DNA of 64,000 nt, from contig CDMY01000377.1 in NCBI GenBank assembly GCA_001179505.1, forward strand, positions 30,800-94,799. Reading direction: 5' to 3'. The notes beneath the pieces are model-generated. The model made no database searches. It saw only the letters and a list, made by a program, of their open reading frames with translations, and was not told where the DNA came from. Shown here in pieces: positions 1 through 64,000 of this stretch. Each line of letters opens with the position of its first letter. Within the stretch, counting starts at the first letter, position 1. Position numbers and translations under genes: made by a program. The stretch is from Vitrella brassicaformis CCMP3155 (taxonomy: Eukaryota > Protista > Chromerida).

Positions 1-347
1 TCTCCTCACCTGCTCGTCAGCCGATCTAAGCTCGCAGATCTGCTGCACTTCTCCTTTTCTGTTTGTATGCTGTGCCGCACTGGAAGTCTGTAGACGTACC
101 CTTGTCGGTTTTTGAGTCGGCGCGCTGATTGACTGCGCGCATCTGTCTACTCCTACTGACGCCGAGTGCTGCTCAGGTGAGGCAGAGCAGGTACACAGAC
201 GCAGACACACGAGGAACACACAGGCAGGCGAAGAGGCGCAGAGAGGCCGGTGGAGGAAGGCCAGTCTGTCCATAGATGCGGACAGCCCTGCATTCGTCTG
301 GGATCTGTGCGTGTCTGTGTGTTCAGGTGAGGTCGTTTGGCTCACCG

Positions 348-3300
348 ATGGCGACTCCACTTATCAAGAAGGAGGAGGAGGAACACAAGGAGGGCATCCA
401 GTCTGGTGCCGGCGACGGCGGTGCGGCTGCTTCCGACCAACCAGCTGCGGCTGCTGCTATTGGTGATGGTGATGCGGCTGCCTCCGAGCAGGCGGCTGCC
501 GCTGCCGATCCACCGCCCTCCACTGGTCAGCGCGGCAGCAGCCGACATCACAGCAACGGGGGAGGTGATGACGAGGGCAACGATGGCCGCGGTGCCGAGG
601 GGATGTCGTGTGGCTCAGGAGGTGGGTGAGCTGGGGTGGGCTGCATTGCATTGCATTGCACGTGTGCATTACTATCTTCGCACGTGTGCGTTCCGTTCAG
701 GTCATGATGTGGCAGTCGATGACGAAGACATGAGTGAGGCGGCCGACAAGGGAGAGCAAGTAAGACAGAGCGCCACATAGTCTGCATGTCCGCCTGCCCT
801 TCTCTCCACGTGTATCACATCACATCAGGATCCTGACAACGCTGGCGAGCCTCCACGCCACACGCAGAGAGGCCGTAAGTCACCGCAGCACCACCATCAC
901 AGCAGCACCACACAGCCGACCCACCCACTTTCCGTTCTCTGGATGTATGCCGTTGTGTGCAGGCAAGGTCGGCAGTGGCCGGGGGGCTGACGACGCGGAC
1001 GAGGAGGACAGCGAGGAGGGCGACACCGGCAGTGACGACCAGGACAATGGCAACAAGGCCTACAATGTGAGCGAGCGAAATGCACCGCACCCGTCACTCA
1101 CTCATCCACTGCTCGCCCATCTTGTCATTTTGCCTGTCAGACCAAAAGGGCTCTGAACGAGTTCTTCGACATCCTGAGGACTAAATGTCTCGACAAGGAC
1201 GAGGAACACCCACTGGGCATCAGTGTTCGGATGAGCGGCAGGGACTTCCCAGGCATCCAGGTGCAGCTCAGCCGCTCGGGGGCCAAACCTCTTTCCAAGT
1301 ACGTCTCCATCACGAGGGGTGGCACTCGCCAGGCTGTGACGATTGCAATCGGGATCCGCAATGCTGAGTTCGCCAAGCATGACATCCCGCCGCTCGAGGG
1401 CTGGGAGGAGGTGCTGGAGAAGCATCGCTTTCCAGACGATGAGGTGGGCGAGAGAAAGAGGGCTGGAGAGGGGCGACAAGGACGGGACAGCAACACAGTG
1501 TCATGTGCACGAAATGTGTGTGTGTCATGCCCTCTTCCATGCAGCGCAAGCACCACAAGAAGTCCAAGCGCAACCCGAGTAAGACAGCACCCCACATAGG
1601 CACGTCATCATGTGTGAATGCGCGCGTGTGCGTCCATCAGGTGCCGCAGCCGCGGCAGCGGGCGGGGGCAACAATCGCCTTAAGCAGAAACGCCGTAAGG
1701 CAGCACAGCAACAGGCAGGTAGCGCATTGGTTGTCCGGTCAAACCTGTGTGTGTCGGTGTGTGCAGACAAGGTCGGCAGTGGTGGCGGGGCTGACGGCTC
1801 TGAGGAGGAGGACAGTGAGGACAGCGAGGAAGGCGACACCGGCCGGCACAATCGCAACAAGGCCTACGTGAGCGAACGAGATGCACCACACCCGTCTCTC
1901 AGTGACTCACTGTTCGTCCATGTTGTCACCAGGCCAAACTCTTCAAGTCTCTGCGAGATTGTGTCGACAAGCTCAGCGGACTTTCAAAGTCCACGATTCA
2001 TATCTACGTCTACCACAACCAGCCCACGCAGCGACCGTTCGTCAGGGTTGACATGGGCAGTGGAAAAGACAGGGCCTACCGGTCCTTCCACATTGGGGGG
2101 TGCGATGGCGGTGCCCGTGGCGCTGTGAAGGCAGCAATCAAGCTCCGCAATCAGCTGGCCACTCAGTTCGACATCTCGCCGCTCGAGGGCTGGGAGGAGG
2201 TGCTGGACAACCATCTCTTTCCGGACGATGAGGTGCGCGAAAGTGAGAGGGTGGGGGAGGGAGGGGCAACGAGGAAGAGACAGCTGTTTCTGTCAGGGCC
2301 AGGCCGAGCCACCTGCAGCAGCTGCGGCCGCCGCGGCCGGTCCCTCAAATGCTCACAACTACGGCAAGCGGAAGGGGCGGGGCAACACCAAACGGGCCAA
2401 GAGGCGCCGTCGAGGTACGGTGACTATGGCTGACTGACCGACACATTGCGGTCTCCCGTTATGTGGTCCGTTCTCTGGGTGTGTGTTGGTGTGTGCAGGC
2501 AAGGTTGACTCTGAGGGTGAGGACAGCGAGGAGGCTGACACCGACAGTGAGTGCGCCGACGACTCCGAGGAGGGGCGTGACGAGGTGGGCGGGCGAATCC
2601 ACCCATCCATCACACACTCACACACCGTCCGCGCATGTTGTCATTCTGCCTGTCAGGCCAGGGAGTCCATGTCTGCCCTCTTCAAGAAACTGAGGAGACA
2701 GTGTCTCAACGGGCCCCATCCACTGGGCATCATTGTTTCTAGTGGCTTCGAGCAACCGTTGAGCGTCCAAGTAAAGCTTTGCCGCTCGGGGGCCACGTTC
2801 AAGAAGACCATCGGCATCAAGAGGTGCGGCGCTCGCCGCGGTGTGCGGAGGGCCATCGAGTTGCGCAACGCTGAGTTCGCCAAGCACAAGATCCCGCCGC
2901 TCAACTGCTGGGAGGAGGTGCTGGACAAGCATCGCTTCCCAGACGATGAGGTGGGCGAGAGAAAGAGGGCTGGGGGAGGGAGGGGCAACAGGGATGGTGC
3001 GATGTCAATCAATGGTCTGTCTGTCTGTGTCAGGGCCAGACCGAGCCACCTGCAGCAGCAGCAGCAGCAGCCGCGGCCGCCGCGGCCGGCCCCTCAAGTG
3101 CTGACAACTACGGCAAGCGCAAGGGGCGGGGCGGCAAAGCGGACAGACGCGTCAAAAAACGGCGCCGCACAGGTACACACGGTCGCCAAGAGGGAGGAGG
3201 GGGCTCATACGCGAGTGACATATGCCGGCCATATTCTCTTTCCTCTTTTTTTTCCAACCACTGATGAGCGCCGTTCGCCCTCTCCCTCCCCGCCCAAGCA

Positions 3301-4455
3301 GCACAACAAGCCCAAACTGAGGCCACGTAAGACGGCACCGCACACAAAGAGACCATACCATACAACCGATCGGCGTCTGTTTATGTATGTCTGCACCTAC
3401 CAGGCAAGAGCAACACGGAGAGCCACGCAGGTGGCGCTGCTGCTGCTGCTGCTGCTGCTGCGCCCGGCTGCAAAAAGGAGCGCAAGCACAAGGCCAAGGA
3501 CCGTTCCTCCCGAGGCAAGATGACAATTCATGGATCTATCGCACACTCGTCCGTGGCGCTGACTTACTTGTGTTGTGTTGTGTTGTCAGCCCCTCGTGTG
3601 CGTGAGGATTGCCATGATGGCCCGCCAGCTGTCGGCAGCGTCGGCAGCATCAAGCAGGAGGCAGGTGACGGGCAAGGTGGTGGTGATAGCGGTGGTCCGG
3701 CGGGCATTCGGGGCGGCATGGGGGCAGGGTTGGCGCCCGGCAACCAAGGCGGCATTCCTTTCATCGACCTCGAGTCGGACAAAGAAGACAACAACCAAGG
3801 GGCGAACGAGCCACCTGGTAAGGGGAACGGAGAGACCACCGACGGGCGCGTCTGCACAGTGTGAGTGTCAATGCTGTCTGTCTCATAAGGTGGTGCTGGG
3901 GCGGCTGCTGCCGCTGCCGCTGCCGGGGCTGGAGGTCGCGTCAAGAAGGAGGAGAAGGGTCGGTCAGCCAGCACGCACGAAGCACACTGCCACACCTGCA
4001 TATATCTCTCTCTGTGGACGGAGCAGGCGGCATTTCCACGTACAAGACGGTTGCGCTGTCCCAACTGAGTACCAAGGATATCGTGGCCATATTTCGACAG
4101 CATAAGGGACTGCGGGACCTGACGAATGTCATCGAGGAGGTGGATGAGCGAATGCGGTGCTGCAAGCACCCATATGTGTGTCTGCCGATGCCGTCTGTGA
4201 CTGCAGGACGAGGTGGATGGCGAGACCCTTGCCCGTTGCGTGGGTCTCAAGGCGAGCGATGCGAGCATGGAGCTCCAGCACCTCTTCAAGAAGGGCAAGG
4301 TGGCGTCCATTGTCAGCTGGATCGAAAGCATCGACACGAATGCGGTCAGCAAGAACACGTCAAAAAGGAGGGAGGGAGGGAGGGGAAGGACCAGCGTGGT
4401 TCATTGTGTCTGTTTGGCTCATCCAAATGTGCAGGTGCGTGTGCCAATCCCGTAG
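348..4455 (+). CDS. Multi-exon protein with three tandem AP2(ApiAP2)-like domains and a C-terminal SAM-like domain; 3' end approximate
   Basis: ATG at 348 (MATPLIKKEEEE). GT-AG junctions traced by eye. Three phase-0 exons (1141-1443, 1933-2232, 2657-2950) encode e.g. HPLGIIVSSGFEQPLSVQVKLCRSGATFKKTIGIKRCGARRGVRRAIELRN, fitting the AP2 pattern G-V...K-x-F-x-I-x-K-x-G...A-I-x-x-R. Splicing out intron 4140-4206 gives DIVAIFRQHKGLRDLTNVIEEDEVDGETLARCVGL...KKGKVASIVSWIESI, which is SAM-like. Confidence 0.7.
963..3169 (+). repeat. Three tandem intragenic exon modules (acidic exon + AP2-like exon + short Q/R-rich exon)
   Basis: Acidic exons begin GCAAGGTCGGCAGTGG, ACAAGGTCGGCAGTGG and GCAAGGTTGACTC (~963, ~1767, ~2499). 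All three AP2-like exons end in PL(E/N)(G/C)WEEVL(E/D)(K/N)H(R/L)FPDDE followed by GT. RPSHLQQ exons at ~2297 and ~3034. Confidence 0.85.
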
Positions 4456-5471
4456 ATCATGTGCAGGCGACAGACGCCCGGGCAATGACAGTACGTGAAC
4501 GATGGATGACTGACGGCCGTTGTTGGATGTTTGTTGTTGCTGTCATCATGCTGCAGGGTGGGTGGCTGCGGTGCTGTCGGTTCGGCGGCTCGATCAGTTG
4601 TCGTTTTTTGACAAGAGGGGCGGAGTGTCATGTGGGTTCACACATACATGTAAAGGTACATGCGTGGATATGCATGACAGGGCGTGGCTGTTTATGCGTG
4701 TGTGTACCCGGATGATTCATCGTAAGTAAGTAGGTTTAAGGTCGTCATGTGAGTTGGTTCTCCATACGTATCCATCGCATTTTTGCCCCTCTCTAGGCAT
4801 TCCATTTGCCTCCTTCCTGGTCGACCATCCATCACTATGGGGTTCGTGTGGACGGTCAGCATCTGCATGAGCGTCATTCCACTCGTGTGTATACTGTCTT
4901 CGTACCCGATATGAGTGTATATATACACCGTGTCAATTGCATACCTTCGTTCCTATCTGTTCGTGCATGCCTCGGTGTGGCTGAGTCCGGCTGGCTGGCT
5001 GACGGTGTGTCTGTCTGTCTGCATTTGTTGGATGCGTGTGCTCTGTCTGGGGGTCCCGGCGGCCTTACAGTGTGCTGACTGGTGCGTTGCTGCCGGCATG
5101 TGCCAATGATGTATGTGTGAGCTGTGTGTATGTGCCTGACGGGATCAGACAGCCAAACAGCCAAGTCCATGTGTTCGTTTGTGTTGTGCCTGCCCATGGC
5201 TGTGAGATACCCTTTTGGCGTCGTTGCAGTGCTCCATGCTTCCCCAGTGCAGCTGAATACGAACTCTTGGCGTCGTTTCGACGTGCGGTGAAAAGATCCA
5301 GTGTCGGTTCGATGTGCCTTCCATAGGCTCCTCCCACTTGGTGGAGGGGATCTGCCCGAAATCCCGATCAAAGCGCGAGCAGCTGCGAGCCTGGCCGCGG
5401 CCCGTGTCGATCCCTCGAAAAAAAAGAAATCTGCCTTTGCAAACAGGTTCTGCGAAGGTTAACGTGAGGAC

Positions 5472-7112
5472 CCATTCTTATTGCTCTCCAATCGTTGCTC
5501 TCAATGCCGACGGGCGCTTTTCATACCGTGGCAGTGCTGGCTGTGCTGTTCGGCGCGCTGGCACTGACACGGTATCACTTCCAGCACGAGAGTGAAATCT
5601 CTCTCAACACGACCGTAAGGCAGATCCCACGCCAGAATGCATCGACATCATATGCATTCCCTGCTCATACGCTTCCATGAATGCAGATCACCCTTAATGA
5701 TAGAAACATGGCTGGCAATTTCGAAGTCCAGAAGTCAGTGCATGCACAGCCACAGCCGTCCAACACAGACGACGGGGCGCGCAGTGCAGCGGATAAGGCG
5801 GGTTCGGGTGATGGAGAAGGTAGCGGGGCAGTGGGGGAGGTGGCGAGGTTTGCGGATGCGGCCGGCCGTTCGGTGGACCCAGGCATCGAGGATGTGTACG
5901 TGCCTCTGGTGCCCATGACCTCCCCAGCAGACGACAGCCATGCCAGCAGCGATCGTGGGGAGCGGCGTGAGGCGAGCGGGCACTACCTGTTCTCCAAGCA
6001 GTACCAGCAAGGCTGCGAGGGCTGCCCGGGGTGCTTCCCAGCACTCGGAGTGGGCCTGGGTGCGGGTGTGGATGTGGGAGCCGCCAACCCCCCCTACTGT
6101 CCATACCCCTCAGTCAACAGCAAGAAGTCCCTCCCGCTGCTCAACCCACTGGTGGCGCATCGGCTGTGGGCGAGGTCGGGGGCCGAGGGCAACGTGAGCT
6201 CATCCGACGAAGGCCGCAAGGACTCAGACATGCCGCCCCCCAGCTTCCTGCACATCTGCCGCAACTTCCAGCAGCCCTTCCACTCACACGCACTCGCACG
6301 GTGTGCCCCCCGGAAGCACAAGGCTCGTTCCAAGAGCGGCAAGCCGAAGGTCAGGCGCGAGATGGAGCTGGAGGACCCCGTGGAGATCAGTGGCGATCTG
6401 ATCCAGGCCAAGGCGCGTCATGCAGCAGACATGGCGGGGCGGCTGCAGGCGGGGGACCACGACGAGAGTGCCCTTCTGATGGGTGCTGTCAAGGAGGAGG
6501 CAGTGGAGGGGGCGATGGGTGATGGGGGCAGGGCGGAGCAGCGCACACGGCGCAAGAGCAAGAGGGCAGTGGCCGAGGGGGACGAATGGGCGGTGGAGGG
6601 AGGAGGACCAAACGCCATACAGCAGGTCAGCGATCACCCACAGGCAAACGAAAGGAAACACAGCCAGATGGATGCACGCGTGTGTGTGTGTGTTTGTCGC
6701 CTGTTCAGATTGATCATTCCTTGGGTCTGCACCGCAGCGAGACCACAGACACCTCTGCAGACCCCATAGCCGTGGATGGGCGAGTGGAGGGCCAGGAGCA
6801 GCACACGGCCGCATCTCGCGACACTCTCATCCTCAAGTCGGCTTCCTCTTTCGAAGTCCAGATGTCGGTGCATGCACAGCCACAGCCGTCCAACGCTGAC
6901 GACGGGTCGCGCAGTGCAGCGGATAAGGCGGGTGCGGGTGATGGAGAAGGTAGCGGGGCAGCGGGGGAGGTGGCGAGGTTTGCGGATGCGGCCGGCCGTT
7001 CGGTGGACCCGGGCATCGAGGACGTGTACGTGCCTCTGGTGCCCATGACCTCCCCAGCAGACGACAGCCATGCCAACACCGATCGTGGGGAGCGGCGTGA
7101 GGCGAGCGGTGC
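5472..7112 (+). repeat. Left arm of a mosaic inverted repeat, with an internal direct duplication (~5730-5975 and ~6850-7112)
   Basis: The block GTGCATGCACAGCCACAGCCGTCCAAC...GAGCGGCGTGAGGCGAGCGG occurs twice. Modules of this arm recur reverse-complemented at 11.36-12.41 kb. Confidence 0.85.
5504..6769 (+). CDS. Putative type-II-anchored low-complexity protein; exon structure uncertain
   Basis: MPTGAFHTVAVLAVLFGALALTRY hydrophobic N-terminus, then a GTAAGG donor, then the 362-aa ORF 5681-6769. No recognisable domain. Confidence 0.35.
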
Positions 7113-7164
7113 CAAGGTACGGATGGATGCGATGTCCGTACTCATTTCTCGATGAATTCGTCTT

Positions 7165-8453
7165 TCTCTGGTTGTGTACCGTGTGGGTGCATCAGTCTAT
7201 GAGCTGGCTCGAGAGGCATTTCGGGACATATTTCGGGCCATCAAGAATCTCACTGAAGCGGTAAGCAGGCAGACGGGACTGGATGGGATGAGCACTCACT
7301 CGTGGCACTTCCTCTGTGTTTGTGTCAGGGCCGTGGAGCGTGCCAAGCGATGGGCCAAGGAGGAGATTGTGGTGTTCACGCCGCCTCCTGCAGCAGCTGC
7401 AGTCACCGACCAGACGGCGGACCATTCGCATCTGGCCGACATCGAGGCGACAGCGGGCAACAACAAGCGAGCACGAGCCGAGGGCGAAGCTGCCGAGCCA
7501 GCCAAGAAGGCGAAAGGAGAGCCCCCAGCGGCGGCAGCGCAGCACCTGCTGGCAGCACTGCTGCAGCATCGGCTGCACAGCCATCTCAGCTGAAGCGTGA
7601 CAACTTCGAGCGGCTGATGTACGGCGACAACAACGGCAACAATGGCGGCGAGTCGATGCTGAAGGGCGTGGACGAGGCAAATGTTGCCGAGAGGGATTTG
7701 GAGAGCCGCGCCGCCATGGCTATCTACAGCGGCCCCTCGTGCTCCAGCTGCACATTCCCCAAGAGGCTGCTGTACCTCCTGTTGGTCATCGGCCTCCTGA
7801 TATGGGGAATGTGCGGCTACATGGCCATAAGGGCGAGCCGCAGCCATGTGACGGCAGAGCTGTCCGTGCGGCCCACCTTTGCGATGTTCGCCGAACACGC
7901 CAACTACTGCCGAAAAGAAACGTAAGAGAGAAAAGGATGGATGCACAGAACGTGCAACACATACGTACGTGTGCCTTGTGTTACGTACCTTAGGAGGCAG
8001 CAGAGGGAGGCCCTCACACAGCAGCAAGAGAGCCAGCAGCAGCAGCAGCAGGTAGGCGTCATTTTATGCAGGCAGTATGCGTGCATCCATCCACCCGTCA
8101 CCCATTCACCCCGTCTCGTTGTGTGATGCATTTTCGCTTCAGGATAAGATCCATGATCTGGAGCGGGAGTCGCTGTAAGCAGCCAAAAATCCATGACGCA
8201 AATATGTCACTCATCCATTCATGTCTCTCTGTGTCTACTCAGGTACTGGCAGGAGGAGGCGAACAAGTACAAGGCCCTGTGTGAGAGGCTCCAGAGCGAG
8301 AGAGAGGAGCAGCAAAAGCGCGACGGTGCCGTGCCGACGGCCGGCACGATCGTAGAGGGCACCATGCGGGACCGGTACGCAAAGAGGGAGGACTGGAAGG
8401 CACACACCCATTTGCGGTGTATCTCCCTCCTTCGCTTCGCGCTCTCAGAGTGA
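7165..8453 (+). CDS. Hypothetical single-TM protein with Q-rich coiled-coil C-terminus; 5' structure uncertain
   Basis: TM segment LLYLLLVIGLLIWGMCGYMAI (~7770-7830). Downstream exons RRQQREALTQQQESQQQQQQ and YWQEEANKYKALCERLQSEREEQQKR have GT-AG borders. Confidence 0.5.
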
Positions 8454-9299
8454 GCGTGCGCGCGTATTATTTGGCCGAGGCCAACCCAAGCAGCACACCC
8501 GAGAGCAACTGGCAGGCGGTAACCAACCGCCTCACACGGAGACACACCTCACAAGGGCGAGACGGATGGATGGATGTGTGTGTGTGTGTGTATGTGTGTG
8601 TCACCCTCCCACCAGGCGTCGATGGTCGAGTTGGATGCTCGCCATTTCTTTTTCTACCCTTCCATGCCCTGATAATCTGTATACTTGATGTAGTTGTAGT
8701 TGATGACACTTACGTGTAGTGTGTTGTGTGTTTAGTTGCTTTATCGGGGTTTGTGCGGTTGCATTTATGCGTGGGTTTATTTTTTGTGTGACCAATCGGC
8801 GAAGCCGTTGGTCGCTGACTGAGTGGTGTGCGTGCGTGGTGCGGCCCCACCGTGCGGGGCGGCTTACGTGTATGAGATTAAGAGCGAATGACGCAGTCAC
8901 GCATCAAGTCCAACAGCTCACGTGGCATGAGTTCCACCGACAGAAAATATAAAGTGTAGGCAGCAATGTACTGGACGCGTCTCACGTATCGGGCGTCACG
9001 ATCCGGCACGGGCAATCGTACTCGATGCGCTCGGCCTGCAGAACAGACAGAGAGGAACAGACGAAGTGACACACGATGCATGAATACAGACATGGATAGG
9101 TTCCTCGAGCCAGCATTCATATGGGCTTGTCTTTGTGTGTACCTCGAGCCAGCAGTCCTGTGGGCCCTTATGTCCGTTTGCCTTGCTGAGGTGGTATGAG
9201 CGCTTGCTAACCCTGCATGAACCAGAACCACAGAGAAGGAGAAAGAGAGTAGATGGAGAGTGAGAGAAGGAACGCGTAGATGTCATCGATCCATCCGCT

Positions 9300-10050
9300 C
9301 GCGGTGGGTCTGTGTGCAGATCTTTCCACTTGCGAGGAGGGACGGGGGCCTGCGCTCTCCAGCTTGGCCTGCAGACATTAATGGCAGCATTGGCGGACTA
9401 TTGGCGCGGGCTGTTCCCTTCTGTCTGTTGTGTGTATCGTACCACTTGCTCTTTCAGCCTGGCGATCTTCTCGTCCTTGATACATAGCTGCTCCTGTGCC
9501 GCAGCCTGAGCGACCGAAAAGGTGTACATGAGTCGATCGATGGATCGACGTGTGTGCATATGTCTTCTGTAGGTACCAGTTGGCGCAGGGCATTGGCGCT
9601 GGCCTTTAAGAGCTCGATGCTCCTCAGGAGCCCGCCCCCGGCAGCCACGGCATAGGTGAGGTACAATTCGGCCTTCCTGCAGGATAGACCGGTGAGACGG
9701 GAGCCAAGGATGGATGGATGGATGGATCAGTCGTGTAAGCAGTCTGTATAGGTTTACTTGTCCTTGGCCTTCATGTCCTCCAGGTACAGCCTTTCTCGCC
9801 ACCTCTTGGTCTCCTCGGCCTGCTTGGCGGATCCAGCCGACGAATGCCACTGCAAGAATAGCCCAAGATACGTAGCAAACCCCATAGTACACCCGCCCCA
9901 CGAAGAGCCAGTCTCGGTCCATCTGGGAGACCGCCGCTGCCCTATGACGATGCGGGGCGTGGCGACCTTGGCCAACGCGTCTCTGGATATGCACACAAAT
10001 AATTCGAACGTCGTTCACTTCCACACCCACCCAGCCATCCACCGTTGTCC
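9300..10050 (-). pseudogene. Frameshifted paralog of the TM/coiled-coil gene at 10.2-11.0 kb
   Basis: YGVCYVSWAILAVAFVGW and SAKQAEETKRWRERLYLEDMKAKDK are in different frames. Relative to the intact neighbour, 20 nt are missing between W and SA (~9830). Confidence 0.55.
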
Positions 10051-10212
10051 TCTTCGTCCAGTGGGCGGCTGCAGGCATACTCGGCGTCACATCCCGACAC
10101 GACGCCCTGGTGCACTAAATGAAGAGAGGGAGAGCACAAAACAACACACAGAACGACACCACACACACATACACATGTTGACTGTTTCATGATCAGACGT
10201 GTCTCCTCTTAC

Positions 10213-11010
10213 CTAGGTCGTCTTTGTGCGCCAGCCTGTCGAAGAGGTGTTGTAGCTCAAACTTGGCCTGCAACGAAGGAATGAATTATGGCAAGACGGC
10301 CTGTTGGGTTCTTGTTTTGTTGTGTAGTTTACCATTTCCTCCTTTAGCCGGGTCTCCTCTTCCTTCTCACGCAGCAGGTTTTGTGCCGCAGCCTGAGTGA
10401 CAAGAGATACCCACATCAGTCGATCGATTGCCGTGTGTCTGTATATCTGCTATAGGTGCTCACGAGTTGGTCCTCAGCAACTCCTTGGCAAAGAGGGATC
10501 CAATGACCTTCGTGCAAAGTGAATGTATATTCTCTGCCTGCCTGTCTGCCTCTGTTGTATGTTTAGGCTTACTTGTCCTTGGCCTTCATATCGGCCGAGT
10601 AATTTCGCTCCTGCCACCGTTTGTGGTCCTCCGCCTGCCACGCTGACCAAAGGTAGATGTAGGCCAGCCAGAGGATGAATGCCACCACAAATATGCCGCA
10701 TGAGAGATAACAGACGCCGTAAGATACACGCCACACTCTCTCCCACGTCATGGCCCAGCTGGCCGGCCGCCGCTCGATAATGTGTGCAGATGGCGAAGCA
10801 CCCACCGACAGCAGCCGCCTGTACTCCTGCTGCTCGGCAGCACGCCGGAAGCTCTCTCTCATCGCGCTTGCGGCGTCCGTGTGTTTGTCGCTGTGGTGCC
10901 TGCCTGACACACTTACATCCCCCTCTCGCTCACCTGAAGTATTGTTGGTCAGGCTCCCACCAGGGCTTCACCGCCTGCTTGTCGACTGAGTGGATGGACT
11001 CGCAGGGCAT
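10213..11010 (-). CDS. Hypothetical single-TM + coiled-coil protein (multi-exon)
   Basis: Exon WERVWRVSYGVCYLSCGIFVVAFILWLAYIYLWSAWQAEDHKRWQERNYSADMKAKDK ends in a GTAAG donor. Later exon QAAAQNLLREKEEETRLKEEMV is homologous to QAAAQEQLCIKDEKIARLKEQV in the paralog. Confidence 0.5.
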
Positions 11011-11359
11011 TGCGGCACTGCTCTGCTCTCTCCTGTCTGTCTCTCTCAGAGACATGCACGTACGGCCGAGTTTCCACCAACAGCAAATATAAAATGTAGG
11101 CAGCAATTGTTACGCCCAAACGCGCTGCCCCGTCCATCATGTGGTGGTGCTGTATGGTGTGGGGGCGGCGGGTGCCATGGATGTGGTGGCCCTTCGAGTT
11201 AACCTGGAGCTCGTGAAGTCCCGCGCGCTCGTGAAGTATCGCCGCCCTGCGAGCGGCCCTGACACAAAGAAAGAGGCACTTCCATCAGTGAATGCCCGTT
11301 GTTACATCCATACCTCGTCAGCGATATTTGTGATAGCCCGAAGAGCTTGTACGCCCAAC

Positions 11360-12409
11360 TGATGAGAGAGTCGCGAGATGCGGCTGGGGGAGCGGGCACC
11401 ATGTGGCTCTGGTTGTCGTCCGTGTGCTGCTTCTGGCCCTCCACTCGCCCATCCACCACCATGTCATTATCATTGTCAGCAGGGGTGGTCTGCATTCATG
11501 GAAACGTATGAGCAGGGAATGCATATGATGTCGATGCATTCTGGCCTGGGATCTTCCTTACGGTCGTGTTGAGGGAGATTTCACTCCCGTGCTTGAGGCG
11601 ATACCGTGTCAGTGCCAGCGCGCCGAACAGCACAGCCAGCACTGCCACGGTATGAAAAGCGCCCGTCGGCATTGAGAGCAACGATTGGAGAGCAATAAGA
11701 ATGGATCCTTTCCCCACTACCTCCCCCACTGCCCCGCTACCTTCTCCATCACCCGCACCCGCCTTATCCGCTGCACTGGGCGCCCCGTCGTCGTCCGCGG
11801 TGGACGGCTGTGGCTGTGCATGGACCGACCTCTGGACTTCGAGGGAGGAAGCCGACTTGAGGATGAGGGAGTCGCGAGATGCGGCCGTGTGCTGCTTCTG
11901 GCCCTCCAGTTGCCCATCCACCACCATTTCACTCCCAGCAGCGGCTGCACCGGCAGGCGCGGGACGGCCGTAGGCTATGACCTGCTGCTGATTGTGGTCG
12001 GCTAGAGGGTCTGCAGATGTGTCGGCTACTCGTCGTTCATTATCATCATCAGGGCGGTCCTCAGCACGGGTGGTCTGCATTCATGGAAACGTATGAGCAG
12101 GGAATGCATATGATGTCGATGCATTCTGGCGTAGGATCTTCGTCAGACCTCTGCTGATGTGGCTGTGCATGCACCGACATCTGGACTTCGAAAGAGCCAG
12201 CCATGTTTCTATCATTAAGGGTGGTCTGCATTCATGGAAACGTATGAGCAGGGAATGCATATGATGTCGATGCATTCTGGCGTGGGATCTTCCTTACGGT
12301 CGTGTTGAGGGAGATTTCACTCCCGTGCTGGAAGTGATACCGTGTCAGTGCCAGCGCGCCGAACAGCACAGCCAGCACTGCCACGGTATGAAAAGCGCCC
12401 GTCGGCATT
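11360..12409 (-). repeat. Right arm of the mosaic inverted repeat (shuffled copies of 5.47-7.11 kb modules)
   Basis: The TM-exon module MPTGAFHTVAVLAVLFGALALTRY...YAFPAHT(F/L)P is present at 11485-11703 and 12185-12409, and partially at 12070-12137. The PQPS...GEGSGAVGE and DG(R/Q)(V/L)EGQ.QHT modules are at 11360-11930. Confidence 0.85.
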
Positions 12410-12922
12410 CGCGCGAGGGTGAATGCTGTCAGCAACGGACGAATCGTTCCACCACGACAAAACGAGGAAGATGAGCCCTCCCACGGCGGGCGGCATGCCG
12501 ATGACGCGAGGGGAAAATGAAGTCGCCTGTGGCTTGAAGAATCCGAACAGGACCGAAATTGAAATTTTGCCGTCTCCCAGTCTCAACAATTGAATTCTCG
12601 CCACAATTCAATTTTTGATGGTTTGCCGCATTGCAGAGGCTTTGAACGGACCATTCGCAGACATAACCAAAAGCAAAACACGCATCTCTTTTGCTGGTGT
12701 TGGTGTGTGCCTTTCATTGTCTTTGGTAACCCGCGACTACATCTTCTGTGTTGTCAAAGTGACGCCATTCATTGTGCGAGTCATGTCCACAACGTCAAAT
12801 TGAATCGGCTTCAGACAGTTTGCGACAGACAGCCAAAAAGCGAAGGGACGTCTACGTCTCGGGGTGGTTCGTTACTGCCCGCCACTGCCCGATTGGATCA
12901 TGTCTGGATGGCCCATTGTTCC

Positions 12923-13143
12923 TCCCCGGGCTCAGGCATCCCCTCGACCTTTTGTGGACTGATGCCGGGGGCGACTTTCTTGAGTGTATCGATGAAGTCC
13001 TCCCCGCCGTGTTGGATGGAAGAAAACACGTGCTGGATGAACCCGGCGTCGCTTCTCGAGGCATCCATCAGCGTCTTGCTCGAGAGGCCGAGACCCAGGA
13101 CGATGCACAGGAGGCGACCACCGCCGATGACCTGAACAGATAA
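12923..13143 (+). CDS. Possible small terminal exon of a hypothetical protein
   Basis: Acceptor-like CTCAG followed by HPLDLLWTDAGGDFLECIDEVLPAVLDGRKHVLDEPG...DDLNR*. Protein-like composition only. Confidence 0.3.
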
Positions 13144-13207
13144 TGTTATGATCTCTCTCCATTGCGCATCGTGTCGTTTGCGTGTGTTGTTAGTTGGTGT
13201 CTTCGGC

Positions 13208-14420
13208 TTACCCCTCTGGCGGTGCCTGCGGCCGCAGCCACTCCCTTGGCTTTAAGGCCAAGATCACCCACCAGCTGCAGTGTATTTGCCATTTGTACGC
13301 ATGTCTCATCATCATGCATGATATCGTCACCTTGCTGATCAGGTCTTTCTTCGCGGCTTCCACGGGGGCCTTCGCCATGGCCTGTCGGCCGACGGCTTGA
13401 CGAAGCCCGCCACCTCCAGCCTTGGCAGCGCTCTGCACGAGGGTAGGCAGGACCTCCTTGGCCTCTGCGGCAGTGATGTCCTTGGCGGTTATGAAGATCT
13501 TCGTCTTTCTGCCTCCCGACATGGGTCGCACCTTGCCAGCCCGCCTTCCTGTGCGAGTGATTGTTCTTCGCGCGGCTGGGGCCACCTCTTCAGTCAGCAG
13601 AACGGCAAATCTGCCAGCCTGCGCGATCTCCGGGCCGGGCTGCCTGAGCTGGGTCAGATTTAGGAAGGCGCTTGCTCCTCTGATGGGTTCTGGAATGATA
13701 CACATACATGCCGGGCACAGCGAGGCTTAACTGCAGGCATGTATGGGCCGACCGTAATGGGCAATGCATGTGCCGTCGTCGTTGGCTTCGATGCCGATGA
13801 GGCGGATGTCGGTGCCTGGAGACACCACCTCCTGAATGAGCTTGACTCGCACATCCTCAACCGACGTCCTGCCCTTCAGTTCTTCGCCCAATGCCTGTCC
13901 ATTCACGTGTGAATTGACAGGAGACAGGAGTCGCTGTCGCACAATGAATGCAACGGGTTACATACCTCGCACAAACGTCGCTCGTCTTCAAGTTTGCATG
14001 GCTTTTGAAGATCTACGACACCGAGCACATCTGCCTCTTGCAGGGCCTTCTCGATGGCGTCCCCCTTGTAGCAAGCGCTATCCGTCGAAAGGCCGGGGGC
14101 GTCCGTCACGACCAGCTTTGCTCTGCCTTCAGGCCCCTCAGCAAGGTCCTCTGCACGAACAGCGCGTAGACACCATTGCAGAGTGCTGTACATGATGCGT
14201 GTGGCGTGCGTGCGTGGCGGTGATGTGGCTTAGCCTACCAGAAACAGGGACGCCGAGTGCAGCCAGCTGTTTCTCACTCATGCCACTTATGTTTGGGCAG
14301 GTCTGCTGGTCGTCGACGGGCTCGAAGGCACCGCAGATGTGGTCGGCATGGCCTGCAGACAACCAATGTATACAACGCCATGTGTGCAAGACAGGCGCAG
14401 GGCTGCATCTGCAGACACTG
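13208..14420 (-). CDS. Hypothetical multi-exon protein
   Basis: Globular-looking segments separated by intron-like sequence: GHADHICGAFEPVDDQQTCPNISG, RAKLVVTDAPGLSTDSACYKGDAIEKALQEADVLGVVDL, GRTSVEDVRVKLIQEVVSPGTDIRLIGIEA, KTKIFITAKDITAAEAKEVLPTLV. No family recognised. Confidence 0.45.
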
Positions 14421-14721
14421 CTCCGTCCATTTGAGGGCTCACCGGTCCTGTTCAGGATGAGAACAACCACCAGGCTGAACAAAGATATCATGTCCGCCCG
14501 CATGACTTCGTTCTCGGTTGATCGTTGCTCCGCAAACTGAACAGTCTGCTCCACAGACTGGCCCTTGTGGCGAGACGCCCCCATGACCCCCCCCAATTTG
14601 CGAGCCACGTGGCAAGAAGAGCCACGCGAGTCCACATCGGCCCATCGACGGACTTATCCTCCCTTCCTTTGCGTCCTGCCTGTGTGCTGTCTGGCAGGTG
14701 CTGACTGAGTGAGTCGTCCGA

Positions 14722-15771
14722 ATGTCTGATTCGGTGCCCGACGACCTGTGGCGCCGGCGCATTCTGCCGTCCCTTCTCGTCCATGAGGCGGTCTGTGTCC
14801 GAGCGAGCTGCCGGGCGAAGGCGACTAGGTGACGGCTGCTCTGCTGGTGGAGCGCATCGACGGCTCCCTGGCCCGCCACTCACTCACCGGCCTCATCGAC
14901 ATCGACCGCACCGCCCCTCTCCCATTCACCTATGTGCTGCGGGCGGTGTGCTGGAGCAGGGCAGCGACGAGTGGCCTGGGATGGGGCGGTTCATCCGGCT
15001 GGCCGCCATCTATCGGCTGACCCCTGCCAATGGGCTGCCCCTGGTGCTGTCGGCTCAGTGGCTGACAGTCCACCTGCCCAGCAGGACGGCATTCCATCAG
15101 CTGCCATTGGCCATGGCCATCTATCGGCTGTTCGGCCACCTCCTTACACACAATGGACACAGCCTGGCGCTGCAGCGAACGGCCGGCAACGGATACTATC
15201 GCATCGGCAATCAGTCGTTCCGTGTAGTGGCGTTGGGTGAGCTGTGGGGCGGCCATGGCTATGCCGACGGCTATCAGAGGACCGACCCCGTCATCCGCTG
15301 GGGCGGTAACCTCTACCCCTCATTCTCGACATTCCTGCTGCACAGTCTGCTCTCCCAATGGTGGGATGGAGAGGGGGTGGGTCAGAAGTCCGTGCTCACT
15401 GCACAGATCGGCCAGCCGGGTGCAGTCATCGGCCGTGGTGACCCTCGCTTTGACCGTCTGCTGAGGACCGACGACATCACAGAGGATCAGGGCATCGCTG
15501 TCGACTACCGCTGTGATGGGGCCATCTGAATGTTGATGCGACTAATTACCGTCGTGTGATTGTGAGCGGCGTCCGCCAGGGCGAGACCGTGGCTGCATAT
15601 CTGTGGATGGGGTATGGCCGCATCGTGCTGCGGACGACCGAGGCACCTGCTGCCGATCGGTCTCAGCCACTCGCTCAGCGCTTTCCGGAGTCCATGCCCG
15701 TATGGCGCCGTCTGCTGCGGCACTTCGAGCTCGAGACCGACGTCATCGACAGGGGGAGGGTAATAGGGTGA
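14722..15771 (+). pseudogene. Family A (F-box-like subtype A1) pseudogene
   Basis: Starts MSDSVPDDLWRRRILPSLL. Three frameshifts versus paralogs: -1 at ~14828, -4 at ~14945 (GCGGTGTG vs GCGGCCTATGTG) and -1 at ~15520. Ends DVIDRGRVIG*. Confidence 0.85.
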
Positions 15772-16236
15772 GTGGTGCTGGATCGATGGGTGTCGTGATG
15801 CTCTATGAAACGGGCGTCGTGCCTGGTCGAGTGCGACGCAACACCGATCGATCGATCCAACATTCGTACACACGGCACAGACGTATATCCAATGAGAGAC
15901 AGACATGCATCGTATCTGTCACTGTCTGTCGATTGGCTCTTCGATCCGTCAATCGACCGACTGACACGACACACCAGTGAGTCTGTGGATTGTGGATGAG
16001 TCTCTGTATTGAGCGAAGGGGCCAATACATGTATTGGGCAAGAGTGGGCAAGAGTGGGCAACTATGGGCAAAACTTTGGCTGACTTCATGCATGATACGA
16101 TTGCTTTTGTCAAGACTCGCTGACTGCGTGGCTTCGTTCACCAAATGAATGAATGGATGGTTGAACGATGCATGTCTCAAAGCGCTGCACAAATTGCCAC
16201 ACAGCTCTTATTGGTGCAACACACTTGTCTTCTCAC

Positions 16237-18566
16237 TCACACAAGGTCCTCATGAGCCCTCAGCCACAGCGGACAAAACGGACACACATGCGACCATCCA
16301 CTGCTGCCCTCATCAGTCCTCCCCTCCCCACCTTCTGAACTGTGCGAGTAGGCCAGTGCGTGCAGCGCTATACTCATCGACTCGCGCAAGTGATAGTCGA
16401 CAACGAGGGTGTGTTCCCTCCCACTTTCGTCTGCATCATGCTGCCTCGGCACTATCGACACGACGCCCGTCCCACAATGCACACTGGCGTGCAGGTACGA
16501 CGGACCGTCCCCACACACGCTACCCCCGTCAATCAGCTCGTATGGCGCAACTACCCGTGGCTGGCCATCGACAGCTTCAACACCAGCAGTGACAGTAGCC
16601 GCAGCATCGTTCGCTGTGTCCTGACTGCCTTCCCACTCACGAATGCTCTCTGCGGGGCTGACCAGAGGGAACTCGACGCGCACCGAGGAGCCGTCCCATC
16701 CGTCGACTGAGTAGCCGCAGTGGGGCCTGAAGGTCGGCAGGGCAGAGGGGTGTCGCGGGAGCGACACGTCAGTGCCATAGATGGGGTCGTCCGCAATGGG
16801 ATGGCCGAGCAGCTGCAGATGAACACGGATCTGCACATGCGACAGAAAAGGGCAAAGAGGGAGAGCAATCGCCTCCTTGTCTGGTGCATCTGCTGCTGGG
16901 CACCACCCCCACGCACCTGGTGTGTCCTTCCCGTCACCTGCACGCAGTGCACGCCGACACGGCAACACACATGGATGGATGGATGGACCCAATACAGCAG
17001 GTGCGCTTCATGTCTTCCTTCTCACCGGTCTGCATCGGACAATGCTGTATCCATTACCGCCAGGCGACTCAGAAGGGACGTACGCAAGACGGCGAAAGCA
17101 TGTCACGGCAGCCTTGCCCTGCAGGCATACACACATCAGTCCAGTCCGTGAGACACTTACTTAGTGCCCCATCAGACAGACCCCATATATACAGCCACTC
17201 ATTCACCTCTGGGTGTATCTCGGCCTCCAGTGGCATGCCCGGCAGCAGCTGCAGCAGACGGATGCGAGCACGGACACGAATCTCGTCCTTCCCGGCGACC
17301 CGAGATATCTCCTGAATGAACCAGAAGAGAAACACAAAGGATGAGTAAGCGCCGATTCACTCTCAGCGTTCACATACCGGCTGTGGATTGTTATCGGATG
17401 TGTCTGGGCAGGGCCGTTTCATTCCCACTGAAGGTTCGTCGCGTGCGTTTGTGGCCGTGTCGTCAGCCTCGTGCTGAAAGCGGTCAGCCAAGGGAAACTC
17501 ACCCACAACCTACACGCCCGAGACAAGCTTCTTTGTCTTGGGGCTTGTTTGGCCGTGCTGATTGATGTTGCCTGCTACGTACCTTGGCTATGTATATCTT
17601 CTGGATGCCTGGGGAGTCGCCCTCCTGCTGCAGCTGGGCAGACAGGTGACGCGCACATGCAACTGGCACACACACCACGCCACCCATAACAGTGGCCGAC
17701 CAGCCGACCTTCTCCCACATTGAATGCCAGGTCACCCACCGTTTTTGGCGAGTATGACGATGCCTGATGTGACTCTGTCGAGGCGATTGATGACGTGCAG
17801 GTAGGCCTCCGACACACCATCCCTCCTCGCTGAACACATGCGCACACAGAAACACGGCCACAGGAGCACTGCAGGCTTGTGTGTGTGTGCATGTGGTCCA
17901 TTCTGCCCACCCATCCACCGCTGCAGTATCTTGATGAGCGACATCCGGCTGTACCGGCCTTGTGGGTGGCACCTGCTCAACGACATGAAGAGATGAACAC
18001 AGACAACAACCATCCAAGTCGGCCAAAGGCAGTCCGTGTGGTCGTCACTCACGGCATGCCGGGCGGCTTGTAGACCACCAAACGATCCGCATCCTCATGC
18101 ACAACGCCGATGCGCTCGCCACTGCCCACGCCCTACTTGAATATGGAACGACATGACAGAATGAATGGGCATCTTCCGGCCATTGGACTCACCTCGATAA
18201 AGTACATGTGGTGGTCGATGACGTCGCCGTTCTTCAGGACCGTGTCAGGGCTGCACCGACGGCCATTCACCCGCAGTTGACCGTTCCGCATCGCCCGCTT
18301 GTAGTAGGCAGCATCACGCATTCGAAACTCGCGGCACATGACCTCCAACGCACTGCACATACACACCAGCCAGTGCCAGCAAAGATGCATGAGATCAAGG
18401 ATGGGAGGCTCTTGCGTGCTGCCTACTTCTGTTCTCTCCATCTCATCTTGACATTGACATGGAATCTCATAAGATAAGGCGGCACACATGCCACACTCTC
18501 GCTGCCATCACTGACCTGCACCCTCACGAAGCCATCCTCCACCTCAGTGTGGTGTTTTTGCTCCAT
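16237..18566 (-). CDS. RPUSD2: RluA-family RNA pseudouridine synthase (RPUSD2/Pus8-9 type), many introns
   Basis: PYLMRFHVNVKMRW, S4-like EFRMRDAAYYKRAMRNGQLRVNGRRCSPDTVLKNGDVI, VVYKPPGMP, CHPQGRY, catalytic INRLDRVTSG, KIYIAK, VTGRTHQ|IRVHLQLLGHPIADDPIYG and C-terminal IALHALAY. Confidence 0.88.
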
Positions 18567-18870
18567 CTTCCCCTCCACTATGTTGAGAAACCAATCAGGC
18601 TATAGCCGAGGTTATCCATCTGCGGGCCGACACATCATTTCCTCAACACACTAAGCGGTTTCAACACACTAAGCTCGCTGCGAGCTTTGAAAAGGCGCTT
18701 TCCTTGGCGGCGGAAAGGCCTCTTTTTCGATATCTGTGCGTTTCATCCTGCTTCGGCTGTGCTGCAGGGGGCGAAACTATCGATTTGACAGGGGAAGGGG
18801 AGAGAAGGGCCGACTTAACGGCCGGCTCCAAGAAGAAGAGCTGCCCTGTGCTTGACCCTCCCTGCTGCCG

Positions 18871-20681
18871 ATGGGGGAGCGTCAGTCATTTTCGTGGTTC
18901 GAGTACCAGCTGCTGACCTTGTCGCTGGCGGTGTTTATGTGTTTCTGCCTGGGCGTGCTCGAGTACGTGCTGCGGCGGTTCTCCATCCTGCCGCTGATGT
19001 TCACCATGCTCACCATACAGAGGAGGCGGATGTACTGCTTCGAAGTCGACATCTCTCTCACACAAGAGGGCAAACACATCAGGCACGTATCTTTTGGAGG
19101 GGGAGGGAAGTGCACAGCCATGTGACACACACGTGTGTGTGTGGGCTGGTGCGATTGATGCAGGCAGCAGTGCAAGATGATGCTGCGGATTACTTTGATA
19201 GTGGTGCTGAGCTACGTGTGGCAGGGGTGTGTCCTCGAGTCCGTCACCATCACCGGCGGCAGCTTCCCCACTGAGGAGTGCGAACAGGACAAAGGTCAGC
19301 TTACATACCCCCATTTGTGCATTGCGCTAGATATATGTGTGTGTGTGTGTGTGTGTATCTGTGTGTGCGTGCGTCGAGCAGACTGTTTTGCGGCCACTTT
19401 GTCGTTCGACACGCTGTTTCAGCAGAGCCACAAGTCCATCGACTGCGACAAACCTGAAGAGTACGACAGCGAGAAATACATCGTACGTCACCCAGCCATA
19501 CAAACCAACGCCACGGGGGAAGAACTGGTGTGTGTGTGTGTGTGTGCAGGTGGTGAATTGTTTGTCGTTTGTGAATCCGAATGCCGTGCTGTGGATGGAA
19601 AAGGCGGCCATCGCCTACTCGCTGGGCCTGCTGCTGCTCAGGGCTTTCGAAATACTTCTATGGGTCTGCAGGTACGTACCCTTACACCATCCACACACAC
19701 ACACACACACACACCAGGGTGTCCACGCCCTGCTCTCTCTTTCTCTGTGTTGGCTGCGCTGCGTGCAGTCGTTCGTTGGCGTGGATGCGCATCGTGCTGT
19801 TTGTGCTTATCACCTACACCATCGCCCTTATCGTGCTCTTCTTCGCCGGCTATATGGCCACTTTCGTGTCCTCGTGGCTGGCCTACGTCATGATGTTCTC
19901 ATTCCCCGGAGTGCTCCTCTTCACACAGAGGGCCGCGCGGTGCCTCCGCGAGTTGAGACGGCAGCTCTATGCGCAGTACCAGCAAGAGGCCACCAAGTAA
20001 GTCAGAGCACCTACCTGACCTGCATGTGTGGAGAGATCGATGTGGCCGACGTTTTGTGTGGTTGGCGGGTTCAGGTCTTTGCAGTCTCAGTTTTCCCCCG
20101 ATGAGGAGATGATTCAGGCGCAGGACATCGACCAGGCCTTTTCGGTCAAATCCGTCACCCCCTCAGAGCCACAAGAAGCACCCATTGACGACGCGACGCT
20201 TTCCCTCCCTGCGGCATCGGCCGCCCGACACACAGTGTCTGGGTACGACACAGTCGCACTCAGTCGGACCTCCCCCGCCCCCCATCACTCGACCCACACG
20301 CACAACCGAGTCCCTCCGCCACACGCAACGCACACACACATCGACGACGTCCTCGAGTCCCTCGCACTTGGTGGCGGCGATCCCGACCAGCGACCAATGA
20401 CAACCAGCATGACCGAGGCAGATGACCGACCCCACCCACAGCACGGTGGCGCCACATGGACGCCGGGCGGGAGGTGGTGGGGATGGGCCAGGAGTAGCCC
20501 CTTCCAGCAGCAGCATCACCGGCACAGCAGAGGGATCCCCATCCCTTCGCTGCTGGGGTTCTTCCCGACCCGGAGAAGGGCGGGTGAGGACGGTGCGGGT
20601 GAGGACGGTGCGGATGGTTTGGGTGAGCCGCGGTCGTCTGTCTCGGCCCCGCCGGCAGATATGGAGAGGGCTGCTGCATAG
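18871..20681 (+). CDS. Hypothetical multi-pass membrane protein with a disordered C-terminal tail
   Basis: Spliced hydrophobic segments (YQLLTLSLAVFMCFCLGVL; MMLRITLIVVLSYVWQG; AAIAYSLGLLLLRAFEILLWV; IVLFVLITYTIALIVLFFAGYMATFVSSWLAYVMMFSFPGVLLF), then a low-complexity last exon to the stop at 20681. Confidence 0.65.
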
Positions 20682-20978
20682 TGACAATTGGGGGGATATG
20701 GGGGGGATTCCTTTGGTGGGCAGATTCCGCTGTGTATAGGGGTGGGTGCTTTCAACGCCTTTCGGGACAGCTTGTGGCAATGCACTTTCTGTTTTCGTGT
20801 GGCCCCGTGGGTGGTGAACGCGCCGTATTTTTCCTTGTCGACTCAGTCAGCCGGCCAGTGTGCGACATGACATCACTTGTGTGTGAATCCTTCCACCCAT
20901 CGGAAGATTGAGATCGAGGTCATTTATACGACATCCATGCAGCACAGCACGCACACACGCCCAGCCATCTCTATGAAG

Positions 20979-22000
20979 TCACGGCAGGTCATCAATCCCC
21001 AGCTGTCGAAAGACCATCTCATGCAGCCGGTCCTCCTCAAACCGAGGCAGCAGCGCCAGCCGCCTCCCATCAGCCTCACCGCCACCCATACTACCCATAT
21101 CGCCGGAGTGCGCCTGGCCATGCCTATTTCTATGCCTCTTTTGCTGGTTGCTGCTGCCGCCACCAGCCACCGGGAAGGGGAGAGGGGTCAGAGAGGGCGG
21201 GGCGGGGGGAGGCCGGGGCAGCGCCGAACGCCTCAGTCCCGCAGTGATCCTCTCCACGCGCGCATCGTTTGTGCGGCGTGTTGGGCTTTCAGACGATCTG
21301 CAGACAGAGAGAAGGTGCAAATAGGCAATCTATCGGTGTGGTCCTTCAGACATACATACTTGTTGACGGTGATTTTGGCCCTGCATGACCTCCTGGCGCC
21401 CGAAGCTCTGCCGACGGGTTCTGGGTCGTCCGTGAGGAGCGGGGGCACTCGAGGGTCCCTCACCACCGCACGGCCAGTCGGAAAACGCTCAACATAATCC
21501 CTGCACACACGGACAGCCACACACATTACGATGAAGAGGAAGTCGTGTGTGTGTTTGTGTTACCCTCGCCCGCTGCGATCATTCCCCTGGCCCTCTATCT
21601 CCTCCAACTCCTGCAAACGGCACATCGCACACACAACACACACGACAGACACGACACACAAGGTCCAGATGGTCGTGTGCGGCGTCGGCCTGCCTGCCTG
21701 CCTGCTGACCTTCATGACTTGCTGCACTTGGGCGTTGAACTCCAGCAGGCTATTGAGGTTGTAATCCACACCCTCCTGCAGTGCGCCCATCTCCCCAATG
21801 GCAGCCTCATCACCCTCATAATTATTATCATCGTCAAGGAAGGCGCTCGTCGAGCCATCAGCCGCCGCATCTCTGTCCACCGGCTCATCCACACGCACAG
21901 GCGGCCGCGGAGGCAGCCTGTGCAGCCCCAGAGCCCGCTGCATGGCTACGAAGGTCCTGCCTACGCCTCTCGGTGCCTCTGCACTGGCGAAGGCGAGTCT
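20979..22000 (-). CDS. Hypothetical multi-exon protein; 5' end uncertain
   Basis: Exons LQEGVDYNLNSLLEFNAQVQQVMK|, LQELEEIEGQG|, DYVERFPTGRAVVRDPRVPPLL...KITVNK| and RFEEDRLHEMVFRQLGIDDLP*, with GT-AG borders. Confidence 0.5.
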
Positions 22001-22228
22001 GCAGGGACGCAAATGCGGCAGAGGCGGAATTGAGGCCGTATCTTCGTCAATGCACTGACCCGTTTCGACGGCTCGCACCTTCTTGCGAGCTCAAAAAGAA
22101 GGACCTGACGAGGCAGTCTTCAAACAGTGCAGTTGTTATCGTTTGCCTCTGTTCGTTGCAGGTGGCCCGCTGATCTATGCTGACTATTCATCTCATCCTC
22201 ACCGTCACGAGCGTTCCCTCCCTGCAGG

Positions 22229-22321
22229 GCCGGTAGCTACTGCGGCGCCGTCAAGGATATGGACCACTCACTGTCCACATCGCCGCCTGAGCTCTGCCAC
22301 TGCACCAACTGCCGCAAGGCG
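22229..22321 (+). pseudogene. N-terminal fragment of a GFA/CENP-V (Mss4-like) Zn-binding domain
   Basis: Translates as AGSYCGAVKDMDHSLSTSPPELCHCTNCRKA, matching the GFA pattern G-x-C-x-CGAV...CHC-x-x-CRK except for the first Cys. It is cut off immediately before the family A gene. Confidence 0.5.
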
Positions 22322-22357
22322 ATGGTGACCAATGACATCTCGCTTTCACGGTGATTG

Positions 22358-23395
22358 ATGGCGTCTTCGGTGCCCGACGACCTGTGGCGAGGCCGGGTGG
22401 TGAGGTGCCTGCAGCTGCCTGATGTGATATCTCTCCGCAAAACCTCCCGCGCCATCGGCACGTCCATCATCACGGCCGCTCTGCTGGTGGAGCGCATCGA
22501 CGGCTCCCTCGCCCGCCACTCCCTCACCGGCCTCATCGACATCGACCGCACTGCCCCTCTCCCATTCAGCTATGTGCTGCGGGCGGCCTATGTGCTGGAG
22601 CAGGGCAGCGACGAGTGGCCTGGGATGGGGCGGTTCATCCGGCTGGCCGCCATCTATCGGCTGACCCCTGCCAATGGGCTGCCCCTGGTGCTATCGGCTC
22701 AGTGGCTGACAGCCAACCTGCCCAGCAGGACGGCATTCCACCAGCTGCCATTGGCGATGGCGATCTATCGGCTGTTCGGCCACCTGCTCACACACAACGG
22801 ACACAGCCTGGCGCTGCAGCAGGCCGACAATGGGAGCTATAGGATCAGCAATGAGTCGTTTCGTGTGGTGCCGTTGGGTGAGCTGTGGGGCGGCCATGGC
22901 TATGCTGAGGGCTACAAGCGGGCCGACCCTATCATCCGACACGGCATATGGATCTTCCGCTCATTCTCGGCATTCCTGCTGGCCACGCTGCTCTGCTGGC
23001 GGTGCAATGGAGAGGGAGTGGGTCAGAAGTTGGTGCTCTCTGCACAGTTCGGCCATGGTGACCCTCGCTTTGGCCGTCTGCTGAGGACCGACGACATCAG
23101 TGAGGATTTGGGCATCGTCGCCGACTTTCGCTACGATGGGGGGGATCTGAACCATGCTGATGCGGAAGAGAGGCGTTTTGTGGTAGTCAGAGGCTTCCGC
23201 CAGGGCGAGACCGTCGCTGCCTTCCTCTGGATTGGGTATGGCAGCATCGTGCTGCGGACGACCGAGCCATCCGCTGCGGATGCACCTGCATCACTCGCCC
23301 ACCGCTTCCCAATTTCGGAGCCCCTGTGGCGCCGTCTGCTGCAGCGATTCGGTCTGGAAACCGACGTCATGGACAGGGGTATAGTGGTGGGGTGA
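22358..23395 (+). CDS. Family A1 protein (F-box-like N-terminus), intact and intronless
   Basis: Uninterrupted 345-codon ORF, MASSVPDDLWRGRVVRCLQLPDVISLRKTSRA...DVMDRGIVVG*. Clear paralog of six other loci in the window. Confidence 0.85.
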   Translation: MASSVPDDLWRGRVVRCLQLPDVISLRKTSRAIGTSIITAALLVERIDGSLARHSLTGLIDIDRTAPLPFSYVLRAAYVLEQGSDEWPGMGRFIRLAAIYRLTPANGLPLVLSAQWLTANLPSRTAFHQLPLAMAIYRLFGHLLTHNGHSLALQQADNGSYRISNESFRVVPLGELWGGHGYAEGYKRADPIIRHGIWIFRSFSAFLLATLLCWRCNGEGVGQKLVLSAQFGHGDPRFGRLLRTDDISEDLGIVADFRYDGGDLNHADAEERRFVVVRGFRQGETVAAFLWIGYGSIVLRTTEPSAADAPASLAHRFPISEPLWRRLLQRFGLETDVMDRGIVVG

Positions 23396-24277
23396 GTGTG
23401 GTGCTGGCTGGCGATTTGTGTTGCTGTATGCTGGCCGGGCAGTGTGGGAGTGGTGGAGGGGGGCTGACGTGACTGAGAATGAATGAGTGAAGGTCACGAT
23501 TACTTTTATGTCAGACTCAATGGCTGCATATGGCATCGCTTTTTTCAATGACTGAATGGCTTGACCAAAGTCGCTTCGTTTCCCCAGGCATACAAACATG
23601 AGCCTCCACAAAACAAACACACAGACACGTGTTGCTACATGTGATTATCAGAAGAGAGACGGGAGTGAAGGAGAACGTGAAGGAGAAAGGCGGCCAGCAC
23701 GCGGTATACCCATGGGGGCGTTGCTGGCCTTGACAAGGGAAAGACGGACAAGTGAGGGTGTTGGCGAGAAATCCCGCTTGACACGGGACGATTTCGTCAC
23801 CTGACTGCCATGGCCAGGCGCGTTTTTCTTTTGTGTGGGTTTTGGTCGGGTGCTTTGCAAAGAACGAACTGTTCTGTTGGTGACGGCCTGGACTGACAGC
23901 CACGCGCGCGAAGATGTGCAGTGGAGTAGAGTGGGTGTGTCTGGATGTGCGTCTGATGTGCATCTGACTGATACCTGGACCCATGAGCAGAGCCATGTCT
24001 TTCAGTTATTTCGTCCATCAGACACGGTCTTGATTGTGCACGATGTCATCCCTGTACTAATGCACCACGCCATGCATCATCACACAGACAAACATGTCCA
24101 GCAGTCAGGCAGGCAATGTTCAAAAGGCACAAAACGGAACCGGTATGTACAAGCGGTCACACATGGTAACCTCACCACCCAGGCAGACGGGCAGAGAGAA
24201 AAACCCCGTGGCAATCAATGCGTTAAATCGACGTTCGACGAGCTGTAAGCTATCTGTCTGTTCTGCTATCCATCTGT

Positions 24278-27200
24278 TCACAGCTCGATCTCCTCCGCCC
24301 ACATCTTGCCCCCGAGGTGCTCCCCCAAATTATCCATCACGACACGGCGCGTCTTGTCGTAGGGGGCCGCCTCGGTCGTGCAGATGTCAACATCGCGTCG
24401 ACTCCCCCAATCCTCCACCCGAATCACCGCCATGTGCCCCTCGCCCATCACCTCACTCCCCACCACCACCAGCCGATCATGGCGCACCGCCGCCCCGTCA
24501 GGCCGCTCCTTGTCGAAGACGGCCACGCCCCGTGGCCACCCCCCGACCTGTGCAACATCGCTGGCAGAGATCGCCAGCAGCTGACACACATGCTGAAATG
24601 CAGCAAAGGAAGGGCGGCAAGACCTCCAGGATTTGATCCAACGGATGTGCTCGCCGTAACGAAGCCAGTAGAACAGCTCGAAGGCCACCATACAGGCGTA
24701 GGTGGGATACGTCACGAAGGCCTCCATCTGTGTGGGCGGGCTGGCGGGGTCGAATGCATTGGGGAAGAGGGGGCTTGGGGAGGCCAGGAGGGTCGGCCTG
24801 GAACGGCCAGTGGGGGGGCAAAGAATGCCGTCGTGGTCCATCAGCAGTCTCTGTCGGCCTAGATCATCAGCGACAGTGATCCCCCGGCTGAGGATCTTCC
24901 ACTGGCGGACCGCCTCGGTCCGGCCGACGAAGGCCGCCCGGCTGCCGAACGCGTCGAAATGCTCATCGCCCAACACCACTGGCCTCCTTCCCCTCAGGAT
25001 GTAGAGCATCTCCAAGTGAGGTCGCCATCTCCGCCAGTTGCCGCCCCTCTCGAGCATGAACAGCCGACGGGTGAGCTGTTGGATGAGGTAGGCGATGCAG
25101 CAGCCGTGGCTGAGTGCGGCAGGGAGCGGCAGCTGGGGGATGATGCACACCAGAAATGAGCCGAATCCAAGAGTCGGCAGCAGCACGCCCAATACACGCA
25201 GAAGGAGGGGCAGGAGTATGGGGGCGATGTCGTTGCGAAGGGCCTTATCAAAGCGGCTGAGGGCGATCATTCCAGCGTAGCTGCTGCTGCTGAGGCACTG
25301 GGCGATGGTCGGCATCACTTCACGGGGCACGGCAGAGAAGGGCACGCCCTCTTGCCTATCGCCTGTTATGACCGCTACATCACAAACAATGTCATTCAGC
25401 ACGTGTATGTGCCTTTGTGATTGTGTCCTTCTGCACTGGAGCTGTTGGTTACCATCGGCAGCAGACGCGGCAGACGAGGATGGCTCGCTACTAGACGCGC
25501 CAGCTCCATCAGCAGCAGCAGCCGACATCTGCGGACCCGCAACAGACCTAACACGGACACTCCGCGACTGCTCGAGCTGGTCACTGCACACGAGAGGGAG
25601 AAAGGGGGAGACAGAGTGGAGGTGTGGTGTGTTGGCTGTGGGTGTCGGGGGTGTGGTATGACCTCTCCGACAACTGATGGGGATAGTACTCGCTCTCGGA
25701 ACGCATCTGACCAGCCATGCCACACCCCACACACATGCACCCATCCATCGTCTGCCTTTCCCCTCTCCCCCCCGCCCCCGCGTGCCACTGACACTGACCT
25801 GGCCCTCCTCGTAATCCTCGTCCTCGTAAAGGGGCGGGGGCGGCTGGGTGGGCCGCTCCGGCAACAACACACCCACACCCGAGCTAACGCTACCCTTTCC
25901 CCCACCCTCTCCGTCCCCCTCCTCCTCTATGCCCTCCTCTCCCTCACCCACACCCACATCGGGCTTGGCCCCCTTCTCGCCCCGCATAAAATTGCCCATG
26001 TGCTCCCGCAGCTCAGGTGAGATGCCCGCCGAGCGCGTCTTGCCCTTCTGGTGCTGTTTCTTCTTGATCCGAATGTCGCGCGTGGCCTCGCCCTTGAGGA
26101 CCGCCTGTGTGCTGCTGTCCTGGTTGATCTGGAGGGCGTTTATCTCCTGCCGGATGGTGCTGTGGGCGCGGGGGATGCGCGCGAAGCCGCCCTGGGGCGG
26201 CTTGCTGGGGCCGCCCGTGGTGGTGGTGCCGCCCCCGTTCTGCTGCTGCTGCTGTTGGTGGGCGACAAGGTTGCTGAGGGGCGTGACGAGGCCGCCGTTG
26301 GTCATGTTGGTGTCGTCCTGCTCGCCGCCCTCCTCAGGAATGATGGCGCCGACGTTTGGCGTCGGGTAGAATGTCGCGCCCCGGCTGTCATAGGGGGCCT
26401 GGAGGTCGGGCTCGGAACTGTTGGTGTAGATGACCCCCGCGGCCGGCAGCACGTGGTGCTGGTCCCTGACCATCACCGGCGGGCGCTGGGGGTACGGAGC
26501 GGGCGGCAGGTAGCTCCGGTCCGGCAGAATCCCACCATCCATACCCATCCCGCCATCTACTCCCCTGCCCATGTTGCCCGGCATCGCTATCCCTCCGCCC
26601 CCTTGTTTCTTCTGCAGTTGCTGCGGCATCATGGCCGGGAGCGTCCCACGGCCGGTCACCTGCTGGTGCTGATGCATGAGCTGCTGGTACTGGTGCTGCG
26701 GTGGCCGCACCTGATGGCCGCCTCCGCCCCCTCCCCCAACCCACGGCGGCATGAAGGGCACTGGGGTGGTCTCGCCCTGCCCCTGTGTGCCCGGCCCGCT
26801 GCCGAACCCGAGGCCCCTCTTCATGGCCAGCCACGGCGGCTGGAAGAACCCCCTTTGCTGCTGCTGCTGCTGCTGTTGGGGGTGGAAGGGCTTCTGCTTG
26901 GGTCTGAAGTCGTAGGATGCGTGTGCCTCCGGGAGGTTTGCGGGCCCCTGTGGGGTGGCTGCGGTGTTGGTGTACTGGATGATGTTGGGCGGGAGCGTCG
27001 AGTGGGAGCCTGTGGCGGTAAGCTGCGGCCGGGGCGGCGGGCCGGTCCTGGTGGGCTGTGGCGTGCGAGAGGGAGCGGGCATCGTGAGGTTCTGAGCAGA
27101 GCGCGGCGCCATGCCCGACAGATCTTGCGACTGAGAATACGCACCACCTGCACAGACCAACACAACACCGCAACACACAGGGAAAGAAAGATGTACTCCC

Positions 27201-27551
27201 GTGTTGCGCAAAGCGCCGCGCCTTCCTTTCGTGCGTACGGTATGGCTGCAAGTGGGCAGCAGCAGGGCGACCAGCGACGAACCCAGGGGACAGGTTCGCA
27301 CCAGGGCGTCCATAACCTGACCACCCACAACGCAAAACGACGAATGCATCATCAGGTCTGGCGGTTTTCTCGCTTCCTCTCCCCCCTCCCCGTCGCGTGC
27401 GCTCACCACTAGTCGGCGACAGCTGAGGCCTCACCCTAGGGTGCACAGGAGGCGGCTTCTGCGCCGATCCCTCACCAGCACTGCCCGCCATCACGTTAGG
27501 TGTCACCAGCACAGGGCGGGGGGCGAGTGGACGCTGCGGGGGCTGCGACAT
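24278..27551 (-). CDS. Probable chimeric gene: P/Q/G-rich low-complexity N-terminal exons joined to a family B domain
   Basis: ATG at 27551 (MSQPPQRPLAPRP). Small exons with GT-AG borders, a long P/Q/G-rich exon, an intron-like stretch at ~25590-25790, then the family B module 24278-~25550 (FSAVPREVMPTIAQCL...LERGGNWRRWRPHLEMLY...LGEHLGGKMWAEEIEL*). The frame is open from 27409 to 24278. Confidence 0.6.
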
Positions 27552-27671
27552 GGCTCACGTCGGTAACAGATAAGAACAGAGGCTTAATCTATGGCGGGAA
27601 TTCCAAAGTCCCTAACAACCCGGAATTCCCTTTACGCCGTCGTAAACTCTCGAAGAAACGGTTTTACAAGC

Positions 27672-28727
27672 CTTCGAGGGGGGCGGCAACTGGGCCAGAT
27701 GGAAGCCTCACCTGGAGATGCTGTACTTGCTGAGGGGCAATAGGCCTGTGGTGCTGGGTGACGACAACTTCGGCGTGTTTGGCAGCCGGCGGCCTTCATC
27801 GGCGAGGCAGAGGCGGTGCGGCAGTGGAAGATACTCAGCTGGGGGGTCATTGTCAGTTTTCGAAACCAGCTACAGCTGATGAACGGCAACACCATCCTTC
27901 GCTTTCACATTTGCCCTTACACCCCCACCCTCTTTGCCAGCCCCGTCTTCCCTCACGTACCATTCGACCCCACCAACCCGCCCACTAAGCTGAGCGGCTT
28001 GACGTACCCCAACTACACATCAATGGTGGCATTCGTCTTGTTCGGCTGGCTCTATTACGACAGCGACTTCCCTTGCATCAGGTCCTGGGTGTCTTGGCGT
28101 CGTGCCTCTGCTGCACGCCGGCGTGTCGTTGCAGTGCTGGCGGCCTCTCCCAGCGATGAGGCACAGTGGGGGGCGGGGGCGGCCGTGTTCGACAAGCGGC
28201 TCCCGGACGTGNNNNNNNNNNNNNNNNNNNNNNNNNNNNNNNNNNNNNNNNNNNNNNNNNNNNNNNNNNNNNNNNNNNNNNNNNNNNNNNNNNNNNNNNN
28301 NNNNNNNNNNNNNNNNNNNNNNNNNNNNNNNNNNNNNNNNNNNNNNNNNNNNNNNNNNNNNNNNNNNNNNNNNNNNNNNNNNNNNNNNNNNNNNNNNNNN
28401 NNNNNNNNNNNNNNNNNNNNNNNNNNNNNNNNNNNNNNNNNNNNNNNNNNNNNNNNNNNNNNNNNNNNNNNNNNNNNNNNNNNNNNNNNNNNNNNNNNNN
28501 NNNNNNNNNNNAGTGAGGCGGTGGGAAAGGGACGCCTGGCACTTATTTGGCTGAGCGATCACAAATTTCCCTCTGATGTGTCCGTCTACACGACCGAGTG
28601 GTTCCCCCACGACAAGACGCGCAATGCCGTGATGAGAATGCTTGGGGATCAGCTGGGGGGAAAGATGTGGCGGAAGGAGGATGAGGTGAACGAGGACAGG
28701 CAAGTCACGGCCTGCACTGTGATGTGA
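27672..28727 (+). pseudogene. 5'-truncated, frameshifted family B copy (spans N gap 28212-28511)
   Basis: Begins abruptly at GGNWARWKPHLEMLYLLRGNRPVVLG. One-nt deletion at ~27790 (AGCCGGCGGCC vs AGCCGGGCGGCC). C-terminus TTEWFPHDKTRNAVMRMLGDQLGGKMW. Confidence 0.8.
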
Positions 28728-29799
28728 TCGGGGCTTTGCCGATATGTCGATTTTCCCATGACAGAGGGATGGTTGGCGGTCAATAGGAGCGGAGACAGAC
28801 AGACAGACAGACAGACAGGCAGCGGGCTTTTCGTCGCTGCCCGTCTGCTTGCATGGTGCCTCTGTATGCGTTCCCCCGGCTGCATGCTGCGCATGTCTCT
28901 CTGGTGAGGCATGGCGTGGCGTATGTCTGTGTTGATGGAACACGTGAATGAATGCGCCCCTTCGCCAGCTGCTGCCCCTGCCCAGTCGCTGAGGCGCACG
29001 CATGGCGAGATCTCGCCGCAGGAAGAAGTGTGAGACTTGATCTGTTCCATGCACATATGTGATTAGATCAGCCTTCTGTGTTGTTGCACACGTGGGCAGT
29101 GAGTGAGTGAGGTTGGCTGGCCAGTTGGTTGTCTGCGAGGGGGCGGGTGCCTTGTCATGTGGCCGGATGGATGGATGGATGAATGTGTGGACACGACAAT
29201 CGCATGGATGGATGGATGGATGGACACCTGTGGACAGAGGGTGGTGTGGTGGTGTCATCCATCGGTCGACTGAAGCTCTGCGTGTCTTGCGATGAGAAAG
29301 CTGTGATTCAATCCAAGAAGCTGGCAGTCTGGTCAAAGAAGCTGGCACCTGTGTTCAGCTGGCAAACGGCAGGTTTCTGGGTGGGAGAGGCACTGAGATG
29401 GTCAAGCAACATGTGCTGAGGAAGAATCGGTCCTTTGCAATGGAAAAGCTAAGAGTGGATTCGCTGCCTTTGTGCGGATCAGGGATATGCAATGTGTACA
29501 GCCGCTGGACTCGGATAACTTGAAGGCGTGTGCAAGTGTGGGCGTGTTCAGTGTGACTCATGAGCTGGTTGCAGAGATGCACGCATTTCATTCTCGCCCA
29601 TGGACGAGCAGATACGAGCAGTCTTACTTTCCCATCCTACTTCTGTCTCTATGCGATCGCCACGCCACACACAACCAGCCCTCATTCTCGATAAAAGAAG
29701 GTACGCAAAAACATCACTCCCGGAAATGAGTAGACAACCATTCACTCACGCGCCAGTCACGAACATAACACATTTGGCCTATCTGGCCATCTGCCTTGC

Positions 29800-30673
29800 C
29801 TACATGATAACGCATCCATACTCGCTCTCCTCCCGCCACACCTTGTCCCCCAGCTGCCGCCCTAGTACTCTCATCACGGCATTGCGCGTGCGGTCGTGGG
29901 GGGCAGACTCCGTCGTGTACACATTGACACGACGTTCATCTCCCCAATCCGCCAGCTGAATCCCAGCCGTGTGCCCCTCACCGACCGCCTCACTGCCCAA
30001 CACCACCAGCCGCAAATGCCATCGATCCTTATACTTTTTGTCGAACACGGCCATACCCTTCCCCCACTGTGCCGCATCGCTGGGAGGGGCCGCCAGCAAT
30101 TGATACACTCGCCGGAATGCAGCAGAAGCAGGACACCGAGACGACCAGTCTCTGGAGAAGGTGAGGTAGCCGCCGTCACTAAGCCAATTAAAGACGCTGA
30201 ACGCCACCATAGAAGCGTAAGTGCGGTAGACCCAGCGCACACACAGACCGTCCAGCTGTGTGGGCGGGTCGGCATGGTTCAGCTGTGTGGGCGGGTCGGC
30301 AGGGTTGAATGTGTCGTGAGGGAAGAGGGGGCTGGGTGCGTCGAGGAGGGTGGGGGGGCGCCAGCGATGAAGGCCATAGCCCCAGCCATAGCCCCAGCCA
30401 TGAAGCCATTGCTGGCCTCTACGGTGGAGAGTCAGCCCCCGGCTGAGTATCTTCCATTGGCGGACCGCCTCGGTCTCGCCGATGAAGCCCCGGCCCGTCT
30501 GGCTGCCGAACACCTCGAAATGCTCATCGCCCAGCACCACTGGCCACTTGCCGCATATGTGATAGAGCAGCTCCAAATGAGGCCGCCACCTCGAGAAATC
30601 GCGGCCATACTCCAGCATCATTAGCCGTCGTGTGATGGCCACAACAACGGCCGCGTCCTGGCTCAGCTGAGGG
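29800..30673 (-). CDS. Family B, 3' portion (5' part lies beyond the gap, probably at 32107-32449)
   Basis: Open frame PQLSQDAAVV...MLEYGRDFSRWRPHLELLY...LGRQLGDKVWREESEYGCVIM*. Confidence 0.8.
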
Positions 30674-30973
30674 NNNNNNNNNNNNNNNNNNNNNNNNNNN
30701 NNNNNNNNNNNNNNNNNNNNNNNNNNNNNNNNNNNNNNNNNNNNNNNNNNNNNNNNNNNNNNNNNNNNNNNNNNNNNNNNNNNNNNNNNNNNNNNNNNNN
30801 NNNNNNNNNNNNNNNNNNNNNNNNNNNNNNNNNNNNNNNNNNNNNNNNNNNNNNNNNNNNNNNNNNNNNNNNNNNNNNNNNNNNNNNNNNNNNNNNNNNN
30901 NNNNNNNNNNNNNNNNNNNNNNNNNNNNNNNNNNNNNNNNNNNNNNNNNNNNNNNNNNNNNNNNNNNNNNNNN

Positions 30974-31113
30974 GGCATCACCAATGTATGCATGCTGGCG
31001 CTTTCGTCGCTCGGCTCACCGTGAATAAGGCCTTCAGCCATCGCCACGGGTTTAACATGCCGACGTCTTGATCGGGTCAGAACCGCCTGTGAGTCGCAGT
31101 TCTGCCACACACG

Positions 31114-31149
<36 letters not shown>

Positions 31150-31806
31150 TCACATTTCCCTGTCATCCTCCATGCCCTCGGTCCTTCTTGTTCTCCCTTT
31201 GCACCTCAATACGTCCAGATCACTGCAGCCAGAGCGATGATGCCGACATCTGTGCCGATTGATATCATCACAGCGCGTCTTTGTGTATGTCACACAGACC
31301 CACCATCGCCATGTTGCACCGGAGAAGAGGGGGGGAAAAGGGCTGAAGGGGAAGAATTGGGCCAAGCTCGCAGGCCGATCCGGGCGAGCATGCCTTGGTC
31401 CGCATTTGCAACTCATGGAGGGTGAGATGAGTGTAGTTCGCTTTCACGTGCTGACTGAGTCGTGGTGATTGATGGCGTCTTCGTTGCCCGACGAGCTGTG
31501 GCGAGGCCGGGTGGTGAGGTGCCTGCAGCTGCCTGATGTGATATTTCTCCGCAAAACCTCCCGCGCCATCGGCACGTCCATTATCACGGCCGCTCTGCTA
31601 GTGGAGCGCATCGACGGCTCCCTCGCCCGCCACTCACTCACCGGCCTCATCGACATCGACCGCACTGCCCCTCTCCCATTCAGCTACGTGCTGCGGGCGG
31701 CCTATGTGCTGGAGCAGGGCAACGACGAGTGGCCTGGGATGGGGCGGCTCATCCGGCTGGCCGCCATCTATCGGCTGACACCTGTCAATGGGCTGCCCCT
31801 GGTGCT
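30974..31806. repeat. Gap-bounded near-identical copy of 32384-33225 (B 5' end, spacer, A1 5' end)
   Basis: Differs from 32384-33225 only by scattered SNPs and microsatellite length. Contains the B ATG at 31041 (-) and the A1 ATG at 31472 (+). Flanked on both sides by 300-N gaps. Confidence 0.85.
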
Positions 31807-32106
31807 NNNNNNNNNNNNNNNNNNNNNNNNNNNNNNNNNNNNNNNNNNNNNNNNNNNNNNNNNNNNNNNNNNNNNNNNNNNNNNNNNNNNNNNNNNNNNN
31901 NNNNNNNNNNNNNNNNNNNNNNNNNNNNNNNNNNNNNNNNNNNNNNNNNNNNNNNNNNNNNNNNNNNNNNNNNNNNNNNNNNNNNNNNNNNNNNNNNNNN
32001 NNNNNNNNNNNNNNNNNNNNNNNNNNNNNNNNNNNNNNNNNNNNNNNNNNNNNNNNNNNNNNNNNNNNNNNNNNNNNNNNNNNNNNNNNNNNNNNNNNNN
32101 NNNNNN

Positions 32107-32449
32107 TCCACCACGCTGCCGAAGCTGCCTTCCACGACAACGGGCAGCAGTCGTGTGAGGATGGGCAGCAGGATGCAGGGTTGAACTGTGTGGGGTGGGC
32201 GTCGATGAGGGCCTCCAGCTGCGAATAGCTCTTGACGTACTCGGCGATGATGACCGCTGCCTCCTCAGGCACATTAGCGGCACTGACGGCTGGTTCCACC
32301 ATAGAAGGGACACTAGCTGATGCCTCAGAGCTGGCGCCTCCGTCACGCGCAGCCAATGTCTGCAACCCCCGCCGACCGACAGGCATCACGAATGTATGCA
32401 TGCTGGCGCTTTCGTCGCTCGGCTCACCGTGAATAAGGCCTTCAGCCAT
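32107..32449 (-). pseudogene. Family B 5' portion with a 1-nt deletion
   Basis: MAEGLIHGEPSDES...VPEEAAVIIAEYVKSYSQLEALIDAHPTQF, then -1 at ~32175 relative to the 51.7-kb copy. This could be a sequencing error. Confidence 0.65.
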
Positions 32450-32889
32450 CGCCACGGGTTTAACATGCCGACGTCTTGATCGGGTCAGAACCGCCTGTGA
32501 GTCGCAGTTCTGCCACACACGCACACACACACACACACACACACAAAGAGAGAGAGAGAGAGAGAGATCACATTTCCCTGTCATCCTCCATGCCCTCGGT
32601 CCTTCTTGTTCTCCCTTTGCACCTCAATACGTCCAGATCACTGCAGCCAGAGCGATGATGCCGACATCTGTGCCGATTGATATCATCACAGCGCGTCTTT
32701 GTGTATGTCACACAGACCCACCATCGCCATGTTGCACCGGAGAAGAGGGGGGGGAAAGGGCTGAAGGGGAAGAATTGCGCCAAGCTCGCAGGCCGATCCG
32801 GGCGAGCATGCCTTGGTCCGCATTTGCAACTCATGGAGGGTGAGATGAGTGTAGTTCGCTTTCACGTGCTGACTGAGTCGTGGTGATTG

Positions 32890-33930
32890 ATGGCGTCTTC
32901 GTTGCCCGACGAGCTGTGGCGAGGCCGGGTGGTGAGGTGCCTGCAGCTGCCTGATGTGATATTTCTCCGCAAAACCTCCCGCGCCATCGGCACGTCCATT
33001 ATCACGGCCGCTCTGCTAGTGGAGCGCATCGACGGCTCCCTCGCCCGCCACTCACTCACCGGCCTCATCGACATCGACCGCACTGCCCCTCTCCCATTCA
33101 GCTACGTGCTGCGGGCGGCCTATGTGCTGGAGCAGGGCAACGACGAGTGGCCTGTGATGGGGCGGCTCATCCGGCTGGCCGCCATCCATCGGCTGACACC
33201 TGTCAATGGGCTGCCCCTGGTGCTGTCGGCTCAGTGGCTGACAGCCCACCTTCCCAGCAGGACGGCATTCCACCAGCTGCCACTGGCGATGGCAATCTAT
33301 TGGCTGTTCGGCCACCTGCTGACACACAACACACACAGCCTGGCGCTGCAGCAGACCAGCATTCAGTATCGGATCGGCGATGAGTCGTTTCGTGTGGTGC
33401 CGTTGAGTGAGCTGCCGGGCGGCCATCCCTATGTCGACGGCTACAAGCGGACCGACCCCGCCATAAGCTGGACCGGCGATCTCTGCCCCTCCTTCTCGAC
33501 ATTCCTGATGCGAACGCTGCTCGGCAGGGCCTACGCGTGGGCTGGAGAGGGAGTGAACGATAAGAGGGCGCTGTGTGCGGTCATCGGCCATTATGACCCT
33601 CGCTATGGCCGTCTGATGAGGACCGACGACATCACCGAGGATCTGGGCATCGCTGTCGACTATCGCTTTAACCGGGGCGATCTGAATGCTGCTAATCCGA
33701 GAGAAGAAGGTTATGTGGTAGTCAGAGGCTTCCGGCCGGGCGAGACCGTCGCTGCCTGTCTCTGGATGGGGTCGGGCACTATCGTACTGCGGACGATCGA
33801 GCCATCCGCTGCTGATGCGCCTGCATCACTCGCCCACCGCTTCCCCATTTCGGAGCCCCTGTGGCGCCGTCTGCTGCAGCGATTCGTCCTGGACACCGAC
33901 GTAATCGACAAGTGGATGGTGAGGGGGTGA
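32890..33930 (+). CDS. Family A1 protein, intact and intronless
   Basis: ORF MASSLPDELWRGRVVRCLQLPDVIFLRKTSRA...DVIDKWMVRG*. Confidence 0.85.
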   Translation: MASSLPDELWRGRVVRCLQLPDVIFLRKTSRAIGTSIITAALLVERIDGSLARHSLTGLIDIDRTAPLPFSYVLRAAYVLEQGNDEWPVMGRLIRLAAIHRLTPVNGLPLVLSAQWLTAHLPSRTAFHQLPLAMAIYWLFGHLLTHNTHSLALQQTSIQYRIGDESFRVVPLSELPGGHPYVDGYKRTDPAISWTGDLCPSFSTFLMRTLLGRAYAWAGEGVNDKRALCAVIGHYDPRYGRLMRTDDITEDLGIAVDYRFNRGDLNAANPREEGYVVVRGFRPGETVAACLWMGSGTIVLRTIEPSAADAPASLAHRFPISEPLWRRLLQRFVLDTDVIDKWMVRG

Positions 33931-34300
33931 GTGTGGTGCTGGCTGGCGATTTGTGTTGTGTAGCCGTATGCTGGCCGGGCACTGTGTGAGGAGTGGAGGG
34001 GGGCGGAGTGCCTTTAAATGGCTGACGTGACTGAGAATGAATGGGTGAAGGTCGCGATTGCTTTTTTGTCAGACTCAGTGACTGTATGTGGCATAGCTTT
34101 TGTCAATGACTTAATGGCTTGACACAAGTCGCTTCGTTTCACCAGCCATACAAGCATCAGCCTCCACGAAACAGTCACACAGCCTCCACATGAAACAGTG
34201 TTCATAGAAGAAGGTCTGCACATCACATCAGCACGGACTCACCACACACAGTGTTAGTTCACACACTCCATACAGCCCATTCGCAACGTGCAGTTAACGG
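33931..34300 (+). other. Conserved non-coding 3' flank of family A genes
   Basis: TTTAAATGGCTGACGTGACTGAGAATGAAT...GTCGCTTCGTTTC. Homologous blocks at 23396-23640 (+), 49370-49560 (-) and 63727-64000 (-), partial at ~37790-37840 and 53190-53280. Confidence 0.8.
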
Positions 34301-34463
34301 ATCACACTCAGCAGCAGGCAGACAGAGGAAACACATGTTGTCTGTCTATCCCTCTGTCCCCCTCCTGTATCCTATTTAAAACGACAGTCGACACACACAC
34401 ACATAAGCTGGTGGCGAAGCCGCTCAGGACACCATGATCCACCCCATCTGTCCTGCCCCCTAT

Positions 34464-35909
34464 TCACCTCTGCTGCTCCTTCCGCCACACCATGCCCCCC
34501 AAGTGATCCCCCAACACACTCATCACGGCACTGTGCGTGCTGGTATAGGGTATACGCGGGGAGTCGGTCGACCAGATGGAAACATAGCCGCCCTGGTCGT
34601 GAGCGACCGTGGGCTCGTTCGTGAAGATATCCACATGCACTGAATGAAGCCCCGAATCCGTCAGCCGGACAAGTGCCATGAGCCCCTCGCCCATCACCTC
34701 ACTCCCCAGCACCACCAGCCGCTCATGCCATGGCCTCACCCACACCTGCCACTTCCTGTCGAACACGGCCGCCCCCGCCCCCCACTGTGCCGCATCGCTG
34801 GGAGGGGCCGCGAGCAGCTCACACACACGCCGAGATGCAGGAGAATCCCGACAGTAAGACGACAGGCTTCTGATTAAAGTGATACGGCTGTGCTCGCCGT
34901 AACGAAGCCAGTCGATCAGAACGAATGCCACCACCGATGTGTAGTTGGCGTACACGTTGCCTTCGAAGAAGGTGGGCGGGTCGGCGGCGTCCAATGTGTC
35001 CTGAGGGAAGAGGCGGCTGGGTGCGGCGAGGAGGGCGGGGGGGCCATAGCTCCAGCCATGAAGGCCATTGTTGCCGTACATCAGCTGTCTTTGCTGGCCT
35101 CTATGGTGGACAGTGATCGCTCCACTGAGTATTCTCCATTGGCGGACCGCCTCGGTCTCGCCGATGAAGGCCTCCCGGCTGCCGAACGCGTCGAAATGCT
35201 CATCGCCCAGCACCACTGGCCGCTTGCCGCGTATGTGATAGAGCATCTCCAAATGAGGCCGCCACCTCGCCCAATCGCCGCCACGCTCCAGCATCCTCAG
35301 TCGGCGGCTCAGCTGCTCGATGGCGACTGCCATGCGGCAGCCGTGGCTGAGTGCTGCCGGGAGCGGCAGGCGGGGGATTACCCTCATCAGGAATGAGCCG
35401 AGGCCAGCAATGGGCAGCAGCACACCCAATACACGCAGAAGGAGGGGCAGGAGAAATCGGCTGAGGGCGTTGCGATGACTGGGGGCCACTGCAGCAGCCA
35501 CGTCCAGGGCCAGCTGAGGAATGGGCATCTCCACCAGAGCACCGAAGCTGCTTTCCACCACGACGGGCAGCAGTCGGATAAGAATGGGCAGCAGGAGGGC
35601 GGAGGTGCGGAGGGTGGGATGGGCGTCGATGAGGGCCTCCAGCTGCGAATAGCTCCTGACGTGCTCGGCAACCGTCGGCACTGCCTCCTCAGGTACGTCA
35701 GCGGCACTGAGAAGGCGATCATGCTGCTGCTGCTGCTGGTTCGCACACGACGCGTTGCTGGCACCTGAAGCACGAGACACACACACACGCACAAGCCTAT
35801 GTGTCTGCGTGAGTCTCCCTTTTGCAGCGTCACCCTTACCGGAAGCAGCTGAGGCAGCGGATGATGCTTTGCTAGATGTGAGAGGGCCGTCACGAGCAGC
35901 AGTCGACAT
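34464..35909 (-). CDS. Family B protein, apparently intact (possibly one short 5' intron)
   Basis: ATG at 35909 directly after a CAG acceptor (MSTAARDG). Open frame through VPEEAVPTVAEHVRSYSQLEALIDAHP, LERGGDWARWRPHLEMLYHIRGKRPVVLG and LGDHLGGMVWRKEQQR*. Confidence 0.85.
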   Translation of the reverse strand: MSTAARDGPLTSSKASSAASAASGKGDAAKGRLTQTHRLVRVCVSRASGASNASCANQQQQQHDRLLSAADVPEEAVPTVAEHVRSYSQLEALIDAHPTLRTSALLLPILIRLLPVVVESSFGALVEMPIPQLALDVAAAVAPSHRNALSRFLLPLLLRVLGVLLPIAGLGSFLMRVIPRLPLPAALSHGCRMAVAIEQLSRRLRMLERGGDWARWRPHLEMLYHIRGKRPVVLGDEHFDAFGSREAFIGETEAVRQWRILSGAITVHHRGQQRQLMYGNNGLHGWSYGPPALLAAPSRLFPQDTLDAADPPTFFEGNVYANYTSVVAFVLIDWLRYGEHSRITLIRSLSSYCRDSPASRRVCELLAAPPSDAAQWGAGAAVFDRKWQVWVRPWHERLVVLGSEVMGEGLMALVRLTDSGLHSVHVDIFTNEPTVAHDQGGYVSIWSTDSPRIPYTSTHSAVMSVLGDHLGGMVWRKEQQR

Positions 35910-36060
35910 CTGTAAGACACACACAGCACACAACGGAGACCACTCACTGTTTGATTGGGCTCTCTTCCCTCCCTCCCTGCCCACACCTTTAGGACTGATT
36001 CTTCCAGCCTTGTGAGGCACAGATCTGCCACATTGTCAACCACACAGCAACCACACGCAC

Positions 36061-36389
36061 TGTCATCGCTGGTTCCTTCGCGCCCCTCCTGCTGGATCCT
36101 CGCACCTCAATTCGTCAGATCAGCGTCGGCCACAGAGAGCAGATGACGACATCTGAATGGATCGATATCATCAGAAGGTCTTTGATCATCTCAGACACTT
36201 CCCAGCGCCCAAAGCTCGCGAACCGACCGCCCCCCCCGATGGCGAGTCTGAAAGCGTGAGCTGTGAAACCACTCAGCAAAGGTGAGAGGACAGTCAGAGA
36301 GGCCGGGAAAGCATCGAAATGCTTCGTGTATTCAATGTTTTCTGCAGATCACTCACGTCACGCCTCGCTGAGACCTCAGGACATTCACG
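36061..36389. promoter_or_regulatory. Putative bidirectional promoter between divergent B and A genes (uninterrupted form)
   Basis: Lies in the 480-bp intergenic between divergent ATGs. Shares the core (C/A)AAGCTCGC...(G/A)(G/A)GGTGAGA with spacers at 31361-31429, 32780-32847 and 51065-51133, and with the split copy at 54500-54530/61752-61770. Function is inferred. Confidence 0.55.
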
Positions 36390-37505
36390 ATGCAGCCCAC
36401 TGGTGCAGCCCACTCCTCGTCCCGTCCGCCCAGCCCTGCCCTCTTCCAGCCCGCCGACCTCTTTGACCTGTCATTGCCCATCAGCAAGATGGCCGCCATG
36501 GCCATGGCGACTGACGGTGCCAAACGAGCCGCTCTCCGCTCGCAGATCGTCACCCGCACTCGGCAACAGGAGCTGCTGGGCCACACTGCGGAGACCGTCA
36601 ACAGCACCCTGCTCAACGCCGTCCAGCAGCACATCGACAAGGCCATCAGTCGTCTCGGCCTGGCGGACGTGTTGTCCTTCGACATTGGCGGTGATTCGGA
36701 GGCCGGCTTGAAGGTGGTCTACGTGCTGGAGCGGGGCACTGGCGAGGAGTGGCGGGCGATGGGGCGGTTCCTTCGGATGGCATTCATCTACCGGCTGACC
36801 CCCAATGCGACGCGTCCTCTTCGTCTGTCGGCCGCCATATTGCCCACAGCCTTTAACTTCCATCAGCTGCCACTCACCGTGGCCATCTACAAGATTATCG
36901 GACACCAGCTCAGAAACAGAGGGACCAGCCTGGTGCTGCAGCAAACCGGCAACGGACACTATCGGATTGGCAATGAGTCGTTTCGTGTGGTGCCGTTGGG
37001 TGAGCTGCCTGGCGGCCACCGCTATGCTGAGGGCTACAAGCGGACTGATCCCGCCATCCGCTGCAGCGTCAGGCTCTACCGCTCATTCTCGACACGTCTG
37101 CTGTACACGCTGCGCGTCAGCTGGTCGATTGGAGAGGGGGTGGTTGATAGGAGGGTGCTCTTCGCACACATCGGCCGTGACGACCCTCGCTATCGCCGAC
37201 TGGTGACCGAGGGCATTACAGACGATTTGGGCATCGCTGTCGACTGGCGCAATGATGGGGACGATCTGAATGCTGCTGATGCGACAGACGATCGTCGCGT
37301 GATTGTGAGCGGTTTCCGACTCAACGACACCATCGCTGCCCATCTGTGGGTGGGGAATGGCTACATCCACCTGTGGACGACTGAGGCACCTGCTGCCAAT
37401 CGGGCTCATCCGCCCGCCGACCGCGATCCCGTTTCGGTTGGTTCCGCCCGCTATGTACTGCGGCGATTCGGTCTCGAGAGTGACGTCATCGACAGGGGAG
37501 GGTAA
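36390..37505 (+). CDS. Family A subtype A2 (helical N-terminus instead of the F-box-like motif), intact and intronless
   Basis: 371-aa ORF MQPTGAAHSSS...VYVLERGTGEEWRAMGRFLRMAFIYRLTP...FRVVPLGELPGGHRYAEGYKRTDP...FGLESDVIDRGG*. Confidence 0.85.
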   Translation: MQPTGAAHSSSRPPSPALFQPADLFDLSLPISKMAAMAMATDGAKRAALRSQIVTRTRQQELLGHTAETVNSTLLNAVQQHIDKAISRLGLADVLSFDIGGDSEAGLKVVYVLERGTGEEWRAMGRFLRMAFIYRLTPNATRPLRLSAAILPTAFNFHQLPLTVAIYKIIGHQLRNRGTSLVLQQTGNGHYRIGNESFRVVPLGELPGGHRYAEGYKRTDPAIRCSVRLYRSFSTRLLYTLRVSWSIGEGVVDRRVLFAHIGRDDPRYRRLVTEGITDDLGIAVDWRNDGDDLNAADATDDRRVIVSGFRLNDTIAAHLWVGNGYIHLWTTEAPAANRAHPPADRDPVSVGSARYVLRRFGLESDVIDRGG

Positions 37506-37641
37506 TAGGGTGAGGAGTGCCGGCTGGCTGAGATTACTGTCGTTATGTCGTTGTGAGCGGCTGGCGAGCTTCTGAGACCGCCGCTGTCTGCCTCAAGTCT
37601 GCCTGTGGGTCGCGTTCGGCGATATCCACCTGCTTACGACC

Positions 37642-37770
37642 GTGAAAGGTACTGCTCGTCGGGTTCTGTCGCTTGCCCACCGATTCCGCATTTCGGAGCC
37701 CTTGTGGTGCCGTCTGCTGCGGCGGTACGATCTGGAGACCGACGTCCTTGATAGGGGACGGTGGTTGAAT
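37642..37770 (+). pseudogene. Family A C-terminal remnant
   Basis: SLAHRFRISEPLWCRLLRRYDLETDVLDRG, followed by the A-type 3' flank. Confidence 0.75.
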
Positions 37771-38598
37771 GAGTGTTGCTGGCCGGCGACGGGTGGTGTT
37801 GCTGTATGCTGGACGGGCAGTGTGTTAGTAGTGGAGGGGGACAGGGGAACAGGCTTTGATTGGGGGGGGGGNNNNNNNNNNNNNNNNNNNNNNNNNNNNN
37901 NNNNNNNNNNNNNNNNNNNNNNNNNNNNNNNNNNNNNNNNNNNNNNNNNNNNNNNNNNNNNNNNNNNNNNNNNNNNNNNNNNNNNNNNNNNNNNNNNNNN
38001 NNNNNNNNNNNNNNNNNNNNNNNNNNNNNNNNNNNNNNNNNNNNNNNNNNNNNNNNNNNNNNNNNNNNNNNNNNNNNNNNNNNNNNNNNNNNNNNNNNNN
38101 NNNNNNNNNNNNNNNNNNNNNNNNNNNNNNNNNNNNNNNNNNNNNNNNNNNNNNNNNNNNNNNNNNNNNNNTGGGGGGGGGGGTGAGTGGTGCTGGATTG
38201 AAACGTCATGTATTGGTTGCGTACAAGGAATACGTGTGTGTGCGATGTGTGCGATGAGTGACTTATTGACGTGAATCTTCTATCGATTGATAAGATGTCA
38301 GCAGCATCCATCCCATTATATTATGGACGCACACTCAATGACGCCCGAATCGGCACGCACACGACTTGAGCATCACAAGTCAGGTACGCACCGACATAGC
38401 CACCGTCGCACGAGCCCTTTTCATGCCGTCATCGCAAGCAAGACATCAAAGCATCAACGAATTGATCGGCGATGTCACATGGGCAAGCATTGGCCGACGT
38501 CAAACAAGCACACCGGCGCCTGTATACGAACAGGTGTCTTCACAGCTCAAGGGGAAGAAGCAAGACGCAAAAAAGAAGGCCATACAATGTCAACGCAG

Positions 38599-39230
38599 TC
38601 ACCCGCTCTTCGGTGTGAGGGCGATGTAAGCAGCCCACATCAGCAAGCCGATCTTCGCCGTCTCCGTCACAGCCACCACCCTGTGTGCCGTCTTGAGCCA
38701 CGGCACCTTCTGCTTGTCCACCGGCTCGCCCCTCTCCTCGCACCCAATCACATAGTCGCCCCCTTTCAGCAGACACGGCACCGGGAACACGTGGCTGTGG
38801 AACAGCGAGACCGCCAGAGCACCCATCAGCGGCAGATTCAGTCCTCTCCCGTCGTCCGTATTGTGGCCGGACAGCACTCGCCGCGCCTCGAGCATGGCTT
38901 GGACAGCCGCCAGAGAGGTCTCCACCCGCCTGTAGCTTCTGAATAGATGCGTGCCGACGCGAAGCAGCTTGGAGCGGGGCACTTCGGGGGTCGAGAACTT
39001 GACGCCGGCGTCATGGATGATGCCGAGGGACATGCCGGCCCAGATGAGCGATATGTAGCCATCAGCCGACATGGGATCTGACGCACACACGGTCACAGAC
39101 AGAAGCCACATTCAGACACACGCTCTACATACGTTGTCAACAGTGAATGCGTTTTGTCTGTAAGCTGTACCTGAGCACCCTGAAGCTGCGTGAAGAGGAC
39201 GGATTCACCCAGCGTTGACGCCCAAATAGA
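38599..39230 (-). CDS. Hypothetical protein
   Basis: ORF segment DPMSADGYISLIWAGMSLGIIHDAGVKFSTPEV...PVPCLLKGGDYVIGCEERG. Protein-like, no family recognised. Confidence 0.45.
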
Positions 39231-39847
39231 GACCAGGCAGGACAGTCAGATGGCGTGCACGCACAACACGGAATCTAATATATTGCACGCGATGATGGGG
39301 ATGATCTCAATGAGAGAGGAGGAGATTGGCTCATGGTAGGAGAAGTTCATCGAGCGTTCCTCTTTTCAAGCTCGCAACCGATCCGGAGTCGCGCCGCCTT
39401 TCTTTCATTGATTTTTGCTACCGAGGAGCTGAGTGGCTGCAACAAGACGACCCATGGACATATACATGTCCATCTCTTCAATGCATCGCGCGGTGTATCT
39501 CAGGCATGATGTGTCTCAACCATCGGTCTGGTGGTTCTGTCTATCCCATCACTCGTGGCGCTCCCTTCCCTCCGTCCGTCACTTTCTCCCCCGCCCATCC
39601 CATGAATGAATCAACACAAGGCGTCAGCGTTATGGATATGCACACAATGCAACACCAGCCAGCAGCCAGGCACCCAACCCCGACAGACGGCCGTAGTGTA
39701 CACGACAGACAGACAGACAGACAGACAAGACAGACATCCACACAGCACACACGAGTCAGTCATTCTCAGTCAGATTCTGCACGCATGGATGCCCCCCCTC
39801 CCTCCCTCCCTCCCTCTATCATCTGTGATTCAATGGTTGGTGTTAGG

Positions 39848-42800
39848 TCAGGTCACTTTCCGCTTCTTGCTCCGCGTCATGTATGTCGGCTCAGCGGCGA
39901 CGGGCACAGCGGCTGCAGCAGGGTCAGAAATCGGCTGGTCGGCGGGATTGGCTGGCGCCACAGCCTCCACCGCCGCCGTCCCCCTCTGCCGCTTCTTGCC
40001 GTCGCCCGCCTGATGGTTCCTCCTTCGCCCCTTGGCGCCTCGCTGGCCGCCCTCGTGCAGCTCAGTGTCCGCCGCCCTTTTGTTGTTGCCCTTGTTGTTC
40101 TCTGTCCTGCGGGCGCTCTGGGGCGCATAGGGGCGCTGCTGCTCCTCACTGGCAGCCAGGAGGGATCGCTTCTTGCCCCGCTCTGTCTGCTCCTGTTGCA
40201 GTCCGAGCCCTGGCGCCCGGCGCCTTGTGTGCATGAGCAGCTTCTCCCTGTGCTGCGTGACGGCCTGCTGGGCGGCGTCGAGGAGGAAACCGAAGGGCAG
40301 AGTGGCGATATCAGGGGCACCCATGGTGGTCGGGCTGAAGGCCTCACACACCGACTTCGGCTGCACACATACGTACAAGAGAGGCACAAAGATGCAATCA
40401 TGGATCGGGTCGACGGACGGCTTGGGAGGGGTTTCCTCTGTCTGCCCACCAGGGAGTGGGTGTTGATGCGCGCCAGGGCCCGTGCGATCGTGAGAGGCGC
40501 CAGATGCTTGACAGCCACGTCTCTCGTGCTCACGGTCGGTGGCTGCTCAGTCAACTCGTACAGAAGAGGCCTGCATGGATAACACACAAAGCAACCGCAT
40601 GCACAGTGGATGGATGGATGAATTGATGTGCTGCATGACTTAGTACATGTTCTTGAGTGTGTTCTTGACGGCGTGTGAGAGCTGGTTGGCGATCTTGGTG
40701 CGGTGCCTGACGCCGTTGCGAGTACTGATGCCCCACTGGTCGACTTGGTCACTGTTCATGGGGGCCGAGACGAATAGCTGCACACAAGACACAGACACGC
40801 ACACGCACACAGTGAAAGCACTGAGCTCGGCAAAGAGACAGACGTACCACGCAGATGTACTTACGTGTTTGAATCTGAGGAAACTTTCGCTGCCGATCTC
40901 GCCGCCGCAGATTTCCAGCCGCGACTGCACAATGAGGCCGTCGGCCTTGGCTGCGCCGACGGCGGCGTCGCACACCACCTGCAGCAGACTACGGGGACAC
41001 CCAGCACCGCCCTGGGTATGCGCGAAATACGCCTGCACGCATTCAAAGACACTGCGGTGTGGGCCGTGTGTGGGGGTGAGTGAGTGAGTGAGTGTGTGCG
41101 TACCTGGACGAGCGAATTCAGTTTGTCTTGTCGCGCCTGTGCGCCGGTTTCCTTGGTGGACAGGTACAAGGCCATGAAGGCCGCCTCCAATTTGGCAACA
41201 CTACCCCTGATCGATACACACGCGCATGGATGGACGCCACACACACACACACACACACAGACAGAGAGAGAGAGAGAAGAACACATACAAGCCCGTCCCC
41301 CCTCCCACCCCTGTCTGTCCGTGTATCTATCTGCCTGCCTGCCTGCCTGCCGCTCCTTACTTGAGTGTCTCATACAGCTTCTGTAGGGTAGCCTCCACAG
41401 CCGCCCTCATGCCCCCAAATGCATCCTCACGACCATCTTCCTGTTGCTCGCCTCCCCTCATGACGACCACCACGCCCCACGCCTGCCAATCGCACCTGCC
41501 CACCGCGAAGCCCTCGTCATGCGCCGCCTTGGCCAGCTCCTTTGACAGCTCCGGGGGGCTCCTGCCCGTGGCGGTGACGGCGTCCGTCGCACGCACACTC
41601 CACACACCATTGGCGTGCTGCGTGGCGCTGGCCATGAAGGACCGCATGAAGTCGCATTTCTCGCACACGGCTTCCTTGGTGGTCCGGGAGAAGCGCAGCT
41701 TGTATGTGAGGGGCACGTTTGGGTAGATGCGACTGGTGCTGGTGGTGGGTGGGCCGTCTTGCTGCTGCTGCTGCTGCTGCTGGTGCTGTATCGTCTGGTC
41801 GAGCATGCGGAAGAAGGTCGTGACATCATCGGGTGCCTGGGCCTTGAGAGCCGCCATGGCGTTAGTCGACGGCAGACTGACGGCCACCACACGACCACCA
41901 CCACCACCTTGGCCACTTTCAGGCTGCTGGTCCGACCGGCTGACGTGTATAGATGTGTGGATGCTGGTGTTGGTGTGTGCATTGGGGCGTGGCTTGATGA
42001 GGCCGTCCATGAGTGTGCAGGCGAGGCGTGTGGCCGCCCAGGGGTCCACCAACGGCACGCTCGCGTTGCGGTGCATCATGAGAAGGTCCTCGGGACGCAC
42101 GAAGACATGAGAATGGCCGCGGGGGCCATCAGCACCTGACACACAGACAGACAGACAGGCAGGCAGGCAGGCAGAGAGAGGGAGAGAGGTACGGTGCAGA
42201 CGTGTCGGTCGGTCGTGTTATGCCCCCGCGGTCATGCGTGTGTACGCACCGTTGTCGTGCGGCTGTCCGCCTGTGTATTTGGTGTCCTTGACGTAGTTCT
42301 CGATAGACTGCGGGATGGTCATGTGGATGACCCCATCCGCTCGCGGCGCGTGGCCTGCGTGGACGAGGTCAACGCCATTCGTCGCAACCAACACGCGAAC
42401 CTTCCCTACACACACATAGACACGACACAACACAACACCGGTGGGCAGGCATGTTATGTCATGCGTGTCTGTATGCTCCGCGCGTGTGTGTGTGTGTGTG
42501 TGGATGGACGCCCATAGCCCACTCAGTCCTTCACCTGTCATGAATCGGTCCATCACGGCGGCCAGCTGTGCCCTCGTTCGCCCCAAGTGATAGGTCTCCA
42601 CCTCCCCAAACGCACCTGCAAAGCACACAACAAACCACAACAGTACACAGTACAAGTGCATGTGTCATCCATCCACCAGCCTGTCACTCTCTGAGTGGTG
42701 TGTATGTCCTAACTTACGTGTTTTCATCAGGGCATCTGCAAGCATCTCAGCGTCAGACTGTCGCCATGCAAAGACGACGATGGTCTTCATGGCCGCCCAG

Positions 42801-42949
42801 GGATACTTCCTGAGCAGCGACTTGACCTCCATGACCCGGTGGAAGTCCCAACGGTGCTCGCTGTACGTCATGCCAAAGACGCCATCGTCATTGGAGCCAG
42901 CTGGACAGACAGCACAGGGAGGAAAGGAGTTGAGGGCTTATTGTTCAGA

Positions 42950-42980
<31 letters not shown>

Positions 42981-43701
42981 TTTGGGTCTGGCGTGTCTGT
43001 CCGTTGTGGTTGTGTGCAGCGCCTGTGTACCTGAGTCTTGGCGACGTTCTTGGCCGTTGGCGGGGCGGTCGCGCGCAGACAAAGACTCAGGCACCTGCAC
43101 ACAGACAGACATAGAGTGACGATGCCCAAAGATGGAGGGAGGCACATCATATCGACAAAGTTTGTGAGTGAGAGATTAATCCTCACTCACTCACTCGAGG
43201 TTCGTTGACATCTCGATTGGCAAGACGGCTCCTATCCCTTTTCCCCATGGTCTTCCTGTTCTCCTCCCCACCCTGCTGCCGCTGCTGTGTGACGGGGGAG
43301 GGCATCTCCAGAGGCAGGAACGGGTTGTGGATAGGCGGAGACGGAGGCGCCGCGCCGCGGAGGTCCGGCCCCTGCTGCCTGCCGCTCTGCAGCTCCTGTG
43401 ACCGTGACGCGACGGGCAGGGACGACAGCGGGTGCGATGCCCTCTGCTGCTGGGGGTGCTGGGGGTGGTTGGTTGTGGGTGAGCGACGGTGACCGGAATG
43501 CGGCAAACCGTTGGTCCCATACTGCGAATCAGCACGTGAGTGGACGTTGCGTGACGAGTAGGAAGGGTGAAGAGCGATGGACGGTTGGCTCAGCTGCAGG
43601 CGTGACAAGGGTCCTGAAGGCCGTGGGGGCTCCGGCGAGCCCGGGCTGCCCGGCATGACTGCTGATGAACAAAGAACACTGACCAACTCAGACCTGCACA
43701 C
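39848..43701 (-). CDS. RECQL4/Hrq1-like protein, C-terminal half only, helicase motifs degenerate; 5' end approximate
   Basis: In-frame spliced exons give TIVVFAWRQSDAEMLADAL, ETYHLGRTRAQLAAVMDRFMTGKVRVLVATNGVD, VIHMTIPQSIENYV, DGPRGHSHVFVRPEDLLMMHRN, LTIARALARI and LPFGFLLDAAQQAV. These parallel RECQL4 IIIYCNRREDTERIAA, YHAG...FMQGQLRVVVAT, VLHLGLPPSFESY, DGQPAHCHLFL..EDL, FSSRAVARI and LSFHALVGLA (recalled, not aligned computationally). Confidence 0.7.
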
Positions 43702-44269
43702 ACAGCAGCACAGCCATCCGTCACCGAGGTCAGATTATCGCTGCATGCGAACATGCGGTGCCCGGCAGTGCCCGTACGGTGCTCATCCACATGGCATTTT
43801 GTCCCACCCGCGGCTTCCTGCCTCGTCTCAGCTTCGCTTACTTGAACTATTGTGACAAACCGCGTTCTCTATGACGTCAGACAGCGGCGTTCGCCTCTGC
43901 AAAAGGTGTGGAGAGCCATTTTTCCGCCATCGCAGAGCTTTTCATGTGACTGGGGTCGGATAGGTTTCACGGATAAGCTCGCAGATGCCGCCTCGATGCA
44001 AGCGATGCAGCCTGTCATGTCGGAGGCTCAGAAACGTGGCTGCCTAGAGCTTGTGTCTTGAGATCTGCATATATCTCTGTGCTATGAGGCTGCTGCGTGG
44101 GCTGCTGCCTTCTTGCAGCATGCAGACCATGGCATACAGATTGATCCATCGGCCGTCCTCATGCTCACCTCTATTGGGATCTTCGACCAGCTATCGACCA
44201 CAGAAGCGGCCGTCCCATCTCCTCCTGCACGCCTGTCCTCTCAGCACGTTCCTCTGACCGCAGCTTAGC

Positions 44270-45094
44270 GAAGAAGAAGCATCGTCTGGCGCAGCAGGAG
44301 TGTTACTTGCAAAAGGCAAGAAGAAGCGACAAGGCAGTGACGACGGCGACGGCGATGAAGGGCCTATGGATGAGGGCAAGAGGGGCGAGGTCCGTGGGAG
44401 AAGCTGGCAGCCATCCCTGACAACTACGGACAGCCTGCCTACCCCACTGGCTTCGAGCCATCCCTCTCACTGGGCGAGCTGCGGCGGCGCCTTTCCCTGA
44501 GGCTCGGGCACCCGCCTGCACTGCAACGCAGCGTCGCAGGGAGCTACATACCGCAAGGCCCGAGGCGTGTGGGTGGCCAGCCCCAAGAAGGCGCCCATCA
44601 ACAACGCAGAACAACAGAAGGTGCGTCCCAACAGAAGCCACCAAGTTGAACACCATGACCTGCACACACGTGTGGATGCGGGTGTGTGTGGGTGTCAGAG
44701 CATCAATGCGTTGAATCTGGATAGCCCCCCGGGAAGCCCCGCTCATGCGTCCAAGATGCCATGGAACATGAAGCATACCTCCAAGGGCCGCTCGTCGTCA
44801 GGTGCTCACTCAAGTATGCAAGCAAGGCGTCAGCAGTGAGCATCGGAGTACGTGTGTGCACTCGAACGAACGTGTTCCTTAGGTGGCTCCCAAGGCAGAG
44901 CTGACGGATATGGCGGCGGTGGTGGAGGTGGTGGTGGGCAGTCCTCTGCGCCTCCGCCCCTTCTCAAGACGCCCATGGGCCTGCCGAAGTGGCCGATACG
45001 GTACAGCATGCAAGGCACCTGGCGCAAAGGATGGAGGCGTGGGAAGAGAGAGATACATAGTCTTGACAATCGGTGCCGTGGGCGTCACCACTGA
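44270..45094 (+). CDS. Hypothetical low-complexity multi-exon protein
   Basis: Exon-like segments KGKKKRQGSDDGDGDEG, DSPPGSPAHASKMPWNMKH and GGGGGGGGGQSSAPPPLLKTPMGLPKWPIRYSMQGTWRKGW. Structure not resolved. Confidence 0.35.
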
Positions 45095-45437
45095 CCGCAT
45101 TCGTAGGAGGGAAGGCACGTGTATGACGTTGTGTGTGTTCGTGCGCTCCCTCCGACCAGTGCATTCATGCAGGTTTGCCGCGTGTATGACTTTGATTGAC
45201 GATATATATGGCCATACGAGTCGATGGCTATCCGCGTCCCTTCATTCATTCGTTCATTCATGGCCGCGCAGTCAGTGAGTCTAAAATCATTGCAATCATA
45301 GCTTGCATGCAAATTACCTATGTACAGAATCCCTGTACGAGACGCACTGCACTCAGTTACCATGCAGCTCAGCCAGCCCCTATCTTCAATCCATGACCAT
45401 ATATCCCATGTACCCCATCACTGTTCTCCCACATTGA

Positions 45438-46385
45438 TCAATGACCTACCCAGTAACCAGCACCCGTCCCCCTGTATGTCCTGTCGATGACGTCACTCGC
45501 GAGATTGAACCGCCGCAGCACGATATGGCCAGCGACGGACCACGGTCTCGCCAGGCCGGAAGCCGCGCACACCATCACACGACGACGGTCCATCGCATCG
45601 GTATCATCCAGATCGCCGTGGTCGCAGCGCGAGTCGACAGTGATGCCCAAATTCTCTAATGCCCTCGGTCACCGATCGGCGACAGCGAGGATCGTCACGG
45701 CCGACATTTGCAGTGAGCACTGTCCTGAGAGCACTGTCTTGTCGCGCACCACGCCCAGAGGAGCCTTTGCAGCAGGAATGTCGAGAATGAGCGGTGGAGA
45801 TAGCCGCAGCGGATGGCGGGGTCGGTCCTCTTGTAGCCCTCAGCATAGGGATGGCCGCCCGGCAGCTCACCCAACGGCACCACACGAAAGGTCATGTTGC
45901 CAATCCGATACTGTCCGTTGCCGGCTTGCTGCAGCGCCAGGCTGCGTGTGTTGTGTGAACAGGTGGCCGAACAGCCGATAGATTGCCATGGCCAATGGCA
46001 GCTGGTGGAATGCCGTCCTGCTGGGCAGGTGGGCTGTCAGCCACTGAGCCGACAGCACCAGGGGCAGCCCATTGGCAGGCGTCAGCCGATAGATGGCGGC
46101 CAGCCGGATGAGCCGTCCCATCCCAGGCCACTCGTCGCTGCCCTGCTCCAGCACATAGGCCGCCCGCAGCACATAGGTGAATGGGAGAGGGGCGGTGCGG
46201 TCGATGTCGATGAGGCCGGTGAGTGGGTGGCGGGCGAGGGAGCCGTCGATGCGCTCCACCAGCAGAGCGGCGGTCACCATAGGCGCCTTCGCCCGGCAGG
46301 TCCCTCGGACACAGACCGCCTCATGGACGAGAAGGGACGGGATAATGCGCCGGTGCCACAGGTCGTCGGGCACCGAATCAGACAT
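45438..46385 (-). pseudogene. Family A1 pseudogene
   Basis: MSDSVPDDLWHRRIIPSLL start. -2 frameshift at ~45950, further frameshifts at ~45750 and ~45650, and an internal deletion in the C-terminal region. Confidence 0.85.
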
Positions 46386-46738
46386 CCTGGCGAAGCACTC
46401 AGTCAGCACCTTCCAGACAGCACACAGGCACGACACACACAAAGAAGAGCGACTTCCTCCAAGGGCCATCCCTTCACGGAGATGTGGGAATCTTCTCTTA
46501 CCCATCCTCAGCTGAGCCTCATGACTGCAGCATGATCAGCATGATCGGAGAGAGTGAGGAGTGACTGCAGCACCAGATCTGTCAGGCCGCCTAGGGTGCT
46601 CCCTGAAACCGCTTCTCGCATTCCTCACCCCATTGGCTTCTGTGCAGACTCCTTCGGCCACCATTCCAATCCGTCATCCCCCCAATCATCTCAGCAATCT
46701 CATTCATTACCTGAGTGATTTGCGTCCCTTCAGCGAGG

Positions 46739-49096
46739 ATGGGAGGCAACGTGAGTCGTGATGTGATGCTCACCCCCGCCCCAGAGCCCTCCTCGTTCAT
46801 CGCCATATGCACCAAGACAAGCAGGGGCCTTTGCTTGCTGCACTTCCCGGCCGGCCTTCGCGAGAAAGCCATCGCTGTCGTGAGAACGCACTGGACAGAC
46901 GGCGGAAACGTTATTGTGGAGCAGTTCGGGGGATGCACCAAGTGAGCAAATGGATCAGTGTTCCGGGGGGACATGGATGAGTGTGTGTGTGTGCTTGTGT
47001 GTCTGTCAGGTTGAAGCTCGAGAGTGGGATGTTCAGCACCCCCTGGCTAAGCACAAACACGGTCGGTGCGGCAGGGAGGGGTGGTTGCATGTGTGTCCCT
47101 TTCTGTATGTGTGAGCGTGACGACTGTGTGTGGTGTGGACTAATGCAGGACGGTTGTGGGACTCGTGTGTGCATCGCCAGGATGCTGGCGGCCCTGCTGC
47201 ACACGCTGGCGCAGGACGGTTACCTGCCCTACGCATCCACACAGATACACAGATGCAGACAACACCAGGTGCCACACACTACAGACGACTTGACGACTTT
47301 CACATCCGCATGATGGATCCATTCATTCAGGTGCCCGACGTGATCATCCTGAGAAAACACGATCCTCTACCCTCCGCCCCCCCGATGGACGACATCAACA
47401 AACCGACCGAGGAGGACCAATCTTATCCGTCTTCGATTCTCTACCCGACCGTCGCCCCTCCCCCCTACGCACCCTCCCACCAGCAGTATCAGCAGCAGCC
47501 GACCGAGCCCTACTTCGCCATCGGCCTCAACAGATGGGGCACTTTGCGGCTGATCCAGGCGCCGCCCGCCCTTGTGGACGCCATCCCGTCGCTCATCCAG
47601 CAGTTCTGGGGGGGGTCGTTCAAGCGCGAAGATCGAAGAGCCAGCACCAACAGCCAGGTGAATGTGGTTGAGGGGATAGACAGGACGGGCTTGCTAGCGG
47701 GGAGGAGCCAGCCGGCGGATGTGGTGGACTTCCGGATCAATGGGTCGCCATGGTATGCCGACGGAGACTCGGCTGTTACTGCACGGCAGGTACGCCCCGC
47801 ACAGATGCATGCGGGGCATCTCCATGTACCCATCTCTTTCCGGGTTCTCTCTGCCTGTCTGTCTGTCTGTCTGTGTATGTGTATGTCTGCGCATGTGTAT
47901 GTCAGCTTTTGTGTGGGCTGTTGACCCATCTGTGGCAGCTCAACTACGACCTGCTGTGTGCAGTGTCCCTGAACACCAGCTGCGGCCTCTCCACACTCGT
48001 CATGGGAAAGAGTGAGGGCATCCAGGGCGACGGGCGGGACATCATGGCCCTCGCCATGAGCCGCTACGACACACTGCGGCTCTTCAATGCGCCTCAGGGC
48101 ACGCCCGCTGCAGGTCAGTGGGCCGACGTGCCACACACGCGCAGGGGGTGATCAAGAACATGAGCCAGCGTGTCTCATTTGGTGTGCTGTGTGAACGATC
48201 CACCAGTGCGTTCGTGCATTGAGCGGCATTGGACGAGAGGCATCAAGTCGACGACGGACAGCGTCAGCGGGGCCACAGCCATTCCTTGCATGGAGTTCCA
48301 GATGAACGGAAACCCTTGGTACGCAACTCCCCCCACCCCCCACCACACACACACACCCCTCACCCCAACAAGCATGTGCTCTCTTGTGTGCCTTTCTTTT
48401 GTTTGCCAACTCCCACCGTATGCAGGTGGTGTTCCAACTGGCACATGGCGTCCACCGAGGCGCGCAACATGATAGCGGCCATCCTGGAGGACCTCATGCA
48501 GAGGGGCTGGCTGCCATGGGGCAAGGCCGCCGGCAGCATCAACATGACCGTCAAAGAGGCCGACACGTCCCTTATGGTCTTCACGAGAAACGATGATAAC
48601 CACGGCAGCCGACGAGCCACTGGTCCGCTGATATGGGTGAGCCTGTTTGATCGACACCTGGTGCGTGTGGGGGGGCCGGGGAGCGTCGTGCCTCCGCAGC
48701 CGGTACTCGAGGCCATCAGGCGCGCCCTGCAGTACTGGCCCACACAGAAACCGCCATACGAGCAGGTCGAGCACCGGACCACCACACACACACACAGAGA
48801 GAGAGAAATGTACCCACTCGGCTGCTTTTCCCCTTGTGTGCCTCTGTCTGTGCTGTGTGTATCATCAGGGGCGTCTGTCATGCTGGGAGTTTCGCCTGTC
48901 TGCTGGGTCGCCTTGGCACAGCGGCAACACCGACTGCGTGCATGCCTGTCACGTCGTGATGCGGCTCTTTGACGAGATGTATCGGTGCGGGTGGGAGGTC
49001 TGTGCGGCCGTCGATATGGCCAAGGCATTCTATAAGCCGGACAAGTCGCCGGCCTACAAGATAGACTGCGACACATGGTTCTTTCGACAGAGATAA
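46739..49096 (+). CDS. Multi-exon protein made of four ~100-aa repeats, with an N-myristoylation motif
   Basis: Starts MGGNVS. Each repeat has LRL...AP...I..(H/F/Y)W...(E/D)F...G.PW...(A)R.(L/I)...L...G(W/Y). Stop at 49096 (CDTWFFRQR*). Confidence 0.75.
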
Positions 49097-49561
49097 TGCT
49101 TTCGAAAGTGTCGATCACAACATAGTTCCTTCGTTCGGTCGGACACCCCTGGCTGGCTGGCTGCCTGCCTCCATCAATCAGGACAAAGGGGTCACCACAT
49201 GAGCTTGGTCACGGCCCAGAGCGACATTAACTCGCTCGTACGTCTGTGATTTCATGCATCGTGTTGGATTCGTCCACTCCCAACATGCACGCAATGCGAT
49301 TCTGTATGCTCTCAGTCAGCGAACCTTGTGGACGTGATGTGTGTGGGGGCATTTTTTCACGGACGTGCATTGGGCGAAACGAACCGACTTTGGTCGACAA
49401 GATGTGATCATGTCATCAATCTATTCACTCATTGATAAAACCGAGAGCGCCCTTCACGCACTCAGTCACGTCAGCCATTTAAAGCCGCTCCGCCCCCCTC
49501 CACCACTCACACACTGCCCGGCCAGGATACGGCAACACGACCCCTATCAAGCCGACAACCC

Positions 49562-50662
49562 TCACCCCACCACCCTCCCCCTGTCGATGACGTCACTCTC
49601 GAGACCGAATCGCCGCAGCACACGGCGGCACAGGGGCTCCGAAATGGGGAAGCGGTGGGCGAGCGGATGAGACCGATCCGCACCAGGTGCCTCGGTCGTC
49701 CGCAGCATGATAATGTCATACCCGATCCAGAGGCCAGTCGTACTGACCGACACCTGCAGATGGGCAGCGACGGTCTCGCCCGGCCGGAAGCCGCTCACAA
49801 TCACATAACGCCGGTCAGTCGCACCAGCATTCAGATGGCCCCCATCACAGCGGTAGTCGACAGCGATGCCCTGATCCTCTGTGATGGCATCGGTCCCTCG
49901 CAGTCGGTCATAGCGACGGTCGATGAGTTGATGCACCACCTTCCTGTGACTCACCCCCTCTCCACCCGACCACCAGGAGAGCAGCCTGGCCATCAGGTAT
50001 GCCGAGAATGAGCGGGAAAACAATGCACCCCAGCGGATGACGGGGTCGGTCCGCTTGTAGCCCTCAGCATAGCGATGGCCGCTCGGCAGCTCATCCAACG
50101 GCACCACACGAAACGACTCATTGCCAATCCGATAGGCCCCGTTGTCGGCATGCTGCAGCGCCAGGCTGTGTGTGTGGTGTGTGAGCAGGTGGCCGATTAT
50201 CTTGTAGATGGCCATGGCGAGTGGCAGCTGGTGGAAGGCCGCTGCTGTGGGCAGCGAGTCGGCCGACAGCTGAAGGGGCCGCGTCGCATTTGCAGGGGTC
50301 AGCCGGTAGATGAAGGCCATCCGAAGGAACCGCCCCATTGCCCGCCACTCCTCGCCACTACCCCGCTCCAGCACGTAGACCACCTTCAAGCCGGCCCCCA
50401 CATCACCGCCAATGTCGAAGGCCAACACGTCGGCCAGCCCGAGACGACTGATGGCCTTGTCGATGTGCTGCTCGACGAGCATTAGGATCTCGGCCACTTC
50501 GCCGGCATTGCTGCCATTGATCTGTAAGTGGAGTGCGGCGCGTCTGTTGGGGTCAGCGGACATGGCCATGTCGGCGGCCTTGCTGATGGCTGCGCTGCGC
50601 AGCGGGGGGACTGCCACCAGAGGGGCGGTGGGGGGCCGGCCGTTGGCAGGCCGGGACGACAT
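49562..50662 (-). CDS. Family A2 protein, intact and intronless
   Basis: ORF from MSSRPANGRPP to FGLESDVIDRGRVVG*. Confidence 0.85.
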   Translation of the reverse strand: MSSRPANGRPPTAPLVAVPPLRSAAISKAADMAMSADPNRRAALHLQINGSNAGEVAEILMLVEQHIDKAISRLGLADVLAFDIGGDVGAGLKVVYVLERGSGEEWRAMGRFLRMAFIYRLTPANATRPLQLSADSLPTAAAFHQLPLAMAIYKIIGHLLTHHTHSLALQHADNGAYRIGNESFRVVPLDELPSGHRYAEGYKRTDPVIRWGALFSRSFSAYLMARLLSWWSGGEGVSHRKVVHQLIDRRYDRLRGTDAITEDQGIAVDYRCDGGHLNAGATDRRYVIVSGFRPGETVAAHLQVSVSTTGLWIGYDIIMLRTTEAPGADRSHPLAHRFPISEPLCRRVLRRFGLESDVIDRGRVVG

Positions 50663-51345
50663 CGCTACCAGGGAGTGGTCTGGATGGAGAGGCACACACA
50701 TGGGAATCAGACCAAGTGAATTAGACGGCGGGATGCTCACCGTCAAAGCTGGGCGAGATGGCAGCAATCGTCACGAACCGCGGTGACTCTGCAGACACAC
50801 AGCAGCACACACATCTGGGGCGGACGCACGCAGCGCCATGATCACCGCACAGCCTCACCGATGTCACTCAGTCACGAGAGCCGTGCGATGGCGAGGCCCT
50901 CACAGAATCGCAGACAAAGCGATGTAATGAGTTCGTTATGCGGAAGTCGTCACCGTGGCAGTAGGGCGAGGCGGGACGTGCTTGAGATCTGCAGGCGGCC
51001 ACCAGACACGAAGCAGTAGCCATTATCTGAAGCTTCTTTTGGCTTCTTCTGCCTCTCTGGCTGCCATCTCACCCTCCAGTGAGCTGCAAAGGCTCCAAAT
51101 GCTCCAGAGGCGCCGATCGGTCTGCGAGCTTGGCGCAATTCTTCCCCTTCAGCCCTTTTCCCCCCCTCTTCTCCGGTGCAACATGGCGATGGTGGGTCTG
51201 TGTGACATACACAAAGACGCGCTGTGATGATATCAATCGGCACAGATGTCGGCATCATCGCTCTGGCTGCAGTGATCTGGACGTATTGAGGTGCAAAGGG
51301 AGAACAAGAAGGACCGAAGGCATGGAGGATGACAGGGAAATGTGA

Positions 51346-51381
<36 letters not shown>

Positions 51382-51453
51382 CGTGTGTGGCAGAACTGCG
51401 ACTCACAGGCGGTTCTGACCCGATCAAGACGTCGGCATGTTAAACCCGTGGCG

Positions 51454-52976
51454 ATGGCTGAAGGCCTTATTCACGGTGAGCCGAGCGACGAAAGCGCCAG
51501 CATGCATACATTCGTGATGCCTGTCGGTCGGCGGGGGTTGCAGACATTGGCTGCGCGTGACGGAGGCGCCAGCTCTGAGGCATCAGCTAATGTCCCTTCT
51601 ATGGTGGAACCAGCCGTCAGTGCCGCTGACGTGCCGCAAGATGTCGCACTCACCATCGCCGAGTACGTTAGGAGCTACTCGCAGCTGGAGGCCCTCATCG
51701 ACGCCCACCCCACCCAATTCACCTCCGCCCTCCTGCTACCCATCCTCACACGACTGCTGCCCGTTGTCGTGGAAGGCAGCTTCGGCAGCGTGGTGGATGT
51801 GCCCGTCCCTCAGCTGAGCCAGGACGCGGCCGTTGTTGTGGCCATCACACGACGGCTAATGATGCTGGAGTATGGCCGCGATTTGTCGAGGTGGCGGCCT
51901 CATTTGGAGCTGCTCTATCACATACGCGGCAAGCGGCCAGTGGTGCTGGGCGATGAGCACTTCAGCGCGTTTGACAGCCGGGCGGCCTTCATCGGCGAGA
52001 CCGAGGCGGTCCGCCAGTGGAAAATACTCAGCCGAGGCGTGACTGTTCGTTGTATGTCGTATCGCTGTTGTCGGCACCAACAGATGAGGCTGATGGACGG
52101 CAATGCTATTCGCCTTCATCGCTGTGGCTATCGCCTCCCCGCCCTCCTCACCTCTGCCAGCCCCCTCTTCCCTCACGACACATTCGTCGACGCCGCCGAC
52201 CCGCCCACACAGCTGGACGGCTACGTCTACGCACTTACGCTTCTATGGTGGCGTTCATCGTCTTCAGATGGCTTTGGTATGGCGGCTACATCAGTTTCTC
52301 CGGAGGCTCAGCGTGGGGCTCTGACTGTCCTTCTCGTTCTGCCGCATCTCTACGTATGGGTGAGCTGCTGGCGGCCCCCCTCAGCGGTGAGGCACAGTGG
52401 GGGGNNNNNNNNNNNNNNNNNNNNNNNNNNNNNNNNNNNNNNNNNNNNNNNNNNNNNNNNNNNNNNNNNNNNNNNNNNNNNNNNNNNNNNNNNNNNNNNN
52501 NNNNNNNNNNNNNNNNNNNNNNNNNNNNNNNNNNNNNNNNNNNNNNNNNNNNNNNNNNNNNNNNNNNNNNNNNNNNNNNNNNNNNNNNNNNNNNNNNNNN
52601 NNNNNNNNNNNNNNNNNNNNNNNNNNNNNNNNNNNNNNNNNNNNNNNNNNNNNNNNNNNNNNNNNNNNNNNNNNNNNNNNNNNNNNNNNNNNNNNNNNNN
52701 NNNNAGGGGGGGGGGGGGGGGGCGGCCGTGTTCGACAGGCGTGTGGAGGTACACCATGAGCGGCTGGTGGTCTTGGGCGGTGAGCTGATGGGCGAGGGCG
52801 ACATGGTACTCATTCGGCTGGAGGATTGGGGAGATAAGTGCCATGTCGATGTCCACAAGACCTGGTCTCTTCCCTTCGACCGCGCGCGCACTGCCGTGAA
52901 GGGTATGCTGGGGGAGCATCTGGGGGGCGCGGTGTGGGGGGAGGGAAGTGGGTCGATCGGATGCATTGTGATGTAG
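51454..52976 (+). pseudogene. Family B copy with a -1 frameshift (spans gap 52405-52704); pseudogene or sequencing error
   Basis: Frame changes at ~52228 (GTCTACGCACTTAC vs expected GTCTACCGCACTTAC). Both frames carry B motifs. Ends LGEHLGGAVW...GCIVM*. Confidence 0.7.
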
Positions 52977-53280
52977 GCCTTGAGGGAGGGGGGCATGGCA
53001 CAGGCAGACGGACAGGCTGAGCGTCTTATGCAGTTTTGTGACTGGCGTCAGTGAATGTTTGTCTACTGTCTTTCCGTCATGTCTCCACGCACACTCGATC
53101 GCATATGCCGAACTTCAAGAGGAATTACTTACTGTACTGTACTGGCCAGTGTGACGGGAATGGAACCCATGTCTCTCGACAGCTCACAAGTCCACTTATC
53201 AATACTCCACCCCCCTCTACTCCTCACACACTGCCCCGCCAGCATACGGAAACACAACACAAATCGCCAACCAGCACCCC

Positions 53281-54405
53281 TCACCCTATTACCCTCCCCC
53301 TGTCGATGACGTCGGTCTCGAGCTCGAAGTGCCGCAGCACACGGCGCCACAGGGGGATGGACTTCGGAAAGCGCTGAGCGACCGGCTGGGACCGATCGGC
53401 AGCAGGTGCTTCGGTCGTCCGCAGCACGATATTGCCGTACCCAACCCACACGTGGGCAGCGACGGTCTCGTTGAGTCGGAATCCGCTGACTATCACATAG
53501 CGATAGTCCGTCAAAATCGCAGCATTCAGATCGCCCTGGTCAGTGCGATAGCCGATAGCGATGCTCAAATCCTCACCGATGTCGTCGGTCAGCAGACGGC
53601 CATAGCGAGGGTCATCATGGCCGATGGGTGCAGTCAGCACCGTATTGTCGCCCAGCCCCTCTTCATCCGACCATTGGGAGAGCAGTGTGCGCAAAGGGAA
53701 TGCTGAGAATGAGGGGAAGAGGAAGGCGTGCCGGCGGATGACGGGGTCGGTCCGCTTGTAGCCCTCAGCATAGCGGTGGCTGCCCGGCAGCTCACCCAAC
53801 GGCACCACACGAAACCACTGATCGCCGATCCGATAGTGTGCGCTGCCGATCTGCTGCAGCGCCAGGCTGTGTGTGTGGTGTATGAGCTGCTGTCCGATGA
53901 TCTTGTAGATGGCCATGGCGAGTGGCAGCTGGTGGAAGGCCGTGGCTGTGGGCAGTCAGTCGGCCGACAGACGAAGAGGACGCGTCGCATCAGCAGGGGT
54001 CAGCCGGTAGATGAAGGCCATCCGAAGAAACCGCCCCATCGCCCGCCACTCCTCGCCACTGCCCCGCTCCAGCAGATAGATCACCTTCAAGCCGGCCTCC
54101 GAATCACCGCCAATGTCAAAGGCCAACACGTCCGCCAGCCCAAGTTGACGGAGGGCTTTGTGGATGTGCTGCTGGACGGCGTTGAGCAGGGTGCTGTTGA
54201 CGGTCTCCGCAGTGTGGCCCAGCAGCTCCTGTTGCCGAGTGCGGGTGGCGATCTGCGAGCGGAGAGCGGCTCGTTTGGCATCGTCAGTCGCCATGGCCAT
54301 GGCGGCCATCTTGCTGATGGGCAATGACAGGTCAAAGAGGTCGGCGGGCTGGAAGAGGGCAGGGCTGGGGGGACGGGACGAGAGCGCCGCACCAGTGGGT
54401 TGCAT
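53281..54405 (-). pseudogene. Family A2 copy with a single in-frame TGA
   Basis: GAC TGA CTG CCC at 53956-53958, where the 49.6-kb copy has GAC TCG CTG CCC. Frame otherwise open. The N-terminus is nearly identical to the 36390 copy. Confidence 0.85.
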
Positions 54406-54548
54406 CGGGAGTGTCCTGAGGTCTCAGGCGAGGGATGGTGCTGAGAGATCTGCAGCCACAGGACAGACACAAACAGCTCGTGAAGCGCTTTTGAGCTTCA
54501 TCTGCCTCTCTTCCGCCCCTTTACCTTCTCCTGGGGGCGAGCCCAAGA

Positions 54549-57500
54549 AAGGGGACAGGTGTGCACCCCCCCGTGCACCGACTGTGCACCCCCGTGAAAC
54601 CTCCCCAAGTGGGTGCGAGCTTCGTGGCGGATCGATTTCCGCCTCGTGGCGAGCTAATATGGCGCTAGGGCCGCGTGAAACGCCGCAATCGGGCCCAGGG
54701 CAACCTGGGTTAGAGCCTCTGCCCGTTAATGAACTCGGGGGTACGGAATCCGGGGTCGGCACGTGGACCCGAGCGACGGGGCCACCCCGCATGGAACCCT
54801 GAACCCTTACCCTACTGTCTGAACCCTTACCCTGCTATCGATCGGTTGTGTGGTGTGGTGGATACCACTGATGGGCCACGGCTCCCAAGCCACCGCGTTG
54901 CAGCCCTCCCGGCTGCCTCAGCACGCCCGTGCCGTGCCTGTAGCGCTCACTCGATAGCCGAGCTTATCGCTGCTAGCGCCCATCTCTGGCGCATCCCGCC
55001 TCTCCAGCGCCGTCAGCCGCCCGCCGCTCACCAGATCCGGTACCTCCCTCTCACCCCCCAGCACTCAAGCGAGGCCCCCTGCCCCGCCAGCCGCCAGTGG
55101 CACTGAAACCCGGCCCGCAGCCGCCATCATCATGGCCGACCGGAAGAAGCAGGCGATGCCATGGTCTGAGTGGGAGGGGCGGCTTAAGAAGATGCACGAC
55201 TCCAACAGCAGCTCGGACATCGCTTCTCTCAAAGGCATCGCAGCCAATGATCGAGTCACGTGGGAGGTCGGGTGCATCCAGCGGTGTCCGGATTGGCAGT
55301 TCCGCACATCAGGACACTTCTTCCGCAGGGGGCAGGAGGGTGTGTGCGGCTGCGGCTATGGGCAGGCGGCGGCCATCGAGGCCTTCAAGGCCAAGCTCAA
55401 GGCCGGGCGCGTCGAGTTCGGCTCCACCGTCACCTTCGGCTTCGCCCCAGTCGACCTGTCGTCGTGCCCGCACAGGACCGGCGCCACCGTCGTGTCCCGC
55501 CCCTCTCTCCACCAGTACAAGACCATCATCGCGCTGACGGCCTTGGTGGGTGGGCGGCTGGTCGAGCGAGAGGTGCCTCCTCGCACCAAGGGCGATCCAC
55601 AGGCGGCCCAGAAGTACAAGCTCCCCGAGCAGGCACGAGAGCTGTACGACGCCATGCTGAGGTGTCCATGTCACGGCCACCCCCTTCTCGAGCAGGCGCA
55701 GCGCCCAGGGTGGTGGCAGAAAGAGTGGGACGACCGCAATGGGATGGCCAACCTGTGTGAGTGCACCAGCCACCTCGAGGCCCTGAGCCTCGTCAGGAGG
55801 GAGGGCTTGCTCGTGCAAGGAGGGGCGACGTGGAAAGGTGCGCGCGACACAGACACACGGACAGGGGCGAGTAGGGCAAGCTCTGCATTTCTGTCTTGCC
55901 TCTGCAGCTCTCCACTCAAGGGAGTCAGGATGGTCCCCTTCAGCCATCGCCCCCCCTCGCCCTCTGGCCATCGCCCCCCCTCGGCCTCTGGCGCCGCACC
56001 GCCCAACCCCAAGTAAGTCCGCGGCCACCCATCCCATCCCTAACCCTCTCATTCCCTCCATGTCTGTGTATGTGTGTGTGTGGGTGGGTGGGTGGGTAGG
56101 TGGGTGGGGCGTTCAGGACCGTTGTCGCATCAGAGTCCCCCGCCCGTCGCTGGTCGAGTCGCCATTGGGCAGCCCTGTCGTCCACGCGCCCCGGCAGTAC
56201 CACCAAACCCTTCACACCCACCACCCCTCCCATCGTCAGCGAGCCCAGCAAGGCCCCCTGCCACGCCGCAGGCAGCGGCACGCCCCCCTCCCCAGCCACC
56301 CGCAGCTGCCTCAGCTGCCTCTGGCAACGGTAACATCGATGTGCTCACCCTGCAGCTGGCGCAGAAGATGCAGCAGCTGATGCAGCAGCGCAATCTGGAC
56401 CCACACCAGATAGACGAGGTCCTGTCCATCGGCCTGCACACCCTCGGCACCAATGCCCCCCCTGCGCCAGCTCGCCCACCCACGCAGCAGCCCAAGCCGC
56501 ACCCTGCGCTTCCCAAACGCCTCTTGCCTGACACCGACAGCAGCCCACTCATCGGCAAGTGGACCGCCAAGGCCCTGGCCATCTCGGACGGGGCCAAGGG
56601 CGTCCCGGTGACGGACTGGGTGCAGAGGAAGCTCAAGGGGCCGGCGAGGCAGGACGGTGGACCAGCGCCACCGTCCTTGACGCAGCTATCCAGCAGCGGC
56701 AAGTTGGTCGAGTTCCTGCTGAAGAGCGACCAGCTGGCCGACTATCTGCTGTTCGCCAAGCTCCCGCAGCTGCAGATACGTCATCTGAAGGGCACATCGC
56801 AGAGGAGGGGCGGCATCCAGCTGCATCCGCAGCCAGGGCTGCCACCGAAGGAGGAGGACGGGGGCCCGTTCGACATGGACCAGAGGGCGGGGTGGGTACC
56901 AGCCGTGCCCATCACGTGCACCCAATGCCCCGACCCCTTCGAGTACCTCTGCGACGACCTGTTCATCGTCTTCCCGCCCGATGGCACCAAGTGCCCCTGG
57001 TGCAACATCGCTGTGCTGGCGTTCAAGGACATGAGCAAGCAAGTGCCGCGTGTCGTCATCCACTTCGACGGCACGTTCAAGATCGTCGGCGTCTTGCTCT
57101 ACTGCAGCACTTGCAAGATGTCGCGCGAGAGCACCCATCCTCGCCTAATCAGGTGACAACCACAGGGGAGCCACACGCGCGCACAGATCACCTCCCCCTG
57201 CCCGTGTCATCCCCGTGTGTGTTTTCTTGCAGCACGTACCCTTCATCGTTCCTCAGGCAGCTGCCGTGTGATCTCCACCGCTCCATGCTCTTCTCTCGCG
57301 AGTTGTCGGACTACATCATGAGGCAAGGGGGCAACAACAGCGCCAGCTTCGCACGCGTCACCGAGTACATCCGGCAGTCCCAAATCAGAGCGCGCATGTC
57401 CCTTATCGACCAGTACAACTCCCACATTCACCAGTACCGCGCCCACTTGGCATTGTCCCTCCCGGCACAAGTACACAGAGACATGACATCCCATCGCCTT

Positions 57501-60500
57501 TCTCCCTCTGTTCATCTTGCTGATGGCCGTCAGGACGTGCCCAAGGTCGAGGACTTCATGCCGATGCCGACCGACGTGTCCACTCCAGTCGACTCCACCA
57601 TCATCAGCCACTATGTGGCGGTGGGCCTGCAGAGAGAGAGCATGATGAACGCACTCATGTTGCGGCTGAAAGGCCGCATCCTTTCACAGGACTGGAAGCA
57701 CATCAAGCAGGTCAGCAACACGTGATGGCCCGCATGCATTCCCTCACCTCTGTGTCCTCTGTGTGGTGTCTGTGTGCGTCAGATGAGGAACGCAACCCAG
57801 AAGTGCCGACTCTTCACCGTCTGCAACGAAATAGGATTCGTCATCGCATGGACAGTGACCGTAGGAGAGGGGCAGGGGGAGATTCGGCACCTCCTGGGTT
57901 CCCTTCGTGACTACTTCGTCAAGGAAGGTGTCAAGCCGCCCATAGCGGTACGTGCAGAGAAAGAAACGGCCCGCCGCTTGATGTGCTCGACGTGTGTTTG
58001 ATGTGTGCGTCTTGCTGCAGGTGTACAAGGACACCGACTGCTGCCGCCAGACGGGGATATCCGTCTGGCAGGAGATGTGGCCGCAAATCCTTGAGTTGTT
58101 GGACATCTTCCACAAGGCGCAGCGGCTGGCCAAGGCTCTGCATCATGGCCACCAGCTGGAGGGGGCCTTCTGGCGTGATTGGGGAGATGTGTGTCCGCCC
58201 CTCGCCCCCACACAAGCACACAGAAAGTTGCACACATGAATACCAGTCCAGCACCTCTCCATGCATGTCTTTGGCTGTGCAGATCACTTGGCAGCTCAAC
58301 AGTGAGGACATCGACCTGCTGATCAAGGCCGTCATCCAGGATGCCAACTACCCCGACATCACCACCGTCTCTGCGGCCTGGACTTGGCTCAAGACTCAGG
58401 CACGGCATCTGCTGAACAAGCACGTCCGGAGGGGCACCTTCGACCGGTTCACCTACGCGTGGAACCTGTTGACGCTCTATGAGAAATACCAACGTAAGCC
58501 ACTTCACTCTCTCGCGACACTGAGACTTGCATTTGTGTGTGTGTTTCGCTGTCTTGTTCCTTGCCTGTCAGCCTACTCACTGTTCAATGACAAGGCGCCG
58601 CATGTGTTCTATCTCATCATGCGCCACGTCATGAATGGCTGCCTGGAGGATCCCCCAGATGGCGGCCTCTTCTACCAGACCGGGTCAGCCAACCACACAC
58701 CTACACACACACACACATCGATGCATGGATGAATCCCTCCCTCCTGCCCAGACCTCCCTCCACCCTCCCTCCTTCCTTCCCTCCCTCCCTCCCTCCCTCT
58801 CTTTCCCTCTCCATCCCTTCCTCCCTCCCTCTCTGTCTATCCCTCCCCCGCTGCCTCCCGCCCTCCTTCCCCCACAACACACAGACACACACAGCCATGG
58901 ATGGATGGATGGACTCCGCTCTGTGTGTGCAGATCCGTGCACTATGGGACAGCGAAGATCGAGCTTCCCATCTATTCCACAGCACGTGGTACGAACAAGA
59001 ACGAGTCCGTCAACTCCTTTGTTAGCGCCGCCATCCATGGCTCTGTGATGGGTACGTACGCCACGACAAGCGTGACTTGTTTCCACCGCATTAGTGCCTG
59101 CCCTTCTGTTCAGGTGCCCCCCTGATGCAAGTCAAGCTCACGCAGGCCTTCTTCGAGCACAACATGAGCAAGTCCAAGAAGCTAGGATTCGGCCACTTGC
59201 CTCTGGCCGACCCATCCATGTGTTTGGACTTCGTCGACCGTGCCTCGTCCATGCGGCTCGCCGGCAACGGCGATCGCCCAAATCTAGAGGGTATGCCAAT
59301 ACACCCAGAGGCGGGCCAATGCACCCTGGGGGATGCCCTCACGGATGCAGTGCCATCGTGCCGTGCGCTCTGTCCTGTCGTGTCTCTGTGCTGTGCAGAG
59401 ATGCACAAGTTTGTGGCCAAGTTCAGCCCAGTTGACGTGAACGAGGGGCAGAACGTGGTTTTCGGCTTTCGAGAGGCCGACTTTCGAAGGCGTCAACAAG
59501 CGCAGCAGACTGCAGGTACGCGCGAAGCACTGACATGCAGCAAAGAGACCTCGGACAGCGCATACAGGCCTTCGGTACGAATGTGTTGTATGCAGATAGT
59601 GGCCAGGGAGTGGATGAGATCAATCTGCAGGCTGATGGCGTCTTCGAGTTCGATGTCTCGGCTCAGGAGGAGGCGCCCACGGCTGCCCTGGAGGCCTTCG
59701 ATTGCAGTGGCGACCGAGCCATCAGCACCCGCCTCAACCACGTGGTCACGGCGCCACTCCTTCTCCAGCAGCCCTCCTCCCTCACCAAGGCCCCCACTCA
59801 GTCGCCCCAGTCGCTCGGCAAGCTGATGGAGAATCACAAGGCGCTCGCAGCGGACGGCATGTGGGACGACGACCATCTTCAGAAGGTCGTCGACTCTTCA
59901 GAGTCCTACTTGTCCTACTGCAACCGCTCCATCCAGCAGCTGCGAGAGAAGGCCATCCAAGCCAAGAACGGCGCTGCCAAGAATAAGGCCAATAAGCAGT
60001 CGGCCGCCGCCAGCAGCGATGGCCGCAAAAGCCTGGAGAACATGAACGCCACCGGCCCCAGCCACTACCCAGAGGTCATGCGGCAGATCCTCTTGCAGCT
60101 GGCCCGAAAGCATGGTGGGTGGCGGGGGGAGAAGGGCAAGATGGTCTTCGACGAGTTTCAAGTTATATATGCCCAGGTGAGCCGCCACGTCATGAAGGAA
60201 CAAGGATTGGTGGGCCACATCTTTCTGTTGGTTGGTTCAGGTCAAGGCTGTCAATCCAGATGCCCCCCTCCGCCAGGCCTCCCTGTTCCACATCACCGAC
60301 TTCTTCAAGAACCTCCGCACGTACTGGAACAGCTGCGACCTCGCCGCGCCGCACACAGCCGCTGAGGAGGTCCCGCGAGGCAGCAATAAGGGCCCCAGCA
60401 GGAAGCACTGCGCTCCCTACGCCGCGCACCTCAGGCAGTACCCCCACACCAGCCGCAACGTGCAGCCTGCAACCTTCTCGCCGCACGAGTCCCTCATTTC

Positions 60501-61718
60501 CCCCTCCCCACTCCGGTGACCTGCAAGACCACTCACAGACAGACAGACAGACAGGCAGACAGACAGACAGGCAGGCAGGCAGGGATGGATGCATGTGTGC
60601 GTGCGTGATACCTGCTGCCTGTTCCCTCATGCGCACGGTGGACATCAACAGGTGGTCTGCGTGGGAGAGATCGACACACAGGGAGTGTTTGATTGGTTGC
60701 TGTGTTTCCCGTGCTTTCCTTCCCTGACCATTTCCGTGGATTTCCTGTCATTTCCGGAGCAATGTCCCCTTATGCAGTCGAAGCCGGCCTAAAGGCCTTC
60801 TTGGCTCGCTTCGCTCGCCGCCTCCTCTCTCTTTCTGTTACGACCGAGGTCGCCTCGATACACTCACCCAGTCCTCCACCTGCATGCAGGCAGGGAAAAA
60901 GCCAGACAGACATACATACGATGGATGGATGGATGAATGTGTGTGTGTGTGTGTGTGTGGCTTTTGGTATCGCCCGAAAGGGGGTGAAGTCAACACGTGT
61001 GAAGGTCGTTCAGGTGTCGAATCGTGCCTTCTCTGCTAGTCAGGAATCGCTCTGCTAGGAGGGACCTTGGCCATGCGTGGCTGCAGTGATCGATGACCTG
61101 CAAGACCACTCACAGACAGACAGACAGNNNNNNNNNNNNNNNNNNNNNNNNNNNNNNNNNNNNNNNNNNNNNNNNNNNNNNNNNNNNNNNNNNNNNNNNN
61201 NNNNNNNNNNNNNNNNNNNNNNNNNNNNNNNNNNNNNNNNNNNNNNNNNNNNNNNNNNNNNNNNNNNNNNNNNNNNNNNNNNNNNNNNNNNNNNNNNNNN
61301 NNNNNNNNNNNNNNNNNNNNNNNNNNNNNNNNNNNNNNNNNNNNNNNNNNNNNNNNNNNNNNNNNNNNNNNNNNNNNNNNNNNNNNNNNNNNNNNNNNNN
61401 NNNNNNNNNNNNNNNNNNNNNNNNNNNCTTGGCCATGCGTGGCTGCAGTGATCGATGACCTGCAAGACCACTCACAGACAGACAGACAGACAGACAGACA
61501 GGCAGACAGACAGACAGGCAGGCAGGCAGGGATGGATGCATGTGTGCGTGCGTGATACCTGCTGCCTGTTCCCTCATGCGCACGGTGGACATCAACATGT
61601 GGTCTGCGTGGGAGAGATCGACACACAGGGAGTGTTTGATTGGTTGCTGTGTTTCCCGTGCTTTCCTTCCCTGACCATTTCCGTGGATTTCCTGTCATTT
61701 CCGGAGCAATGTCCCCTT
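54549..61718 (+). mobile_element. DNA transposon (DUF6729/Dada-like DDE transposase) inserted in an A/B spacer; ends approximate
   Basis: Flanks match the two halves of the uninterrupted spacer at 36061-36389 and 50960-51135. Contains a transposase-like CDS. There is a short inverted motif AAGGGGACA (54549-54557) / TGTCCCCTT (61710-61718; also 60763-60771). No target-site duplication was found. Confidence 0.75.
55132..60519 (+). CDS. Putative DDE transposase, 14 exons, roughly 1400 aa, reading frame intact
   Basis: Thirteen GT-AG introns checked by eye for phase. Zn-ribbon KCPWC...R.V...YCSTC...QLP; ILSQD (GAC 57690); CNEIGFV...EG; KPPIAVYKDTDCC (GAC 58030); LDIFH (58102-58113); GCLEDPP..LFY; LPIYSTARGTNKNES (GAG 59003). 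Confidence 0.8.
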
Positions 61719-61732
61719 ATGCAGTCGAAGCC
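60517..61732 (+). repeat. Direct duplication of the transposase 3' region (60517-60785 and 61456-61732)
   Basis: Both copies run from TGACCTGCAAGACC to TGTCCCCTTATGCAGTCGAAGCC. 61066-61127 also equals 61428-61489 across the N gap, probably an assembly overlap. Confidence 0.85.
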
Positions 61733-62043
61733 TCTTTGGAGTAGCGAGGACGATCCATCTGCGAGCTTGGCTTGCAGAGTCTTCCCTTTTTTCAAGGCGT
61801 TTGGCTGACAGCAGGGCGGCTTGGGGTGTCTGGGAGATGCCCAAAGACCTTCTGAGATGATATCGATCCATTCAGATGTCACCATCTGCTCTCTGTGGCC
61901 GACGCTGATCTGACGAATTGAGGTGCGAGGAGCCAGCAGGAGGGGCGCGAGGCAACCAACGATGACAGTGCGTGTGGTTGCTTTGTGGTTGTGGCAGCTC
62001 TGCAGTCAATCAAACAGTGAGTGGTCTCCGTCCGAGTCTACAG

Positions 62044-63533
62044 ATGTGGACTGCTGCTCGTGACGGCCCTCTCACATCAAGCAAAGCATCATCCGCTGCC
62101 TCAGCTGCTTCCGGTAAGGGTGACGCTGCAACAGGGAGACTCACGCAGACACATAGGCTTGTGCGTGTGTGTATCGTGCTTCAGGTGCCAGCAACGCGTC
62201 GTGTGCGAACCAACAGCAGCAGCAGCATGATCGCCTTCTCAGTGCCTCTGACGTGCCTGAGGAGGCAGCGGTCATCATCGCCGAGTACGTTAGGAGCTAT
62301 TCGCAGCTGGCGGCCCTCATCGACGCCCACCCCACCCTCCGCACCTCCGCCCTCCTGCTGCCCATTCTTATCCGACTGCTGCCCGCCGTGGTGGAGGGCA
62401 GCTTCGGTGCTCTGGTGGAGATGCCCATCCCTCAGCTGGCCCTGGACATGGCTGCTGCCACGGTGGCCCCCAGTCATCGCAACGCCCTCAGCCGATTTCT
62501 CCTGCCCATCCTTCTGCGTGTATTGGGCGTGCTGCTGCCCATTGCCGGCCTCGGCTCATTCCTGATGTGGGTCATCCCCCGGCTGCCGCTACCTGCAGCA
62601 CTCAGCCACGGCTGCCGCATGGCAGTCGCCATCGAGCAGCTGACACGCCGGCTGAAGATGCTGGAGCGTGGCGGCGATTGGGCGAGGTGGCGGCCCCATT
62701 TGGAGATGCTCTATCACATACGCGGCAAGCGGCCAGTGGTGCTGGGCGATGGGCATTTCGAGGTGTTCGGCAGCCAGACGGGCCGGGGCTTCATCGGCGA
62801 GACCGAGGCGGTCCGGCAATGGAAGATACTCAGCCGGGGCCTGACTGTCCACTATGAAGGCCAGTAAAGACAGCTGATGGACGGCGACAAGCTTCTTGAC
62901 TTGGGCTACTGTCTCCCCGCCCTCCTCGCCGCACCCAGCCCCCTTTTCCCTCACGACACATTCAACGCCGCCGACCCGCCCACAGAGCTGGGTTGCTGGA
63001 CGTACCGCACTTACGTGGGCAGCGTGCACGCCAACTACACGTCAATGGCGGCATTCGTCCTCTTCCACTGGCTTTACGAAACGTATCCAATCGACTTAAA
63101 GTATGCTAGATTCTGGTCGTCTCACGATCGTGATTCTGCTGCGTTCCGGCGAATGACTGATCTGATGGCGGCCCCTCCCAGCGATGCGGCACAGTGGGGG
63201 CCGGGGGTGGCGGTGTTCGACAGCAAAAGGCCGCCCCTCGGAAGAAAGTGGCCACCCCTCGGAAGGGTACAGCATAATCGGCTGGTGGTGCTGGGGAGTG
63301 AGGCGATGGGCGATGGGCTCATGGCACTCGTCCGGCTGACGGATTCGGGGCGTCACTCAGTGGATGTGGATATCTTCACGAACGAGCCAGCGGTCGTAGA
63401 CGACCAGGGTGGCTGTGTTTCCATCTGGACCGACTCCCCCCGTATACCCTATACCAGCACGCGCAGGGCCGTGATGAGTGTGTTGGGGGATCACTTGGGG
63501 GGCAAGGTGTGGCGGAAGGAGCAGGAGAGGTGA
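62044..63533 (+). pseudogene. Family B copy with a single in-frame TAA
   Basis: MWTAARDG start and a short intron (~62114-62183). HYEGQ*RQLM has TAA at 62865-62867 where the 35-kb paralog reads HHRGQQRQLM. Ends LGDHLGGKVWRKEQER*. Confidence 0.85.
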
Positions 63534-64000
63534 ATTGGGGGCAGGACAGATGGGGTGGATGATGGTGGGTGGGTGTCTGTGTGTCGATTGTCGTTTTAGT
63601 ACAGGATACAGGAGGGGGACAGACAGACAGACAGACAACAGGTTTCCCTCTGTCTGCCTGCTGGCTGAGTGTGTGGCGCCTTGATATGCGTCCCATTAAC
63701 TGCACGTTGCGAATGGGCTGTATGGAGTGTGTGAACTAACGCTGTGCGTGGTGACGCACGGCATAACTTGTGTCCGTGCGGATGTGATGTGCAGACCTTC
63801 TTCTATGAACACTGTTTCATGTGGAGGCTGTGTGACTGTTTCGTGGAGGCTCATGCTTGTATGGCTGGTGAAACGAAGCGACTTGTGTCAAGCCATTAAG
63901 TCATTGACAAAAGCGATGCCACATACAGTCACTGAGTCTGACAAAAAAGCAATCGCGACCTTCACCCATTCATTCTCAGTCACGTCAGCCATTTAAAGGC

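Follow-up and report, generated by a model that had tools for sequence, protein, structure and literature searches.

Sequence comparisons support a divergent B|A gene cassette as an old, reiterated, genome-wide unit in Vitrella brassicaformis. This alga is related to malaria parasites and belongs to the chromerids; no photosynthetic group is more closely related to the apicomplexan parasites. The two genes, here called A and B, are ancient paralogs from a single superfamily that descends from F-box proteins. The window analyzed here is a stretch of 64,000 nucleotides (contig C377, positions 30800 to 94799); its position 64000 is the contig end, and all coordinates below are those of the window. 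To our knowledge, lineage-specific gene families of chromerids are almost unexplored, and a literature search found no published description of the A/B family.

Phyletic distribution and size of the A/B family

Searches of the 72.7-Mb genome find at least 100 matches each for A and B and at least 200 for the superfamily as a whole, running to hundreds of matches across dozens of contigs. Among 1.84 billion representatives, the profiles have 121 matches, and all 20 of those looked up are Vitrella, metagenome, or MMETSP records. A and B are subfamilies of one Vitrella-only superfamily. UniRef labels several of its members F-box proteins. Relatives with ~75 to 87% nucleotide identity are found in ENA and JGI metagenome contigs. 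These contigs are short and show one tail-to-tail pair and one B gene with its upstream spacer. No telomere repeats are found on the four Vitrella contigs that were scanned in full.

Cassettes of the window

Mapping by HMM and tblastn places four B|A cassettes in the window, all of them where the preliminary description had located them. In cassette 1, the B gene lies on the minus strand in two parts, a 3′ part at 29800 to 30673 (HMM positions 115 to 394) and a 5′ part that resumes at 32107 and runs to 32584 (HMM positions 33 to 112); the latter has a local assembly frameshift near 32171 to 32192, where RNA-like contigs show a 1-nt insertion. Its partner at 32890 to 33930 on the plus strand is an intact A1-type open reading frame (ORF) with an F-box-like N terminus (LPDELWR...). 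Cassette 2 consists of an intact, transcribed, and spliced B gene (34464 to ~36140, minus strand; it extends 5′ to ~36136 or beyond) and an intact, intronless A2-type ORF of 371 amino acids (36390 to 37505, plus strand). Cassette 3 combines an A2-type gene with an uninterrupted frame in the HMM scan (49562 to 50767, minus strand) with a B gene (~51454 to 52943, plus strand) that carries a frameshift near 52221 to 52233. In cassette 4, the A2-type gene (53284 to 54405, minus strand) has an in-frame stop at 53956 to 53958, and the B gene (~61972 to 63533, plus strand) has in-frame stops at about 62469 to 62474 and 62865 to 62867. With in-frame stops in both of its genes, cassette 4 is dead.

Further copies are found outside the cassettes. 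These are a frameshifted solo A copy (14948 to 15768, plus strand), an A1-type copy (22460 to 23395, plus strand) placed tail-to-tail with the next B, a B copy that is intact over HMM positions 7 to 394 (24278 to 25531, minus strand), and a B pseudogene fragment (27664 to 28685, plus strand; HMM positions 140 to 394) that contains an N gap at 28212 to 28511. The earlier picture of strictly alternating A and B genes in two opposed tail-to-tail arrays describes the region from 29.8 to 64 kb well, except that it is broken by a pseudogene remnant of an A C terminus (37541 to 37761, plus strand) and by an A1-type fragment between the two arrays (45567 to 46280, minus strand). The arrays are simple tandem chains with tail-to-tail spacers of 0.3 to 1 kb. 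They share inverted patches that are 92 to 98% identical, and noncoding flanks are kept as well, with 98% identity between 34010 to 34241 and 63769 to 64000.

The window contains six N gaps. Two of these (30674 to 30973 and 31807 to 32106) enclose an 833-bp block, 30974 to 31806, which duplicates the cassette 1 spacer and a 5′ fragment of A at 97 to 99% (repeats D1 and D7); the A fragment, at 31583 to 31810, extends into the second gap. Contigs of four sequencing runs, two DNA-like and two RNA-like, join position 30673 straight to 32107 with 9 letters between them, and HMM positions 115 and 112 abut at this joint. Since all four runs skip them, the two gaps and the block between them (30674 to 32106) represent a scaffolding artifact inside a single B gene. 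The gap at 52405 to 52704 in cassette 3 lies in a poly-G run; HMM positions 313 and 312 abut across it, which leaves the frame unproven. The gap at 61128 to 61427 has an identical 62-nt overlap on its flanks, and the one at 37872 to 38171 is flanked by poly-G and lies outside any gene. Concrete assembly errors are thus now flagged in the public scaffold of this contig.

The spacer of cassette 4 is interrupted by a 7.4-kb insertion, which breakpoint analysis places at 54456 to 61825 (plus strand). The insertion that had been called a transposon does exist, but its identity as a transposon is only weakly supported. It shows weak DUF6729/KDZ-transposase-like signals (Pfam DUF6729 E value of 0.038, below the cutoff; Atlas feature score of 0.88), it is single copy at the DNA level, and a repeat search found no terminal inverted repeats. 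PF20499 has zero matches in the genome.

Orientation and spacing of A and B genes

The relative orientation of A and B, chosen beforehand as a test capable of refuting the pairing, proved to be nonrandom. On the four fully scanned contigs, close A-B neighbors (at most 1.3 kb apart) comprise 14 head-to-head pairs, 10 tail-to-tail pairs, and no tandem ones. A hand count from the match lists of contigs C240, C343, C509, C894, C649, C500, and C243 adds 7 head-to-head and 4 tail-to-tail pairs, again with none in tandem. Cassettes are found on at least 10 contigs, and their copies differ by 22 to 47% in amino acids, so they are not the by-product of one recent segmental duplication.

The divergent linkage, which had been proposed to be obligate, is frequent but not obligate, since solo copies exist. 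By our own count, a divergent partner accompanies about 14 of the 18 B copies on the scanned contigs. On contig C350, three A|A pairs, in which an A copy sits in the B position, and one B|B pair are found head-to-head in place of A|B. The distance between start codons, previously given as ~440 to 790 bp, keeps its upper end, but the lower end falls to about 265 bp, depending on the gene model.

A conserved motif in the divergent spacer

The shared spacer core that had been noted earlier comes down to a 17-nt motif, present once in each cassette spacer and always oriented the same way with respect to B and A. It is located at 32675 to 32691 in cassette 1 and 36160 to 36176 in cassette 2 (both on the plus strand, the latter with 2 mismatches) and at 51222 to 51238 in cassette 3 and 61852 to 61868 in cassette 4 (both on the minus strand). 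In cassette 4, it remains on the same side of the insertion as B. The exact form, GATYGATRTCATCACAG, has 15 matches in the 72.7-Mb genome, all of them on contigs bearing the family, versus none for the control. A search with GATYGATRTCATCNCRG gives 6 matches in the window versus 0.3 expected. In addition to the four in the cassette spacers, these are the copy in the artifact block, at 31257, and a match with two mismatches at 49879, within the A2 coding sequence. When one mismatch is allowed, 14 of the 15 matches on the four scanned contigs fall in divergent spacers, with fixed polarity. The motif is a candidate cis element for chromerid promoter studies.

Transcription and splicing

The B gene of cassette 2 has three introns (35763 to 35837, 35910 to 35986, and 36025 to 36105) with GT..AG joints on the minus strand. 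These joints are found only in runs X1 and X7 and are absent from the two DNA-like runs; the annotated protein P0079 agrees with the resulting gene model. RNA-like contigs also cover the 5′ end of the A2 gene of this cassette (36301 to 36500), including its start codon at 36390, which is ~265 bp from B exon 1; the spacer motif lies within this interval. Divergent transcripts less than 1 kb apart, as in a bidirectional pair, are seen on cassette 2 only, judging from contig extents and not from mapped starts. MMETSP transcripts are known for both families, and coexpression of A and B is shown here by their occurrence in contigs rather than by expression levels.

F-box ancestry of A and B

According to profile comparisons, A and B are not two unrelated partners but remote, ancient paralogs of one F-box-derived superfamily: hhalign aligns A with B over 216 collinear columns (probability of 66%, E value of 5.6e-5). 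The link to F-box proteins comes from ORFs on contig C859, which pass the Pfam thresholds for F-box-like (29.1 bits; cutoff, 24.3) and F-box (28.4 bits; cutoff, 20.5) and at the same time align with the A1-type profile (hhalign probability of 99.2%, E value of 2.4e-19), with their F-box in register with the A1 N terminus. Likewise, the A1-type N-terminal profile matches a profile of 11 independent Vitrella F-box segments (89.9%, E value of 1.7e-6). Such matches are confined to A1-type and distant members, B being weak (E value of 0.048) and the A2 type showing no match (E value of 0.62). The superfamily descends from F-box proteins, with N termini of the A2 type and B that no longer match the F-box. 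The A2-type and B proteins without an F-box profile match make up the majority in the window. A gene for SKP1, split by introns, is present in the Vitrella genome.

Other searches add little to the characterization of these proteins. The A1, A2, and B proteins of the window have no Pfam F-box match (PF00646/PF12937) at the curated threshold, and a Pfam scan of the window proteins and 64 family members gave nothing meaningful, with no NB-ARC, NLR, TIR, LRR, or toxin domain. No SMI1_KNR4/SUKH match is found in 74 members, nor is PF09346 found in the six-frame translated genome. A reading of A and B as DNA transposons was rejected because neither contains a transposase domain. Among PDB sequences, the A and B profiles have no matches at an E value of ≤10, and a HMMER search with the N-terminal profile found no F-box protein. 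The AF2 model of the cassette 2 A2 protein has a pLDDT of 87.7; Foldseek searches of PDB and BFVD with the A model returned nothing at an E value of ≤0.001, the ESM Atlas shape search gave TM scores of ≤0.31, and Atlas feature searches with A2 and B gave no usable match. A prediction of the complex of A2 (residues 25 to 371) and B (residues 62 to 475) scored 0.00, which speaks neither way.

Sequence divergence and selection

The turnover and the variable patches previously claimed for these genes are borne out, with patches in both proteins. Identity between copies is a mosaic, ranging from 59 to 99% per 100 bp, and dS varies from 0.115 to 0.50 within one gene pair. The median dN/dS is 0.71 for A and 0.63 for B (about 0.6 to 0.7 overall); pN/pS is 0.24 to 0.5 in conserved blocks and near 1 in the patches. 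Such dN/dS values, together with the many broken copies, would also fit a largely decaying family.

The cophylogeny of A and B is weak: the partner trees agree only weakly (Mantel r of 0.24, P value of 0.05), with some nearest-neighbor concordance in pairs 2/3 and 4/6. The spacer and B 5′ end of cassette 1 are 94 to 98% identical to those of cassette 3, despite different A types. Weak tree congruence and the sharing of these segments across A types argue against strictly coevolving cognate pairs.

Origin of the paired arrangement

The best reading, which we consider somewhat probable, is that F-box-derived genes expanded by birth and death and were duplicated as a bidirectional two-gene unit. 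Each protein carries an F-box, or what is left of one, at its N terminus, followed by a conserved linker helix and then a globular core of ~290 residues without sequence relatives beyond Vitrella. An ancestral inverted duplication may have created a head-to-head pair of copies flanking a short shared control region, ~0.3 to 0.9 kb between the coding regions, with the oriented 17-nt element. Tandem copying of this unit would produce the tail-to-tail chains, and other copies would have reached many other places. Genes would then turn over by birth and death, with gene conversion or recombination reshuffling segments and partners under selection that is relaxed or partly diversifying. Both genes of a unit would be transcribed divergently from the shared region, which may function as a bidirectional promoter. 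The proteins might serve as SCF-type ubiquitin ligase adaptors, or F-box-less derivatives of these, that bind SKP1 and recognize diverse targets through the variable core, making the superfamily a candidate family of variable ubiquitin ligase adaptors.

It is unlikely that A and B form a cognate interacting pair, such as a sensor and helper receptor or a toxin with its antidote, whose linkage is kept by selection. The strong and old head-to-head preference, the conserved spacer element, the divergent partners of most scanned B copies, the variable patches in both proteins, and the concordant pairs would all suit it, but A and B are paralogs that share a core, unlike known toxin-antidote pairs, and they lack immune receptor and toxin domains. 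The earlier analogy with paired immune receptors or toxin-antidote systems is not supported. Furthermore, partner trees agree poorly, cassettes 1 and 3 share spacers in spite of their different A types, A|A and B|B pairs replace A|B on C350, and some copies are solo. Retention of the arrangement may be a matter of simple descent, not selection, given the general excess of head-to-head genes in chromerid genomes, including that of Vitrella (Woo et al. 2015, PMC4501334). Distinctly improbable is a more specific version in which the A|B pairs of this chromerid alga would be coregulated proteins of F-box origin, one member keeping or losing the motif for ligase docking, that together form a hypervariable recognition system directed at viruses, symbionts, or self versus nonself. 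Such a system would have evolved independently of the paired immune receptors to which it is analogous, with gene conversion between cassettes as the source of its diversity and a dedicated bidirectional promoter element as its driver.

A selfish or mobile DNA unit spreading on its own, to which the two ORFs would belong instead of being host genes, would explain the spread of hundreds of matches over dozens of contigs, the many broken copies, the intronless A genes, the clustering of copies on short, gap-rich contigs, and the conserved noncoding flanks. This explanation is nevertheless highly improbable: no Pfam domain, be it of a transposase, an integrase, a reverse transcriptase, or any other kind, occurs in A or B, the unit has no terminal repeats at its ends and is arranged in simple tandem chains, the introns of B genes are spliced and of host type, purifying selection acts on the core blocks, and the family truly derives from F-box proteins. 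The six N gaps, the proven misscaffolded block, and the nearly identical inverted patches of the two arrays might suggest that the pattern is an assembly artifact or stems from a single recent inverted segmental duplication within the window. To this we assign a close to negligible probability, as the cassette sequence is reproduced by independent runs, partner proteins are widely diverged, and the arrangement recurs on contigs C350, C683, C868, C240, C343, C509, C894, and C649 and on ENA metagenome contigs, with nucleotide identities of only about 75 to 87%. The precise, repeated architecture described here, two remote paralogs separated by a single short spacer that holds an oriented 17-nt element, offers a tractable model for the amplification and homogenization of bidirectional pairs.

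Comparison with known systems

The closest known systems include the lineage-specific F-box expansions of plants (FBX) and nematodes (F-box/FTH and F-box/FBA2). Like the Vitrella family, these have an F-box-derived N terminus and a variable C-terminal domain, hundreds of copies per lineage in clustered arrays, numerous pseudogenes, variable patches, and elevated dN/dS. In contrast to them, the Vitrella C-terminal core has no outside relatives, most window copies have no recognizable F-box, and the copies form divergent pairs of remote paralogs whose spacer has a motif of its own. We know of no description of such pairs as a feature of the plant or nematode expansions.

Also among the closest named systems are the F-box-SUKH proteins of the FBXO3/SKIP16 type (SUKH superfamily, PMC3113570). 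Paired plant NLR receptors (RRS1/RPS4 and RGA4/RGA5) share with the Vitrella genes the divergent pairing, the short intergenic region, the relatedness of the members, and fast evolution, whereas the Vitrella pairs lack NB-ARC, TIR, and LRR domains, have apparently reshuffled partners, and reach a far higher copy number. Finally, the generic bidirectional pairs of chromerid genomes (PMC4501334) are closely spaced and head-to-head, as is cassette 2 with its ~265 bp. The pairs described here differ from these in that the two genes are paralogs, the pair is the unit of family-wide amplification, and the spacer carries a family-specific 17-nt element.

Gene copies and cassette organization

Mapping by tblastn and by HMMs made from alignments of each family confirmed all four head-to-head cassettes named in the preliminary description, as well as the alternation of A and B in two arrays of opposite orientation, chained tail to tail. 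Cassette 1 consists of a B gene (29800-30673 with 32107-32584, minus strand) and an A1-type gene (32890-33930, plus), and cassette 2 of B (34464-~36140, minus) and A2 (36390-37505, plus). In the second array, A2 (49562-50767, minus) and B (~51454-52943, plus) form cassette 3, and A2 (53284-54405, minus) and B (~61972-63533, plus) form cassette 4. Other A copies are found at 14948-15768 and 22460-23395 (both plus), with A fragments at 31583-31810, 37541-37761, and 45567-46280; other B copies are found at 24278-25531 (minus) and 27664-28685 (plus). The window spans 30800-94799 of contig C377, which has a length of 94,799 bp, and position 64000 coincides with the contig end. Both genes of cassette 2 are intact. 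Cassette 1 is probably intact too; its B gene contains a local assembly frameshift near 32171-32192, where RNA-like contigs have a 1-nt insertion. Cassette 3 B has a frameshift near 52225. Cassette 4 is dead, with an in-frame stop in A (53956-53958) and at least two in B. A 1043-codon open frame (24278-27409, minus) joins a B copy to a long upstream Q/G/P-rich low-complexity stretch and probably represents a read-through frame in high-GC sequence, or else a gene of its own, rather than a true fusion.

The nonrandom orientation extends beyond the window. In four whole contigs (C350, C377, C683, and C868; 245 kb in total), A-B neighbors within 1.3 kb are head to head in 14 cases, tail to tail in 10, and never in tandem; cassette 4, split by an insertion, is the 15th head-to-head pair. 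Hit lists read by hand for C240, C343, C509, C894, C649, C500, and C243 concur, adding 7 head-to-head, 4 tail-to-tail, and no tandem pairs. The divergent linkage had been proposed to be obligate, which it is not: counted by hand on the scanned contigs, about 8 of the 29 A copies and 4 of the 18 B copies have no divergent partner, and many of these are fragments. In three head-to-head pairs on C350, another A copy takes the place of B (an A1-type copy in two, a second full-length A copy in one), and the scanned contigs include one B|B pair. The genome paper reports an excess of head-to-head genes at close spacing in Vitrella but contains no description of the A/B family (PMC4501334); nor did literature searches find one.

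Assembly gaps and variants

Contigs from four public runs (X1 and X7, RNA-like; X3 and X5, DNA-like) were aligned to 30501-36500. In every run, 30673 is linked directly to 32107 by nine letters (ACGGGCACA), and B-HMM positions 115 and 112 meet exactly at these edges. The gaps 30674-30973 and 31807-32106 and the enclosed 833-bp block, a 97-99% copy of the neighboring spacer and A 5' end, are therefore a scaffolding artifact inside one B gene. Three other gaps probably have a true length near zero: 52405-52704 lies within the poly-G run of a conserved QWGAGAAVFD stretch (HMM positions 313 and 312 abut), 61128-61427 has an identical 62-nt overlap on both flanks, and 37872-38171 is intergenic and flanked by poly-G. 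About 13 HMM positions are absent across the gap 28212-28511.

Within the A1 gene, a stretch of 240 bp (80 codons, noncanonical ends) at 33433-33674 is missing from contigs of each of the four runs, the DNA-like ones among them. The short side of the joint has only 20 letters. The missing stretch is not an intron and may represent a paralog or structural variant. Contigs of X5 and X7 link cassette 2 B (35169) to cassette 1 B (30501) via 13 foreign letters, which is either an assembly-graph chimera between paralogs or a real recombinant copy. A 17-nt insertion at 34238, in the B 3' UTR region, in an X1 contig spanning 34103-34718 is a strain or paralog variant.

Spacer motif and transcription

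The shared spacer core was borne out. Spacers of nine cassettes on four contigs have a common core, 90% conserved despite a divergence of 22-47% in the flanking proteins. The exact 17-mer GATYGATRTCATCACAG has 15 matches in the genome (72.7 Mb, 1064 contigs), all on family-carrying contigs, versus none for the reversed control. Of 15 motifs with at most one mismatch on the scanned contigs, 14 lie within divergent spacers, and their polarity with respect to the genes on the B side and the A side is constant. Each cassette of the window has one copy of the motif (32675, 36160, 51222, and 61852), and the artifact block contains a copy at 31257.

Cassette 2 B is transcribed and spliced, in agreement with the deposited model P0079: 35763-35837 (75 nt) and 35910-35986 (77 nt) are removed in X1 and X7 contigs, and 36025-36105 (81 nt) in X7 only. 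All three have CT..AC ends on the plus strand, i.e., GT..AG on the minus strand, and X3 and X5 are unspliced; X1 and X7 thus behave as RNA. As the B 5' exon extends to ~36136 or beyond and A2 begins with its ATG at 36390, the control region that the two genes share, including the motif, is only ~265 bp. RNA-like contigs also cover 36301-36500 and span the 30673/32107 joint of cassette 1 B, and MMETSP transcripts were found for both families; the contigs are evidence of presence rather than of expression level.

Insertion in cassette 4

The cassette 4 spacer is interrupted by 7.4 kb (54456-61825) containing a multi-exon gene, originally labeled a transposon. Weak transposase-related signals (Pfam DUF6729, E 0.038; an Atlas feature score of 0.88 for DUF6729 and KDZ-associated clusters) favor that label. 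Against it, a search for terminal inverted repeats found none, PF20499 has no match genome-wide, and at the DNA level the insertion occurs once, apart from its final ~600 bp, which recur on C550 and C775. A transposon is therefore plausible but unproven.

Sequence relationships and F-box ancestry

Protein searches with A and B return almost exclusively "unnamed protein products" of V. brassicaformis CCMP3155, MMETSP transcripts, and a few metagenome contigs, and neither profile matches PDB sequences. Searched exhaustively by profile, 1.84 billion representatives yielded 121 matches; the 20 looked up are all Vitrella or metagenome records, several of them UniRef-named F-box proteins. A and B are remote paralogs: comparing their profiles gave a collinear alignment of 216 columns (E 5.6e-5) that extends between the LERGG-W block and the TTE strand at the C terminus.

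The A1-type and more distant members share an N-terminal motif, LPxELWRxRVL...L..LRxTSR, and the A1-type N-terminal profile matches 11 independent Vitrella F-box segments (89.9% probability, E 1.7e-6). Two tandem ORFs on C859 (L030/L031, G000:C859:14669-18840) and one on C983 (L034) carry, at residues 26-68, an F-box that passes both Pfam models, with an A-like core after it. L030 matches the A1-type profile (99.2%, E 2.4e-19), its F-box falling in register with the A1 N terminus of the window, and the other two ORFs match that profile by HMMER. These ORFs provide the clearest superfamily link to F-box proteins and, with the segment alignment, show that the superfamily is F-box-derived. What the A2-type N terminus has in common with A1 is limited to the post-F-box linker helix (E 1.7e-8), and it gives no match to the F-box (E 0.62); the match of the B N terminus is marginal (E 0.048). 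Elsewhere in the genome, the A2-type proteins P0013 and P0030 have a CBM_25 starch-binding module (PF03423) inserted after the N-terminal region and ahead of the core, and in P0212 an A-like core is linked to a Cyclin_C domain.

Evolution of the cassettes

The proposed turnover and variable patches hold up. On four contigs, 13 of the 27 near-full A copies and 5 of the 14 near-full B copies have no interruption, and introns make the B number too low. Pairwise dN/dS has a median of 0.71 for A and 0.63 for B, with conserved blocks at 0.24-0.5 and patches near or slightly above 1. Cassettes 2 and 4 form a mosaic (59-99% identity per 100 bp), and synonymous divergence of their A2 genes is 0.115 in the N-terminal third versus 0.50 in the C-terminal third, a pattern that favors gene conversion or recombination over uniform divergence. 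The correlation between the distance matrices of the partners is only weak (Mantel r 0.24, p 0.05). Cassettes 1 and 3 have A partners of different types, although their spacers and B 5' ends are 94-98% identical; partners thus get reshuffled.

Functional considerations

The data are consistent with birth-and-death evolution of F-box-derived genes that duplicate as a unit, a divergent cassette of two paralogs carrying its own promoter element, and this structural and evolutionary description is well supported. The suggested analogies to paired NLR immune receptors and toxin-antidote pairs found no positive support. None of the 64 aligned A and B members matched a Pfam family. Our leading, still tentative, suggestion is that the proteins bind targets in the manner of SCF adaptors, A2 and B possibly doing so without SKP1 docking. 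The AlphaFold2 model is confident for A (pLDDT 87.7, pTM 0.85) versus weaker for B (68.1, with a good C-terminal half). Neither gave a clear match in structure libraries. A possible SUKH resemblance is an interesting lead, because the combination of F-box and SUKH is a known substrate-receptor architecture, but comparison with the SUKH-type fold gave scores within the range that the search tool calls uninformative, and the SMI1_KNR4 profile has no match in the genome.
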